A DNA stretch of 64,000 nt from Octopus sinensis (lineage: Eukaryota). The stretch's first letter is position 1, and every line of letters begins with the position of its first letter. A program made the position numbers and the translations under genes. Where the stretch lies: positions 58,590,001 to 58,654,000 of the forward strand of contig NC_043010.1 of assembly GCF_006345805.1 (NCBI RefSeq), read 5' to 3'. Below the pieces are notes generated by a model, which did no database searches, was not told the DNA's origin, and saw only the letters and a program-made list of their open reading frames with translations. This document shows positions 1 to 64,000 of the stretch, piece after piece.

Positions 1-279
1 TTTGCAAGAATTTGTGAGCTATTTTCAGCATTTTGAATGACAGGTGTAGAGTCTTGCTGAAACTCTGTGGCTGAAGATCGTGGGAGTTAACATAATTCCA
101 ATGATGAGGACAGCTGAGATGATGAGGATGACAAAAAGTGATGACATTACCAGCACTGCCACAATGTCAACAATGATGATCAGGAGGGGGAGGATTATGC
201 AAAAAGAATAAATCTGATTGGATATAGACCCATAAACAGAGTCGGGAGGGTGGATGGGTGGAATAATGGAGAGAGGTAG

Positions 280-351
280 GAAGATAGACAGAGAGACAGA
301 CAGGTGTACAGGTAGAGACAAAGACAAACAGAATGATGAGTAGATAGATAT

Positions 352-410
<59 letters not shown>

Positions 411-520
411 ACAGACAGATAGATGGCTAGGAAGACAGACAAGAGACAGGAAGAATGCAGACAGATAGGTAACTAGATAGATTGATAGATGGAGACAGAC
501 AGATTGGCAGATAGATTATA
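280..520. repeat. Compound (GATA)n/(GACA)n microsatellite in intron 2 of gene A
   Basis: Runs of tagatagata and gacagacaga are visible directly; they explain the SIYL-repeat ORFs at 25..411 and 167..442. Confidence 0.95.
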
Positions 521-530
521 AGTAACTTAC

Positions 531-2951
531 CAATATTGTATTGGGTGGACTCTTCTCCAGGGTACCCACGTTTGACCAATCAATCTGAGACTCATACTGC
601 GGGTAGAAATCTTCCTTACATTCCACAAATGGCATGTTTCTATTATTCATCTCTGAAGAGTACCTCACTGGGGTACCAGGAATACTGCTGCTCTGACACG
701 GTAAAGGTTGATCAATTCTGTTACATATAGCTGACCTATTAACACCTTTCCTAGTGCTCTTGGCAGAGCGAGACTGACCACTGCTACATTTCACAATACA
801 CAGTGTGATCGACACTACAATCACCACAGCTACTATTACAGCTGCTACTACAAGGATAATCAATAATGGTACGTCCAGTGTTCTGTTCTTCTCTAAGTGG
901 ACAGTCGGCATCGGTGCTGATGTCTTGTTAGTGACCCTTAATGACAAAGACACAGTAGTTGTGGCTGACAACACTGGGCTTCCAGAATCCTTGACCACAA
1001 GCACCAGTGCGTATGAGCCAGCATCGTTGAGATGAGGTGCACGCGAGAAAGACATTTGACCAGTTAAAGAGTTGAGTGTAAACAAGCGTTTATTGTTACC
1101 GTCAAGTATTCCATATTTGAGGAACGCATTTAAATGACTGTCTCTGTCAGACGCTCTAATCACAGTGATGGCATTGGTACTTTGCGGGTGGTAGTGGACA
1201 TTGATATGGAAAGGGTCAGTTGTAGGGTAGATGAAATACGGATTATTGTCGTTTCTGTCTAAAACCTCAACAACAACATTCGCTGTGTTATTCAACGACG
1301 GTTTACCATTGTCTTTGACAAAAACCTCAAACTTATACATGTCTTCTTCTTCTCTGTCCAATGGTATGTTGCTGGTAATAAAACCATAATCACTCACCTG
1401 GAACGGTATGTTATTTCTGTCTTTACTCAACAGTGAGAACGTCAGTTGACCAGCACTTGCCAGGTCTGGGTCAGTGGCATTGATAAAACCTATAGGAAAG
1501 TTTGCTTTACCATTCTCATAGGTGAGGAAGTGGAATGTATCTTTGGTAAATTGCGGTTGCACATCATTCACATCCATTACTTGGATTGAGATCTTTCTCT
1601 CCGTCTTTAAAGCAGGGCTTCCATTGTCTTCACACACAATTCTCATGTTGAAATGGTCTAATGTTTCTCTGTCAAGTGGTTTCTTCAGAGTAATCTTGTA
1701 TTCCTTTGATCCTAAATGTGAGAGGACAACTTTATCATGTTCTAATTTACAACTCACTTCTCCATTCGCTCCAAAATCATTGTCCACCACATTCACATAA
1801 GCAAGAAAACTGCCCACTTTAGTTCCTTCGTAAATCGCTGCAGTGTCCTTCTTCAATTCAGACACAAAATTGATCCCTATTTTGGGAGGATGGTTCTTTT
1901 CATTGAGAATATTCACTCGTACAATGGCAAAGGAATTTAAAGAAGGATTCCCTCCATCTTTCGCCTCCACATACATCTTGAGAATATTCTTTGTTTGTGA
2001 TAATGGTTTTTCTACAAATAATTCCCCAGTTTGTTGGTTCAGTCTGAAATGTCTTCTTGTACGTTCTGGTGTTTCCGGACTAAAGAAATAAGACACTTTA
2101 CCATTGTTGCCAGAATCTGGGTCTTTTGCAGACAATGTCAAAATGGGGTTGTTGTTAGGATGTGTATTTTTGATGGAAATATTGTAAATATGTTTTGAAA
2201 AAATCGGTGAGTTATCATTCACATCAATTATTTTTATATGAACATGTAAAATTCCTTCTTTTGAAGGCTGCCCTCCATCATTAGCTATCACTTCTAGATT
2301 GTAACTATCTTTGATTTCTCTGTCTAGTTTTTCTCCAAGAATAATTCCTATCTTTGCTCTTCCTGTGATGGTTTTTCTCACAGACAATATAAATGGATCA
2401 CTAAATTGTTTCTTCAATTTATATGTAATTTCTGAATTTTCCATTCCAACATCTTTGTCAAAGGCATCTGGAATTAATCTTTCGGCTCCTTCTCCATCAC
2501 GTTCATCAAATGTAATATTCAGTTGTGTCTGAGCAAACTCAGGGCTGTGATCATTAATGTCTTCTATAATAACCTGAATTTTAATAATTTTCAAAAATGT
2601 CTTCCTTCTACGTACAGCAACTTTGATGTATCTAACACACTCTGATTCATATGTACACAGTTTCTCAGCATCCAATGTTTGAGCCGTGTACAATTTACCA
2701 TCTTGTGTGACGTTGAATAAATGTGAATTCTCTGTCCATTGCTGTTGCATTTGGTTGTATGTGATGAAATTATTTCCCACAAGAGAGTCCGTTTCTTCCA
2801 TCTGTGTGTCAGCAGCAATATCCCCAACAAAAGTAAAGGGACTGCTTTCTTCTTCTACATGATAGCTCAGATCTACACAGACACAACTGTGTAGTAATAG
2901 ATTGAGGACATTTGCAAGTAAGTATGTATTCCACACACAGCCTACTTCCAT
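531..2951 (-). CDS. Protocadherin A, main coding exon (807 codons: signal peptide, EC1-EC6, TM, cytoplasmic tail)
   Basis: ORF track 516..2954. The first true ATG is at 2951 (the track's first codon is GTG). Cadherin motifs DINDHSPEF, LDRE, DVNDNSP, DxD; EC1 Cys-X5-Cys (CTYESEC) typical of protocadherins; TM LLIILVVAAVIVAVVIVVSITLCIV. Acceptor TTTCAG| at 2984; phase-0 donor TTG|GTAAGT at 531/530. Confidence 0.96.
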
Positions 2952-3633
2952 CACAGAATGTTAAATCATATCTCGTTAGTTTATCTGAAATTACAGAAGA
3001 AAATTTTTATTGAAAAATTTCACTGAATGTTTGAGATTTTAAAAAGAATTTTTTGTTGAAATTGTTAAAAATTTCATGTCAATTATGGTAAAGCTGAAAG
3101 AAAGGAGTGAACATTTATGACATGTCTTCGTGTATGTCGTGGCATTATTCACTAAATTGTTTTCTATCAAGAGAACCCTTGTAGATATTACAGATGATGC
3201 AGTTTTACTTAGTAGAAAGAAAATGGTACATGCTTGTAAAGTTGGATATAAATCCAGTGATTTATATCCACCAAGAGCGTGGCAATTGTGTATTTGATAA
3301 GAATTTCAGACTTCTTCGAAGTAGTCTTAAATATCTCCTTAAGCGTGGAGATACTGAAAATAAATACGGGAGGTAACTGCATATATTGTGGGGCAATGTT
3401 TGATTGTCTCCCTTATGTAAGGAATGCACTGGGGAGAAATTTTTAAAACATGGAATGGTCTGAAATTTCTTGTCACAATTGCATATTTTCTTTAAAGTAT
3501 AGATATCTCAATCTCTTTTCCACTAACTAGTCTTTCCATGAATTGACAGAATTATTGTTATTTAACTATAGAAGCATTAACATCAATTCTTTTATTCAAC
3601 ATCAAAATTCAGGGATGATAGTGATGCTACCTA

Positions 3634-3670
<37 letters not shown>

Positions 3671-3904
3671 ATATATATATCTTTCTAATTAGTAATTACT
3701 TACTCAAACCTCAAATAATTTTATCAAAGTTAACTTCAGCTTAACATCAGACACTGTTTTTTCATTAAAAGAAAACTTTCATCCCAAAGTGATCATCTCA
3801 ACAGGCTGCTGCTGCTGTTGCTTCCTCTTCTTCTTCTCCCCCACTCCCTTATTCTGTGTGTCTCTGTGTAGAGGTACTCATTATACAAATATAAGTTAAG
3901 CATT

Positions 3905-4480
3905 AACAGGCTAAAGAAGGTCTTCACCCACGTATGGTGTTGTTATCTGTTTGATGGGATATGAAAGGTTTAGTCCACTTTGAACTTTTAACTCCTAAAC
4001 CAAATGATAACAAAGGAGATCCACTGTGAGCAGCTTGAATGGCTTAAGCCAATGCTAGAAGAAAAATGACTGTCTCTGGTTTCGAGAAGAAAGGTGTTCT
4101 TCCATCAGGATAATGCTTGGCCACAGACAGTGAGGATGACATTCCAAAGGCTGGAGCAGTTTGAATGGGAAACGATGCCCCACCCACCATATTCACTGGA
4201 CATTGCCCCATTTGATTATCATTTATTCCGCAATCTTCAAAATCACTTGGATGGAAAAAATATGAATTCTATAGACGAGGTCAAAACAAAACTGGAGGAG
4301 TATTTTTCATCATGGACAAGTGAATTTTGGAAGAGGAGTCTTGCAAGTCTCCCAGACAGAAGGAAGAGCATTGTAGAAAATGAAAGAGAGAATATTTTAG
4401 ATTAAAAAGAACTTCGTTTATCTTAATTTTGAAAAATAAGAGAAGTATAAATAAAACACAATATTTATGAGATGTCAAAA
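3905..4480 (+). mobile_element. Mariner transposase 3' fragment in intron 1 of gene A
   Basis: ORF 4094..4405 has FHQDNAWPQT and YSLDIAPFDYHLF, matching the mariner HDNARPH and YSPDLAPSDYHLF motifs. Absent from the homologous intron in B, C and D. Ends are approximate. Confidence 0.88.
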
Positions 4481-6015
4481 TATGTTAGCATGATATTATG
4501 TGACATATGTCTGAATATCACATTGAATAATATTCTAACCACATTTGAAATTAATTAATCTAGATGTCAAATGAAAATTAAGATTTCTTTCCAGGAAATA
4601 GATACATTTAAAACTGTATTGAACAATCAAGGTAAAATAATTCTGGATGATTTCTCAATAAAATCCTTTACAGAAATCAGAAAACCTTACCGAAAGTAGG
4701 AATGCTTCAACATCCAAATTAAAAGATTGGATTTCTTCAAGTTAATAACTTAAAGTCATCCCATTTTGGTGAGAACAGAAGAATCTGTCAGTTGTCCCCT
4801 GTATCCAATAGCAACAGAACTGGGCCTCAGTGTTTTGGTCCCTTCCACTGGAAACGACCCTAAAGTATATTGAATTATAACAACAATATTATATTCCATA
4901 TCAAACAAATAAGAGAGAGAAAGACAGAGAGGAGAAGAGACAGACAGATAGACACACAGACAGACAAACAGACAGAGAGACGGATGGTCAGAGCGATGGA
5001 TATTCAAACAGACAGATATAGTTTTGATAGATATAGATTTATAACAATTCTTATGTACCATGATGTTTATATGAGAGATGAATGACATTCATGCAGAGTG
5101 TTCTGTATATATATATATATATGAGTGTATGTATGTATGTATGTATGCATAATAGGATATATATGTTTGTGTGTTTATGCATGTGTGTAAATATATATCT
5201 ATATATATATATCTATATATATATATATATATAACAACAAAAATGTTATATCTTGGACACAGAGTTACCCAATGTTTTGCATCCACAAAGCAAAGCCTTG
5301 TGGACATCCCGTCAGACTCTATACAAATACAAAATCTAAAATCTCTGCATTGCAGTTGTGAGCAAATGCTCAGAAGTCGAGGCTTTGTAGATGTGAAACC
5401 TTGGGTTACTCCATGTCCAACTTATAAAACTTTTCTTGTAATAATTACTGCTCTATTCTTTAGACTATGCTTCTTTCTGATTTATGTCATTTTAGACGTC
5501 TCCCTGACATAGTTTATGAGGGTTTAGCATATACACTTACTGCTAAACATTATATACTGTAAATATGCAGTTATAGACAGTTTTGTATGTCATATAGACT
5601 GCAGGAAATACATAGAAGTCTCACTGATAGAAATATATAGAAAATATATACACTTTTATTATACATTAAACTGTAAATATTCTCCCTATCCTACGGAATA
5701 TTCTACATCTTTACACTGTTCAATACACAATAAACTCTAAATACACAATTTGCGTTATGTAAATCCATAATTAGAGAAATATGAACATGACTGTATATAA
5801 GAAATTTGATCATCGAAGATAAACGAGAAAAAAAGGCTTCAACAAGCAAGATTTCTCATCATTATATAGCCATGTTTAAAAATATATACACCAGTGATTA
5901 TACACAAATTAACAATATATAACATATTGCTCATGCTGAAATGTGAATATATACACTGTACAATATCTTAAACAATAAATACTGACAGAACCAAACACAG
6001 ATATATATATATATA

Positions 6016-6110
6016 CTTTATTTTAAGCAGCAGAAAATTCAACAAAATCTGTTACTCTGAGTTTCTCAGAGTAACAGATTTTGTTGAATTTTCTGCTGCT
6101 TAAAATAAAG
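6016..6110. repeat. Perfect palindrome, 46-bp arms with a 3-nt loop
   Basis: 6016-6061 (ctttattttaagcagcagaaaattcaacaaaatctgttactctgag) is the exact reverse complement of 6065-6110; loop ttt. Confidence 0.97.
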
Positions 6111-6179
6111 CATATTACTCTACCACTGGTATTTGAGTACTCTTTTTTCCACCTTGTTTCACATTTATGTGTTTACTCC

Positions 6180-6223
<44 letters not shown>

Positions 6224-7089
6224 ATTATATATATTTACACAAGACAATTAATCACCAAATGACTCTGTATCACAGCAAAATGTCTGCTGCTATTCACAAT
6301 ATACAACAATGTGTCCAACAAATGGCTATCATTATTAATATTATTATTATTTTCAATATTACTAATCCACACACACCACAGAAGAAAAAAAAGATCCACT
6401 TGTATTTCTATGTCTTGTTGTCTTCACTTTGACACTAAAATATATTTTCCACAACAAATTGCTCACACAATCCCTCAAACAACCATGTCTGACATCAGAA
6501 CGATATCTGCTACTCTGTGATTATAGATTCATTATGAAGACCTCCTTCGTTAAATCGTTTCTATAAATGCTTTTAGAACATCATTTATACATTGTGATAT
6601 GATAAAATGAATAGAGAAATATTAAGTAAGAAATATTTCTGGGAATATAATGATATATTGTTAGAGTGTCTGCAGGAAATCTACAAATGAAATAATCTGG
6701 CTAAAGAGAAGAGACAGAATGTTGTGAAGACAAAATGGAGATTTCCTGTGAGAAATGAGATTTAGTGAGACAAACTTTGCATCTAATTTCACCGAACCAA
6801 CAACATAGGAGACTAAAACAATAACAATTATTATAAACTCTATCAATATAGAACCAGAATATTTGTGAGATGACACTGGATTATTAAATAATCTAATAAT
6901 AATAATAATAATAATAGTTAGTATTTTGCCCAGTGAAGTTGTATGTTGTGAGTAAAACATTTGCTGATATTTGTGAGTGATATAAGGGTGTTTCTCTGAA
7001 TGTCCCTTTGTTTTCTCTGTCTCTTATATATTTTCACATGATATTAAAGAGGAAAGATGGGAAATGAAAGAAGATAGATGTAGACTTAC

Positions 7090-7325
7090 CTCCATTGTCT
7101 CATCCATAATCAGTGTGGCAGTGTGTGAGGGAGTGTCTAGTGGTGTGTCACTCTGTGTGTGTGTGTGTGGTAGTAGAGATGTGGATCTCAGGCTGTAACT
7201 ACTGCTGCTGTTGTTTCTGCTGCTGTAGTCTGCTGCACACACACACACACACACACTGCTTCTACACACATACTGCAGTGATGTGTGTGTGTCATAAGAG
7301 CTGTGTATAGACTGTGTGCTGTGTA
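7090..7325 (-). other. Putative 5' leader exon of gene A
   Basis: Block conserved in all four units, ending in a strong donor GAG|GTAAGT (7090/7089). The 5' end is estimated as ~30 nt downstream of a TATAAA. Confidence 0.7.
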
Positions 7326-7351
7326 AATATACACAGTTTGTAGTTCTATGG

Positions 7352-7357
7352 TTTATA
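7352..7357 (-). promoter_or_regulatory. TATA-like box upstream of the leader exon (also at 17278-17283 and 26466-26471; absent from unit D)
   Basis: GACTATAAACC on the minus strand at the same position in units A, B and C. The genome is AT-rich, so specificity is low. Confidence 0.4.
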
Positions 7358-7597
7358 GTCTAACAATGGAGTGTTGCAACGATGTGTGATGTGTAGTAAC
7401 TCTATCGGTTGTGTTGGGACACAAGTTAATGTGTTGTTGTATATAGATATACAATAGAGGATACGTTTATCGTTTGTTTAAAAACATGATTGTATGTAAA
7501 TATTTATGTATATTTATGTATGGTTGCATGTGGCTAGTGTTTATTCTCCCTACCTGCCAGATTGTCAGACTGTTTTACTTTTTGCTACCCTCTAAGA

Positions 7598-7657
<60 letters not shown>

Positions 7658-7859
7658 ATGTATGTATGTGTATATTTATATATTATAAAATATATTTAGC
7701 ATTTCTCAAAATATATTTACATAAATATCAATATCCTGATCATTATGTTCATGATTGGATAAGTTAATGAGTTATTCAAAGTTTTGCTCCAGTGTGGACT
7801 GTTCAATTCAGGGTCTAATATCTGAGTAGTCTGAGAAGTTTTGTATATGCATAAATCAA

Positions 7860-7860
7860 C

Positions 7861-7907
<47 letters not shown>

Positions 7908-7913
7908 TGTATA

Positions 7914-7954
<41 letters not shown>

Positions 7955-7974
7955 TGTATATAAATATGTATATG

Positions 7975-8047
<73 letters not shown>

Positions 8048-8072
8048 TATGTATATTATATATATATATATG

Positions 8073-8104
<32 letters not shown>

Positions 8105-8108
8105 TATA

Positions 8109-8142
<34 letters not shown>

Positions 8143-8238
8143 GTAGATGGATATATAAAGATACACATGAATGTATGCATGTAAGTATATGTGCATATAT
8201 GTAAGTTATATATATATGTATGTATATTTTTATATATT

Positions 8239-8283
<45 letters not shown>

Positions 8284-8403
8284 GTATGTATATTTTTATA
8301 TATTTGCATATATATATATATAAATATGTATATAAATATGTATATAAATATGTATATAAATATGTATATAAATATGTATATGTATATATATATATAAATA
8401 TGT

Positions 8404-8434
<31 letters not shown>

Positions 8435-8464
8435 AATATATACATTATCATATATGTATATATA

Positions 8465-8524
<60 letters not shown>

Positions 8525-8525
8525 G
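7860..8525. repeat. Long interrupted (TA)n microsatellite field
   Basis: Directly visible; source of the YIYI ORFs. Confidence 0.95.
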
Positions 8526-9008
8526 TACATGGAGTTGTATCCATAGCTGTACATATAACTGTATGTATGCACATTAATGTGTGTGTGTGTGTGTGTGTGT
8601 AAATATTTATATATAGAGAGAGAGGTGGGGAGATGTGAACCTTAGAGAGAAGACAGCAAAGGAATGCAACAAATTGTGTGATATAGAGTTGAATGGGTTC
8701 AAGCCTAGCTAGGAATGTATAGGAAAAACTGGATATTAGCACAGGGATAAAGTGTGTTTGTGTATACACATAGGGTGAAAATTTGTATGAATGTGTTAAT
8801 GTGTCTTTCTGTGTGTGCATTGATGTAATGTGTGTAGGTGTGTGTATACAAGTACAGTCTTATGTGTGTCTGTGTTTGTGATTCTTGTGTGTGCTGTTAA
8901 GAATGTGTCCATCAAATATTCCACTATGGTAAGATGGTAAGATCCTCACAGAATATTCCAGAGTCTGTCTGTGTAACAATATCTTTTTTCCTTGGCAGAA
9001 ATGTGGTT

Positions 9009-9032
9009 TTATTTTTTAATTCTTGTTGGTAA
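9009..9032 (-). CDS. Putative terminal coding exon of gene B (LPTRIKK*)
   Basis: Strong acceptor ctctttctctctttctttctccattccag| at 9032. Phase 0 matches the upstream donor and gives TTA CCA ACA AGA ATT AAA AAA TAA. The same block follows genes C and D. Confidence 0.6.
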   Translation of the reverse strand, partial: LPTRIKK

Positions 9033-10159
9033 CTGGAATGGAGAAAGAAAGAGAGAAAGAGTTTAACAGAACATTGATTAAAGTATGTCACCTCAAATGT
9101 ATGCCAGACAATATATCTGACAGCTTTCATGGTGACCCAATGTATTAGAGGCCTTTGTCTTGTCTTTAAAGTACATCGGTTGGAGGGGGCCTTCTTCAGA
9201 AGTTCCAGTTCTGAGAAGTGTGGGACACTTTCTTAGCCTCTATTGTTACCAGATCTGCTCTGACCCCAGGTAGTAGCACCCACTGAAATTTTAGCATTTC
9301 ATGGAATGGCATCGAGATAATTTACAGACATCATAACAAGCCCAGGGCAGATGAAACCCTTCAGCTTTTTAGCAGGTCGTCTAAGAGAAGGTAAATCCAG
9401 ACAAATCCTGCATCCTGCTAACTACTGGACCCCTGGATTTTGTTACATCAGATCAATACAAGTTTGGAGGACAGGAGAATGGGACGGGCTCTGCACAAAC
9501 CATGCACACAATAACAATAACACCCTGGTGCATTGTGGGGTGATTTATTGATCCTTTAAACATGGCTAAGAGAGTAAACCCCTACAAAACATCCAGAGGG
9601 AGGGACACTAAGGCACTTATATACAAATATACCAAAAGCTGGCATCCACTTTGGTTCCATTGATGCAGCAAATTTATTGACATGTCTGTTCTTCATAGCT
9701 GGCATCGATGAGTGGATAGGTGAGAAATATGGTTCGGACAAGACGCATTTTATTCTGGAAACAGCTGATGCGCAGAAGAGGTGGCTACTCACTTCAGAAT
9801 ACCGTTGACCAATAATGAAAATATTGTAGTTACGTGTGAGCTATGTAAGACTATATATCTGACCAATCTATGGCATGGATTCTGTGTAATCAAACGTATG
9901 ACTGGGAATATATCTGATCAAAATATTCACCAATGTATGACATATCATGTTTGACCAAAGAATTGGCAAGCAGCATATCAGCCCATTGTATGACAGACAT
10001 TATGACGGACCAATGTATGACACAGATTATAGAAACAATCTTACGCTCCCTTTTCCCTACTCATGTTCAACATGACCATAAACACCAATCCCACTAACAT
10101 TTAATAAATGAAGGGACTTCACACTATGTGATGGTCCCTTATCTTTCATGTTTCACTAG

Positions 10160-10510
10160 TTTAAGTCATTTGACAGTGGCCATGCTGGGGCAATATTTTG
10201 CAGGGATTTACTTGAACCAATTGACCCCCAAGACTTTTTTTTTCTTAAGTCCGTCTCTTTTGTTTAACTGCTAACTATGGACATAAACACACCAACACCG
10301 GTTGTCAAGTAGTGGTGGTGCAGGGACAAACACAGAAACAATGACACTCACACATTAATGTATATATACGATGGGATGCTTTCAGTTTCTGTCTAACAAA
10401 TCTTCTCCCTTGGCTTTGGTAAGCCCATGGCTATGATAGAATGTGCCAGTGTGCCACACAATGGCACAGAACAGAACCATGTGATTGGAAAACAAGGTTC
10501 TTACCTGATA
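10160..10510 (-). mobile_element. Decayed tRNA-derived SINE
   Basis: Shares catttgac-gtggccatgctgg, tttcagtttc...aaatc...ggctttggt and gaaccatgtg-ttgg-aa-caag blocks with the copies at 44.7-45.2 kb and 54.9-55.6 kb. Confidence 0.65.
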
Positions 10511-11190
10511 GCCATGCCTGTGTGTTATACTGACCTCCCACGTTTGAAATTAAAAAGACCCCCTCCCCATTAAGGTATTCACCATATGGCTAGGATACAC
10601 GTGTAGTTACTTAATCCCATATGAAACCCCAAAGACCCCATCCAATTTACATTATTCATGGAAATTCACAACACCTAACAACCACACACACACACACACA
10701 CACTGTATCTTCTCACTGTATTTCCTACCCCTACAACAATATCCTCTGCTCCACTCAGATAACAGTCACAGTACTTCCCTGTCTATAATCCATCACAGCC
10801 ACCCGTTTTCATGCTGAACACAATACTTCCACCCCAGCATCATTAATTCCATCCCTCATATTCTACTCGTGTCATTAGGAATCAGAAGAAGTTCAAAACT
10901 TAATCAATACTAAAGATACTCAATCAATCTATAAAAGTAATTAGCAGTATCCCTCCAACTCCAATTAACTGATTACAGATAGACATATATCCACTTCAAG
11001 TCTATAAGCAAGCTAGGATACATTAGGGGTCAAAATATATATTGTGGTGCGTTGTTGGGCTCTGCCGAGTATATGGCAAGCTGAAAGGCATTGACATGAT
11101 ATTGGGGGTGGTTGTGGAAGTGATAACGATGATGATGGCAGTAGTGGTGGTGATGGCAGTTGGGGTGGTGATTAGTAAACTTATACTTAC

Positions 11191-13614
11191 CAATATAGTA
11201 TTGGGTGGACTCTTCTCTAGGGTACCCACGTTTGACCAATCAATCTGAGACTCATACTGCGGGTAGAAATCTTCCTTACATTCCACAAATGGCATGTTTC
11301 TATTATTCATCTCTGAAGAGTACCTCACTGGGGTACCAGGAATACTGCTGCTCTGACACGGTAAAGGTTGATCAATTCTGTTACATATAGCTGACCTATT
11401 AACACCTTTCCTAGTGCTCTTGGCAGAGCGAGACTGACCACTGCTACATTTCACAATACACAGTGTGATCGACACTACAATCACCACAGCTACTATTACA
11501 GCTGCTACTACAAGGATAATCAATAATGGTACGTCCAGTGTTCTGTTCTTCTCTAAGTGGACAGTCGGCATCGGTGCTGATGTCTTGTTAGTGACCCTTA
11601 ATGACAAAGACACAGTAGTTGTGGCTGACAACACTGGGCTTCCAGAATCCTTGACCACAAGCACCAGTTCGTATGAGCCAGCATCGTTGAGATGAGGTGC
11701 ACGCGAGAAAGACATTTGACCAGTTAAAGAGTTGAGTGTAAACAAGCGTTTATTGTTACCGTCAAGTATTCCATATTTGAGGAACGCATTTAAATGACTG
11801 TCTCTGTCAGACGCTCTAATCACAGTGATGGCATTGGTACTTTGCGGGTGGTAGTGGACATTGATATGGAAAGGGTCAGTTGTAGGGTAGATGAAATACG
11901 GATTATTGTCGTTTCTGTCTAAAACCTCAACAACAACATTCGCTGTGTTATTCAACGACGGTTTACCATTGTCTTTGACGAAAACCTCAAACTTATACAT
12001 GTCTTCTTCTTCTCTGTCCAATGGTATGTTGCTGGTAATAAAACCATAATCACTCACCTGGAACGGTATGTTATTTCTGTCTTTACTCAACAGTGAGAAC
12101 GTCAGTTGACCAGCACTTGCCAGGTCTGGGTCAGTGGCATTGATAAAACCTATAGGAAAGTTTGCTTTACCATTCTCATAGGTGAGGAAGTGGAATGTAT
12201 CTTTGGTAAATTGCGGTTGCACATCATTCACATCCATTACTTGGATTGAGATCTTTCTCTCCGTCTTTAAAGCAGGGCTTCCATTGTCTTCACACACAAT
12301 TCTCATGTTAAAATGGTCTAATTTTTCTCTGTCAAGGGATTTCTTCAGAGTAATCTTGTATTCCTTTGATCCTAAATGTGAGAGGACAACTGTATCATGT
12401 TCTAATTTACAACTCACTTCTCCATTTGCTCCAAAATCATTGTCCACCACATTCACATAAGCTAGATAACTGCCCACTTTTGTCCCTTCGTAAATAGCTG
12501 CAGTGCCCTTCTTCAATTCAGACACAAAATTTATATCAATTTCAGGAGGATGGTTCTTTTCATTGAGAATATTCATCCGTACAATGGCAAAGGAATTTAA
12601 AGAAGGATTCCCTCCATCTTTCGCCTCCACATACATCTTGAGAATATTCTTTGTTTGTGATGTTAATGGTTTTTCTACAAATAATTCTCCAGTTTGTTTG
12701 TTTAGTCTGAAATGTCTTCTTGTACGTTCTGGTGTTTCCGGACTAAAAAAATAAGACACTTTACCATTATTGCCAGAATCTGGGTCTTTTGCAGACAATG
12801 TCAAAATAGGGTTGTTGTTAGGATGTGTATTTTTGATGGAAATATTGTAAATATGTTTTGAAAAAACTGGTGAGTTATCATTCACATCAATTATTTTTAT
12901 ATGAACATGTAGAATTCCTTGTTTTGAAGGTTGCCCTCCATCATTAGCTATCACTTCTAGATTGTAACTATCTTTGATTTCTCTGTCTAGTTTGTCTCCA
13001 AGAATAATTCCTATCTTTGCTCTTCCGGTTATAGTTTTCTTCACAGACAATATAAATGGATCACTAAATTGTTTCTTCAATTTGTATGTAACTTCTGAAT
13101 TTTCCATTCCAACATCTCTATCAATGGCATCTGGAATTAATCTTTCGGCTCCTTCACGATCTTCCTCATTAAATATAATTTCTACATCTGGTTGAGGAAA
13201 CTCAGGGCTGTGATCATTAATGTCTTCTATAATTACTTTAATTTTAATAACTTTCAAAAATGTCTTCCTTCTACGTACAGCAACTTTGATATATCTAACA
13301 CAATCTGATTCATATGTACACAGTTTCTCTGCATCCAATGTTTGAGCCGTGTACAATTTACCATCTTGTGTGACATTAAACAAATGTGAATTTCCTGTTC
13401 TTTGTCTCTGTATTTGGTTGTATGTGATGAAGTTATTTCCCACAAGAGAGTCCGTTTCTTCCATCTGTGTGTCAGCAGCAATATCCCCAACAAAAGTAAA
13501 GGGACTGCTTTCTTCTTCTACATGATAGCTCAGATCTACACAGACACAACTGTGTAGTAATAGATTGAGGACATTTGCAAGTAAGTATGTATTCCACACA
13601 CAGCCTACTTCCAT
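11191..13614 (-). CDS. Protocadherin B, main coding exon (808 codons)
   Basis: ORF track 11023..13617; same architecture as A. ATG 13614, acceptor 13647, donor TTG|GTAAGT at 11191/11190. The Thr-rich extension in the ORF track is intron read-through. Confidence 0.96.
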
Positions 13615-14771
13615 CACAGAATGTTAAATCATATCTCGTGAGTTTATCTGAAATTATAGAAGAAAATAGAAAATTTTTATTGAAATATTTCACTGAAAGT
13701 TTGAGGTTTTGGAAAGAATCATTTGTTGAAATTGTTTAAAATTTCATGTGAATTATAGTAAAGTCGAAAGAAAGGAGTGAACATTTATGACATGTCTTAG
13801 TGTATGTCATAGCATTTCACTGTAAATTAGAAGTTTTAGAAAGAATCTTTTGATGAAATTGAAGAAAATTTCAAAACTATTATGGTCAGCAGAAGAGAAA
13901 GGAGTTAACTTTTATGATATCTTTCTTTGTAGTTCAAAGTTTCAATAATTTCAGTATTTTGTTCCCTAAATTCTTTTCTCTCAAGGGAACATTTTGTGGA
14001 TATTACAGATAGTTAATTTTACTTATAAAAAATAAAATGTTACATGCTTGAAAAGTTGGATATAAATCCAAAGATATATATCCATGAAGAAAGTGGAAGT
14101 AGAGTATTTGATTAGAATTTATGACATCTTCGAAGTTGTCTCCAAAATTCCCTGCAATTTTGAATCTAACCAAAATAGGTACGGGAGGTAACTGCATCTA
14201 TGGAGCCGACAATGTTTAATTGTCTCCCTTGTGTTAGGAATGCAATGGGGCGACTACGTGAGGATATTTTATAGGCACAGATTATGGAATGGTCTGAACA
14301 TTCTCGTCACAGTTGCATATTATCTTAAAAATAGAGATATCTTCATCTCGTTTTTACTAAGCAGTCATTCCTGGAATTGACAAAACGATTGTTCTTTTCC
14401 TTTTGATGCATTAATACCTGTTTTATTTCACTTTTCATTCAACATCAGAATTCTGTGAAGATAAAGATTATATCTATCCCTCTATCTCTATTTCAGTCTC
14501 TTTCTCCTCTTTCTCTCTCTCTCTGTATATATATATATGTATGTATGTATGTATATTATATCTGTTTGTGTCTCTGTCTATCTATCTATCTATCTCATTC
14601 ATTATTAATTACCTACTCAAATCTCAGATGATTTTATCAGACAATCAACATAATCAAAATTACTGGATCCTAAACATCAACATCTTCAACATAACATCAG
14701 CCACTGTTTTTTAATTAAAACAAAACCTTCATCCCTAAATGATCATAGCAACAGGCTTCTCCTTCTTCTTT

Positions 14772-14802
<31 letters not shown>

Positions 14803-15610
14803 TTCTCTCTTTCTGTTATTCCGTGCATCCATCTTTTCATTTATGTGTCTCCTTTTAAAGGTACTCATATATAATTGCAAGTTAACCCTTAAATGGGACC
14901 CTTTTACTCTCTTACAGATGAAAAAAATGTCATAAATTTATTTTGAACAGAGACGCAGAGAGAAAGCAGATGCCTACATTACATACAATAATGTGAGATA
15001 GAATAATATTATGTGAGATATGACTGAATATCACATTGTTTATGAGTAGAATATATGAAATATGTGATTATATATTAACAACTGTTAAAATTAATTAATC
15101 TAGACTTCAAAGGAAAATTAAGATTTCATTTCAGAAAATAAATACATTTAAAACTGTATTGAACAATAATGTTTGGATAACAAATCCTTTACAGAAATCA
15201 GAAAACCTTACCAAAAGTAGGAATTCTTCAATATCCAAATTAAAAGACAGGATTTCTTCAAGTTAATAACTTAAAGTCATCCCATTTTGGTGAGAACAGA
15301 GTTGGGCTTCAGTGTTTTGGTCCCTTCCGTTGGAAATGGTCCTAAAATATATTGAAATATAACAACAATACTGTATTCCATGTTATAGAAAGAAGAATGT
15401 GTGTGTGTGTGCATGTGAGAAAGAGCGCGAGAAGGGAGAGAGAGAGAGAGAGAGAGAAGGAAGTGAGAGAGAGAGAGTGAAAGACAGACAGACAGACAGA
15501 CAAGTGTAGTTTTGGCAGATACAGATTTATAACAATTTTTATGAACCATTATACTTATATGAGAGATGAATCACATTCATTGAGAATGTTCTGTGTGTAT
15601 GTATGTAATA

Positions 15611-15706
<96 letters not shown>

Positions 15707-16999
15707 TATATATGTAGGTGTGTGTGTATTTATATAGTTAGTAGTCTCACAGATATAGTTTTGGAGAATTAATGTATACACTCACTTCTAAACACTATAC
15801 ACAGTAAATATACATTCTGTACGGCAGACTATTCAACAAATTTACAAATTTCAAAAGAGAATAACTCCAAACATACAGTTTGTGATTCACTAACAAATAT
15901 ATAATTAGTGAAAGATAATGACGAGTGTATATAAGAAATTGAAGAACAACAGAAAGAAAAGGCTTCAACAAGCAAGATTTCTCATCATTATATAGCCATG
16001 TTTAAAAATATATACACCAGTGATTATACACAAAATTAACAATATACAACATATTGCTCATGCTGAAATTTTAATATATACACTGTACAATATCTTAAAC
16101 TATATATACAAACAAAAACGAAACACAGATATATGTGTATATTTATATAAGAAATTTAATCAGTAAATAACACTCCATCACAGCAAAATGTCTGCTGCTA
16201 TTGACACTATACAACAATGTGTCCAAGAAATGGCTATCATTATTAATATTATTATTATTATTTTCAATATTACTAATCCACACACACCACAGAAAAAAAA
16301 GATCCACTTGTATTTCTATGTCTTGTTGTCTTCACTTTGACACTAAAATATATTTTCCACAACAAATTGCTCACACAATCCCTCAGACAACCATGTCTGA
16401 CATCAGAACGATATCTGCTACTCTGTGATTATAGATTCATTATGAAGACCTCCTTCGTTAAATCGTTTCTATAAATGCTTTTAGAACATCATTTATACAT
16501 TGTGATATGACAAAATGAATAGAGAAATATTAAGTAAGAAATATTTCTGGGAATATAATGATATGTTGTTAGAGTGTCTGCAGGAAATCTACAAATGAAA
16601 TAATCTGGCTAAAGAGAAGAGACGGAATGTTGTGAAGACAAAATGGAGATTTCCTGTGAGAAATGAGATTTAGTGAGACAAACTTTGCATCTAATTTCAC
16701 CTAACCAACAACATAGGAGACTAAAACAATAACAATTATTATAAACTCTATCAATATAGAACCAGAATATTTGTGAGATGACACTGGATTATTAAATAAT
16801 CTAATAATAATAATAATAATAATAGTTAGTATTTTGCCCAGTGAAGTTGTATTTTGTGAGTAAAACCTCTGCTGATATTTGTGAGTGATATAAGGGTGTT
16901 TCTCTGAATGTCCCTTTGGTTTTCTCTTGTCTCTTATATATTTTCACATGATATTAAAGAGGAAAGATGGGAAATGAAAGAAGATAGATGTAGACTTAC

Positions 17000-17144
17000 C
17001 TCCATTGTCTCATCCATAATCAGTGTGGCAGTGTGTGAGGGAGTGTCTAGTGGTGTGTCACTCTGTGTGTGTGTGTGTGTGGTAGTAGAGATGTGGATCT
17101 CAGGCTGTAACTACTGCTGCTGTTGTTTCTGCTGCTGTAGTCTG

Positions 17145-17183
<39 letters not shown>

Positions 17184-17250
17184 TTCTACACATATACTGC
17201 AGTGATGTGTGTGTGTGTCATAAGAGCTGTGTATAGACTGTGTGCTGTGT
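17000..17250 (-). other. Putative 5' leader exon of gene B
   Basis: Homologous to 7090-7325; donor GAG|GTAAGT at 17000/16999. Confidence 0.7.
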
Positions 17251-18820
17251 AAATATACACAGTTTGTAGTTCTATGGTTTATAGTCTAACAATGGAGTGT
17301 TGTAACGATGTGTGATGTGTAGTAACTCTATCGGTTGTGTTGGGACACAAGTTAGTGTGTTGTTGTATATAGATATACAATAGAGGATACGTTTATCGTG
17401 TGTTTAAAAACATGATTGTATGTAAATATTTATATATGTATATTTATGTATGGTTGCATGTGGCTAGTCTTTAGTCACCTGCCTGATGGTTTGTCTCTCT
17501 TTTTACCTCTTGGCTGCCCTCTGACAGATTATACTTTATACACACACACACACGCACACTTATTATATCTGTATACATTTTTATATAAATATATTTATAT
17601 ATATATTATATCTGTGTATATGTGAGTATATCTACAATGTGTATGTGTGTATATACATATATTTCTATATATATATTATATCTGTATACAGATATATATA
17701 AATATATACATTATCATATATGTATATATATATATATATATGTGTGTTTTTATATATATATATATATATATATCATCATCATCATCAGCTAACAGCCAGG
17801 TGATAACTATTTCATATGCTTTGATGAATTATTAGACTATCAGAATATTTATCAGCATTTAAGTAGGGGATATTGTGAGAGACTGGTTTTGGGGGATAGC
17901 TGGGCATTGGTTTTTGTGTCTCAACACCCACCAATTGAATGAAGCACAATCAATAGTAGACGAGTGTATCCTGAGTACATTGTAGCCAGAAGAAAACTAC
18001 AGTAAAAGAAGGTCAGGTCTCTTTTAACCCTGCTGGCAACAAAAGTAATCTCACTGCAAATGATGTGTAGATTGCTTGTTAGTCTTGTATTACAAAAAAA
18101 AGTACTGCTTAGCAATAAGACAAAGGTATTGAATGTTAAACATTCAGATGTAGAATTTGGTAAGAAAGGAAGCAAGTAATGCCCACTTTCTTGTGTAATT
18201 TTGGTGAGTATTGAGCAAGAAGAGAGAGATTAGATGAAAGGAAACCTGGCTAAAGGAATATCAGGTGTAGTACAGAAACGGGGAGGTAGGGGCTAGGTGT
18301 TTGGTAGAAATGACATGGGTGTGGTTGTGTAGATCTGAGATGTAAATGGATGGTTGCAGTTGAGTAAGGATGTCGTTGGAGGAACTGGAAGGAGTCTCAG
18401 GGAGAGGAAATCCAAGAGAGACAGAGGGAGATGGGAACCTTAGAGAGAAGACAGCAAAGGAATGCAACAAATTGTGTGATATAGAGTTGAATGGGTTCAA
18501 GCCTAGCTGGGAATGTATAGGAAAAAATGGATATTAGCACGGGGATAAAGTGTGTTTGTGTATACACATAGGGTGAAAATTTGTATGAATGTGTTAATGT
18601 GTCTTTCTGTGTGTGCATTGATGTAATGTGTGTAGGTGTGTGTGTACAACTACAATCTTATGTGTGTCCGTGTTTGTGATTCTAGTGTGTGTGTTTGTGT
18701 GTGTGTTGTTAAGAATGTGTCCATCAAATATTCCACTATGGTAAGATGGTAAGATCCTCACAGAATATTCCAGAGTCTGTCTGTGTAACAATATCTTTTT
18801 TCCTTGGCAGAAATGTGGTT

Positions 18821-18844
18821 TTATTTTTTAATTCTTGTTGGTAA
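18821..18844 (-). CDS. Putative terminal coding exon of gene C (LPTRIKK*)
   Basis: Same polypyrimidine-CAG acceptor and codons as 9009-9032. Confidence 0.55.
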   Translation of the reverse strand, partial: LPTRIKK

Positions 18845-19295
18845 CTGGAATGGAGAAAGAAAGAGAGAAAGAGTTTAACAGAACATTGAATCAAGTATGT
18901 CACCTCAAATGTATGCCAGACAATATATCTGACAGCTATCATGGTGACCCAATATATTAGAGGCCTTTAAAGTGCATCGGTTGGAGGGGGCCTTCTTCAG
19001 AAGTTCCAGTTTTGAGAAGTGTGGGACTATTTCTTAGCCTCTATTGCTACCAGATCTACTTTGACCCCAGGTAGTAGCACCCACCTAACTCATGGTCATG
19101 GGTTAATTAGCATTTCATGGAATGGCATCGAGATAATTTACAGACATCATAACAAGCCCAGGGCAGATGAAACCCTTCAACTCTTTAGCAGGTCGTCTAA
19201 GAGAAGGTAAATCCAGATAAATCCTGCTAAGTACTGGGCTCATGCGATTTGTTTCACCAGATCAAGACACAAAGATACACACTCATTAATATATA

Positions 19296-20562
19296 CTGGG
19301 TTGGCAAATCAGTTCCCGCGTTTTTTTTTATTTTGGAATCTATTTTTTTCCGAGATTTCTGTTTTTGAATCACTTTGGAATCTATTGTTTTTTTTTCTAG
19401 TTAATTTTAGTTATTTTTTGTTTATTTTCATATCCTTAAAATAGAACATCAATTTAAGAAAAACAAGCTTTTTCAACTCCTCCTTCTTTTTGATTTTAAT
19501 CAAGGTTCTAAGGCAGCAAAAGCTGCTCGTGACATTTGTGCTGTGTATGGAGTGGGTACCATAGCTGAAAGCACTACTCATGACTGGTATGCCAAGTTCA
19601 AAAATGGAAATTTTGACTTTAAAGATGCACTTTGTTCTGGCCATCCAGTTGAGTTCAATGAAGACCGATTAAACCAACCTTGGCATGAAAATTCTCATCA
19701 AACAACAAGGGAGCTGGCAGAGAAAATGGAATGCTCCTACACTGCTATAGAGACGCATCTTCACTCGATGGGAAAGGTTAAAAAATTATTGAGCATAGGT
19801 TCCGCATGCTTTAAGTGACAACAACAGAAATCAATGAGCCACAATCTCTGCTGTGTTGCTTGCATGTCACCGCTCAACTCATGGACACAAGCAATGATTT
19901 CTTTACCGAATCGTTACTGGTGATGGAAATTGATGTCTGTACATCAATATGAAGCAGCATAAGGAATGGCTTAGCCCCAGTAGAGTGACACTGCACATGA
20001 AACAAGATCTGCATCCATGTAAAACGATGTTGTGCGTATGGTGGGACTCGGAAGGGATTGTCCATTACGAAATGCTTGAATGGAACCAAACGGTCAATGT
20101 GGAACTCTATGTTCAACAGATGGAACAAATCAACATGGCTATTCAAGAGGAAAAAACCTAATGTTTAGCATGGAGTTCTTCTGCTGCACAGCAACTCCCG
20201 CCCTCGTATCACCAATATGATCAAGGAAGCCATTCCAACGCATGACTGGGAAGTGCTGCCACACCCGCTGTACTCTCCCTATTTGGCACCAACGGATTTC
20301 CACCTCTTTCGATCTCTTTCAAATGCTATGCATGGAGTTTTATTCAATATTGATGCAGAATTGAGAGCATGGTTGGATCAATTTTTCGAGTCGAAGTCAG
20401 GTGATTTCTACCAACAAGGTATTGGAAATCTTGTTAAAAGTTGGGAAGAAGTTTTAAACAACAAGGATGAATACATTATTGATTAATTAGTTGTTATTCT
20501 ATTTTAAACCTTTTAATAAGATTTAATTTAAAAAGACAGCGGGAACTTAGTTGTGAACCTAA
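19296..20562 (+). mobile_element. Near full-length degenerate mariner transposon in intron 2 of gene C
   Basis: Transposase fragments: HTH region (WYAKFKNG), IVTGDGN-like, LCVWWD, HPLYSPYLAPTDFHLF. Imperfect ~24-bp TIRs (ctgggttggcaaatcagttcccgc / gcgggaacttagttgtgaacctaa) flanked by TA. Empty site in unit D at ~28440. Confidence 0.93.
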
Positions 20563-20644
20563 TATATATACATATATATAGAAGGTGATTTTTCAGTTTC
20601 TATCAACCAAATCCTCTCACAAGGCTTTGACCAACTCAAGTCTA

Positions 20645-20790
20645 TATCATCATCGTTTAACGTCCATTTTCCATGCTAGCATGGGTTGGACAGTTTTCAC
20701 AGAGGGCTGGCAACCAGATGGCTGCACAGGGCTCCAGTCTTGATCTGGCAGAGTTTCCACAGATGGATGCCCTTCCTGATGCCAACCAGT
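20645..20790 (-). mobile_element. RTE LINE 3' tail fragment
   Basis: catcatcgtttaacgtcc...ggatgcccttcct..gccaacc matches the 3' end of the RTE at 58697-58860. Confidence 0.75.
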
Positions 20791-20870
20791 ATAGTAGAAG
20801 ATATTTCCCAAAGGTGACATGCAGTGGAGTTAGCAATGGGGAGAGGCTTTTTTTGTAAACTTATACTTAC

Positions 20871-23293
20871 CAATATTGTATTGGGTGGACTCTTCTCCAG
20901 GGTACCCACGTTTGACCAATCAATCTGAGACTCATACTGCGGGTAGAAATCTTCCTTACATTCCACAAATGGCATGTTTCTATTATTCATCTCTGAAGAG
21001 TACCTCACTGGGGTACCAGGAATACTGCTGCTCTGACACGGTAAAGGTTGATCAATTCTGTTACATATAGCTGACCTATTAACACCTTTCCTAGCGTTCT
21101 TGGCAGAGCGAGACTGACCACTGCTACATTTCACAATACACAGTGTGATCGACACTACAATCACCACAGCTACTATTACAGCTGCTACTACAAGGATAAT
21201 CAATAATGGTACGTCCAGTGTTCTGTTCTTCTCTAAGTGGACAGTCGGCATCGGTGCTGATGTCTTGTTAGTGACCCTTAATGACAAAGACACAGTAGTT
21301 GTGGCTGACAACACTGGGCTTCCAGAATCCTTGACCACAAGCACCAGTTCGTATGAGCCAGCATCATTGAGATGAGGTGCACGCGAGAAAGACATTTGAC
21401 CAGTTAAAGAGTTGAGTGTAAACAAGCGTTTATTGTTACCGTCAAGTATTCCATATTTGAGGAACGCATTTAAATGACTGTCGCTGTCAGACGCTCTAAT
21501 CACAGTGATGGCATTGGTACTTTGCGGGTGGTAGTGGACATTGATATGGAAAGGGTCAGTTGTAGGGTAGATGAAATACGGATTATTGTCGTTTCTGTCT
21601 AAAACCTCAACAACAACATTCGCTGTGTTATTCAACGACGGTTTACCATTGTCTTTGACAAAAACCTCAAACTTATACATGTCTTCTTCTTCTCTGTCCA
21701 ATGGTATGTTGCTGGTAATAAAACCATAATCACTCACCTGGAACGGTATGTTATTTCTGTCTTTACTCAACAGTGAGAACGTCAGTTGACCAGCACTTGC
21801 CAGGTCTGGGTCAGTGGCATTGATAAAACCTATAGGAAAGTTTGCTTTACCATTCTCATAGGTGAGGAAGTGGAATGTATCTTTGGTAAATTGCGGTTGC
21901 ACATCATTCACATCCATTACTTGGATTGAGATCTTTCTCTCCATCTTTAAAGCAGGGCTTCCATTGTCTTCACACACAATTCTCATGTTAAAATGGTCTA
22001 ATGTTTCTCTGTCAAGTGGTTTCTTCAGAGTAATCTTGTATTCCTTTGATCCTAAATGTGAGAGGACAACTTTATCATGTTCTAATTTACAACTCACTTC
22101 TCCATTTGCTCCAAATCATTGTCCACCACATTCACATAAGCTAGATAACTGCCCACTTTAGTTCCTTCATAAATAGCTGCAGTGTCCTTCTTCAATTCAG
22201 ACACAAAATTGATCCCTATTTTGGGGGGATGGTTCTTTTCATTGAGAATATTCACCCGTACAATGGCAAAGGAATTTAAAGAAGGATTCCCACCATCTTT
22301 CGCCTCCACATACATCTTGAGAATATTCTTTGTTTGTGATGTTAATGGTTTTTCTACAAATAATTCCCCAGTTTGTTGGTTCAGTCTGAAATACTGTCTT
22401 GTGCGTTCTGGTGTTTTTGAACTAAAAAAATAAGACACTTTACCATTATTGCCAGAATCTGGGTCTTTTGCAGACAATGTCAAAATAGGGTTGTTGTTAG
22501 GATGTGTATTTTTGATGGAAATATTGTAAATATGTTGTGAAAAAACTGGTGAGTTATCATTCACATCAATTATTTTTATATGAACATGTAAAATTCCTTG
22601 TTTCGAAGGTTGTCCTCCATCATTAGCTATCACTTCTAGATTGTAACTATCTTGTATTTCTCTGTCTAGTTTGTCTCCAAGAATAATTCCTATCTTTGCC
22701 CCTCCAGTGATAGTTTTCCTCACAGACAATATAAATGGATCGCTAAATTGTTTCTTTAATTTATATGTAATTTCAGAGTTTTCCATTCCAACATCTTTGT
22801 CAAAGGCATCTGGAATTAATTCTTCAGCACCTTCTCCATCACGCTCATCAAATGTCATATTTATTTCTTTTTGAGGAAACTCAGGGCTGTGATCATTAAT
22901 GTCTTCTATAATTACTTTAATTTTAATAACTTTCAAAAATGTCTTCCTTCTATGTACAGCAACTTTGATGTATCTAACACATTCTGATTCGTATGTACAC
23001 AGTTTCTCAGCATCCAATGTTTGAGCCGTGTACAATTTACCATCTTGTGTGACATTGAATAAATGTGAATTCTCTGTCCATTGCTGTTGCATTTGGTTGT
23101 ATGTGATGAAGTTATTTCCCACAAGAGAGTCCGTTTCTTCCATCTGTGTGTCAGCAGCAATATCCCCAACAAAAGTAAAGGGACTGCTTTCTTCTTCTAC
23201 ATGATAGCTCAGATCTACACAGACACAACTGTGTAGTAATAGATTGAGGACATTTGCAAGTAAGTATGTATTCCACACACAGCCTACTTCCAT
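20871..23293 (-). pseudogene. Protocadherin C with a single 1-nt frameshift (recent pseudogene or assembly error)
   Basis: Split ORFs 22094..23296 and 20697..22097. The ATG-to-donor span is 2423 nt versus 2424 in B and D. ccaaatc at ~22111-22117 corresponds to ccaaaatc in the other copies. No other stop or frameshift; splice sites intact (23326, 20871). Confidence 0.9.
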
Positions 23294-24839
23294 CACAGAA
23301 TGTTAAATCATATCTCGTGAGCTTATCTGAAATTACAGAAGAAAATAGAATATTTTTATTGAAAAATTTCACTGAAATTTTGAGGTTTTGGAAAGAATCT
23401 TCCGTCGAAATTGTTTAAAATTTCAAAACTATTATGGGAGACTTGAAAGAAAGGTGTTAATATTTATGGGACATTAAGTTTAGTTCAAAGTTTCCCGAAT
23501 TTAAGTGTTTTTACCCTAAATTCTCATCTATGAAGAGAAGGGATATTTATTCTTGGTTTGTTAAAAGAAAGTGGAAATAGGGTATTTGACAAGAATTTCT
23601 GACATTTTCGAAGTAGTCTTGAATACTTCCTTAAAGTAAAGTTAGACAAAATAGTAACGGGAGGTAACTGCATTTATGGTGCGTAGAATGTTTTATTATC
23701 TCCCTTATTTTAGCTTCAGAGTTGGAGACTTGGAATATTATAGTCAGAAATTTCTTGTCTCCATTGGATATTTTCTTTAAAATGTTGATATCGTCATCTT
23801 TTTCTGCTCACTAGCTTTTCCATGAAGTAACAGAACTGCGGATATTTAACCGTAGGGACATTGCAAGCTATCCTTTCATTCTTCATTCAGCATCAAAATT
23901 CGGTGATGATGGTTACCTATCTCTCTCTCGCTCTCTCTCTCCATATATATATATATATATATATATATCACTATTTATCTATCTATTCTATCTATCTATC
24001 TATTTCATTATTAATTACCCACTCAAATTCTCAGATAATTTTATCAGACAATAAATGTTATCAAAATTATTGGATCTTAATCATTCACATCTTCAAATTA
24101 ACAACAGCTAGTTTTTTAATTAAAACAAAACCTTCATCCCTAAAGGATCGTAGCCACAGGCTTCTCCTTCTTCTTCTCTCTCTCCCTCTCTCCCTCTGTC
24201 TTTCACTGATTCCATGTGTCTATCTTTTCATTTATGTGTCTCCTTGTAAAGGTACTCATATATAAGTGCAAGTTAACCCTTAAATAGGCCCCTTTTACTC
24301 TCTTACAGATGAAAAAAGTGTCATAAATTTATTTATAATATATTAACAACAGTTATAATTAATTAATCTAGATTTCAAAGGAAAATTAAGATCTCATTTC
24401 AGAAACTAAATACATTTAAAACTGTATTGAACAATAATGTTCTATATAACAAATCCTTTAAAGAAATCAGAAAACCTTACCAAAAGTAGGAATTCTTCAA
24501 CATCCAAATTAAAAGACAGGATTTCTTCAAGTTAATAACTTAAAGTCATCCCATTTTGGTGAGAACAGAGTTGGGCTTCAGTGTTTTGGTCCCTTCCGTT
24601 GGAAATGGCCCTAAAATATATTGAAATATAACATCAATACTGTATTCCATGTTATAGAAATAAGAATGTGTGTGTGTGTGCATGTGAGAAAGAACGCAAG
24701 AAGGGAGAGAGAGAGAGAGTGAAAGACAGACAGACAGACAAGTGTAGTTTTAGCAGATACAGATTTATAACAATTCTTATGAACCATTATACTTCTATGA
24801 GAGATGAATCACATTCATTGAGAATGTTCTGTGTGTATG

Positions 24840-24884
<45 letters not shown>

Positions 24885-25299
24885 TTATATATGTAGGTGT
24901 GTATATATTTATATAGTTAGTAGTCTCACAGATATAGTTTTGGAGAATTAATGTATACACTCACTTCTAAACACTATACACAGTAAATATACATTCTGTA
25001 CTGAAGACTATTCAACAAATTTACAAATGTCAATATAGAATAACTCTAAACATACAGTTTGTGATTCACAAACAAATATATAATTAGTGAAAGATAATGA
25101 CGAGTGTATATAAGAAATTGAAGAACAACAGAAAGAAAAGGTTCAACAAGCAAGATTTCTCATCATTATATAGCCATGTTTAAATATATATACACCAGTG
25201 ATTATAAACTAAATTATTAACAATGTATATCACCAACTGAAATGTTAATATATACACTGTACAATATCTTAAACAATAAATACTGACAGAACCAAACAC

Positions 25300-25354
<55 letters not shown>

Positions 25355-26205
25355 CCACAAGAAATTTAATCACCAATGACTCTGTATCACAGCAAAATGT
25401 CTGCTGCTATTCACAATATACAACAATGTGTCTAACGAATGGCTATCATTATTAATATTATTATTATTTTGAACATTACTAATCCACACACACCACAGAA
25501 AAAAAAGATCCACTTGTATTTCTATGTCTTGTTGTCTTCACTTTGACACTAAAATATATTTTCCACAATAAATTGCTCACACAATCCCTCAAACAACCAT
25601 GTCTGACATCAGAACGATATCTGCTACTCTGTGATTATAGATTCATTATGAAGACCTCCTTCGTTAAATCGTTTCTATAAATGCTTTTAGAACATCATTT
25701 ATACATTGTGATATGATAAAATGAATAGAGAAATATTAAGTAAGAAATATTTCTGGGAATATAATGATATATTGTTAGAGTGTCTGCAGGAAATCTACAA
25801 ATGAAATAATCTGGCTAAAGAGAAGAGACGGAATGTTGTGAAGACAAAATGGAGATTTCCTGTGATAAATGAGATTTAGTGAGACAAACTTTGCATCTAA
25901 TTTCACCGAACCAACAACATAGGAGACTAAAACAATAACAATTATTATAAACTCTATCAATATAGAACCAGAATATTTGTGAGATGACACTGGATTATTA
26001 AATAATCTAATAATAATAATAATAATAATAGTTAGTATTTTGCCCAGTGAAGTTGTATGTTGTGAGTAAAACATTTGCTGATATTTGTGAGTGATATAAG
26101 GGTGTTTCTCTGAATGTCCCTTTGGTTTTCTCTTGTCTCTTATATATTTTCACATGATATTAAAGAGGAAAGATGGGAAATGAAAGAAGATAGATGTAGA
26201 CTTAC

Positions 26206-26440
26206 CTCCATTGTCTCATCCATAATCAGTGTGGCAGTGTGTGAGGGAGTGTCTAGTGGTGTGTCACTCTGTGTGTGTGTGTGGTAGTAGAGATGTGGAT
26301 CTCAGGCTGTAACTACTGCTGCTGTTGTTTCTGCTGCTGTAGTCTGCTGCACACACACACACACACACACTGCTTCTACACATATACTGCAGTGATGTGT
26401 GTGTGTCATAAGAGCTGTGTATAGACTGTGTGCTGTGTAA
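26206..26440 (-). other. Putative 5' leader exon of gene C
   Basis: Homologous block; donor GAG|GTAAGT at 26206/26205. Confidence 0.7.
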
Positions 26441-27962
26441 ATATACACAGTTTGTAGTTCTATGGTTTATAGTCTAACAATGGAGTGTTGTGTAATGCTG
26501 GTGTATTGTAACGATGTGTGATGTGTAGTAACTCTATCGGTTGTGTTGGGAAACGAGTTAGTGTGTTGTTGTATTTAGATATACAATAGAGGATACGTAT
26601 ATGTTGTGTTTAAAAACTTGATTGTATGTAAATATTTATATATGTATATTTATGTATGGTTGCATGTGGCTAGTCTTTAGTCACCTGCCTGATGGTTTGT
26701 CTCTCTTTTTACCTCTTGGCTTCCCTCTGACAGATTATACTTTATACACACACACACATACTATATCTGTATACAGATATATATGAATATATATATTATC
26801 ATATCTATATATATATATGTGTGTGTGTTTGTGTGTATAGATATATATACATACATATATGTATGTATATATATTTATGTGTGTGTGTCTGTGTGTGTGT
26901 ATAGATATATATATATATATATATATATCATCATCATCAGCTAACAGCCTGTGATAACTATATCGTATGCTTTGATGAATTATTAGACTATCAGAATTTT
27001 TATCAGCATTTAAGTAGGGGATATTGTGAGAGACTGGTTTTGGGGGATAGCTGGGCATTGGTTTTTGTGTCTCAACACCCACCAATTGAATGAAGCACAA
27101 TCAATTGTAGACGAGTGTGTCCTGAGTGCATTGTAGCCAGAAGAAAACTACAGTAAAAGAAGGTCAGGGTTCTTTTATCCCTGCTGGCAACAAAAGTAAT
27201 CTCACTGCAAATGATGTGTAGATTGCTTGTTAGTCTTGTATTACAAAAAACAAGTACTGCTTAGCAATAAGACAAAGGTATTGAATGTTGAACATTCAGA
27301 TGTAGAAGTTGGTAAGAAAGGAAGCAAGTAATCCCCACTTTCTTGTGTAATTTTGGTGAGTATTGAGCAAGAAGAGAGAGATTAGATGAAAGGAAACCTG
27401 GCTAAAGGAATATCAGGTGTAGTACAGAAACGGGGAGTTAGGGGCTAGGTGTTTAGTAGAAATGACATGGGTGTGGTTGTGTAGATCTGAGATGTAAATG
27501 GATGGTTGCAGTTGAGTAAGGATGTCGTTGGAGGAACTGGAAGGAGTCTGGGGGAGAGGAAATCCAAGAGAGACAGAGGGAGATGGGAACCTTAGAGAGA
27601 AGACAGCAAAGGAACGCAACAAATTGTGTGATATAGAGTTGAATGGGTTCAAGCCTAGCTGGGAATGTATAGGAAAAACTGGATATTAGCATGGGGATAA
27701 AGTGTGTTTGTGTGTGTATACACATAGGGTGAAAATTTGTATGAATGTGTTAATGTGTCTTTCTGTGTGTGCATTGATGTAATGTGTGTAGGTGTGTGTG
27801 TACTACTACAGTCTTATGTGTGTCTGTGTTTGTGATTCTAGTGTGTGCTGTTAAGAATGTGTCCATCAAATATTCCACTATGGTAAGATGGTAAGATCCT
27901 CACAGAATATTCCAGAGTCTGTCTGTGTAACAATATCTTTTTTCCTTGGCAGAAATGTGGTT

Positions 27963-27986
27963 TTACTTTTTAATTCTTGTTGGTAA
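27963..27986 (-). CDS. Putative terminal coding exon of gene D (LPTRIKK*)
   Basis: Same acceptor. Its one substitution (AAA to AAG) is synonymous in the phase-0 frame. Confidence 0.6.
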   Translation of the reverse strand, partial: LPTRIKK

Positions 27987-28617
27987 CTGGAATGGAGAAA
28001 GAAAGAGAGAAAGAGTTTAACAGAACATTGAATCAAGTATGTCACCTCAAATGTATGCCAGACAATATATCTGACAGCTTTCATGGTGACCCAATGTATT
28101 AGAGGCCTTTGTCTTGTCTTGAAAGTACATCGGTTAGAGGGGGCCTTCTTCAGAAGTTCCAGTTTTGAGAAGTGTGGGACTATTTCTTAGCCTCTATTGT
28201 TACCAGATCTACTCTGACCCCAGGTAGTAGCACCCACCTAAATTTTGATCATGGGTTAATTAGCATTTCATGGAATGGCATCGAGATAATTTACAGACAT
28301 CATAACAAGCCCAGGGCAGATGAAACCCTTCAGCTCTTTAGCAGGTCGTCTAAGAGAAGGTAAATCCAGATAAATCCTGCTAACTACTGGGCTCATGCGA
28401 TTTGTTTCACCAGATCAAGACACAAAGATGCACACATATTAATATATACATACATATAAAAGGGGGCTTCTCTCAGTTTCTTTCAACCAAATCTACTCAC
28501 AAGTCTTTGGTCGACTCAAGTCTATAGTAGTAGATAGTTCTCCAAGGTGACATGCAATGGATGTAGTGGCTGTGGTGGTGGTGTTAATGAGGTGTTTTTT
28601 TGTAAAATTATACTTAC

Positions 28618-31041
28618 CAATATTGTATTGGGTGGACTCTTTTCCAAGGAACCCACGTTTGACCAATCAATCTGAGACTCATACTGCGGGTAGAAATCTT
28701 CCTTACATTCCACAAATGGCATGTTTCTATTATTCATCTCTGAAGAGTACCTCACTGGGGTACCAGGAATACTGCTGCTCTGACACGGTAATGGTTGATC
28801 AATTCTGTTACATATAGCTGACCTATTAACACCTTTCCTAGTGTTCTTGGCAGAGCGAGACTGACCACTGCTACATTTCACAATACACAGTGTGATCGAC
28901 ACTACAATCACCACAGCTACTATTACAGCTGCTACTACAAGGATAATCAATAATGGTACGTCCAGTGTTCTGTTCTTCTCTAAGTGGACAGTCGGCATCG
29001 GTGCTGATGTCTTGTTAGTGACCCTTAATGACAAAGACACAGTAGTTGTGGCTGACAACACTGGGCTTCCAGAATCCTTGACCACAAGCACCAGTTCGTA
29101 TGAGCCAGCATCATTGAGATGAGGTGCACGCGAGAAAGACATTTGACCAGTTAAAGAGTTGAGTGTAAACAAGCGTTTATTGTTACCGTCAAGTATTCCA
29201 TATTTGAGGAACGCATTTAAATGACTGTCTCTGTCAGACGCTCTAATCACAGTGATGGCATTGGTACTTTGCGGGTGGTAGTGGACATTGATATGGAAAG
29301 GGTCAGTTGTAGGGTAGATGAAATACGGATTATTGTCGTTTCTGTCTAAAACCTCAACAACAACATTCGCTGTGTTATTCAACGACGGTTTACCATTGTC
29401 TTTGACAAAAACCTCAAACTTATACATGTCTTCTTCTTCTCTGTCCAATGGTATGTTGCTGGTAATAAAACCATAATCACTCACCTGGAACGGTATGTTA
29501 TTTCTGTCTTTACTCAACAGTGAGAACGTCAATTGACCAGCACTTGCCAGGTCTGGGTCAGTGGCATTGATAAAACCTATAGGAAAGTTTGCTTTACCAT
29601 TCTCATAGGTGAGGAAGTGGAATGTATCTTTGGTAAATTGCGGTTGCACATCATTCACATCCATTACTTGGATTGAGATCTTTCTCTCCGTCTTCAAAGC
29701 AGGGCTTCCATTGTCTTCACACACAATTCTCATGTTAAAATGGTCTAATTTTTCTCTGTCAAGTGGTTTCTTCAGAGTAATCTTGTATTCCTTTGATCCT
29801 AAATGTGAGAGGACAACTTTATCATGTTCTAATTTACAACTCACTTCTCCATTTGCTCCAAAATCATTGTCCACCACATTCACATAAGCAAGATAACTGC
29901 CCACTTTAGTTCCTTCGTAAATAGCTGCAGTGTCCTTCTTCAATTCAGACACAAAATTGATCCCTATTTTGGGGGGATGGTTCTTTTCATTGAGAATATT
30001 CACCCGTACAATGGCAAAGGAATTTAAGGATGGATTCCCACCATCTTTGGCCTCCACATACATCTTGAGAATATTCTTTGTTTGTGATGTTAATGGTTTT
30101 TCTACAAATAATTCCCCAGTCTGTTGGTTCAGTCTGAAATGTCTTCTTGTGCGTTCTGGTGTTTTTGAACTCATAAAATAAGACACTTTACCATTATTGC
30201 CAGAATCTGGGTCTTTTGCAGACAATGTCAAAATAGGGTTGTTGTTAGGATGTGTATTTTTGATGGAAATATTGTAAATATGTTTTGAAAAAACTGGTGA
30301 GTTATCATTCACATCAATTATTTTTATATGAACATGTAGAATTCCTTGTTTTGAAGGTTGTCCTCCATCATTAGCTATCACTTCTAGATTGTAACTATCT
30401 TGTATTTCTCTGTCTAGTTTGTCTCCAAGAACAATTCCTATCTTTGCCCCTCCAGTGATAGTTTTCCTCACAGACAATATAAATGGATCACTAAATTGTT
30501 TCTTCAATTTGTATGTAACTTCTGAGTTTTCCATTCCAACATCTTTGTCGAAGGCTTCGGGAATTAATCTTTCGGCTCCTTCTCCATCATCTTCATCATA
30601 TGTAATATTCAGTTGTGTCTGAGGAAACTCAGGGCTGTGATCGTTAATGTCTTCTATAATTACTTTAATTTTAATAATTTTCAAAAATGTCTTCCTTCTA
30701 TGTACAGCAACTTTGATGTATCTAACACACTCTGATTCATATGTACACAGTTTCTCAGCATCCAATGTTTGAGCCGTGTACAATTTACCATCTTGTGTGA
30801 CATTGAATAAATGTGAATTCTCTGTCCATTGCTGTTGCATTTGGTTGTATGTGATGAAGTTATTTCCCACAAGAGAGTCCGTTTCTTCCATCTGTGTGTC
30901 AGCAGCAATATCCCCAACAAAAGTAAAGGGACTGCTTTCTTCTTCTACATGATAGCTCAGATCTACACAGACACAACTGTGTAGTAATAGATTGAGGACA
31001 TTTGCAAGTAAGTATGTATTCCACACACAGCCTACTTCCAT
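28618..31041 (-). CDS. Protocadherin D, main coding exon (808 codons)
   Basis: ORF track 28522..31044; ATG 31041, acceptor 31074, donor TTG|GTAAGT at 28618/28617. Confidence 0.96.
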
Positions 31042-31669
31042 CACAGAATGTTAAATCATATCTTGTGAGTTTATCTGAAATTAAAGAAGAAAATAGAATA
31101 TTTTTATTGAAATATTTCACTGAAATTTTGAGGTTTTGGAAAGAATCTTTTGTTGAAATTGTTTAAAATTTCAAAACTTTTATGGGAGATATGAAAGAAA
31201 GGTGTTAATATTTATGGGACATTAAGTTTAGTTCAAAGTTTCTTTATTTTAAGTGTTTCGTACCCTAAATTCTCTTCTATCAAGAGAAGGGATATTTATT
31301 CTTGGTTTGTTAAAAGAAAGTGTGAAATAGGGTATTTGACAAGAATTTCTGACATTTTCGAAGTAGTCTTGAATACTTCCTTAAAGTAAAGTTAGACAAA
31401 ATAGTAACGGGAGGTAACTGCATTTATGGTGCGTAGAATGTTTTATTATCTCCCTTATTTTAGCTTCAGAGTTGGAGACTTGGAATATTATAGTCAGAAA
31501 TTTCTTGTCTCCATTGGATATTTTCTTTAAAATGTTGATATCGTCATCTTTTTCTGCTCACTAGCTTTTCCATGAAGTAACAGAACTGCGGATATTTAAC
31601 TGTAGGGACATTGCAAGCTATCCTTTCATTTTTCATTCAGCATCAAAATTCGATGATGATGGTTACCTA

Positions 31670-31748
<79 letters not shown>

Positions 31749-32236
31749 GTTATTCCGTGCATCTATCTTTTCTTTGTAAAGGTACTCATATATAAGTGCA
31801 AGTTAACCCTTAAATAGGCCCCTTTTACTCTCTTACAGATGAAAAAAGTGTCATAAATTTATTTATAATATATTAACAACAGTTATAATTAATTAATCTA
31901 GACTTGAAAGGAAAATTAAGATCTCATTTCAGAAACTAAATACATTTAAAACTGTATTGAACAATAATGTTCTATATAACAAATCTTTTACAGAAATCAG
32001 AAAACCTTACCAAAAGTAGGAATTCTTCAATATCCAAATTAAAAGACAGGATTTCTTCAAGTTAATAACTTAAAGTCATCCCATTTTGGTGAGAACAGAG
32101 TTGGGCTTCAGTGTTTTGGTCCCTTCCGTTGGAAATGGTCCTAAAATATATTGAAATATAACAACGATACTGTATTCCATGTTATAGAAATAAGAATGTG
32201 TGTGTGTGCATGTGAGAAAGAGCGAGAGAAGGGAAG

Positions 32237-32276
<40 letters not shown>

Positions 32277-33719
32277 CAGACAGACAAACAGACAAGTGTA
32301 GTTTTGGCAGATACAGATTTATAACAATTCTTATGAACCATTATACTTATATGAGAGATGAATCACATTCATTGAGAATGTTCTGTGTGTATGTATGTAT
32401 ATATATATATATATATATATGTATATTTATATATGTATGTGTGTGTATTTATATAGTTAGTCGTCTCACAGATATAGTTTTGGAGAATTAATGTATACAC
32501 TCACTTCTAAACATTATACACAGTAAATATACATTCTGTACGGCAGACTCTTCAACAAATTTACAAATTTCAATAGAGAATAACTCCAAACATACACTTT
32601 TTGATTCACAAACGAATATATAATTAGTGAAAGATAATGACGAGTGTATATAAGAAATTGAAGAACAACAGAAAGAAAAGGTTCAACAAGCAAGATTTCT
32701 CATCATTATATAGCCATGTTTAAAAATATATACACCAGTGATTATAAACTAAATTAACAATATACAACATATTGCTCATGCTGAAATGTTAATATATACA
32801 CTGTACAATATCTTAAACAATAAATACTGACAGAACCAAACACAGATATATATATATATATATATATATATATTTCCACAAGAAATTTAATCACCAAATG
32901 ACTCTGTATCACAGCAAAATGTCTGCTGCTATTCACAATATACAACAATGTGTCTAACGAATGGCTATTATTATTAATATTATTATTATTTTGAACATTA
33001 CTAATCCACACACACCACAGAAAAAAAAGATCCACTTGTATTTCTATGTCTTGTTGTCTTCACTTTGACACTAAAATATATTTTCCACAACAAATTGCTC
33101 ACACAATCCCTCAAACAACCATGTCTGACATCAGAACGATATCTGCTACTCTGTGATTATAGATTCATTATGAAGACCTCCTTCGTTAAATCGTTTCTAT
33201 AAATGCTTTTAGAACATCATTTATACATTGTGATATGATAAAATGAATAGAGAAATATTAAGTAAGAAATATTTCTGGGAATATAATGATATATTGTTAG
33301 AGTGTCTGCAGGAAATCTACAAATGAAATAATCTGGCTAAAGAGAAGAGACGGAATGTTGTGAAGACAAAATGGAGATTTCCTGAGAAATGAGATTTAGT
33401 GAGACAAACTTTGCATCTAATTTCACCTAACCAACAACATAGGAGACTAAAACAATAACAATTATTATAAACTCTATCAATATAGAACCAGAATATTTGT
33501 GAGATGACACTGGATTGTTAAATAATCTAATAATAATTATAATAGTTAGTATTTTGCCCAGTGAAGTTGTATGTTGTGAGTAAAACATTTGCTGATATTT
33601 GTGAGTGATATAAGGGTGTTTCCCTGAATGTCCCTTTGGTTTTCTCTTGTCTCTTATATATTTTCACATGATATTAAAGAGGAAAGATGGGAAATGAAAG
33701 AAGATAGATGTAGACTTAC

Positions 33720-33877
33720 CTCCATTGTCTCATCCATAATCAGTGTGACAGTGTGTGAGGGAGTGTCTAGTGGTGTGTCACTCTGTGTGTGTGCGTGTGT
33801 GGTAGTAGAGATGTGGATCTCAGGCTGTAACTACTGCTGCTGTTGTTTCTGCTGCTGTAGTCTGCTGCACACACACA
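33720..33877 (-). other. Leader exon of gene D; homology to the other units ends at the (CA)n tract
   Basis: Donor GAG|GTAAGT at 33720/33719. Beyond ctgctgcacacacaca the sequence no longer matches A, B or C. Confidence 0.7.
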
Positions 33878-34046
33878 TTCACAGTGCTACTATACTCTAC
33901 TGAAATAGACGGTAGTCAGGTGCCACGAGAGTTAGTTTTAGGCTGTGTTGTGTGTAGGCATTAATTTGTTATGCGGTTAGTTTGAATTTCTTCTGAGTAG
34001 ATTGTGTGTAATATGCATATATATATATATGTATGTATGTATGTAT

Positions 34047-34265
34047 GAGGTGGGTGCTGAAATATTCCTGGCTTTGCGTAAAAAACATACAGAAGGGTCA
34101 GTTATCAGTGAATTATGATTTTATTCAACATATTCCCTTCTCAGATTCACACATTTACTGCAATGCTCCTTCAGTTTCTCAAAGCCCTGTAAACGAACTC
34201 TGTCATTAGGGCCTCCAACCACACCTTTCACAATGCCCTTAATGCCAGGGAACATTACAGCTCTC
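34047..34265. mobile_element. Probable mariner-type terminal fragment
   Basis: Begins ta-tgaggtgggtgctgaaatattcctggc next to a (TA)n/(TATG)n run, resembling a Tc1/mariner TIR. No transposase motif seen. Confidence 0.35.
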
Positions 34266-34270
34266 CACTC

Positions 34271-34329
<59 letters not shown>

Positions 34330-34351
34330 TGTGTATGTGTGTGTATATATA

Positions 34352-34398
<47 letters not shown>

Positions 34399-34499
34399 AT
34401 ATATACACACATATATATACTTTTACTCATTTCAGCTAGGGGCTGAGACCATGCTGGAGCACCAACTTTCATTGTTTTGGGATCTTCTTTCGATACTGT

Positions 34500-34790
34500 T
34501 TTAGGTGAAGAAGCGAGTTGGATTAAACTGCTCTTTTTTGTGCCTCTTGCCGCAACGTGGTCTCATCTGGGATTTCAGATAAAAATCGGTCCGTGTGCTT
34601 TTTGAACATTTCCCCATCTACATCTTGTAAACCTCGTAGATACCGTGACAGGATGTTAAGCAGTTGTGGTCCCCTGAATCCCAAGCTGTTGCAATACTGG
34701 GTCCTTAACTGAGATAAAGAAGAGGGTATCTTTGGTATTATGCTGTTCTGTCCAGTTCAGTGGTTGATATAGCTTTTAATCCTAAAGTGG
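34500..34790 (-). mobile_element. CR1/L2-type LINE ORF2 C-terminal fragment
   Basis: Minus strand reads [46 protein letters not shown], like the NxLP...FKxxLDxFL end of CR1-group ORF2. Confidence 0.6.
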
Positions 34791-34933
34791 GGAGCTAGAC
34801 CTTATATATATGTATATATGTGGGTGAGTATATATATATATGAACACACATACATGTATGTATATATATATTTATATATATATGTATACACACACACACA
34901 CATATATATATATACATACACACACACACAAAC

Positions 34934-34970
<37 letters not shown>

Positions 34971-35099
34971 TAAATATATATATATGTTTATATGCATATT
35001 TATGTATATATAGATGTTTGTGTGAGTATACATATATTATATATATATATATATATATAATATATATATATATATTGATTCAAAATGTGACCACATTTT

Positions 35100-35281
35100 G
35101 TACAATTGCTGATTTTTTTCCTCCGTCTTCCCTTCCTTTGATCTTTCCTTTTCCTATGTTTCTGACAAAGAGCTCTGCTCGAAACGTTAAATTTTCCTTC
35201 TTTCCTCCCATTCCTGAGTGTCTAACAACACTATACTTGTTCCACGTCCTCGCATTGTTGTGTTTTCATGTTTGGATTAAC

Positions 35282-35285
<4 letters not shown>
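35100..35285 (+). mobile_element. Penelope-type pseudo-LTR fragment with a decayed minimal hammerhead ribozyme motif
   Basis: gttt-CTGACAA-agagctctgctc-GAAAC-gtt-aaa at 35158-35191, embedded between (TA)n tracts. A related copy is at 58503-58650 on the minus strand. Confidence 0.55.
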
Positions 35286-35323
<38 letters not shown>

Positions 35324-35749
35324 CAGAGACAGAGAGAGATAGATATATATATACATGTACATATATATATAATATAGTATATATATTTAGATATAGACAT
35401 GGTGTTTTTATTGGTGTATTATATCTATAGTTCAGGCTGATCCAATAGATTCTTGGTCAAGTAGAATCCATCCTTGACAATTCCATCTATAATTCAGATG
35501 TCGTGTATTTAGAAATAACTTTTCCATTGTGTTCTGTTCCTGTTACCTGCTATTTCAGAGACCAGGTTCATTTGTCATCAGTGGTTCAAATGTTGAGGTG
35601 GACACATGTACCTTGTGTTGGCGTATGATGTGCAGGGGAATGGTGTGTAGATATTTCGTGGGTTGCATGGAAATATTTCCCATACTGGATACAGACAGAA
35701 GAACAGTTAATGTGACCCTTAAAATTATACTTACATGCATGCATACATC

Positions 35750-37300
35750 ATCATCATTTAACATCTGTTTTCCATGCTGGCATGGGTTGGATGGTTTGAC
35801 AGAAACTGACCAGCTGAAGGACTGTTCAGGCTCCATGTTGTTGGCATGGTTACTATGGCTGGATGCACCCCCCCCCCAACACCAACCAATTTACAGAGTG
35901 TGTCGGGTGCTTTTACATAGCACCAGCACAGGTGTGTTTATGTGGCACTGGTATGGGTGCTTTTTACATGGTACCAGCTCCCATGACCCTGCAAGGTTAG
36001 GAATGCTCAGCTGGACAGGGATGCAGGGGACATGCCTGTATGCGAGGACAGCCTTCATCTTACTTAGCTTGATTTGTCTTTTCAAGCACAGCAAACCACC
36101 AGGTGTCACAGTTTCCTGTCATCCCCTCTGTGAGTCCCGACATTTACAGATCGTTCGTCCCACATCTTCTTAGGTCTACCCCTTCCACATGTTCTCTCTA
36201 CAATTAGAGATCAGCACCTCTTGATGCAACTGCCTTCATTCATACACATTACATGGCCAAACCAGCACAGTTTTCTCTCTTAACACACTACATCTGATAC
36301 CCCATATACTGAGTTTTCCTCACTTACACTCCTTCGTATATGCACACTGACACTACCCATCCAGCAGAGCATTCTGGCTTCATTTCTTTCAAGCCTTTCC
36401 ATATCCTCAGTAGTCACAACCCATGTCCCATTACCATGTAGCATAGCTGTTCATACACCAGCATCATACAACCTACCTTTCACTCTGAGGAAGAGGCCCT
36501 TCATTACAAACAAAGGTAACAGCTCTCTGAACTTTACCAAGCCTATTCGTATTCTAGCAGCTATGCTTTCAGAACAACTTCTCCGCTGCTAACTTGGTCA
36601 CCTACGTAATGGGAACTGTCTACTACTTCTAAGGATACCCCCTGACATTTGAGGGAGTCTGTTTTTGGACATTCCTGGTGTTTAGTGTACCTGCACTTTT
36701 GCCACATGTAAAGTCCACTTTCTGTGTTAGTCTTCCAGTGATACTGCTGCACCTCTCATGTGTCCATAGCTTGCACTGAGTACACCATCTGAAGTTTCTT
36801 CCAACACCTCTTCTACATCTCCTTGAAGGAATCTGTGATTCATCTGTTTTCCTACCTATCAAGTCTTTGGCTTTTGCTAAATTAACTCTAAGGCCCATTG
36901 ATGCCAGACCTTGCTTCCATACCTGAAATTTCTTCTCTAGTTCTGGTAGTGGTTCAACAATAAGAACAAGCTCATCAAAATAGAGGAGTTCCCAAGGGCT
37001 GCCAGTCCTAAATTCCTCAGTTATAGGTTGGATGACCATGACAAATAAGAACCGAACACTGGTGGAGTCCTACTTATATGCTAAACTCCTTGTTATACTC
37101 ATTGGCAACACTCATCTTACAAACAGCATCCCTGTACATGACCTGTACAGTTCTGACTAACCACTCATCTATCCTTAGATTTTGCTCGACAGGTAAGGGA
37201 TCGGGGGACCCTGTCAAAGGCTTTCTTCATGTCAACAAAAGCCAGATACAAAGGTTTATTTTTGGCCAAGTATTTCTGCTGAAGTTGCCTCACCACATTA
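35750..37300 (-). mobile_element. Degenerate 5'-truncated RTE LINE
   Basis: RT fragments (YLAFVDMKKAFDRVPR, GSPWELLYFDELVL) from the same family as 60003-61492; 3' tail ends in (GAT)n at ~35750. Confidence 0.85.
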
Positions 37301-37399
37301 TATGATATTATATTTATAAATTTGATGTAATATAAAGGGAATTGCATTATTTGTAGATGTCTAGAGAGATTTTTGAAATCAGTGAATGTATTTTCACTA

Positions 37400-40080
37400 G
37401 AATTATTATATGCTTACAGAGGCAGATAGACATCGACAGCTCACAAGCCAAGCTACTCCAGACTGATGATGAGCAATGACTCAGAAACTAGTCTCTGATG
37501 ACAGGCTTAGCTGGGTGGAGGTGCTTAAATGTGTCAAGGCTGACAGGAAGCGATGCTTCCTAGGGCTAAATAGCAGTAGTATTATTCCCTTTCATTGGAC
37601 TGTCACCTTAAGTTGACAATATACCACCACTTTATCTTGAAATTCTATTTATTTTCATATGTATGTCCTTAGCTCATTCTGTGTTCTGTGGCTCATAAGA
37701 CAACAATTGCATCACTTCAAGAAATCTGCCCCTTGCCTCACTTCCGTGAACATCTTCCATCATGTTTCTGTGCCCTTCCACACTTTTCCTTGACCCCCTT
37801 CACTACTATAACCCATGGTTTTGTAAACTGATCCATATTTCAACACTCATAGACTCTGTCTTACACTTCTTCTGTTGTTGGCAAGAAGCAGACCCATTCT
37901 CCTCACCAATTTTTTGTTGCTAATATATTTGATCCTTGGAATCCCCACTATGCTTCCGGTGTATTGCCAATGGAAAGTATTTAGCTTGCTGCCTATTTTG
38001 TTGGTTGTACCTTTCCAAGGCTTTCATGCAAACATAACACGAGATGGAACTTGAGAGCATGGATTGCTGATTGTGTTATACAAGAATAACATTTAGCACA
38101 CTGTAGGTGCATCATATCACCACATGAGTTTTCTTCCCCTGTAGTAACAGGGGAGGCAATTCTAGAGAAAATGCAGCATGCTAAAGGTTAAGCTGTTGGA
38201 ACACCCTCACAGCCTTACTAAGCTCTGTTTCTGCTTTCACTCCTGCAACACCACTTTTAGAACTGATACTTCAAATATATGGAAAGGGATTGATACATGC
38301 AAGTCAATGTTAACCAGTTGTGATGGGTGATGATGGCCAGTAGATATGTCCTTGGTTTTCTTACAGCTCATGTACAAGACAATCTTCTTTAGGATTTCTC
38401 TTAAGATGGTCATCATCTCTTGTACACCCTTCAGGATGTAACTCTTGATTGTATTTCACAACCTTTCACCATTCTATCAGATTCCAAAGAATGTATCACA
38501 TATTGCCAACTTCAAAATGAAATTGATGTCAACAAGAAATAGGAAAGACGAGGGGATGCAGCCCTGAAAAATACTTGTCTTGAGCCAAACATCTTCCTAT
38601 TGCCTTCATTTATCCTGGCACAACACCTGGTGTGACAATAGATGGACTTGATATTGATATATTTCTAAGAGTTCCCATACAGACCTACTATTTCCCATGA
38701 TGACACATGATGCTATAAAGAGCTTTTTGAAGGAATAGTGTTTCCACCAAGGCATTTGAGAATCATTGCATTGTCTGACCATGTTTTGTTGTGTAAAGAT
38801 TCATCCAGCATAAGACCTTCCTCTTTGAAAGTCAACTTGTTCTTCTAGAAATTAGTTTCACTTCCACTCTGAGTCAATTCAGGATAACCAGACAGATTAC
38901 CTTACCTAGCATCAACTGCAGGGCGGTCTCTCACCTGTGGTTGTAATCCCTAGGACGACCATTTTTGTTATGATTACTCGACAGCCACAGTCAGCCTTGA
39001 ACATCTTCTTCATACCAGATCATGTTGAACAAAGGAGTGAACTATCCCACTATAACATCTCTACCATGTTTCAGAACTTTGACAGAAATCTCCCTAATCC
39101 CTGCTACTATTTTGTTGCTTTTCAGGCATTGGATAACAGTAATAACCCTGGAGATTATGAAATAACTCTTCCTCAGCTGATGTGTGACTCCTTCTTCAAT
39201 TTGACTGCTGTGGTGTGAGGTGACATAGAAGTGATCAAAACACTTTTTTGTCAGTTTGTTTCTACTCCTGATTAATAAACTAAACCCATTTTGCCCACCA
39301 AACACTTCTCTGAGCATTCCCTGCCAGTGCATTAGACTCATTTCATTCTGCTGCTCTTTTTGCCTTTACTGCCCAACTTTTAACCACCTTCGTTTTCCTT
39401 CTAAACTTCTTCACATCTCTGTCTAAGGATTTCTATCCCTCATTTACTTCTCTTCCTTTCTCAGTTGTTCTGGTCTGATCTCTTCTCTTCTTGACTTTCC
39501 TTTTGGCATCTATAGAGTTCTATGAGAAACTGCTGATTTACCATTTCCTCTTCTTTTCATGACAATATCTGCACCATTTCTGATGATTTTGATGAACAAC
39601 TGCCATTGGTATCCAAGATTCCATGCCTTCTATAATCCTTAGAAATGGTTCCTGATTTCTGAAATGCCGAGACCTTTAAGTCTCTCTATGGCACCTGGCC
39701 TCCCATACTTAATCGTCTTGTTCTTCTTCAGCTTCAAGAGGATCTTACCAACCATGAGATGATGATAGGATCCTATATCTACCCTTTGACAATTGAAGAC
39801 ATCCTGAAGGGAAGAGTGCCACCTCATACCAGTGTAACCAATATCATGTTTGGTATTGCTATCTGTAGAGTCACTGTCCTCTGGCAGAAGAATCTCACTG
39901 GCAGCCCGTGGGACCAACAGCTGAAGAGACTCCTCGTCTATTTCTAATTCGGTCAACAATTACCCATCTAATAACAGACTTAGGTTTCTAATAACAGACA
40001 TGGGTGCCACTCCAGATCATGGTGTGGAACCAGCTCAAGTCTTTCCTAAATGTCACTCCGAGCAGCCTGGCACTGAATTG
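37400..40080 (-). mobile_element. Old, heavily mutated RTE-like LINE (APE endonuclease and RT remnants)
   Basis: DIGSYHHLMVGKILLKLKK (end of APE domain, ORF 39639..39959) and GCIPSSFLFLVDI at ~38530-38570 (RT QGxxLSP motif). Boundaries approximate. Confidence 0.65.
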
Positions 40081-40081
40081 A

Positions 40082-40258
40082 ACTCTATTGATCTATCTAC
40101 CGTCTAGCTGCTGTCTATTCCAATCATTTCATTGGCCTCTTGGTGATCACTCCTATACTTTTTAAATAATTTATAAACTTACTAGTGAAATCCATAATGT
40201 CTTATTTATGAAATGATTGGAATAGACAGCAGCTAGACGGTAGATAGATCAATAGAGT
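40082..40258. repeat. Perfect 51-bp inverted repeat with a 75-bp spacer
   Basis: 40082-40132 (actctattgatctatctaccgtctagctgctgtctattccaatcatttcat) is the exact reverse complement of 40208-40258. Confidence 0.96.
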
Positions 40259-43200
40259 CTATCAGATAAACGGTTTAAATAGCATCACATCGATTGAAAT
40301 GACGTTTATCATTAATTGTAGAAGTTCGCATGATCCAAAACGTTGTATTTTAATTCTGTCAAATCTCTTGGTAAGTTGAAATTATCTGTCCTTCTAAATT
40401 CGATTTTTTCGTATTTACTCAGTCCTTTATATTATGGATAAATGGTTAAAAAAGTCAGTTGATGACGATGAATCTTCAGTGAATCGAAACGAAGAAAAGC
40501 CCAATCAATCTAAACTAAGCCAGTCAAAGCGAAGAAAAGTATTAAGAAAGTATGATTACGAGTACTTAAAAAAGGGATTTACATGGAATGGAGTTGAAGA
40601 AGATCTACGACTACGTTGCATCATTTGTTATGAACAACTTGCAAACGAGAGCATGCGTCCAAACAAACTGCGTCGTCATCTTGAGACTAAGCACTCCGAC
40701 TTAAAAGACAAAGCTCTCGATTTTTTTGAGCGATTGTTAACCAAGTTAGAGATAGGACAGAGCATTAAGCATCATTACACCAAAGCAAATGAAAAGTCTT
40801 TGTACGTGTCTTACTGGATCAGTTTAAAATAATAATAATGAAATTATTGTATACAGTGCTCAGGTGCACCACAACTTGTCAGAAAGTGCATATAAAGTAC
40901 ATGCAGCAATGTAGAAATGTGTGGAAAGTGAACAATGTATGAGTCAGATACATGTTTGTGTGTGTATGGAGTGGAGAAAATCAAGTGTAGTGTTGGCGAA
41001 TCTCAGGAAGCATGGAAGTTTTGAAGGATGCAGTGCTCCGACAACTAACAACCGATGCCGGCAGTTTGTTCCACGCTTCAGCAACTCTCAGCGTGAAAAA
41101 ATGTTTCCTGAAGTCATGGGAGCTGTGCTGTTTTCTTACTTTGTAAATATGTCCACGGGTGTTAGATGGGTGGAGTTTGAAGAGGTGCTCAGAGTTATTG
41201 TTTGTGCGATGGTTGATAATTTTATGGGTGTCTGCCAAGTCAGCTGCCAGACGTCGGAGTTTCAATGTGTCCATGCCCAGGGAAGTAAGGCGTTCAGGAT
41301 ATGGCAAATGCCTGATGGAGGGTATTCTTTTGGTTGCACGTCGCTGAACAGCTTCCAGACGATTGACGTCCTGGGCAAGATAGGGGTTCCAGACCGGTGA
41401 TGCAAACTCCAGGTGAGGTCTTACCATAGCTATATAAAGCCACAGATAGATAGCCAGAGAGCAGCTCACAAAGGATTTGGTGAGTGATGCCAAGACACCC
41501 TCAGCCTTCTTGATAATTTTAGCGATGTGTTTTGTCCAACGCAAATCACTGTCGACAATAACACCCAGGTCACGTTCACTTGAAGACTTTTTGAGACTAG
41601 TGTTGTGGAGGGAGTAGGTGGACGCTGGGTTTCTCCTCCCAAAATGCATGGTGGTACATTTGTCCACAGCCAGCTTGAGTTGCCAGTCCATGATCCACTG
41701 CTGCATTGTGTCCAGGTCTGCTTGCAATAGAGATCCATAGTGTACAGGATTTGACCTCTTTATTTCGAGGTACAGCTTGATGTCATCTGCATATTTCAGC
41801 ACTGTGGCATTCTTTAAGTTGGCATCTATGTCATTAACATAAGAATTGAATCAATTTCTATTTCTAATAACACAGTCATGCGTAGAATCGATGAAATGTC
41901 TCAATGGGTAGAAAATCAAGTTATTGAATGGATTCGTGGAAGTCTTTTTTTTTTCTTTACAACTCGATGAATCTACTGACGTACAAGGTTTGTGCCAGCT
42001 ACTTGTTTTTGTACACTACATATGGAACTTTGTACCTCATGAAGATATGTTGTTCTGTGAACCTGTCAGTCGAAGTACCAGCGATGAAATTTTTAATATA
42101 GTTGATACTTATATTAGAGCAAAAAATCTTGATTGGCATAAATGTGTCGGAATATGTACAGACGGCGCACGGGCTATGTGCGGTAGAAATAGTGGTGTGG
42201 TGACCAGAATACTTGAACTTAATCCCAATGCATCATGGACTCACTGTAACCTTCACAGGGCAGCGTTAGTATCAAAACATATATCTGATAATTTTGAAAA
42301 TGTTTTGAATACTTCAGTCAAAATAGTGAACTTTATTAAGTCAAAGCCTTTGCAATCGTGCATATTTGAGAAGTTGTACGAAGAGATGGGAAGCGATCAT
42401 GAATCACTTCTTTTGCACACAGAAATACGATGGCTCTCTAGGGGAAAAGTGTTAACAAGATTTGCAGAACTCCGCAAAGAAGTAGCTATATTTTTAGAAG
42501 ATAAAAGCGATTTTGCGAAATATTTGCACGACGAAGAATTTGTTCTGAGGCTTACGTATTTGGCAGATTTTTTTTCGAAATTAAACGACCTGAATTTGTA
42601 TTTACAAGGAACAGAATGTATCAGTATATTTGCAATTCATGAGTAAATTCGAGGTTTTATGAAAAAACTTGTCTTGTGGAAAAATCGTATTAACAACCGA
42701 AATTATGACTGTTTTGAAACATTTGTAATGGAGAATAAAGCAAAAGTTGATGATGGAATAATCATTGAGATATCTGAACACTTGAATAGGTTAAATGAAA
42801 GTTTTGAATTTTATTTTCATAAAGAGATGAATACTATGCAACAGAAAAGATGGATTATGAACCCCTTTCAGCCTGACGTGACGACTGGAATATCAACAAA
42901 AGCCGATGAGGAACTTATCGATTTATCCAAAGACTCTTCCTTGAAAATGACTTTTCACACCCAAAAATTGGTGCAGTTCTGGGCGTCTCTTCAAACCTCG
43001 TACCCAGTCATTTCCACCGAAGCATTAAAAGTACTTCTCCCTTTCAGGTCATCTTATATTTGTGAAGCTGGATTTTCAGCAATGGCTGGAATTAAAAAGC
43101 AAATATCTAAATAAACTGCAGCTCTCAAATTCTTTACGCCTGAAACTATCACACATTGAACCTGATGTTAATTCTATTATTGAGCGTAGCAAGAAACAGG

Positions 43201-43349
43201 CTCATCCTTCTCACAGGCCTCACTGAAGATGTAATCTGAGATGAATTTGTTAATTTCATTAATGTTTTTAATCAGTAGAGTTAAGTGGGTCGTCACAAAC
43301 TGGTGTGATTAATAGTGGGTCGCGACTCTAAAAAGTTTGGGAACCACTG
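40208..43349 (+). mobile_element. hAT Buster/Charlie-type (ZBED5/SCAND3-like) DNA transposon, disrupted
   Basis: BED finger RCIICYEQLANESMRPNKLRRHLETKH (40434..40832); LQLDESTD, CVGICTDGARAM, WTHCNLHRAAL and LLLHTEIRWLSRGK (41924..42646); dimerisation region LLPFRSSYICEAGFSAM. Right TIR gggaaccactg ends at 43349. No left TIR found, so the left boundary is uncertain. Confidence 0.92.
40830..41841 (-). mobile_element. 5'-truncated CR1-type LINE inserted in the hAT transposase
   Basis: Uninterrupted 273-aa RT C-terminus (KYADDIKL, VRPHLEFASPVWNP, LEAVQRRATK) with a (TTA)n-type tail at ~40830. Confidence 0.92.
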
Positions 43350-43845
43350 GTCCAGGGGATTGCACAACAGGATGTAAACCATCAGGGCAGTACCCACCAC
43401 TGTGGTTTGCTAATTATCCACTCATTGCAAAGAGTTCCAAATCAGTTTGTGCCATCTCACCTGACTCAAACTCGCAGTGTCTTCATCCAAATGCTGTTGA
43501 GCTTCCAGGAGTAAGGAACTCTTTTTATGGTTGTAGCATTTTCCCTTCAAACTGCCAGACTTTGGAATCCTCCTCCTTCTTTCAAGTCTAAAATTAAAAT
43601 CATTCCATTCGTCTTCATTTTTACTTCTCCATTGTTCCTTATACCAAAATGGCTTCCCACCTTTTTTGGAATTTCTTATAAAAGAAAAATAACTGGGATG
43701 CAACAAAAACCTACCATTCCTTTCATCTTTTGTAGAGAATTCGGGAGAAAGGAAGCTGTGTGGAAAGTTTGATTTGATAAATGGTTAAAAGAAGTTGTTT
43801 AGGAAAAGGCGGTCGTTTGGGTCAATACTCTTCATCCAATGGGGT

Positions 43846-43849
<4 letters not shown>

Positions 43850-43881
<32 letters not shown>

Positions 43882-43985
43882 GTTTAACGTCCGTTTTCCG
43901 CGCTAGCACGGGTTGGACGGTTCGACCGGGGTCTGGGAAGCCAGGGGCTGCACCAGGCTCCAGTCTGATCTGGCAGTGTTTCTGC
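43850..43985 (-). mobile_element. RTE LINE 3' tail with (GAT)n
   Basis: (cat)n-cgtttaacgtccgttttcc...ggctccagtctgatctggcagtgtttct, as at 58697. Confidence 0.8.
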
Positions 43986-44404
43986 AGCACTGTTTCTATG
44001 TGTAATAAATGTATTATGTATTTGTCGAGAATATATTTCAAGGAACAGTGTCCACATTCACTTGAAAACTGACACGCTGGTACTTTGTGACAAAAATACT
44101 TTGTGATATTCACCCCTCGCGAATTATGCAGAGACTACCTGAACGTTTTCGCCATGGAAGAAGCAACGAAGCAATGAATAAACTCGATGAAAATCGCCTG
44201 TAATTGTCGAAGTTTTGTTAAAAAACTGCGATATTTATGTGGTAAAAGCAAGTTTTACTAAATGAAAATGCAAAAATATTAGTAAAAGAGAAAGAAATAA
44301 TTAGTGGTGACAGATAAATATCCTCCAATGATCCTTGTAAGATGAAATGTATTACGCCGTGGATGACTGGCGAATTTTGGCCGGTTTAAACACTAAAGGG
44401 TTAA
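43985..44404 (+). mobile_element. Possible piggyBac right-end fragment
   Basis: MCNKCIMYLSRIYFK resembles the piggyBac Cys-rich C-terminus, and the block ends in aaaggg-TTAA (44395-44404). Confidence 0.4.
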
Positions 44405-44714
44405 ACAAGGACCTCAGTTCTACAAACTTACAAGATACAAATTCCTTTCAGTGAGATCACTAAGTTATCTCCCCTGATAGGTTTAAATAACTACTAAGTT
44501 ACCTCCCTTCGTAGATACATTTTCACCTGAGCAATTGATCGATATATCACAGATGTTAATCGATGTTCGAGGGATGATTGGCGAAGTCATGCTCAAAGCC
44601 ACGATAACTATTCATATACATACATATACGTAGATACAGAAAAGCAACCAGACACTCATAAGTATGTTTGATGTATGAGTGCATGTATATACGCGCGCGG
44701 GCGCATCATTTTCT

Positions 44715-44872
44715 TGCTTCTGGAATTTGACTGCGGCCATGCTGGAGCACAGCCTTAAAGCAGTTTAGTTCCATGAATTGACTGCAGTATTTATTTTTTA
44801 ATCCTGGTTCTTATTCTATCAGTCTGTTGAGCCGAACCGCTAAGTTTCAAAGATGCAAACGCACATGGTTAT

Positions 44873-44918
<46 letters not shown>

Positions 44919-45195
44919 TATATATACATACATACATATATATATATATAGGGTTAATCCAAACGGGAAAACAGAAAAAACAACAACATGTGGAACAATT
45001 ACAGTATTATTATTATTAGGCGCTCAGGAAAATGGAAACGACGGGCTTCTTTCAGTTTCTGTTTATCAGATCCAATGAAAAGGGTTTGGTTGGCTTGAGA
45101 CTATAGTGGAAGGCACCTGCCCAAGATGTCGTGCAGTAGGACTGAACCCAGAACCATGTGGTTGAAAAGCAAACTTCTTACCACGCAGCCATGCG
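44715..45195 (-). mobile_element. tRNA-derived SINE, split by microsatellite and pLTR-like sequence
   Basis: Head on the minus strand: tggctgcgtggtaagaag...ggttctgggttcagtcc (A-box/B-box-like); body catttgactgcggccatgctggagcac-type. Confidence 0.7.
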
Positions 45196-45329
45196 CTCGT
45201 ATATGTACTTTTTCACGCACACAGACACATATTTGCACGTATGCATACATGCACGCACACACACACTCACACACACTACTTATTAACAAATCTACAAATG
45301 AGTAATAAAGAAGTGAAATATTTGTGTGA

Positions 45330-46700
45330 TGACCCTCTCGTGATACAACAAAATTAATATTTTATTAGCGAGTCTTGTATCTGTTTTGTTTGAGTTGGTC
45401 TGAGGGCAGTTGGCGCAGTTTTTTTATGACTTCGCCGGAGTTCATGACATGTCCAGGAAAGGCGGAGAGTATGGGTTTCTGGATGCGGGAAAGGAGCTGG
45501 GGTATTTTATATAGAGGTCCTTCCACGCTGGAGACGATGGTTCTAATCTGGATCGCGTCACTATTTTTGTGTGTTTTAATGAGGTGGTAGAATCAAGGTA
45601 ATCTACTGTTCTTTGTGATACAGATGGTCTTGTATTTGTTATGTAGTTGTCTCCATCTACAAATGTCAGTCCAGGCGGTGTTAGTTCGGTCCTCAACCCT
45701 GGTCGAGGTTGTATCCATCACTTCGTAATATACTCTGTCATTGCTTAGATCTTCTAGTGCAAGTCTATCATAAATTTCGCAAGAAATCACGCAGATTCCT
45801 TTCCCGCCGTCTGATGGTAAGTAGATGAGGTTCTTGTTTTTTTAATTTTGTCGATGTTTCATGTTGTTCCTTGCTTAAGGTTGATGTTATTTTCGATTCC
45901 TTCCTTAAGATGTTGGACTGTTTCAGTCTAAATAGTTTGTGGTTGAGTTCTCGATTGGCTGGGGGTGGGTGGAGCGGGTGGTCTGGCTGGTGTGTGGGAA
46001 ATGTGCCGAGTGTGTTGTTGTTGCTGTTGCTCTTTATTACCGACAGCCATTTGAGTTGGTGGGCTGTTCGGCATAAGTTGGCTTCCAGGTTGAGTAAGAA
46101 TTTCGGCTGTTGGGTCTAGATAAATTTAGGGCCCAGACTGAGGAATTCTAGTTCTTCATGAGAGAGTGACCCACTCAAGTCTGAGACCAGGGCTTTCGTT
46201 GTTGAGGGTGTGTTGGTGTCCCCGATGTTAGGGTTCATCTGTGTCGGTGTAATAGGCCGAGCTGTTGTTGTGGTGGTGTTTGGTACAAAACCACAGGAAT
46301 TTAAGTTTGAGGCATTTCTTCTCTTGGTCGTCGATAGCTGCGGTTGTTCTTTGATGTGTAGGTTCTGGGGTTGACGTGATGCTGGATATTATTTCAGAGA
46401 ATTTGCGTTTGTACTCATAGAGTTGGTGGTGCAGATGATGTATGATTTTTCTGATGACAAATGTATGTATTTCAGTGATCGTCGAAAGGTAAGGCTGCGA
46501 AAGCACGTAGGTAGATGTATGTTCCTGATAGTGTTGGGAATTAATGATGGTTTTTTAGGCAGCGTTTAAGGAAGTTTACTTGGCATCCGACTTTAGCACG
46601 TTTCTACGATAGCTTCATTAAATCCCTAGCGGTTGCGAACTCGGCCTGGCCCAGGCGTAGAGATAAGGGGCTATTGTAATTCGTTGCAAGCATTGTGTAT
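45330..46700 (-). mobile_element. Penelope-like element, N-terminal and early RT region, degenerate
   Basis: LSGSLSHEELEFLSLGPKF (like LSxxExxLLxKGLxF), KNKNLIYLPSDGGKG (like IxPADKG) and LEDLSNDRVYYEV. The end of the element is approximate. Confidence 0.7.
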
Positions 46701-46889
46701 TGTTTGTGAAATGTAACGTGTCTTGAATGGCACAAAAATGCAGAGTGAATCTGAAGCGTATGGATCTTATCCAACCATCTCGATTTTGGTTCACCCCTAG
46801 GTCTGCTGCCAGGTGGCTCTGCTCGAAGAATCCAGTCCACTTTGCGAATCTTTCCTGCAGCATTCTAACCACATGTCCGCAGTCCTGGA

Positions 46890-47830
46890 GCGATGCGGAG
46901 AAGTTGCGACTCGACTTGATTCCCTCATCTCTACTCTAGGCATTCTGTCGAATAACATTTCTCCAAAGGCCCTTTAGAGGAACCCTATTTTGGCCGCTTG
47001 TATTCGCTTCACACTCTTTCGGTCATTACCCATCATTCATGACCACAAGTGAGTATAGTCACACAAGCCAAATTGAAGATCGCAAATCTGGCTTTTTTTA
47101 ACAACCTCTACTCTTTAGAACTGAATACTGGATCTGGTGCATTACTGTGCTAGCACTTGAAATTTTAGCATCCAGTTCGACCTCCTGCTTCGTGTTACTC
47201 GTAAATGCAGCCCTAAGGTACTTAAACCTCTTCACTTCCCTCTTTGCAGAGGGCATTAGGAAGATGGTCTTGAGAGGACCAAGGTCTCGGTCTTCGTGAT
47301 AATAATTTTCATCCCTGCCTTGCAGCATTCAGCAGCGTCCTAATTAATTGCATACCAGGGATCACATTCTGAGGAGCCAAGAAGCACAGTGTTGTCTGCA
47401 CACATCGTCTCACTGATCCTACACCCACTGATTGTGATACCACCCCCACAGCAGCTGCGTATCTGAATCCCATTCATAAAAATTATGAAAAAGAGAGGTG
47501 ACAATACACAGCCCTGCTGAAGTCCAATAGTTACGTTGAAAGATTTCGGCTTGACAACATTTACCCGTGCAAAAACATCTGGGAATTAGTAAAGGGACTT
47601 CACGGCAACCAAAAGTGCCTATTTATTTCAAGCTCTTGCAAAACGTACTCCAGCATGTCCTGCAGCATGCATTCATATGCCTTTTTAAGGTCCATAAAGC
47701 AAGCGTCCACTGCTTGGCGATATTGTCAAGAATTCTCAAAGTCTTGTCATTCAGTGAATGTCTGGTCAATCGTGCTGCATCCACAATGGAAGCCACATTA
47801 TTTCTCATCTAGCTTCGGCGTTATAACATC
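46890..47830 (-). mobile_element. RTE-clade LINE RT fragment
   Basis: Minus strand reads PKSFNVTIGLQQGCVLSPL at ~47490-47550 and EVKRFKYLRAAFTS downstream. Confidence 0.75.
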
Positions 47831-48169
47831 CCTACATCTCATAATATATTATATTATGCTATATATAACCATTCTATTAATATCAAATTTTTTGTCCTTC
47901 ATTCACTTTTGATTTTAAAATACAAGAAGTTCTACGTTCAGTCTTAGGTTTTTTCCCATCGCTTTTTCTTTTGTCTCTACTCCACTTTTAAAGACATATT
48001 GAGAGATTGTGCATCCAATTCCATTTAAATTTTCCCACTCATTCTATGTTTTTCTCTCCATTATGGACACCAAGCCGTGACCAAGTGTTGTACGTTTAAT
48101 CCCAGATGCATGTCTTCCCCAACTGCCGTCCAGACAAAAACACATCCAATCATTATTGTTAGGTACTGG

Positions 48170-48485
48170 CGTGGATGAGCCGTTAAGAAGCTTCCTTTGC
48201 AGCCAAGTGATTTCAGGTTCAGTCTCAATGTACGGCACCTGGGGTGTCTTCAACTAAAGCTTTAAGCTGAATAAATTTCGTAGACAAAAACTGTGTGCAA
48301 GCACCGTGCGCATGCGTTTGTGTTCGTTTCGTTTGAGAACCAGTATTGGTTTGTTTACGTTCACATAACTTAGCGGTTCAGCAAAACAGTCCTATAGAAT
48401 AAATACTCAAGTAAATTTGTTTGACGACTAAACCCTTCAAAGACGGTACTCCAGCATGGCCACAGTTCAACGAGTGAAACAAGTC
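48170..48485 (+). mobile_element. tRNA-derived SINE
   Basis: aagaagcttc...ggttcagtc head and ctccagcatggccacagtt...tgaaacaag tail, i.e. the reverse complement of the family at 54.9-55.6 kb. Confidence 0.65.
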
Positions 48486-48968
48486 CTGAAAGAGAAAATA
48501 TAAAGGATAACGTTTATTCTATTTAGTTTCATATTTTTGATTCTTCTTTCATATCCTACGATATGAGGATGGGTTTAAAAAGAAGAGATCCAAGTTAGTA
48601 CCAGTTATGAAATGAGGGGCGATTTCACGGCTGCTTCTTTTCCTCTGTCAGTCACTGCGACGGCGACGATATTCTCTGGAAACGTTCAGAGACGAAACAA
48701 GTTAAAGGGAGGTAACTTAGTATTGCCTATTTTGACATTGTTGAAACCTCAACTTAAGAGATGTTTTTTAGCCCCAGGTCGACCTGCCTTGAGATAATCC
48801 GTGGACTAAACCGTGTCAACTATGATCACCATAATGTGTTCCAGGAATAGTGTATCTAGGACTACAGTATTCAATGTGCCTGTTTTCTCAGACGATTGTG
48901 TATTATTACAAGGAAATTTGGCTTCTATTTCCAGCAGGTTGAGCGACTTCTCTCAGCAACGTAGCAAG

Positions 48969-49331
48969 TCACGTGGGTTAGAATATAGTCGTGGATCACG
49001 TGGTCAGAAAGTGAGTCACGTGTTTATAATGTAATTTGCATTGTCACAGTAATACCACACCAATGGGTCACATGACAGCCACAAAACATCACTAAGCTAC
49101 ATGGTTTAGTGTTTAACCCTAAGCGAGGTTGAAATGAACATGCCCACTCCATCCATACCCATCACATCTGTATTTCAGTTATTGTTTTTAGAACATTATT
49201 ATCCAATTTTCTAAAGACATTAGGGTGTGATAGGCAAGATATCTGGCTGCTATTTCTAGCGGTTAAAACAATGTAGAAGCGCTTTCTGTTGGTTCAACAA
49301 TGTCACGTGATCACCAACAGGACTCACGTGA
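48969..49331. promoter_or_regulatory. Cluster of TCACGTG E-boxes
   Basis: TCACGTG at 48969, 48996, 49016, 49303 and 49324, plus GTCACATGAC near 49068. Function unproven. Confidence 0.35.
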
Positions 49332-50449
49332 TATTAACCCTAGGATAACATTAACCTGCTGACAACAGAATGATCGACATCTTTCTTGCACTTTTATTGA
49401 CACAACATTCAATGATTGTCATAGGTACACTGAGACACATTACACATTCACCCTCCCATTCACACACCTTCCAAACACCTGTGCCCCACCCTGCTCAACA
49501 CCAGCATGTACCCCAAAGTAGCAACCCATACCCCCAACGCAAACCCACCCAAATACACCTTCAAAAGGTTGTTCTCAATAGAAACTGATAAAAACACAGA
49601 AATATTATAAAAAGGTTTATTTCCATTGTTACTGTTGTTGTTGTTGTTGTTGTGATGGTAGCGGTGGTGGTTATGGGTGGGTGGTCGTATCTGGGTGTAA
49701 CTTGGTGTTGTTTTTTGTTAATAATATAACTTTAAATGAGATAACAATTATAATGTTCACGTACATATGGCTACACACACACACACGCGCAGACACACAC
49801 ACAAACACGCACACATATATATGTAGGTATTTATGTATGTATGTATACATACATATATATATGTATATATATATATATACATGCATACATACATATATAT
49901 ATATAAATGCATGTATATATGTATATATATATGTATATATATATATACATAAATATATAAATGCATACGTATATATGTGTGTGTGTGTGTATGCATACAC
50001 ATACACAGGAGAATTGGTTAGGTTTGTTTTGAATATATATGTTGCTATTTTAGTATTAGAGGCCATAATTTACGCATCACAAGTAACAGGTCAAGGGTGA
50101 TAGGTCATAGGTTATGGGTCAGTCCCAAGGAGTGGGGCAAGGTCAGAGGTGAAGGGTCACGAGCAATAACATGTAAACTAACAAATGTTCCAAATAATAA
50201 CAACATATATTGGAAGAGTCAATGGGAGAAAGGAGAAACGTTTAGAATCCGTTGTGTCTGTTGTTGTCTTAGTGGTATGAGCTGTGATGTGATGTAGAGG
50301 CCTTCATGCATGCTCCGTGCGGCACTATTTTCCTCCATTGTATAATTAACTGCTTCATCGTTTCGTGAATCTTGTTGGTAACTGTGGAAGAGAAGAGGGA
50401 ATCATATAAGATATTTTATAGATATATTCATAAATAAGCATAATGTACT

Positions 50450-50491
<42 letters not shown>

Positions 50492-50559
50492 CACATACAT
50501 ACACCTAGTGTAAGAAGATTTTAGTAGCAGAGGCAGGATGCTCATGCAGGGGGTAATGC

Positions 50560-50990
50560 AACATGTCCGTTGAACAGCCACTGTAACGCAGAGACAGTTG
50601 TATATGAAGATGAGGTAAAAGCCATAGGACCCAATGGGCAACCAAGCATGCGGAAGTATGTGGGGGCAACAGAAGGCCCTTTCAGAACCTACTTTAACAA
50701 CCATCCTCTTTTAACATCCTGGAGAGGCTCAACGCCACAACCTTGGCCAAGCGTGTTGGTCTCCAAAAGAAAGTGCGACAAAGTACAAAGTAATGTGGAA
50801 GATTCTAGAGAAATGTAGACCGTACTTCAGTAGCAGCAGGAAGTGTAGGTTGTGCCTGGCTGAGAAGAGGGCGATTTTAAAAGGTACCCGATGTCCAGGT
50901 ATTTACCTGAGTAGCAGGAGTGAAGTGTTTAATCTTTGCCCACATGAACGGAAGTACATCCTATCATACCTGTGTACCCCACTATGACTA
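50560..50990 (+). mobile_element. Penelope-like GIY-YIG endonuclease / C-terminal fragment
   Basis: VVYEDEV...KYVGATEGPFRTYFNNH and WKILEKCRPY...KCRLCLAEK...RSEVFNLCPH, typical of the PLE C-terminus. Confidence 0.8.
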
Positions 50991-51641
50991 AAACCACAAG
51001 TTCCAAACCTCAGCCTTCCACCATTACCCTTAAGCCAAGTGAAGAGTTTGACCAGAGCATACACCAACACACACCCATACCCCAAGGTGGACAGCCACCA
51101 AATAAACTGTCTCCCCACCCAACATATGCTCCTTCACACGCATTGTATCCCCACACATATATAGACCCCACACACTAACATAAACCCCCACAACCTTAAC
51201 AAATGCAGAAAGAAAACAGACTAACAAACACAAATCTATATACCTACACCCCTGCATAAAATTATACATATGATACCACTACACATATCACATACTCCAT
51301 CTCCACAGGAGCACCACGCTTAACACACATTTCCCACAAACACTTCAAGATAACTCTAACTGGCTTTATAGTGAATCCACCCAAGGAATATAACTCCTAC
51401 CCTAAGCCCCTGCCCTTTTTCGTTTCAGCACCTTTTTCATAGCAACCGCAAACTGGATATGTTAATTCCCCACTGACAATAGAGAGCAGTTGTCATATTC
51501 CCTTCCATATCAGCTAACTCTGATGACTGTTAGGTTATATAATCGGATTGTTACCTAACACACCATTGTATTCTTTGTGTGAAACCAATTGGTAAGACCA
51601 GCCGTGATGGATATTTAATCCTGTACATTTCGGATAATATA

Positions 51642-52876
51642 CAGGGTGTGGATGGTGTCTGAGGACAGATTTATGGTTTTAAAAGAATGTTTATATAACA
51701 ACAGAATAGAAAAACTATTTTTTAATAAAAATAACATAAAGCCAAATAATCAGTTTTAATAATTTCTTTCATTAAAACCACCCTAAGCATCAATAACTGC
51801 CTCCACGCAGGGGTCGAAATCATTTACAAGCTCGGCTTAGATGGTCCTTGATCATATCGGAACTGACTCAAACTATGGGGATTTTCAAAAATCTTTGGTG
51901 TTATGGGAGTGTTCATTGACATTTTTGTCAATGATGCTTCATACATAGTTGTCCAGTGGATTGAGATCTGGAGAATTAGGGGGCCGAATGTTGGGGGTGA
52001 TGTGATCATGCAAATTGTCAGCCATCCATTCTTATGCCATTTGAGCCTTGTGTGATGGTGCAGTCCTTCCGTTGCATACACTGTTGATCCAAGGCTCAAC
52101 AACTTTATCCAGAAGCTCAATATACGCAGCAGTATAAGGCCTTGTGGAAAAAAGTGAGGAGGCATCACATGTCCTTCATTGCTAACAACACGCAAAACCA
52201 CAACACTTCCAGGAAATTTTGTTTGCTTTACTCTTGGAACCTCAGAAGGGTCTGCACATAGCCATCTGTCATTTCTTCTGTTAGTTTTCTGGTGTTGGTC
52301 AAAGATTTTCTCATCCGAGAAAAACCAAACCACACCATCTTCTGATGGTTTTTTAAAGTTTGTTCAAAAGTCTCTTGGATCTGATTAAACGGTTTTCTTT
52401 TCTTTTTTTTCTGACATGAATTGACCTCTTCTCATCACATAAGATATTGTATCTGATGTCTTCACGCACAACATTTCTGAATGTTTTGCCTGACACATGA
52501 AATTTTTTTGCAATTGACTTCATTGATTTTCCTGAATTGTCTTCAATATTTTGCTTAACATCCTGAATAAATTCAGGTGTCCTGATAGAATCAGATTGTT
52601 TGGAGTGATTTTTAAATTTTGATACAGGTAATACACTTCCAACTTTTTTCTGTAACTGAATCTTGTGACAAAAGATCTTGCAACCTTCAGAAAACGAGAA
52701 ATTTCTAAATCACCCTGCTTAGCTTTGAAAGCCACAATCACAGCATGCCTTTTCTTTCCATTAGTAAGCATGAGGCCTGTCATTGTTATTTTCTGAAATA
52801 GAAGCTCAATAAAATTTAGTCAAATAGAGTAACGACTAAAAATGCATGTGTCCTCAAATATCATCCCCACCCTGTA
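51642..52876 (-). mobile_element. Tc1/mariner superfamily transposon (maT/DD37D-like), degenerate, both TIRs present
   Basis: WFFSDEKIF...NRRNDRW...KFPGSVVV...HVMPPHFF. TIRs cagggtgtggatggtgtctgaggacag / gtgtcctcaaatatcatccccaccctg flanked by TA. Confidence 0.88.
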
Positions 52877-52901
52877 TATATATATATATACCTATATATA
52901 T

Positions 52902-52962
<61 letters not shown>

Positions 52963-53639
52963 TACATGCATATATATATGTGTATATACATATATACATG
53001 CATATATATATACACACATGCACATGCACACACATATATATAGTTGAAATTTATTGAAAAACAAAAGATGAAGACAGGTGTGTAAATAACAAGCAGGTGT
53101 ATTAGTTTGATGCTCAGGAAAGTGAGAAAGTCTTTTATGCTTCCAGCCTCTGCTCTTCAACAGAAAGGAATAAGAGAGAATAAAAAAAACAGAGAGAGAG
53201 AGAGAATAAAAAAAAAACTTGTGGATTTAGCAATCAAGCATGGCGGCTGGTTGGGATCCGTTCTATAGCTGGAAACCATGGAAAGATTTCATGGACAGAT
53301 CTCTATGAATCGTGTGTTGCATTCTTAGAGCTGTTAATTCATGTAGAAATAGAAATTATCACTAGTCATCATGGAGGTGGTGGTGGTGGTGTGTGTGTGT
53401 GTGGGGGGGGTATATTAACACAGTTAATTAAAGAAAGAGAATAACATGAAATCACAAAGAATACACACACACACACTGACACACACACATATTATATATA
53501 CGTGTGTGTGTGTGTGTTTGTACAGCGAAGAAATCACAAATCCCTTCAGGGTGATGGCCCTGCTTGATATATAGAAAAGGTGTTGGTAGAAATTCCATTA
53601 GGTGTATGCAGTGGCAAGCTAAGGGCACATAAGGGGTGC

Positions 53640-54300
53640 AGTGGGTTCACAGTTAAGTTAAGAGAGAAAGTATTGCTTCTGTGTAGCGGGAGATGTGCAA
53701 TAACAATGAACTCTAAGAATGTACAGTAAATAAGCTTCTTCAAATGTCCAAGGGGTGTCTTTATTGGTAATAGAGAGTCTCCATTAGCCAGGTGATCCAA
53801 TTAGCAGTGGAAGAGGTTACTCTGAAAGTGTTGTTGCTGGAATAAAAAGTTTTTGGTAAAAGTTCAGAGAGTTATTACTTTTGTTGATGGCAAAGAGTTT
53901 CTTGCTCATCATGGAATACAGACTGTATGGTGGTTGTGTGCAGACAGCTGTGCTATGTGGCAGTGAAACATGGGTTGTGTCTACAGAGGACATGCAAAGG
54001 CTCGAAAGAATGAAGCCAGGATGCTCCACCGGATGGGTTAGGGTTAGGGTTTAAGGATTTAAGAGGAAATGATTTGATATAAGTGGCATCAGATGTAGTG
54101 TACAAGAGAGAAACCTGTGATGGTTTGGTCATGGGATGTGTTTGGATGAGGACAGCTGCATAAAGGAGTGCTGAGTTCTAATTGTGGAGGGAACCTGTGG
54201 AAGCTGAGGACCCAGGAAGACATGAGATGAAGTGGTGAAAAAATGATCTTCAGTTGTTGTGCGTCACAGAGAAGACATTTTGGCAATTTGCTTTGTTTGA
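53640..54300 (+). mobile_element. Degenerate RTE LINE RT C-terminal fragment
   Basis: GLYGGCVQTAVLCGSETWVVSTEDMQRLE parallels GRLYDACVRTAMLHGSETWAVTAEDMRKLA in the 60003 ORF. Confidence 0.75.
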
Positions 54301-54909
54301 GAAAGAATTATTCAACAAAGTAGAATGAAAGCCATAATGGCAGATACTTTATGTCCACCCTTATCCTTCTCTTATACACAGTTTGTTCCCAGACAAACCT
54401 CCCCCACAACCCATTTTCCCAGCACCCCCAGTCTATGATCATGTTTCCCCCACCCCTTTATCTCCCACTTACCCATCACACCCTCACAAACCTACCTGCA
54501 GACAAAATGACCCCATTGAATCTCATCCCTACAACATATACTCCTGAACCACCCACCCCTCCAATTCTTGGTAACTCACTCCCACCCCCTCTGCATCACA
54601 TCTCTCCCCCCTCTCTCTCCCTTTCTTCTCACTCTCTCACCTCCAGAAATAGCCATATTTCCTCTTTAATGCTCCTCAGCACTACTCCCCTTACAAAGCA
54701 CCCAGAACACTCTGCTGGGGTGGTCAGCATTTGGAACATCATCCAACTGTAGAAACCACACCACAACGGACAGTAGAGCTTGGCAGAGTCCTCTCACTTG
54801 ACACTTGCTGTCAATCCATCCGACCCATGCCAGCATGGACAGTGGACGTTAAACCATGATGATGATGATGATGATGATGATGAAGAGGAGGAGTAGGATA
54901 TACATATAC

Positions 54910-55592
54910 TCTTTTACTTGTTTCAGTCATTTGACTGTGGCCATGCTGGAGTACCACCTTTTAGTCAAAAACATTGACCTAAGGACTTATCCTTTGTAAG
55001 CTTGGTACTTATTCTATTGGGCTCTTTTGCCAAACTGCTAAGTTACGGTCATGTAAACACGCCAGCATCAGTTGTCAAGTGATGGTGGTGGGGAGCAATG
55101 CAGACACAAAGAAACACACATGGTTGGCGTTAGGAAGGGCATCCAGCTGTAGAAACACTGCCAGATAAGACTGGAGCCTGGTGCAGCCTCCTGGCTTCCC
55201 AGACCCCGGTCGAACCGTCCAACCCATGCTAGCACAGGAAATGGAAGTTAAACAATGATGATGATGATATAGTGAGAATTTACAAAAAAAATGAAGATGA
55301 AGACAGGTGTGTGAACAACAAACAGATGTATTAGTTTAACGCTCAAGAAGTGAGAAAGTCTTGTTTTGAGCCTACGGCCTTCAACAGAAAAGAATAAGAG
55401 AAAATAAACAGAGAGAGAAATATATATATATACAATGGGCTTCTTTCAGTTTCTTTCAACCAAATCCCCTCACAAGGCTTTGGTCAGCCCAAGGCTATAG
55501 TAGAAGACACTTGCCCAAGGGGCCATGCAGTGGGACTGAACCTGGAACCATGTGGTTGGGAAGCAAGTTTCTTACTGCACAGCCACTCCTAC
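54910..55592 (-). mobile_element. tRNA-derived SINE interrupted by an RTE tail (55120-55268) and a pLTR-like piece
   Basis: Head gtggctgtgcagtaagaaac...ggttccaggttcagtccc at 55590-55535 (minus strand); body continues at 54910-55090. Confidence 0.7.
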
Positions 55593-56141
55593 GATACAGA
55601 TATCTTTGAAAATGTGTAAATACATTTGTTGAAAATGATGACAGCAGAGCTGGCAATTCATATGATGAATGTGGTGGTGGTGGTGGTGGTGGTGACGGTG
55701 GTAGTTGTGGTGGTGGGGATGGTGGTGATGAGAATTAGGAGGAGGAGGAGGAGGCTGACAGCAACACTGGTTTCGATGGTGATTGTGGTGATATTGATTA
55801 TGTTGGTAACAGTATTAGTGGTAGTGTGATTGACAGTGGGTTGCAGTATATGTGATAGTTGTGGCGGTGGTGGTGTATTGAGTATTGTTGCCAGTGCTGT
55901 CCATATTAGTATTCTAAACACAACTAATTAACTTGTAATTAGTGTCGTTGTTGTTGTTGATTTATCTGCAGGATAAAATATATTTATTTCATTTCATATT
56001 GAAATGTTATCATTTGGATAAATATCAATTAATTTAAGATAATTAGTCTATTATTGTTTCATAATGAACATACTTTACATGGGATGGCAACATGTGTATA
56101 TACATACAGACATGCATACTTATACACATGTAGGTATATAT

Positions 56142-56180
<39 letters not shown>

Positions 56181-58099
56181 TGTATGCACACATATATGTA
56201 TATACATACATACATATGCATAGCTATATAGGTTTTGTATGTATATATGTATATACATATGACTGAATGAATTTCTGTATGTATGTATGTATGTATGTAT
56301 GTATGTATGTACGTACGTATGTATGTATGCATATTATGTGTGCACGCACACACACATATCTTAGGCAAATTGGCAGAGATGTTAGAGCACTAGATAACAT
56401 GTCTCGTAGTATTTGTTTCAACTCTTTATGTTCTGAGTTCAAATCCCACCAAAGTCAATTTTGCCGTTCATCCTTTTAGGACCAATAAAAATATACTAAA
56501 TACTGGAGAATGAGTTGGAGAAACTGTTAGAGGATGGGACTTGATACCTTGTGATATTTGATCCCTCCCTTTGTGTTGATACCAACCTATATCAACTTTT
56601 CCCTTGTATAAACATTGGTGATGAATAAGGGTGTATGTGGGGAGACTTGCATGTTTGGACAACTGACCATCTTCCTCACAAAATATTGTCGAGGCTTGCA
56701 TGTACACGTGTAAGTGCATGGTCTAGCTTGACCGATGGAAGCCCCATAGGGACATTCCAAAACCTAAGTTACATCCATTGAGATTTTGTGAATTGCTATG
56801 GCTTGACATGGAGAAGGTGTTGCATGGCTTGATGTTTACAAAACAGTCAAGATGTACTGGGTTCAGTCCAAGTGTGTGGCATCTTGGACAAATATCATTT
56901 TCTCTTGGGTCAGACCATCTCTTCAGAGTGAGACTGGACTGAAGATAACTGTAGAGGATCCCGCTTGCTTTGTTGCACTCTGTGGTACGCTGATTCTGCT
57001 TGAAAATTATGTTAAGAGGACATCAGTCTGTGGAATACGCAGCCAATTATATGTTAATTCAGGGACAGGCAATCCAGTAGATCAAACAACCGAGTCTTCA
57101 TCATCAAATGAGAGAGGACCATTGTTTTAGCTTTAGTCCATAAGATCTACCAAGATCTTCGCGACATTCCTAAGGTGAGGGTGGTCTTCAATATATCAGA
57201 TGAAAATAATAATAATCATGTGATCAGTTTGACTACCAGACGTTCTTACACATTGCTGATCACAATGCACTTTGCATTGTCTTAGCTTTTGAATGATGCC
57301 GCCCTGCTGGTTAGGTGAGCAGGCCAGCATCCCCCCACTGATCAGAAGACTATTCCACAGCAGGGGTGACCCATTTACAGCTGAGTAGACTGGGGTAACA
57401 TGAAATGAAGTGTTTGGATCAAGAACACAATGCACTGCTTGGACTGGGAATCAAACCCATGATCCAGTGATCCTCAGTGCAAAACCCTGGCCCCCAGGCC
57501 ACTTCTGTGGATCTGAGTTACCATTCCTATTTCAGATTTTTATTTCTTCATAGATATCATAGATTTTGCAATTTCTCAGATATTTCAGTAGAGTTGGCCA
57601 CCCTCGGCACTGTTTCCTGCCTTACATACTCTTATATTTATACACACACATGACAGAAGTAAATAGACATCACATAAAACATTGTTTTATGTTTAACTTG
57701 AAAAGGTTTATATTTCATATTAATTGACATTTTTATGCTTCAGGTTCTAAATGTGAGTGCTTAATCATGTCACATGCAAAAGAAGCTTTGGCACTGTCCA
57801 AATTTCCAGTCTGAAGATGGACTTAGCATAAAACCACAGAAAACCTTGGGATCCTGGTTTCTACGGTTAATAGAGTGATTGTGCAATTCACCAGAGAGGG
57901 GAAGGTGTCACCCAGGTCGATCAGAGCCCTCTCACAGGACTCTTTGTTTCGTTAAGAGGATAATCCTCATTGCAAGGTCTCTGACATAGCACAACAAGTT
58001 GATGTCAGTCTGAGAACAGCTGCCAAGTATCTCCACAAACTTGGCTACAGCAAGAAGGAAGCCATCTCTTCACCAGAATGGTCTGACTGGCCCTCATGC

Positions 58100-58290
58100 C
58101 GGTGGCATGTAAAAGCACCCATTACACTCTCAGAGTGGTTGGCGTTAGGAAGGGCATCCAGCTGTAGAAACTTTGCCGGGTCAGATTGGAGCATGGTGCA
58201 GCCACTGGCTCTCCAGATCTCAGTCAAACTATCCAACCCATGCCAGCATGGAAAGTGGACATTAAATGATGACAACGATGATGATGATAC
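58100..58290 (+). mobile_element. RTE LINE 3' UTR and tail
   Basis: ggtggcatgtaaaagcaccc...ggcgttaggaagggcatccagc...taaatgatga...gatgatgat; contains a single copy of the VNTR core. Confidence 0.78.
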
Positions 58291-58471
58291 ATACGCATGT
58301 GTATATAAAGATTCTTGTTAAATCCATTTTCGAATTCCTTCATTTGTTTTCAATTGAATGAATTCTGCGGATTTCCAGTGACAACTACATTGTAACTATG
58401 GATGGCATCAGGGAGCCCAAATGGTGAAAGCATATTACTAGATATATACTCAAAGTGCAAATAATTATATA

Positions 58472-58502
<31 letters not shown>

Positions 58503-58504
<2 letters not shown>

Positions 58505-58650
58505 AAGTTAATCCAAGCAAGAAAGCACAAAAAAAACCACAACACGAGGACGTGGAAGAAATATAGTATTATTGGACGCTGAGGAAAGAAGGAGAGAAGG
58601 AGGGTTTAACGTTTCGAGCAGAGCTCTTCGTTGGAAACATAGGAGCAGGA
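58503..58650 (-). mobile_element. Penelope-type pLTR fragment with a decayed hammerhead motif
   Basis: Minus strand reads gttt-CCAACGA-agagctctgctc-GAAAC-gtt-aaac; same family as 35100-35285. Confidence 0.5.
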
Positions 58651-58696
58651 AATATATATATATATATATAAAGAACATGTATATTAATGTTTGTTT

Positions 58697-61533
58697 TTCA
58701 TCATCATCATCATCATCATCGTTTAGCGTCCGTTTTCCATGCTAGCATGGGTTGGACGGGTCAACTGGGGTCTGTGAAGCTGGAAGGCTTCGTCAGGCCC
58801 AGTCAGATCTGGCAGTGTTTCTACGGCTGGATGCCCTTCCTAACGCCAACCACTCCACGAGTGTAGTGGGTGTTTTTTACGTGCCACCAGCACAGGTGCC
58901 AGACAGAGCTGGCGAACGGCCACGAACGGATGGTGCTTTTACGTGTCACCGGCACGGGGCCAGGCGATGCTGGCAACGGACACGAACGGATGGTGCTTTT
59001 ACGTGCCACCGACACGGGGCCAGACAGAGCTGGCAACCGGCCACGAACGGACGGTGCTTTTACGTGTCACCGGCACGGGGGCCAGCGAGGCTGGCAACGG
59101 ACGCGAACGGATGGTGCTTTTACGTGCCACCGACACGGTTGCCAGACAGAGCTGGCAAACGGCCACGAGCGGACGGTGCTTTTACGTGTCACCGGCACGG
59201 GGGCCAGCCGAGGCTGGCAACGGACGCGAACAGATGGTGCTTTTACGTGCCACCGACACGGGGCCAGACAGAGCTGGCAAATGGCCACGAACGGATGGTG
59301 CTTTTACGTGTCACCGGCACGGGGGCCAGCCGAGGCTGCAACGGACGCGAACAGATGGTGCTTTTACGTGCCACCGACACGGTTGCCAGACAGAGCTGGC
59401 AAACGGCCACGAGCAGACGGTGCTTTTACGTGTCACCGGCACGGGGGCCAGCCGAGGCTACCAACACAGTTGCCAGACAAAGCTGGCAAACGGCCACGAG
59501 CGGACGGTGCTTTTACGTGTCACCGGCACGGGGGCCAGCCGAGGCTGGCAACGGACACGGACGGATGGTGCTTTTACGTGCCACCGACACGGGGCCAGGC
59601 GATGCTGGCAACGGCCACGAACGGATGGTGCTTTTACGTGCCACCGACACGGGGCCAGACAGAGCTGGCCAACGGCCACGAACGGACGGTGCTTTTACGT
59701 GTCACCGGCACGGGGCCAGGCGAGGCTGGCAACGAACACGAACGGATGGTGCTTTTACGTGCCACCGACACGGGGCCAGGCAGAGCTGGCAAACGGCCAT
59801 GAGCGAATGGTGCTTTTACGTATCACCGGCACGGGTGCCAGACGAGGCTGACAGCGGACACGAACAGATGGGTCACTTAACCCCTGCTTTCTGATATATG
59901 ATTTGATTTTGATTGTTCTCACTGGTCTTGCCGGGTCTTCTCACGCACAGCATACTTCCATAGGTCTCGGTCTCTGGTCATTTCCTTGGTGAGACCTAGA
60001 GTTCAAAGGTCGTGCTTCACCACCTCGACCCAGGTTTTCCTGGGTCTACCTCTTCCACAGGTCCCCTCAACTGCCAGGGTGTGGCACTTTTTCACACACC
60101 TATCTTCATCCATTCTCACCACATGACCATACCAGCGCAATCGTCTCTCTTGCACACAACATCTGATTCCTCTTAGGTCCAACTTTTCTCTCAAGGTACT
60201 TACACTCTGTCGACTATGAACACTGACATTACACATCCAACGGAGCATACTAGCTTCATTTCTCGCGAGCTTACGCATGTCCTCAGCAGTCACGGCCCAT
60301 GTTTCACTGCCATGTAGCATGGCTGTTCGTACACATGCATCATACAGTCTGCCTTTTACTCTGAGCGAGAGGCCTTTAGTCACCAACAGAGGTAAGAGTT
60401 CCCTAAACTTTGCCCAGGCTATTCTTACTCTAGCCGTTACACTTTCAGCACACCCACCCCCACTACTGACTTGGTCACCAAGATAACGGAAGCTATCAAC
60501 CACTTCTAGTTTTTCCCCCTGGAAAGTGACGGAAGTTGTTTTCTGGAGATTTTCAGAGGTTAATGCTCCTGAGCATCTGCCACATACAAAAACCATCTTC
60601 CTAGTTAGCCTTCCTATGACATTGCTGCACCTCTTATGTGTCCATAGCTTACACTTGGTGCATCTTATAGAGTTTCTACCTACACCTTTTCTACAGATCG
60701 AGCAGGGCCATCTACCTGAAGGCGTTTGTGATTTGTCTACCTTCCTACTTATTACGACTTTGGTTTTAGCTAGGTTGACTCTAAGGCCCTTCGATTCTAA
60801 ACCATGCTTCCACACCTGAAACTTCTTCTCCAGTTCTGATAATGACTCAGCAATTAGAGCAAGGTCATCAGCATAGAGGAGCTCCCAGGGGCATCCTGTC
60901 TTGAATTCCTCCGTTATTGCCTGGAGGACTATGATAAATAGGAGGGGGCTGAGGACTGAGCCTTGGTGGACCCCTACCTCTACCCGGAATTCTTCCCTGT
61001 ACTCATTTCCAACCCTCACCTTACTAGCAGCGTCCCTGTACATGGCTTGCACAGCTCTCACTAACCATTCTTCTATTCCTAGTTTCCTCATTAACCACCA
61101 GATAAGGATCGGGGGACCCTGTCGAAGGCTTTCTCCATGTAAACGAAAGCCAGGTACAGAGGTTTATCTTTGGCTGGGTATTTCTCCTGCAGCAGTCTTA
61201 CCAGGAATATAGCATCAGTGGTGCTTTTCTCTGGCACGAACCCAAATGGCATTTCATCTAAACTGACTCTCTCTCTAATTAGTTGGGCTATGACCCTCTC
61301 CGTGACCTTCATTACTTGATCCAACAACCTGATACCTCTGTAATTATTTGTATCTAGGGTGTCTCCTTTACCTTTGTAGCAGTTGACTATTATGCTGCTA
61401 CACCAGTCATTGGGTATGACTCCTTCATGTATCACCTGATTAACTATACAGGTGACTAGGCTATAGCCGACACTACCAGATATTTTGAGCATCTCTGCAG
61501 TGATACCTGATGGGCCTGGGACTTTCCCTGTCT
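58697..61533 (-). mobile_element. Young 5'-truncated RTE-clade LINE (RT, 3' UTR with VNTR, (GAT)n tail)
   Basis: ORFs 61091..61492 and 60003..61091: NYRGIRLL, AFVYMEKAFDRVPR, GVHQGSVLSPLLF, LLYADDL, FRYLG. One frameshift at ~61095 and a probable premature TGA at 60003; the frame continues TLGLTKEMTRDRDLWKYAVREKTRQDQ*. Confidence 0.95.
58868..59870. repeat. ~60-bp GC-rich minisatellite, ~16 units, mostly alternating A/B variants
   Basis: Core ggtgcttttacgtg(t/c)cacc recurs every ~60-62 bp. Variant A continues gtcaccggcacgggggccagccgaggctggcaacgg; variant B continues gccaccgacacggggccagacagagctggcaaacggcc. Confidence 0.95.
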
Positions 61534-61672
61534 TTTTTTATGTTTCAATAAAGCAAATTTATATAAATTAAAGGATTACTCAATACATTTGGTAGAGTAC
61601 AGGTTTATTATTCTTTAAAAAGAATAGTTTTGACAGTGACTTCGAAATTTTGGCCAGCTAACCCATCATCAG

Positions 61673-61707
<35 letters not shown>

Positions 61708-62879
61708 ATGTATGCATATATATGTATACACATATTTATGTAAGTGTGTGTGTGTGTATGTATGTATTTGTGTTTGTTTTCAATTGTACTTGCTCCTTCA
61801 AAAGCTAAGATGTTCAAGAGGGGTTGTTGCTGACATTACCCCCATCAGTAGACTCCCAATCCCTTTGTACCATCAAAGCTTTGAGGAATATGAGATCCCT
61901 TCCTTGAAAACCAGGTAATGGTTATTATCAGTAAGGGAATCAAGCAAATAACAAATGCTGAACTAACATATTCCTGTAACCCATATCAGAGAACCGAAAG
62001 GGGTCCAATGGTAATAAAAAAAGGGGGTTGGAAAACACTGAGCTACATAACTAGACTTATCAGAAAAGCTGCCAAATCTCCCTCAAATCACACTTTTCTT
62101 AAGGAAAGACAGACACACAAACGTAATGTACTCCAAGGTAACCTATGAATCAAAAGGGCCATGGCTGAAGTGCATTTGATCACAGGCTTACTCAGTGAAA
62201 GCTGACCTATGGTTAAGCAACACACTGACCACCAGCACTACAACTACCACCACCAACACAATGACCACCACTACCTCCTGCCACCACCACTATAACCATC
62301 ACTCACCACCACCACCACCAACAATGCCACTAAAGCTAACCTAGGGTTAAGCAACACACCATCGTATCATAATAGTAACATCGCAGCCATCACCACCACA
62401 ACTACGGACGCCAACACCATCACTACTACCACCACCACCACCACTACCACCACTACCACCACCACCACCACCACTATGTATTACGTGACATCTCTATTGA
62501 AAACAACATCAAAATGGTTGTTATATATTTTTCCTTCAAAATTTCAATTTACCTCATGGCATGCCACAGTGGCGGTGGTCGTATTGGGGTTGTTGTTTCT
62601 ATATATAACTATATACACGTGTGTGTATATACATACATGTGTACACAGCCATATAGACAGTGCATGTATAAATAGGTGTGTGTTTAGGAATCAATAGATA
62701 AACATCACACTTGCCAAAGAAACTCCAGAAATATCTTTAAAAAACAACGTCACAAATTATTGAGGAATGAAAAAACATCTGACAAAAAATAACAATGTTT
62801 TCAGAGTAACTCAGGCTTTATAGAAAAACATTAACGGTTATATTCATGTGTGTGTGTGTGTACACACACACACACGCAT

Positions 62880-62947
62880 ACTTATATATATATATATAAA
62901 GAGATAGAGAGAGACATTTACACACACATATATGTATTAATAAATAT

Positions 62948-62986
<39 letters not shown>

Positions 62987-62989
62987 TAC

Positions 62990-63038
<49 letters not shown>

Positions 63039-63378
63039 TATATATATATTTATATAGATACCTCTATATATGTTTGAATCTGCCTGTGTGTATACTATAT
63101 TGTGTATGCAATATATATATAATTTATACAATATATGTATGTAAATGTGTGTATATACATACATGTATGTATAATATATGTGTGTAAATGTGCATGTGTA
63201 CATATTTATGTGCGTGATATAAATCATTATAAATTTAAATATTTTTCTATATAACATTCAGCTATATACAAATTTGTGTGTGTGTATATATCTCTATATA
63301 TAAATATATATATATATATAAAATATATTGTGTATTATATATATATATATATATATACATATATATATAATATATATA

Positions 63379-63440
<62 letters not shown>
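62880..63440. repeat. Interrupted (TA)n microsatellite field
   Basis: Directly visible. Confidence 0.92.
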
Positions 63441-63453
<13 letters not shown>

Positions 63454-64000
63454 TCAATATTTCCCAAAAACCAAATTCATTTAAAAAAAACCCTGTCCTC
63501 CATATTGTTATTGTCATTCATGTTTGCATTAATTGGTTCATGGTTTATCTTTATATTTTGTTTCTCTATAAACCTTGATGTTCTAAGATGGCTCTTCTAT
63601 ACATATATACACTCCCTTTCTGTTTGAAGTATCTATATAATATCTCTGTAATGTTTCGTGAATCATGAAAGCAATGTTCAAAGAAAGAGGTAGACTAGTT
63701 TGTTTCGCAACGTTTATTATTTAAACAAGATGGATGTTTTCTATAATTATGTGCTAGAAAACCATCAATACTCCAAACACAGAGAAGAAAGTTATCAATT
63801 TAGCCTTGAAATTTGTAAATATCACGATTTCCATTGCCAGTCAGGTCATACTAGTACAATAGTTGCACGTTAACTAACTATGCATCTACAAAAAGTGATT
63901 GTGACATTTAAACTATTTAACCAAACACACTGAAATTGAGAGTGAATGGCTTTATCTGATAAAGATGTCAATTGCTTTCTTACCACAATAAATATTTTTC

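What the first reader, a model, noticed from the sequence alone, without database searches (positions are those of the whole stretch)
1800..2760. Variation is confined to EC1-EC3, with a hypervariable start of EC2, while EC4 to the tail is homogenised
After DHSPEF the four copies read AQTQLNITFDERDG, PQPDVEIIFNEEDR, PQKEINMTFDERDG and PQTQLNITYDEDDG, with further changes in EC1 (MQQQWTE vs IQRQRTG) and EC3. By eye, A and B differ at only about 4-5 sites over ~1.1 kb from EC5 to the donor. EC2 differs even at synonymous sites (cctgtgatggtt vs ccggttatagtt), so the contrast is not only amino-acid selection. Known: vertebrate clustered Pcdhs set homophilic specificity through EC2/EC3 and show gene conversion in other domains. 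Inference: convergent evolution of a variable recognition surface on a converted scaffold.
Basis: partly seen in the sequence, partly recalled or inferred. Interest (0 to 1): 0.75.

Follow-up and report, generated by a model that had tools for sequence, protein, structure and literature searches.

The report
Octopus protocadherin array: patchwise gene conversion
Four neighbouring octopus protocadherin (neuronal cell-adhesion) genes are kept almost identical at both ends by copying between copies, while a middle part centred on a 20-codon stretch at the start of the second cadherin domain stays different, the same pattern known from vertebrate protocadherin clusters.

Summary
The window, most probably Octopus sinensis, holds four head-to-tail protocadherin genes on the minus strand. 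Of 136 variable sites in the 2.4-kb exon 1, 117 lie in codons 61-421 (EC1 to early EC4). Codons 1-60 are identical and codons 422-807 nearly so. Synonymous divergence is about 0.18 in the middle, 0.02 at the 3' end and 0 at the 5' end, while dN/dS is about 0.2 in both variable parts. The contrast is therefore homogenisation, not protein-level selection alone.

Comparison with 8 Octopus vulgaris and 5 Argonauta hians copies shows concerted evolution. EC5-tail dS is at most 0.04 within each genome but 0.3-0.7 between genera. One old copy type (V13/H5) groups across genera in EC1 and EC3 but with its own genus in EC2-start and EC4-tail.

The first 20 codons of EC2 (strand A plus AB loop) are the densest hotspot. 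They occur as about six types conserved between the two Octopus genomes, and one type was swapped into copy B. dN/dS there is 0.3-0.7, so positive selection is not shown.

Each gene has its own exon 2, unlike the vertebrate clusters. A role in recognition is inferred, not tested. I rate it a new variant of a known kind.

The parts
531..2951 (-). Copy A, exon 1 (807 codons): signal peptide, EC1-EC6, transmembrane segment and short cytoplasmic part. The donor GTAAGT is at 525-530.
   Evidence: ORF; Pfam Cadherin x5 plus Cadherin_2; PDB protocadherin hits; coordinates checked. Residues 326-807 are identical to O. sinensis XP_036364983.1.
2772..2951 (-). Fully homogenised 5' block of copy A (codons 1-60). 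The equivalent blocks are at the 5' ends of B, C and D.
   Evidence: No differences among the four copies. Diversity is 0-0.004 within each of three genomes against 0.10 between Octopus and Argonauta.
1689..2771 (-). Variable region of copy A (codons 61-421: rest of EC1, EC2, EC3 and early EC4).
   Evidence: 117 of 136 variable sites; mean dS 0.177, dN 0.034.
2475..2534 (-). EC2-start hypervariable cassette of copy A (codons 140-159, AQTQLNITFDERDGEGAERL). It covers strand A, the AB loop around the invariant Ca-binding Glu150, and the start of strand B.
   Evidence: Densest 60-nt window; dS 0.36, dN 0.24; strand assignment from the AlphaFold2 model, pLDDT 88-94 in this stretch.
531..1688 (-). 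Homogenised 3' region of copy A (codons 422-807: late EC4, EC5, EC6, transmembrane segment, cytoplasmic part).
   Evidence: 19 variable sites in 1158 nt; dS 0.023, against an Octopus-Argonauta dS of 0.3-0.7.
11191..13614 (-). Copy B, exon 1 (808 codons). The cassette is at 13138-13197 and the IQRQRTG segment near 13378-13411. The copy is a mosaic: like O. vulgaris V4 over most of EC1-EC3, but carrying a V9-type EC2 cassette.
20871..23293 (-). Copy C, exon 1. The cassette is at 22817-22876. A 1-bp deletion in a T run (T4 to T3) near 22113-22116 breaks the frame.
   Evidence: The O. vulgaris orthologue V2 differs by 0.37% and is intact.
28618..31041 (-). Copy D, exon 1 (808 codons), the first gene of the array. 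The cassette is at 30565-30624.
   Evidence: It is collinear with O. vulgaris V1.
9009..9032 (-). Coding part of exon 2 of copy B (LPTRIKK plus stop), preceded by the acceptor CATTCCAG. The same exon belongs to C at 18821-18844 and to D at 27963-27986.
   Evidence: Annotated O. vulgaris proteins end ...NTIL|LPTRIKK.
6205..7251 (-). Homogenised non-coding block of the repeat unit. Other copies are at about 16129-17200, 25302-26400 and 32846-33883. A second block surrounds exon 2 at 8615-9460, 18415-19269 and 27567-28422.
   Evidence: K = 0.01-0.05 among units. Present in every O. vulgaris unit examined but not detected in Argonauta.

Best explanation
This is the start of a tandem array of complete two-exon protocadherin genes in an octopus, most probably Octopus sinensis. 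The array evolves by patchwise concerted evolution.

Sequence is repeatedly copied between neighbouring copies, by gene conversion and probably also unequal crossing-over. This keeps several parts nearly identical: the first 60 codons, late EC4 through the cytoplasmic part, and some non-coding blocks of the repeat unit.

In EC1 to early EC4 the copies keep older, different sequence. Exchange does occur there, but as short tracts that shuffle segments between copies instead of erasing the differences.

The sharpest island is a 20-codon cassette at the start of EC2. It exists as about six types, each stable between two Octopus genomes.

Shown here: the divergence profile, the concerted evolution, the mosaic structure and the gene structure.

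Inferred: selection preserves the EC1-EC3 differences because they set binding specificity in an antiparallel EC1-EC4 dimer, as in vertebrate protocadherins. On this view the conserved EC5-EC6, membrane and cytoplasmic parts can be shared by all copies.
For: Divergence profile in the window:
- dS by domain is EC1 0.19, EC2 0.24, EC3 0.15, EC4 0.086, EC5 0.016, EC6 0.008 and TM/cytoplasmic 0.032. dN/dS is 0.19 in the variable part and 0.21 in the homogenised part.

Comparison across genomes:
- O. vulgaris and A. hians show the same profile, while Octopus-Argonauta dS is 0.3-1.0 in every domain. The 3' half is therefore not a region of low mutation.
- V13 and H5 are sisters in EC1 (100% bootstrap) and in the EC3 island (99%), but each groups with its own genus in EC2-start and EC4-tail (100%).
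- DNA upstream of copy A is 96.9% identical to its O. vulgaris orthologue but only 78-84% identical to paralogues. The copies are therefore much older than their 99.5%-identical 3' halves suggest.
- A derived G at nt 1762 is shared by five adjacent O. vulgaris copies only.

Mosaic structure:
- Copy B is mosaic, tracts shorter than 200 nt are shared between pairs (P = 0.002-0.005), and the informative-site topologies form blocks along the exon (P = 0.006).

The EC2 cassette:
- EC2 cassette types pair A-V5, C-V2, D-V1 and B-V9 with 96-100% bootstrap support.
- Seven of the eight codons with three or more residue states lie in codons 142-158.

Other subfamilies and fold:
- In two other octopod subfamilies, at the protein level, EC4-tail is 97-99% identical within a genus. 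In the one subfamily that has members from both genera, this is 89-96% between genera, and EC2-3 is about 65% both within and between genera. In both subfamilies the most variable windows recur at EC2 140-160, EC2 167-200 and EC3 282-325.
- The predicted fold matches delta-2 and clustered protocadherin EC1-4.
Against: - dN/dS in the cassette is 0.34-0.67, below 1, so positive selection is not demonstrated. dS there rests on only about 12 synonymous sites per pair.
- Variable residues are not clearly enriched at the vertebrate trans-interface positions I could list: 3 of 26 at exact positions (not significant), and an odds ratio of 1.9 with P = 0.04 when one position of tolerance is allowed.
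- Most cassette types carry an N-x-T sequon on the exposed face of strand A. If it is glycosylated, direct protein contact there is less likely.
- Within the main group of copies, Octopus and Argonauta sequences form separate clades even in EC1-EC3. Those regions are therefore also turned over, only more slowly, or the copies duplicated separately in each genus.
- No binding or expression data were available.
Confidence: 0.72

Rival explanations
1. The mosaic is neutral. Conversion homogenises wherever the copies are still similar enough. Islands that happened to diverge past the identity needed for recombination then persist by themselves. On this view the EC1-EC3 differences have no role in recognition.
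For: dN/dS stays below 1 everywhere. The unalignable intron start and the upstream DNA show that divergence does bound the converted blocks. Enrichment at interface positions is weak.
Against: The same short stretches are the most variable in three subfamilies and two genera. dN/dS in the cassette is 2-5 times that of its flanks in the Octopus copies. Short tracts do cross the variable region, so recombination is not blocked there. Cassette types are conserved between the two Octopus genomes.
Confidence: 0.2
2. The duplications are very recent and there is no conversion. On this view EC1-EC3 simply evolved faster under positive or relaxed selection.
For: Non-coding blocks of the unit differ by only K = 0.01-0.05.
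Against: The excess divergence is synonymous as much as non-synonymous, with the same dN/dS of about 0.2 in both parts. Trees are incongruent between regions at 99-100% bootstrap. Upstream DNA is 97% identical to the orthologue but 78-84% identical to paralogues. Copy B is a mosaic.
Confidence: 0.03
3. The near-identical 3' halves are an assembly artefact, produced by collapse or consensus polishing of a tandem repeat.
For: Copy C has a homopolymer 1-bp deletion typical of a long-read error. Public gene models in the array are fused or truncated.
Against: The same profile appears in three independent assemblies of three species. Copy-specific differences are reproduced between orthologues: C-V2 differ by 0.37% and D-V1 by 1.2%.
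Confidence: 0.03
4. The 3' half is constrained or mutates slowly, including at synonymous sites, for example because of RNA structure or splicing signals.
For: EC5-EC6 are the most conserved domains at the protein level across subfamilies.
Against: Octopus-Argonauta dS in EC5, EC6 and the tail is 0.70, 0.31 and 0.67, against 0-0.036 within genomes.
Confidence: 0.02

Closest known systems
Vertebrate clustered protocadherins (alpha, beta, gamma): region-restricted gene conversion (Noonan et al. 2004, as summarised in PMC4978886)
   Same: Both are tandem arrays of large exons that encode six EC domains plus the transmembrane segment. In both, dS is highest in EC2/EC3 and lowest in EC5/EC6. The predicted EC1-4 fold is the one that forms antiparallel trans dimers. 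The variable hotspots include the EC2 beta4-beta5 loop and the EC3 Phe-X-Phe loop.
   Different: There are no shared constant exons here: every copy has its own exon 2 and 3' end. The first 60 codons are also homogenised, along with the last few dozen bases upstream of the start codon and non-coding blocks of the unit. The sharpest hotspot is EC2 strand A plus the AB loop, which I could not find named as a vertebrate specificity element. Promoter-choice elements were not examined. The expansion is evolutionarily independent according to the literature.
Cephalopod protocadherin arrays (Albertin et al. 2015 as cited in PMC6339937; Albertin et al. 2022, PMC9068888)
   Same: This is such an array: same-orientation, multi-exon, full-gene duplicates. 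The O. vulgaris counterparts are annotated as protocadherin beta-15-like (CAI9733532-44). Those papers already suggest duplication plus homogenisation by gene conversion.
   Different: In the papers I could read, conversion is only suggested, from whole-gene trees or overall similarity. I found no description of the domain-resolved profile, the trans-genus test, the EC2 cassette or the mosaic exchange.
Multigene families that combine conversion with maintained diversity, such as MHC peptide-binding exons (comparison from general knowledge)
   Same: An island of deeper divergence at the presumed ligand-contact codons is flanked by homogenised sequence. Short-tract exchange shuffles motifs between copies.
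   Different: Here the diversity is between paralogues, not alleles. dN/dS above 1 is not seen, and the ligand is presumably the same protein on another cell.

Membership tests
Protocadherin (cadherin superfamily) | Several extracellular cadherin repeats with Ca-binding linkers, one transmembrane segment, and the ectodomain encoded by one large exon | tested here: met
   Pfam Cadherin x5 plus Cadherin_2. Linker motifs DINDHSPEF, DVNDNSPIF, DVNDVQPQF and DRNDNNPYF are visible in the translation. The exon has 807 uninterrupted codons. The best solved-structure matches are protocadherins.
Cephalopod tandem protocadherin arrays | Same-orientation tandem copies that are complete genes, each with its own terminal exon | tested here: met
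   Four copies lie on the minus strand at a spacing of 7.7-10.7 kb. B, C and D each have their own exon 2. The window is collinear with the annotated O. vulgaris array.
Vertebrate-type clustered protocadherin locus | Variable first exons spliced to a shared set of constant exons | tested here: not met
   The 7-codon exon 2 is repeated behind each copy, at 9009-9032, 18821-18844 and 27963-27986.
Vertebrate-type clustered protocadherin locus | Conserved promoter element with CTCF-dependent stochastic promoter choice | not tested
   I only noted that about 170 bp upstream of each ATG is alignable among the copies. I made no motif or expression analysis.
Concerted evolution by gene conversion | In the converted region, paralogues within a genome are more alike than orthologues between species, while other regions keep the orthologous signal | tested here: met
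   Within-genome dS is 0-0.036 against 0.3-0.7 between genera for EC5-tail. V13+H5 are sisters in EC1 and EC3 but split by genus in EC2-start and EC4-tail.
Concerted evolution by gene conversion | Mosaic tracts and derived changes shared among neighbouring copies | tested here: met
   Copy B is a mosaic. Permutation tests are significant. A derived change at nt 1762 occurs in V1, V2, V4, V5 and V6 only, which is a single site.
Diversifying (positive) selection on a recognition surface | dN/dS above 1 at the variable codons | tested here: not met
   dN/dS in the cassette is 0.67 (window), 0.53 (nine Octopus types) and 0.34 (Argonauta). This is higher than the flanks in the Octopus copies (0.14 and 0.25) but about level in Argonauta (0.30), and it is below 1 in all three. 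I ran no site-model test.
Homophilic antiparallel EC1-EC4 trans dimer with EC2:EC3 specificity | Variable residues lie in the trans interface and determine the binding partner | tested here: inconclusive
   The fold matches. Hotspots coincide with the EC2 beta4-beta5 loop and the EC3 Phe-X-Phe loop named in PMC5001838. Enrichment at the listed positions is weak.

The most novel reading that the evidence does not exclude
The 20-codon EC2-start cassette, together with the EC1 motif and the EC3 loop segments, may act as exchangeable specificity modules. On this reading, short-tract conversion reshuffles them among array members in the germline. New EC1/EC2/EC3 combinations, and so new recognition specificities, would arise on a scaffold that conversion keeps uniform. 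This would be a general way of generating octopod protocadherin diversity, evolved independently of the vertebrate system.
Probability: 0.25. Interest if true: 0.75.

Novelty: new variant of a known kind. Interest (0 to 1): 0.55.

Why it matters
Cephalopods and vertebrates expanded their protocadherins independently, and both have large, complex nervous systems. Nobody has shown what the octopus copies do.

The octopus arrays show the same evolutionary signature as vertebrate clusters: a diverse EC2/EC3 and a homogenised membrane-proximal and cytoplasmic part. This is indirect evidence for the same logic of many specificities on one common signalling and assembly scaffold.

It also makes the idea testable. 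The analysis names the segments to swap: codons 140-159, the EC2 beta4-beta5 loop and the EC3 Phe-X-Phe loop. It also supplies natural near-isogenic pairs, such as copy B against V4, which differ mainly in the cassette.

There is a practical warning too. Whole-gene trees of these families mix two histories, and automatic annotation of the arrays is unreliable.

Tried and rejected
- A GENECONV-style run test on polymorphic sites only cannot see the homogenised 3' half, because that half has almost no polymorphic sites. It was useful only for the short tracts inside the variable region.
- Mapping variable residues onto vertebrate interface positions gave no clear enrichment. I used an alignment to Pcdh-alpha7 and the position numbers quoted in PMC5001838, PMC5106212 and bioRxiv 10.1101/493106. 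That list is partial and the alignment has about 30% identity, so I treat the result as inconclusive.
- I could not read Albertin et al. 2015 or Noonan et al. 2004. Their content is cited only through papers that summarise them.
- Literature searches for a domain-resolved analysis or for binding tests of cephalopod protocadherins found nothing. That is absence from the searchable library only.
- I considered RNA-mediated (cDNA) conversion as a reason for the sharp loss of homology right after the donor. I did not pursue it, because the blocks around exon 2 include intron sequence and are less homogenised (K = 0.02-0.05) than the end of exon 1.
- Dimer modelling was not possible with the tools available.
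Full report
WHAT IS THERE

The window carries four head-to-tail copies of a protocadherin gene on the minus strand. The exon 1 coordinates are:
- A: 531-2951
- B: 11191-13614
- C: 20871-23293
- D: 28618-31041

Each exon 1 encodes a signal peptide, six cadherin repeats, a transmembrane segment and a short cytoplasmic part. This rests on Pfam Cadherin x5 plus Cadherin_2 and on best solved-structure matches to Xenopus Pcdh8.1, Pcdh10, Pcdh-alpha7 and gamma isoforms. Each exon 1 ends in a GTAAGT donor.

Each gene has its own tiny exon 2, encoding LPTRIKK plus a stop codon. These lie at 9009-9032 for B, 18821-18844 for C and 27963-27986 for D; the one for A lies outside the window. These are therefore complete genes, not variable exons feeding a shared constant region. 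That agrees with what is published for cephalopods (PMC9068888).

The source is most probably Octopus sinensis. XP_036364983.1 equals copy A residues 326-807 exactly, and XP_036364984.1 equals copy C residues 1-346 exactly. The window is collinear with the start of a roughly 13-copy array in O. vulgaris (OX597827.1, 81.36-81.50 Mb). Orthologous intergenic DNA there is 95-98.6% identical. In order of transcription, D, C, B and A correspond to V1, V2, V4 and V5.

THE OBSERVATION

Among the four copies, 136 sites of the 2421-nt exon vary. None lies in codons 1-60, 117 lie in codons 61-421, and 19 lie in codons 422-807 (Fisher P = 1e-24; maximum chi-square 107 against a null maximum of 15).

The first 60 nt of EC2 form the densest window, with 24 of 60 sites variable (P = 1e-9).

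Variation continues into roughly the first two thirds of EC4. The 5' end of the exon is as uniform as the tail.

IS IT SELECTION ON THE PROTEIN, OR HOMOGENISATION?

Nei-Gojobori estimates:

| Region | Mean dS | Mean dN | dN/dS |
|---|---|---|---|
| Codons 1-60 | 0 | 0 | - |
| Codons 61-421 | 0.177 | 0.034 | 0.19 |
| Codons 422-807 | 0.023 | 0.005 | 0.21 |

| Domain | Mean dS |
|---|---|
| EC1 | 0.19 |
| EC2 | 0.24 |
| EC3 | 0.15 |
| EC4 | 0.086 |
| EC5 | 0.016 |
| EC6 | 0.008 |
| TM/cytoplasmic | 0.032 |

dN/dS is the same in the variable and the uniform parts. The contrast is therefore one of overall age, not of protein-level selection alone.

PROOF OF CONCERTED EVOLUTION

I fetched eight O. 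vulgaris copies and five Argonauta hians copies.
- All three genomes show the same profile. Within-genome dS in EC5, EC6 and the tail is 0-0.036. Octopus-Argonauta dS in the same domains is 0.70, 0.31 and 0.67, so the region is not mutationally cold.
- One divergent copy type is decisive. O. vulgaris V13 and Argonauta H5 are sisters in EC1 (100% bootstrap) and in an EC3 island (99%). In EC2-start and in EC4-tail, each groups with the other copies of its own genus (100%).
- Within Octopus alone, the DNA upstream of copy A is 96.9% identical to its orthologue V5 but only 78-84% identical to paralogues. The 3' halves of the paralogues, by contrast, differ by about 0.5%.
- A derived G at nt 1762 is shared by five adjacent O. 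vulgaris copies. It is absent from their O. sinensis orthologues and from Argonauta.

These results exclude three alternatives: recent duplication without conversion, a mutational cold spot, and a single-assembly artefact.

THE UNIT IS A PATCHWORK

Some non-coding blocks are homogenised too (K = 0.01-0.05). They lie at 6205-7251 and its equivalents, and around exon 2. The start of intron 1 and the DNA beyond about 170 bp upstream are unalignable between copies. Homology collapses within a few bases of the donor.

INSIDE THE VARIABLE REGION

Exchange also happens here, but as short tracts.
- The informative-site topologies form blocks along the exon: AD|BC at nt 363-449, AC|BD at 450-530 and AB|CD at 591-1064 (P = 0.006). 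Pairs share tracts of 44-186 nt (P = 0.002-0.005).
- Copy B equals O. vulgaris V4 over most of EC1-EC3, with 0 differences in nt 660-900. Its EC2 cassette, however, is of the V9 type.

The cassette covers codons 140-159. It comes in about six types:
- AQTQLNITFDERDG
- P[QE]TQLNITYDEDDG
- PQKEINMTFDERDG
- PQ[ES]EINLTFGERDG
- PQ[PT]DVEIIFNEEDR
- PQKQINVTYDEDDG

The types pair A-V5, D-V1, C-V2 and B-V9 between the two Octopus genomes, with 96-100% bootstrap support. Seven of the eight codons with three or more residue states lie in codons 142-158.

In the cassette, dS is 0.36-0.81 and dN is 0.23-0.27. The resulting dN/dS of 0.34-0.67 is higher than in the flanks for the Octopus copies (0.14-0.25) but about level with the flank value of 0.30 in Argonauta, and it is below 1 in all three. 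The cassette is thus both older and, in Octopus, less constrained than its surroundings. Positive selection is not demonstrated.

STRUCTURE AND LIKELY FUNCTION

An AlphaFold2 model of EC1-4 has a mean pLDDT of 87. It places the cassette on EC2 strand A, the AB loop around the invariant Ca-binding Glu150, and the start of strand B. The model superposes on delta-2 and clustered protocadherin EC1-4 fragments with TM scores of 0.65-0.75. Those vertebrate proteins form antiparallel EC1-EC4 trans dimers in which EC2:EC3 contacts carry much of the specificity (PMC5001838, PMC5106212, PMC7082078).

Other variable clusters fall on two elements named as specificity elements in PMC5001838:
- the EC2 beta4-beta5 loop (residues 192 and 198);
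- the EC3 Phe-X-Phe loop (residues 289-301, which the model predicts to contain a short helix).

Two observations call for caution. A position-by-position comparison with the interface positions I could list was weak: 3 of 26 at exact positions, and an odds ratio of 1.9 with P = 0.04 when one position of tolerance was allowed. Most cassette types also carry an N-x-T sequon. The recognition role is therefore an inference.

GENERALITY

I compared two other octopod protocadherin subfamilies at the protein level. They are about 52% identical to this one.
- EC4 to the tail is 97-99% identical within a genus.
- In the one subfamily with members from both genera, EC4 to the tail is 89-96% identical between genera, and EC2-3 is about 65% identical both within and between genera.
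- In both subfamilies the most variable 20-residue windows recur at 140-160, 167-200, 282-305 and 303-325.

This recurrence argues for a functional cause and against chance islands. Without the DNA I cannot separate constraint from conversion in those families.

COMPARISON WITH WHAT IS KNOWN

The vertebrate pattern is published: highest dS in EC2/EC3, lowest in EC5/EC6, attributed to gene conversion outside EC2-3 (PMC4978886, summarising Noonan et al. 2004).

For cephalopods, the papers I could read only suggest duplication or conversion in general terms (PMC6339937, PMC9068888). I found no domain-resolved analysis and no binding data.

This is therefore an independent instance of a known evolutionary regime, in a differently organised array. 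It has three added features: homogenisation of the 5' end and of non-coding blocks, a discrete EC2-start cassette, and cassette exchange between copies.

VERDICT

I rate it a new variant of a known kind, of moderate interest.

Noticed in passing
window 22113-22116 (- strand, copy C): A 1-bp deletion in a T run (GATTTTGG becomes GATTTGG) splits copy C into two ORFs. The O. vulgaris orthologue V2 is intact, and the O. sinensis RefSeq model for this copy is truncated at 352 aa. It is either a young pseudogene or a homopolymer assembly error.
   Followed up: partly
window 11191-13614 compared with L001/L004 (O. vulgaris V3, V4): The window has one copy (B) where O. vulgaris has two (V3, V4) between the orthologues of C and A. 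This is a copy-number difference between the two genomes, or a collapse in one assembly.
   Followed up: partly
O. vulgaris and O. sinensis proteins P0121 (1571 aa) and P0134 (4660 aa): Public gene models fuse two or more neighbouring array members. P0121 joins the exon-1 donor of V2 to sequence just upstream of the ATG of V3. This is either annotation confusion or real read-through splicing between neighbours. A polypyrimidine-CAG acceptor-like site lies about 34 nt upstream of each ATG in the window.
   Followed up: no
window 6205-7682, 16129-17621, 25302-26849, 32846-33883: A non-coding block of 1.0-1.5 kb in each repeat unit differs by only K = 0.01-0.03 among units. It is present in every O. 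vulgaris unit examined, has no long ORF, and gave no match in the Argonauta loci. Its function is unknown.
   Followed up: partly
window 7863-8523 and 62928-63437; shorter relatives near 17564-17773, 26762-26928, 34271-35075, 49815-50003, 52875-53042, 56097-56334: Long degenerate (AT)n tracts match each other on both strands. One sits in the A-B intergenic region, with shorter relatives between the other copies.
   Followed up: no
window 58875-59871 (+): A G+C-rich tandem repeat with a 61/122/244-bp period and about 4 copies of the 244-bp unit. It produces three overlapping long ORFs on the plus strand (58752-59894) that are almost certainly not genes.
   Followed up: no
window 40981-41802 (-) and 60003-61091 (-): Reverse-transcriptase fragments of retroelements lie upstream of the array. 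The first is a sub-threshold RVT_1 match (28.8 bits against a cut-off of 29.6). The second is RVT_1 plus a sub-threshold PHD-finger match (20.5 bits against a cut-off of 24).
   Followed up: partly
window 525-530 and the intron starts of copies A-D: Homology between copies drops from about 99.5% to unalignable within a few bases of the exon-1 donor. Copy A has a (TCTA/TCTG)n microsatellite there. B and C carry about 1.5 kb of extra sequence compared with D.
   Followed up: partly

What the first reader, a model, noticed from the sequence alone, without database searches (positions are those of the whole stretch)
531..33877. Very recent tandem array of self-contained protocadherin genes
Seen: four same-strand units, each with its own leader exon and coding exon, and a terminal-exon block following B, C and D (A's would be off-window). 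Known: vertebrate clustered Pcdh-alpha/gamma splice variable exons to shared constant exons, and coleoid cephalopods expanded protocadherins independently. Inference: this is an actively expanding neuronal-identity cluster in which diversity is built from whole genes. The strong donor after each coding exon still leaves room for splicing to a shared downstream exon left of the window.
Basis: partly seen in the sequence, partly recalled or inferred. Interest (0 to 1): 0.7.

Follow-up and report, generated by a model that had tools for sequence, protein, structure and literature searches.

The report
Octopus tandem protocadherin gene array
The window holds the first four units of a head-to-tail array of at least ten complete protocadherin genes in Octopus sinensis, a kind of cluster already described for octopuses, and the copies look young mainly because their back halves are kept nearly identical by sequence exchange between copies.

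Summary
There are four minus-strand units (period 7.7-10.7 kb). Each has a 2.45-kb exon encoding the signal peptide, six cadherin repeats, the membrane span and the cytoplasmic tail. B, C and D each have their own 7-codon terminal exon (LPTRIKK*). Each unit also has a conserved upstream block with a candidate leader exon.

The window is Octopus sinensis chromosome CM016872.1. The same genes lie in the same order in O. vulgaris, and Argonauta has a related array. At least six more units lie beyond the window's left edge.

Diversity is built from whole genes, not from variable exons spliced to shared constant exons. This is already published (Albertin 2015 and 2022, Styfhals 2019, Jiang 2022). 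"Very recent" and "actively expanding" are not supported:
- Positional orthologues exist in O. vulgaris.
- Synonymous divergence is 0.14 in EC1-EC4 (0.20 in EC2) but 0.02 from EC5 to the tail.
- Two N-terminal types shared with Argonauta carry species-identical C-terminal halves.

The array is therefore an old, mosaic family under concerted evolution. Copy C has a 1-nt frameshift. A neuronal recognition function is inferred from homology only.

The parts
531..2984 (-). Unit A large exon. 5'UTR 2984-2952, ATG at 2951, last codon TTG 533-531, donor GTAAGT 530-525. 807 codons, intact, with a one-codon deletion relative to B-D.
   Evidence: Pfam hits. The C-terminal 480 aa match XP_036364983.1 exactly.
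4691..4860 (-). Unit A candidate leader (5'UTR) exon 'x2'. It ends in the donor CTTTCG|GTAAGG and begins after the conserved CAATATACTTTAG|G, which could be either an acceptor or a TATA-like element.
   Evidence: About 70% conserved with Argonauta.
6183..7647 (-). Unit A upstream conserved block 'x1'. It includes the 20-nt mini-exon 6812-6793 used by an O. vulgaris gene model. It may be promoter or first-exon territory.
8615..9460 (-). Unit B terminal block. The coding part of the terminal exon is 9032-9009 (LPTRIKK*), and AATAAA overlaps the stop.
11191..13647 (-). Unit B large exon (ATG at 13614), 808 codons, intact. It is the most divergent of the four in EC1-EC4.
15212..15342 (-). Unit B candidate leader exon x2.
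16129..17540 (-). Unit B upstream conserved block x1 (mini-exon 16720-16701).
18415..19227 (-). Unit C terminal block. The coding part of the terminal exon is 18844-18821.
20871..23326 (-). Unit C large exon (ATG at 23293). It is interrupted by a 1-nt deletion in a T-run at 22115-22113, causing a frameshift after codon ~392. It is either a pseudogene or an assembly error.
   Evidence: The O. vulgaris orthologue is intact at this site.
24481..24611 (-). Unit C candidate leader exon x2.
25302..26784 (-). Unit C upstream conserved block x1 (mini-exon 25926-25907).
27567..28422 (-). Unit D terminal block. The coding part of the terminal exon is 27986-27963. The intron is only ~630 nt.
   Evidence: The O. 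vulgaris orthologue has the same structure.
28618..31074 (-). Unit D large exon (ATG at 31041), 808 codons, intact. It is the first gene of the array in the direction of transcription.
32011..32141 (-). Unit D candidate leader exon x2.
32846..33877 (-). Unit D upstream conserved block x1 (mini-exon 33446-33427). Position 33877 is the upstream edge of the whole array.

Best explanation
What it is. Window 531-33877 is the upstream end of a head-to-tail sub-array of complete six-cadherin-repeat protocadherin genes on Octopus sinensis chromosome CM016872.1. The array has at least 10 units in O. sinensis and about 12 in O. vulgaris.

How each unit is built. Each unit is a self-contained transcription unit:
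- an upstream block with a short non-coding leader exon;
- one 2.45-kb exon that encodes everything from the signal peptide to almost the end of the cytoplasmic tail;
- a private terminal exon that adds seven residues and the stop.

How it evolves. The family is not a fresh burst of duplicates. It evolves as a mosaic:
- Repeated gene conversion or unequal exchange homogenises the 5' end (5'UTR plus the first ~45 codons), the 3' half (EC5, EC6, membrane span, tail), the terminal exon and much of the flanks.
- The segment from mid-EC1 to EC4 keeps older differences, and these are themselves reshuffled in patches. In vertebrate protocadherins this segment carries trans-recognition specificity.
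- The result is a set of proteins with variable recognition heads on a constant stalk and tail. This resembles the vertebrate variable/constant design, but it is reached by concerted evolution of whole genes rather than by splicing to shared exons.

Shown: the gene anatomy, the species, orthology, the divergence pattern and the mosaicism.
Inferred: the leader exon, one promoter per unit, homophilic adhesion and a neuronal role.
For: Anatomy.

Identity and species:
- Pfam Cadherin_2 plus 5 Cadherin domains.
- The best solved relatives are full delta-2 and gamma-B4 protocadherin ectodomains.
- 99% identity to O. vulgaris CAI9733532.
- Exact matches to O. sinensis XP_036364983/4.

Array size:
- Consecutive models CAI9733532-544.
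- A chained 4660-aa O. sinensis model.
- Six more large exons plus a fragment in the neighbouring 108 kb. Four of these are type I, each with its own x1, x2 and acceptor, and three have a recognisable terminal exon.

Age: collinearity with O. vulgaris and N-part identity of 99-100% for D/532, C/533a and A/535.

Concerted evolution:
- pS is 0.141 in the N half against 0.021 in the C half among the window copies. The split holds in O. vulgaris (0.128 / 0.025) and in Argonauta (0.079 / 0.013). Octopus-Argonauta pS is 0.50 / 0.36, so C-half synonymous sites are free to change.
- Type-I and type-II copies are 72-77% identical in the N part but 97-99% in the C part. Argonauta P0002 and P0003 are 72% against 100%. 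Octopus versus Argonauta C parts are only 84-86%.

Mosaicism: blocks of sites support AD|BC, then AC|BD, then AB|CD. 37% of site pairs fail the four-gamete test. A PHI-like permutation test gave 0 of 1000.

Literature: cephalopods use full gene duplication, not shared final exons, with homogenisation by gene conversion suggested (PMC9068888; PMC6339937; PMC9795677).
Against: - No transcript evidence was available. The leader exon, the promoters and the exclusive use of each unit's own terminal exon are unproven.
- Two public gene models chain neighbouring units together (1571 aa and 4660 aa). Read-through or inter-unit splicing therefore cannot be excluded.
- Copy number and order differ between the two Octopus assemblies. 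One extra unit lies between C and B in O. vulgaris. This could be real turnover or assembly collapse.
- Identity between positional orthologues is only 93-96% for A and B, so orthology there is blurred.
- No codon window gave pN/pS above 1 on meaningful counts. The maximum was about 0.5, at codons 121-165. Selection for diversity is therefore inferred from retention, not demonstrated.
Confidence: 0.85

Rival explanations
1. One reading: a burst of very recent whole-unit duplications that is still expanding, with similarity reflecting age alone.
For: Overall exon identity is 96-97.5% and flank identity 92-97%. Copy number differs between the O. sinensis and O. vulgaris assemblies. A published estimate puts a second octopod PCDH expansion at 8-14 Ma (PMC9795677).
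Against: There is a seven-fold difference in synonymous divergence between the two halves of one exon. EC2 pS of 0.20-0.29 exceeds flank divergence. Positional orthologues are present in O. vulgaris. Type-I and type-II N-termini are shared with Argonauta yet carry species-identical C halves. Site patterns are incompatible along the exon.
Confidence: 0.07
2. Vertebrate-like usage: the large exons act as alternative variable exons that are spliced, at least in part, to exons of downstream units or to a distal shared exon.
For: Each large exon ends in a consensus donor. All terminal exons encode the same peptide, so cross-unit splicing would be invisible in the protein. The chained RefSeq and ENA models join units.
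Against: Every unit has its own acceptor-bearing terminal exon 0.6-2.2 kb away. The membrane span and tail are inside the large exon. The chained models need artefacts to stay in frame, such as splicing out the signal peptide. The published conclusion is that cephalopods do not use shared final exons (PMC9068888).
Confidence: 0.08
3. The units are an assembly artefact: haplotypes or collapsed or duplicated repeats placed in tandem.
For: The array is repetitive. Copy C has a homopolymer indel typical of long-read errors. Unit number differs between assemblies.
Against: The four exons differ at about 4% of sites, with copy-specific patches. That is far above the 1.4-2% seen between species in unique flanks. 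The same units lie in the same order in an independent assembly of O. vulgaris. Argonauta has an analogous array.
Confidence: 0.02
4. The near-identity of the 3' half reflects strong purifying selection or a local mutational cold spot, not sequence exchange.
For: pN is also very low there (0.005). EC5, EC6, the membrane span and the tail may be functionally constrained.
Against: Synonymous sites are equally flat (pS 0.02), while the same sites differ by 0.36 between Octopus and Argonauta. The non-coding terminal blocks and the 5'UTR are homogenised too. Type-I and type-II copies share the C half within species but not between genera.
Confidence: 0.05

Closest known systems
Cephalopod tandem protocadherin sub-arrays (Albertin et al. 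2015; Albertin et al. 2022, PMC9068888; Styfhals et al. 2019, PMC6339937; Jiang et al. 2022, PMC9795677, which maps O. sinensis chromosome 14 clusters)
   Same: Closely related, multi-exonic, complete genes in head-to-tail orientation on one chromosome. Diversity comes from full gene duplication. Similarity is attributed to recent duplication and/or gene conversion. The genes of this window are already in RefSeq and ENA.
   Different: Nothing differs in kind. This report adds a domain-resolved picture for one sub-array: EC1-EC4 variable, signal peptide and EC5-to-tail homogenised, and two N-terminal types older than the Octopus-Argonauta split. It also implies that whole-gene distances under-date the duplications.
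Vertebrate clustered protocadherins (Pcdh alpha/beta/gamma)
   Same: Six cadherin repeats encoded with the membrane span in one large exon, arranged as a tandem same-strand array. A variable recognition part sits on a constant remainder. Gene conversion homogenises parts of the ectodomain while EC2-EC3 stay diverse (Noonan et al. 2004, cited in PMC6339937). The beta cluster likewise lacks constant exons.
   Different: In alpha and gamma clusters the constant cytoplasmic part comes from three shared exons joined by cis-splicing. Here each gene has its own tail and terminal exon. The expansion is independent of the vertebrate one. Stochastic promoter choice and the CTCF-bound conserved promoter element are not known or tested here.
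Vertebrate delta-2 non-clustered protocadherins (PCDH10/17/18/19)
   Same: These are the best sequence matches among solved structures across all six repeats (6vg1 E 4e-86, 6vg4 E 7e-79). They are stand-alone multi-exon genes.
   Different: The delta-2 genes are dispersed single genes with long conserved cytoplasmic motifs (CM1/CM2). Published work found no such motifs in octopus protocadherins (PMC6339937). The tail here is about 90 residues.

Membership tests
Protocadherin (six-repeat, single-pass cadherin superfamily member) | N-terminal signal peptide followed by six extracellular cadherin repeats | tested here: met
   Pfam Cadherin_2 (residues 29-114) plus five Cadherin stretches, E 1e-66 to 1e-68. 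Alignment to full six-repeat ectodomains 6vg1, 6vg4 and 6e6b over residues 28-671.
Protocadherin (six-repeat, single-pass cadherin superfamily member) | Single transmembrane segment and a cytoplasmic tail lacking the classical cadherin catenin-binding domain | tested here: met
   One hydrophobic run, VPLLIILVVAAVIVAVVIVVSITLCIV, followed by a tail of ~90 residues. No cadherin cytoplasmic-domain Pfam hit.
Protocadherin (six-repeat, single-pass cadherin superfamily member) | Whole ectodomain and membrane span encoded by one large exon | tested here: met
   An uninterrupted 807-808-codon frame between a conserved acceptor and donor.
Protocadherin (six-repeat, single-pass cadherin superfamily member) | Homophilic, calcium-dependent trans binding | not testable with these tools
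   Needs cell-aggregation or biophysical assays.
Cephalopod whole-gene tandem protocadherin array | Closely related complete genes, head to tail, same orientation, in a coleoid genome | tested here: met
   Four units in the window. Six more plus a fragment in L004. The source is O. sinensis. Orthologous arrays occur in O. vulgaris and Argonauta.
Cephalopod whole-gene tandem protocadherin array | Each gene has its own 3' terminal exon rather than shared constant exons | tested here: met
   An LPTRIKK* exon with its acceptor lies downstream of B, C and D and of units in L001, L003 and L004. Which exon is actually used by transcripts was not tested.
Cephalopod whole-gene tandem protocadherin array | Each gene has its own promoter and 5' exon | tested here: inconclusive
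   There is a conserved acceptor 33 nt before the ATG in Octopus and Argonauta. Each Octopus unit has one x2 block ending in GGTAAGG and one x1 block. No transcript or TSS data exist. In Argonauta x2 is seen only before the first gene of the fetched locus.
Vertebrate-type clustered protocadherin locus (alpha/gamma design) | Variable first exons cis-spliced to shared constant exons that encode the common cytoplasmic domain | tested here: not met
   The cytoplasmic domain is inside each large exon. Private terminal exons exist. Published work says the same (PMC9068888).
Vertebrate-type clustered protocadherin locus (alpha/gamma design) | Region-specific gene conversion with diversity retained in the specificity-determining repeats | tested here: met
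   pS and identity partition. Mosaic site patterns.
Vertebrate-type clustered protocadherin locus (alpha/gamma design) | Stochastic, combinatorial promoter choice in single neurons | not testable with these tools
   Needs single-cell, isoform-resolved expression data.

The most novel reading that the evidence does not exclude
In this octopod sub-array, the functional equivalent of the vertebrate protocadherin 'constant region' is maintained by long-running, region-restricted gene conversion across whole genes. The region covers the signal peptide, EC5-EC6, the membrane span, the tail and the terminal exon. EC1-EC4 cassettes, some older than the Octopus-Argonauta split, are protected from homogenisation and are shuffled in patches.

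Two consequences follow. Published datings of octopod protocadherin expansions from whole-gene distances would be too young. The variable/constant boundary would mark the recognition/cis-interaction boundary of the protein.

I found only general mentions of gene conversion for cephalopod protocadherins and no paper combining cephalopod, protocadherin and concerted evolution.
Probability: 0.75. Interest if true: 0.45.

Novelty: already known. Interest (0 to 1): 0.25.

Why it matters
These particular genes are already annotated, so it changes little.

The useful residue has three parts:
1. In this sub-array "recent" is an illusion created by concerted evolution. This matters for anyone dating the expansions or calling lineage-specific duplications from gene trees.
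2. The sharp variable (EC1-EC4) / constant (EC5-tail) partition gives a testable prediction of where binding specificity lies in octopus protocadherins.
3. The public gene models here are poor: fused 1571-aa and 4660-aa chains, truncated models of intact genes, and a possible pseudogene. This will distort expression counts in single-cell studies of octopus brains.

Tried and rejected
- Positive selection was not found. I looked for pN/pS above 1 in 30-codon windows over 12 paralogue pairs. Only windows with three or fewer synonymous differences reached about 1. The hypervariable patch (codons 121-165) reached about 0.5. Diversifying selection is therefore not demonstrated.
- Transcript evidence for the leader exon was not available. 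No transcript assemblies of these genes turned up: the 90% cluster holds only NCBI and UniRef models, and XP_036364983 is not on record as a gene product.
- The O. vulgaris 1571-aa model gave indirect clues to small upstream exons. I reject it as a real protein, because it needs the signal peptide spliced out to stay in frame.
- Footprinting against Argonauta recovered only the coding exon, its acceptor and the x2 block of one gene. The x1 block is not conserved.
- Scans for structured RNAs and tRNAs in the window found nothing.
- I could not place the window relative to L004. The first 10 kb of L004 do not overlap the window, so at least 10 kb, possibly one more unit, separates A from the next known unit.
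- The genome contigs and metagenome collections were not used. The first holds prokaryotes only, and neither would inform an octopus locus.

Full report
**What is in the sequence**

The window has 12 ORFs of 200 codons or more. Five of them lie on the minus strand between 516 and 31044 and belong to four near-identical units. Self-BLAST and the repeat finder show three kinds of repeated block:
- coding-exon blocks (525-3119, 11185-13816, 20865-23468, 28612-31216), 95.7-97.5% identical;
- an upstream block (6183-7647, 16129-17540, 25302-26784, 32846-33877), 94-97% identical;
- a downstream block (8615-9460, 18415-19227, 27567-28422), 92-93% identical.

Start-to-start spacing is 10.66, 9.68 and 7.75 kb.

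Each ORF translates to a protein with:
- a signal peptide;
- a Cadherin_2 domain and five Cadherin domains (E 1e-66 to 1e-68);
- one hydrophobic membrane span;
- a cytoplasmic tail of about 90 residues.

The best solved relatives are complete six-repeat ectodomains of delta-2 protocadherins and protocadherin gamma-B4.

**Gene anatomy**

A DNA alignment of the four copies shows that similarity starts upstream of an invariant acceptor, ATTTCAG|ATAA, which lies 33 nt before the ATG. This acceptor is also invariant in three Argonauta copies, so an upstream non-coding exon must exist. Similarity ends immediately after a consensus donor, TTG|GTAAGT.

Exact large-exon coordinates:

| Unit | Large exon (minus strand) |
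|---|---|
| A | 2984-531 |
| B | 13647-11191 |
| C | 23326-20871 |
| D | 31074-28618 |

Annotated O. vulgaris and Argonauta proteins end in ...PPNTIL-LPTR[IL]KK. Searching for that peptide found a pyrimidine tract-CAG|TTACCAACAAGAATTAAAAARTAA exon at 9032-9009, 18844-18821 and 27986-27963. These sites lie 2.16 kb, 2.03 kb and 0.63 kb downstream of exons B, C and D. A's terminal exon is off the left edge of the window. Its O. vulgaris orthologue has it about 1.7 kb past the donor.

Two conserved upstream elements occur once per unit:
- x2 is about 130-170 nt and ends in CTTTTG|GTAAGG, 0.9-1.7 kb before the large exon. It is the only non-coding stretch, apart from the acceptor region, that is still alignable with Argonauta.
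- x1 is a 20-nt mini-exon inside the 1.4-kb upstream block.

Both elements are used in an O. vulgaris chained gene model. I take x2 as the likeliest leader exon. No transcript data were available, so this is inference.

**Source and context**

- The top database hit is O. vulgaris CAI9733532 (99% identity).
- O. sinensis XP_036364984 matches copy C exactly over more than 340 residues, and XP_036364983 matches copy A over more than 480. The window is therefore Octopus sinensis.
- The chained RefSeq model XP_036365280 places the array on CM016872.1 near 58.5 Mb.
- O. vulgaris chromosome OX597827.1 is collinear with the window: unique flank 98.6%, unit C 98.2%, units D, B and A 93-96%.
- Thirteen consecutive O. 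vulgaris models (CAI9733532-544) fall in one 90% cluster.
- The neighbouring 108 kb of O. sinensis holds six more large exons and a fragment. Four are of the same type, each with its own x1, x2 and acceptor, and three have a recognisable terminal exon.
- Argonauta hians has a 7.6-kb-period array of 817-aa orthologues.

The window therefore shows the first four genes of an array of at least ten. Position 33877 is the array's upstream edge. Beyond it lie AT microsatellites, retroelement fragments and a GC-rich satellite.

**Age and mode of evolution**

Proportions of synonymous (pS) and non-synonymous (pN) differences are as follows:

| Comparison | N half (codons 1-400), pS | C half (codons 401-808), pS |
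|---|---|---|
| Four window copies | 0.141 | 0.021 |
| O. vulgaris paralogues | 0.128 | 0.025 |
| Argonauta paralogues | 0.079 | 0.013 |
| O. sinensis-O. vulgaris positional orthologues | 0.042 | 0.019 |
| Octopus-Argonauta | 0.50 | 0.36 |

- Within the N half of the window copies, EC2 has pS 0.200, with pairwise dS of 0.20-0.29.
- Within the C half, EC5 has pS 0.016 and EC6 0.008.
- The first 45 codons have no differences at all.
- The Octopus-Argonauta value of 0.36 shows that C-half synonymous sites are not intrinsically invariant.

At protein level:
- The N part (residues 28-400) gives 99-100% for D/532, C/533a and A/535, and 90-96% between paralogues.
- The N part gives 72-77% between the MEVGCVW type and the METRETQ type found at the far end of the array.
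- The C part is 97-100% among all Octopus copies of both types.
- Argonauta P0002 and P0003 resemble the two Octopus N-terminal types respectively. They are 72% identical in the N part and 100% in the C part.
- Octopus and Argonauta C parts are 84-86% identical.

This is the classical signature of concerted evolution. The C half tracks the species, and the N half tracks the unit.

The N half is itself mosaic:
- Informative sites among A-D support AD|BC at nt 367-453, AC|BD at 454-534 and AB|CD at 595-1071.
- 37% of informative site pairs among eight Octopus copies fail the four-gamete test.
- Neighbouring sites are more compatible than in any of 1000 permutations.

No window shows pN/pS above 1 on meaningful counts. 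The most variable patch, codons 121-165 at the EC1/EC2 junction, has pN 0.10-0.14 and a ratio of about 0.5.

**Interpretation**

The array is nevertheless old:
- It predates the O. sinensis-O. vulgaris split.
- Its two head types predate the Octopus-Argonauta split.
- It is kept looking young by exchange between units.

The variable segment (mid-EC1 to EC4) coincides with the part that mediates antiparallel trans recognition in vertebrate protocadherins. The homogenised segment (EC5-EC6, membrane span, tail) coincides with the cis-interaction and signalling part. That correspondence rests on established knowledge of vertebrate proteins, not on a test here.

A shared distal exon is not needed and is unlikely. 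It cannot be excluded without cDNA, because all terminal exons encode the same peptide and two public models chain units together.

**Comparison with the literature**

- Albertin et al. [quoted passage not shown] They suggest "homogenization through gene conversion" (PMC9068888).
- Styfhals et al. [quoted passage not shown]
- Jiang et al. 2022 map tandem PCDH clusters on O. sinensis chromosome 14 and date expansions to 65 Ma and 8-14 Ma from Jukes-Cantor distances (PMC9795677).

The finding is therefore already known in kind, and the genes are already deposited. This analysis adds a domain-resolved demonstration of concerted evolution for one sub-array, and a caution that whole-gene distances under-date it. 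I found no paper combining cephalopod, protocadherin and concerted evolution.

**Verdict**

- Observation: confirmed.
- Interpretation: partly supported.
- Novelty: already known.
- Interest: low to moderate (0.25).
- Most novel surviving reading: region-restricted gene conversion acting as a substitute for constant exons. I rate it probable (0.75) and of moderate interest (0.45).

Noticed in passing
window 22113-22115 (minus strand), inside unit C large exon: The T-run has 3 bases where A, B, D and the O. vulgaris orthologue have 4. This shifts the frame after about codon 392. RefSeq models this copy as a 352-aa truncated protein. It is either a young pseudogene or a homopolymer error of the long-read assembly.
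   Followed up: partly
window 531-2951 (unit A) and L004 10001-98606: Public gene models of this array are unreliable. Intact unit A is modelled as a 489-aa N-truncated protein. Six further units are fused into one 4660-aa 'uncharacterized protein'. In O. vulgaris two units are fused into a 1571-aa model that splices out a signal peptide to stay in frame. Expression studies that count reads on these models will be affected.
   Followed up: partly
L001/L003 versus window 13.6-20.9 kb: O. vulgaris has one more unit (second half of CAI9733533) between the orthologues of C and B than the O. sinensis window. It also has about 12 units against at least 10 overall. This could be real copy-number turnover or assembly collapse.
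   Followed up: partly
L002 (Argonauta hians BAAFZT010000119.1) 600-800 versus 7100-10000 and 14700-17590: The x2 leader-like block conserved with Octopus occurs only upstream of the first Argonauta gene in the fetched locus. The next two units are 97.7-98.9% identical to each other over 7.6 kb and lack it. Their 5' exon is therefore different, or is shared with the first gene.
   Followed up: partly
one search hit list: The closest O. bimaculoides protein is only about 55% identical, while Argonauta, a more distant genus, has 82% and 74% orthologues. This sub-family may be lost, unassembled or unannotated in O. bimaculoides.
   Followed up: no
window 2951-2984 and equivalents (5'UTR part of each large exon): A two-codon upstream ORF (ATG ATT TAA) lies 11 nt before the start codon in all four Octopus copies. 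In Argonauta the corresponding ATG reads ACA, so the uORF is absent there.
   Followed up: partly
window 7863-8523, 17561-17773, 26773-26928, 34271-34419, 62928-63437: Long imperfect (AT)n microsatellites, up to 660 bp, sit between the terminal block of one unit and the upstream block of the next, and also outside the array. They could be substrates for unequal exchange.
   Followed up: no
window 58875-59871: A GC-rich (53%) tandem repeat with a 61/122/244-nt period and about 16 copies of the 61-nt unit. It creates spurious 300-380-codon ORFs on the plus strand. No Pfam or Rfam match.
   Followed up: no
window 40981-41802 (-) and 60003-61091 (-): Reverse-transcriptase fragments (RVT_1; the second also has a PHD/C1-like zinc finger). 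These are decayed retroelements in the 30 kb upstream of the array. The first is conserved at 98.6% in O. vulgaris.
   Followed up: no
window 13687-13917: A 127-nt segment just upstream of unit B's acceptor is duplicated in tandem (1.8 copies, 78% match). It is specific to this unit.
   Followed up: no
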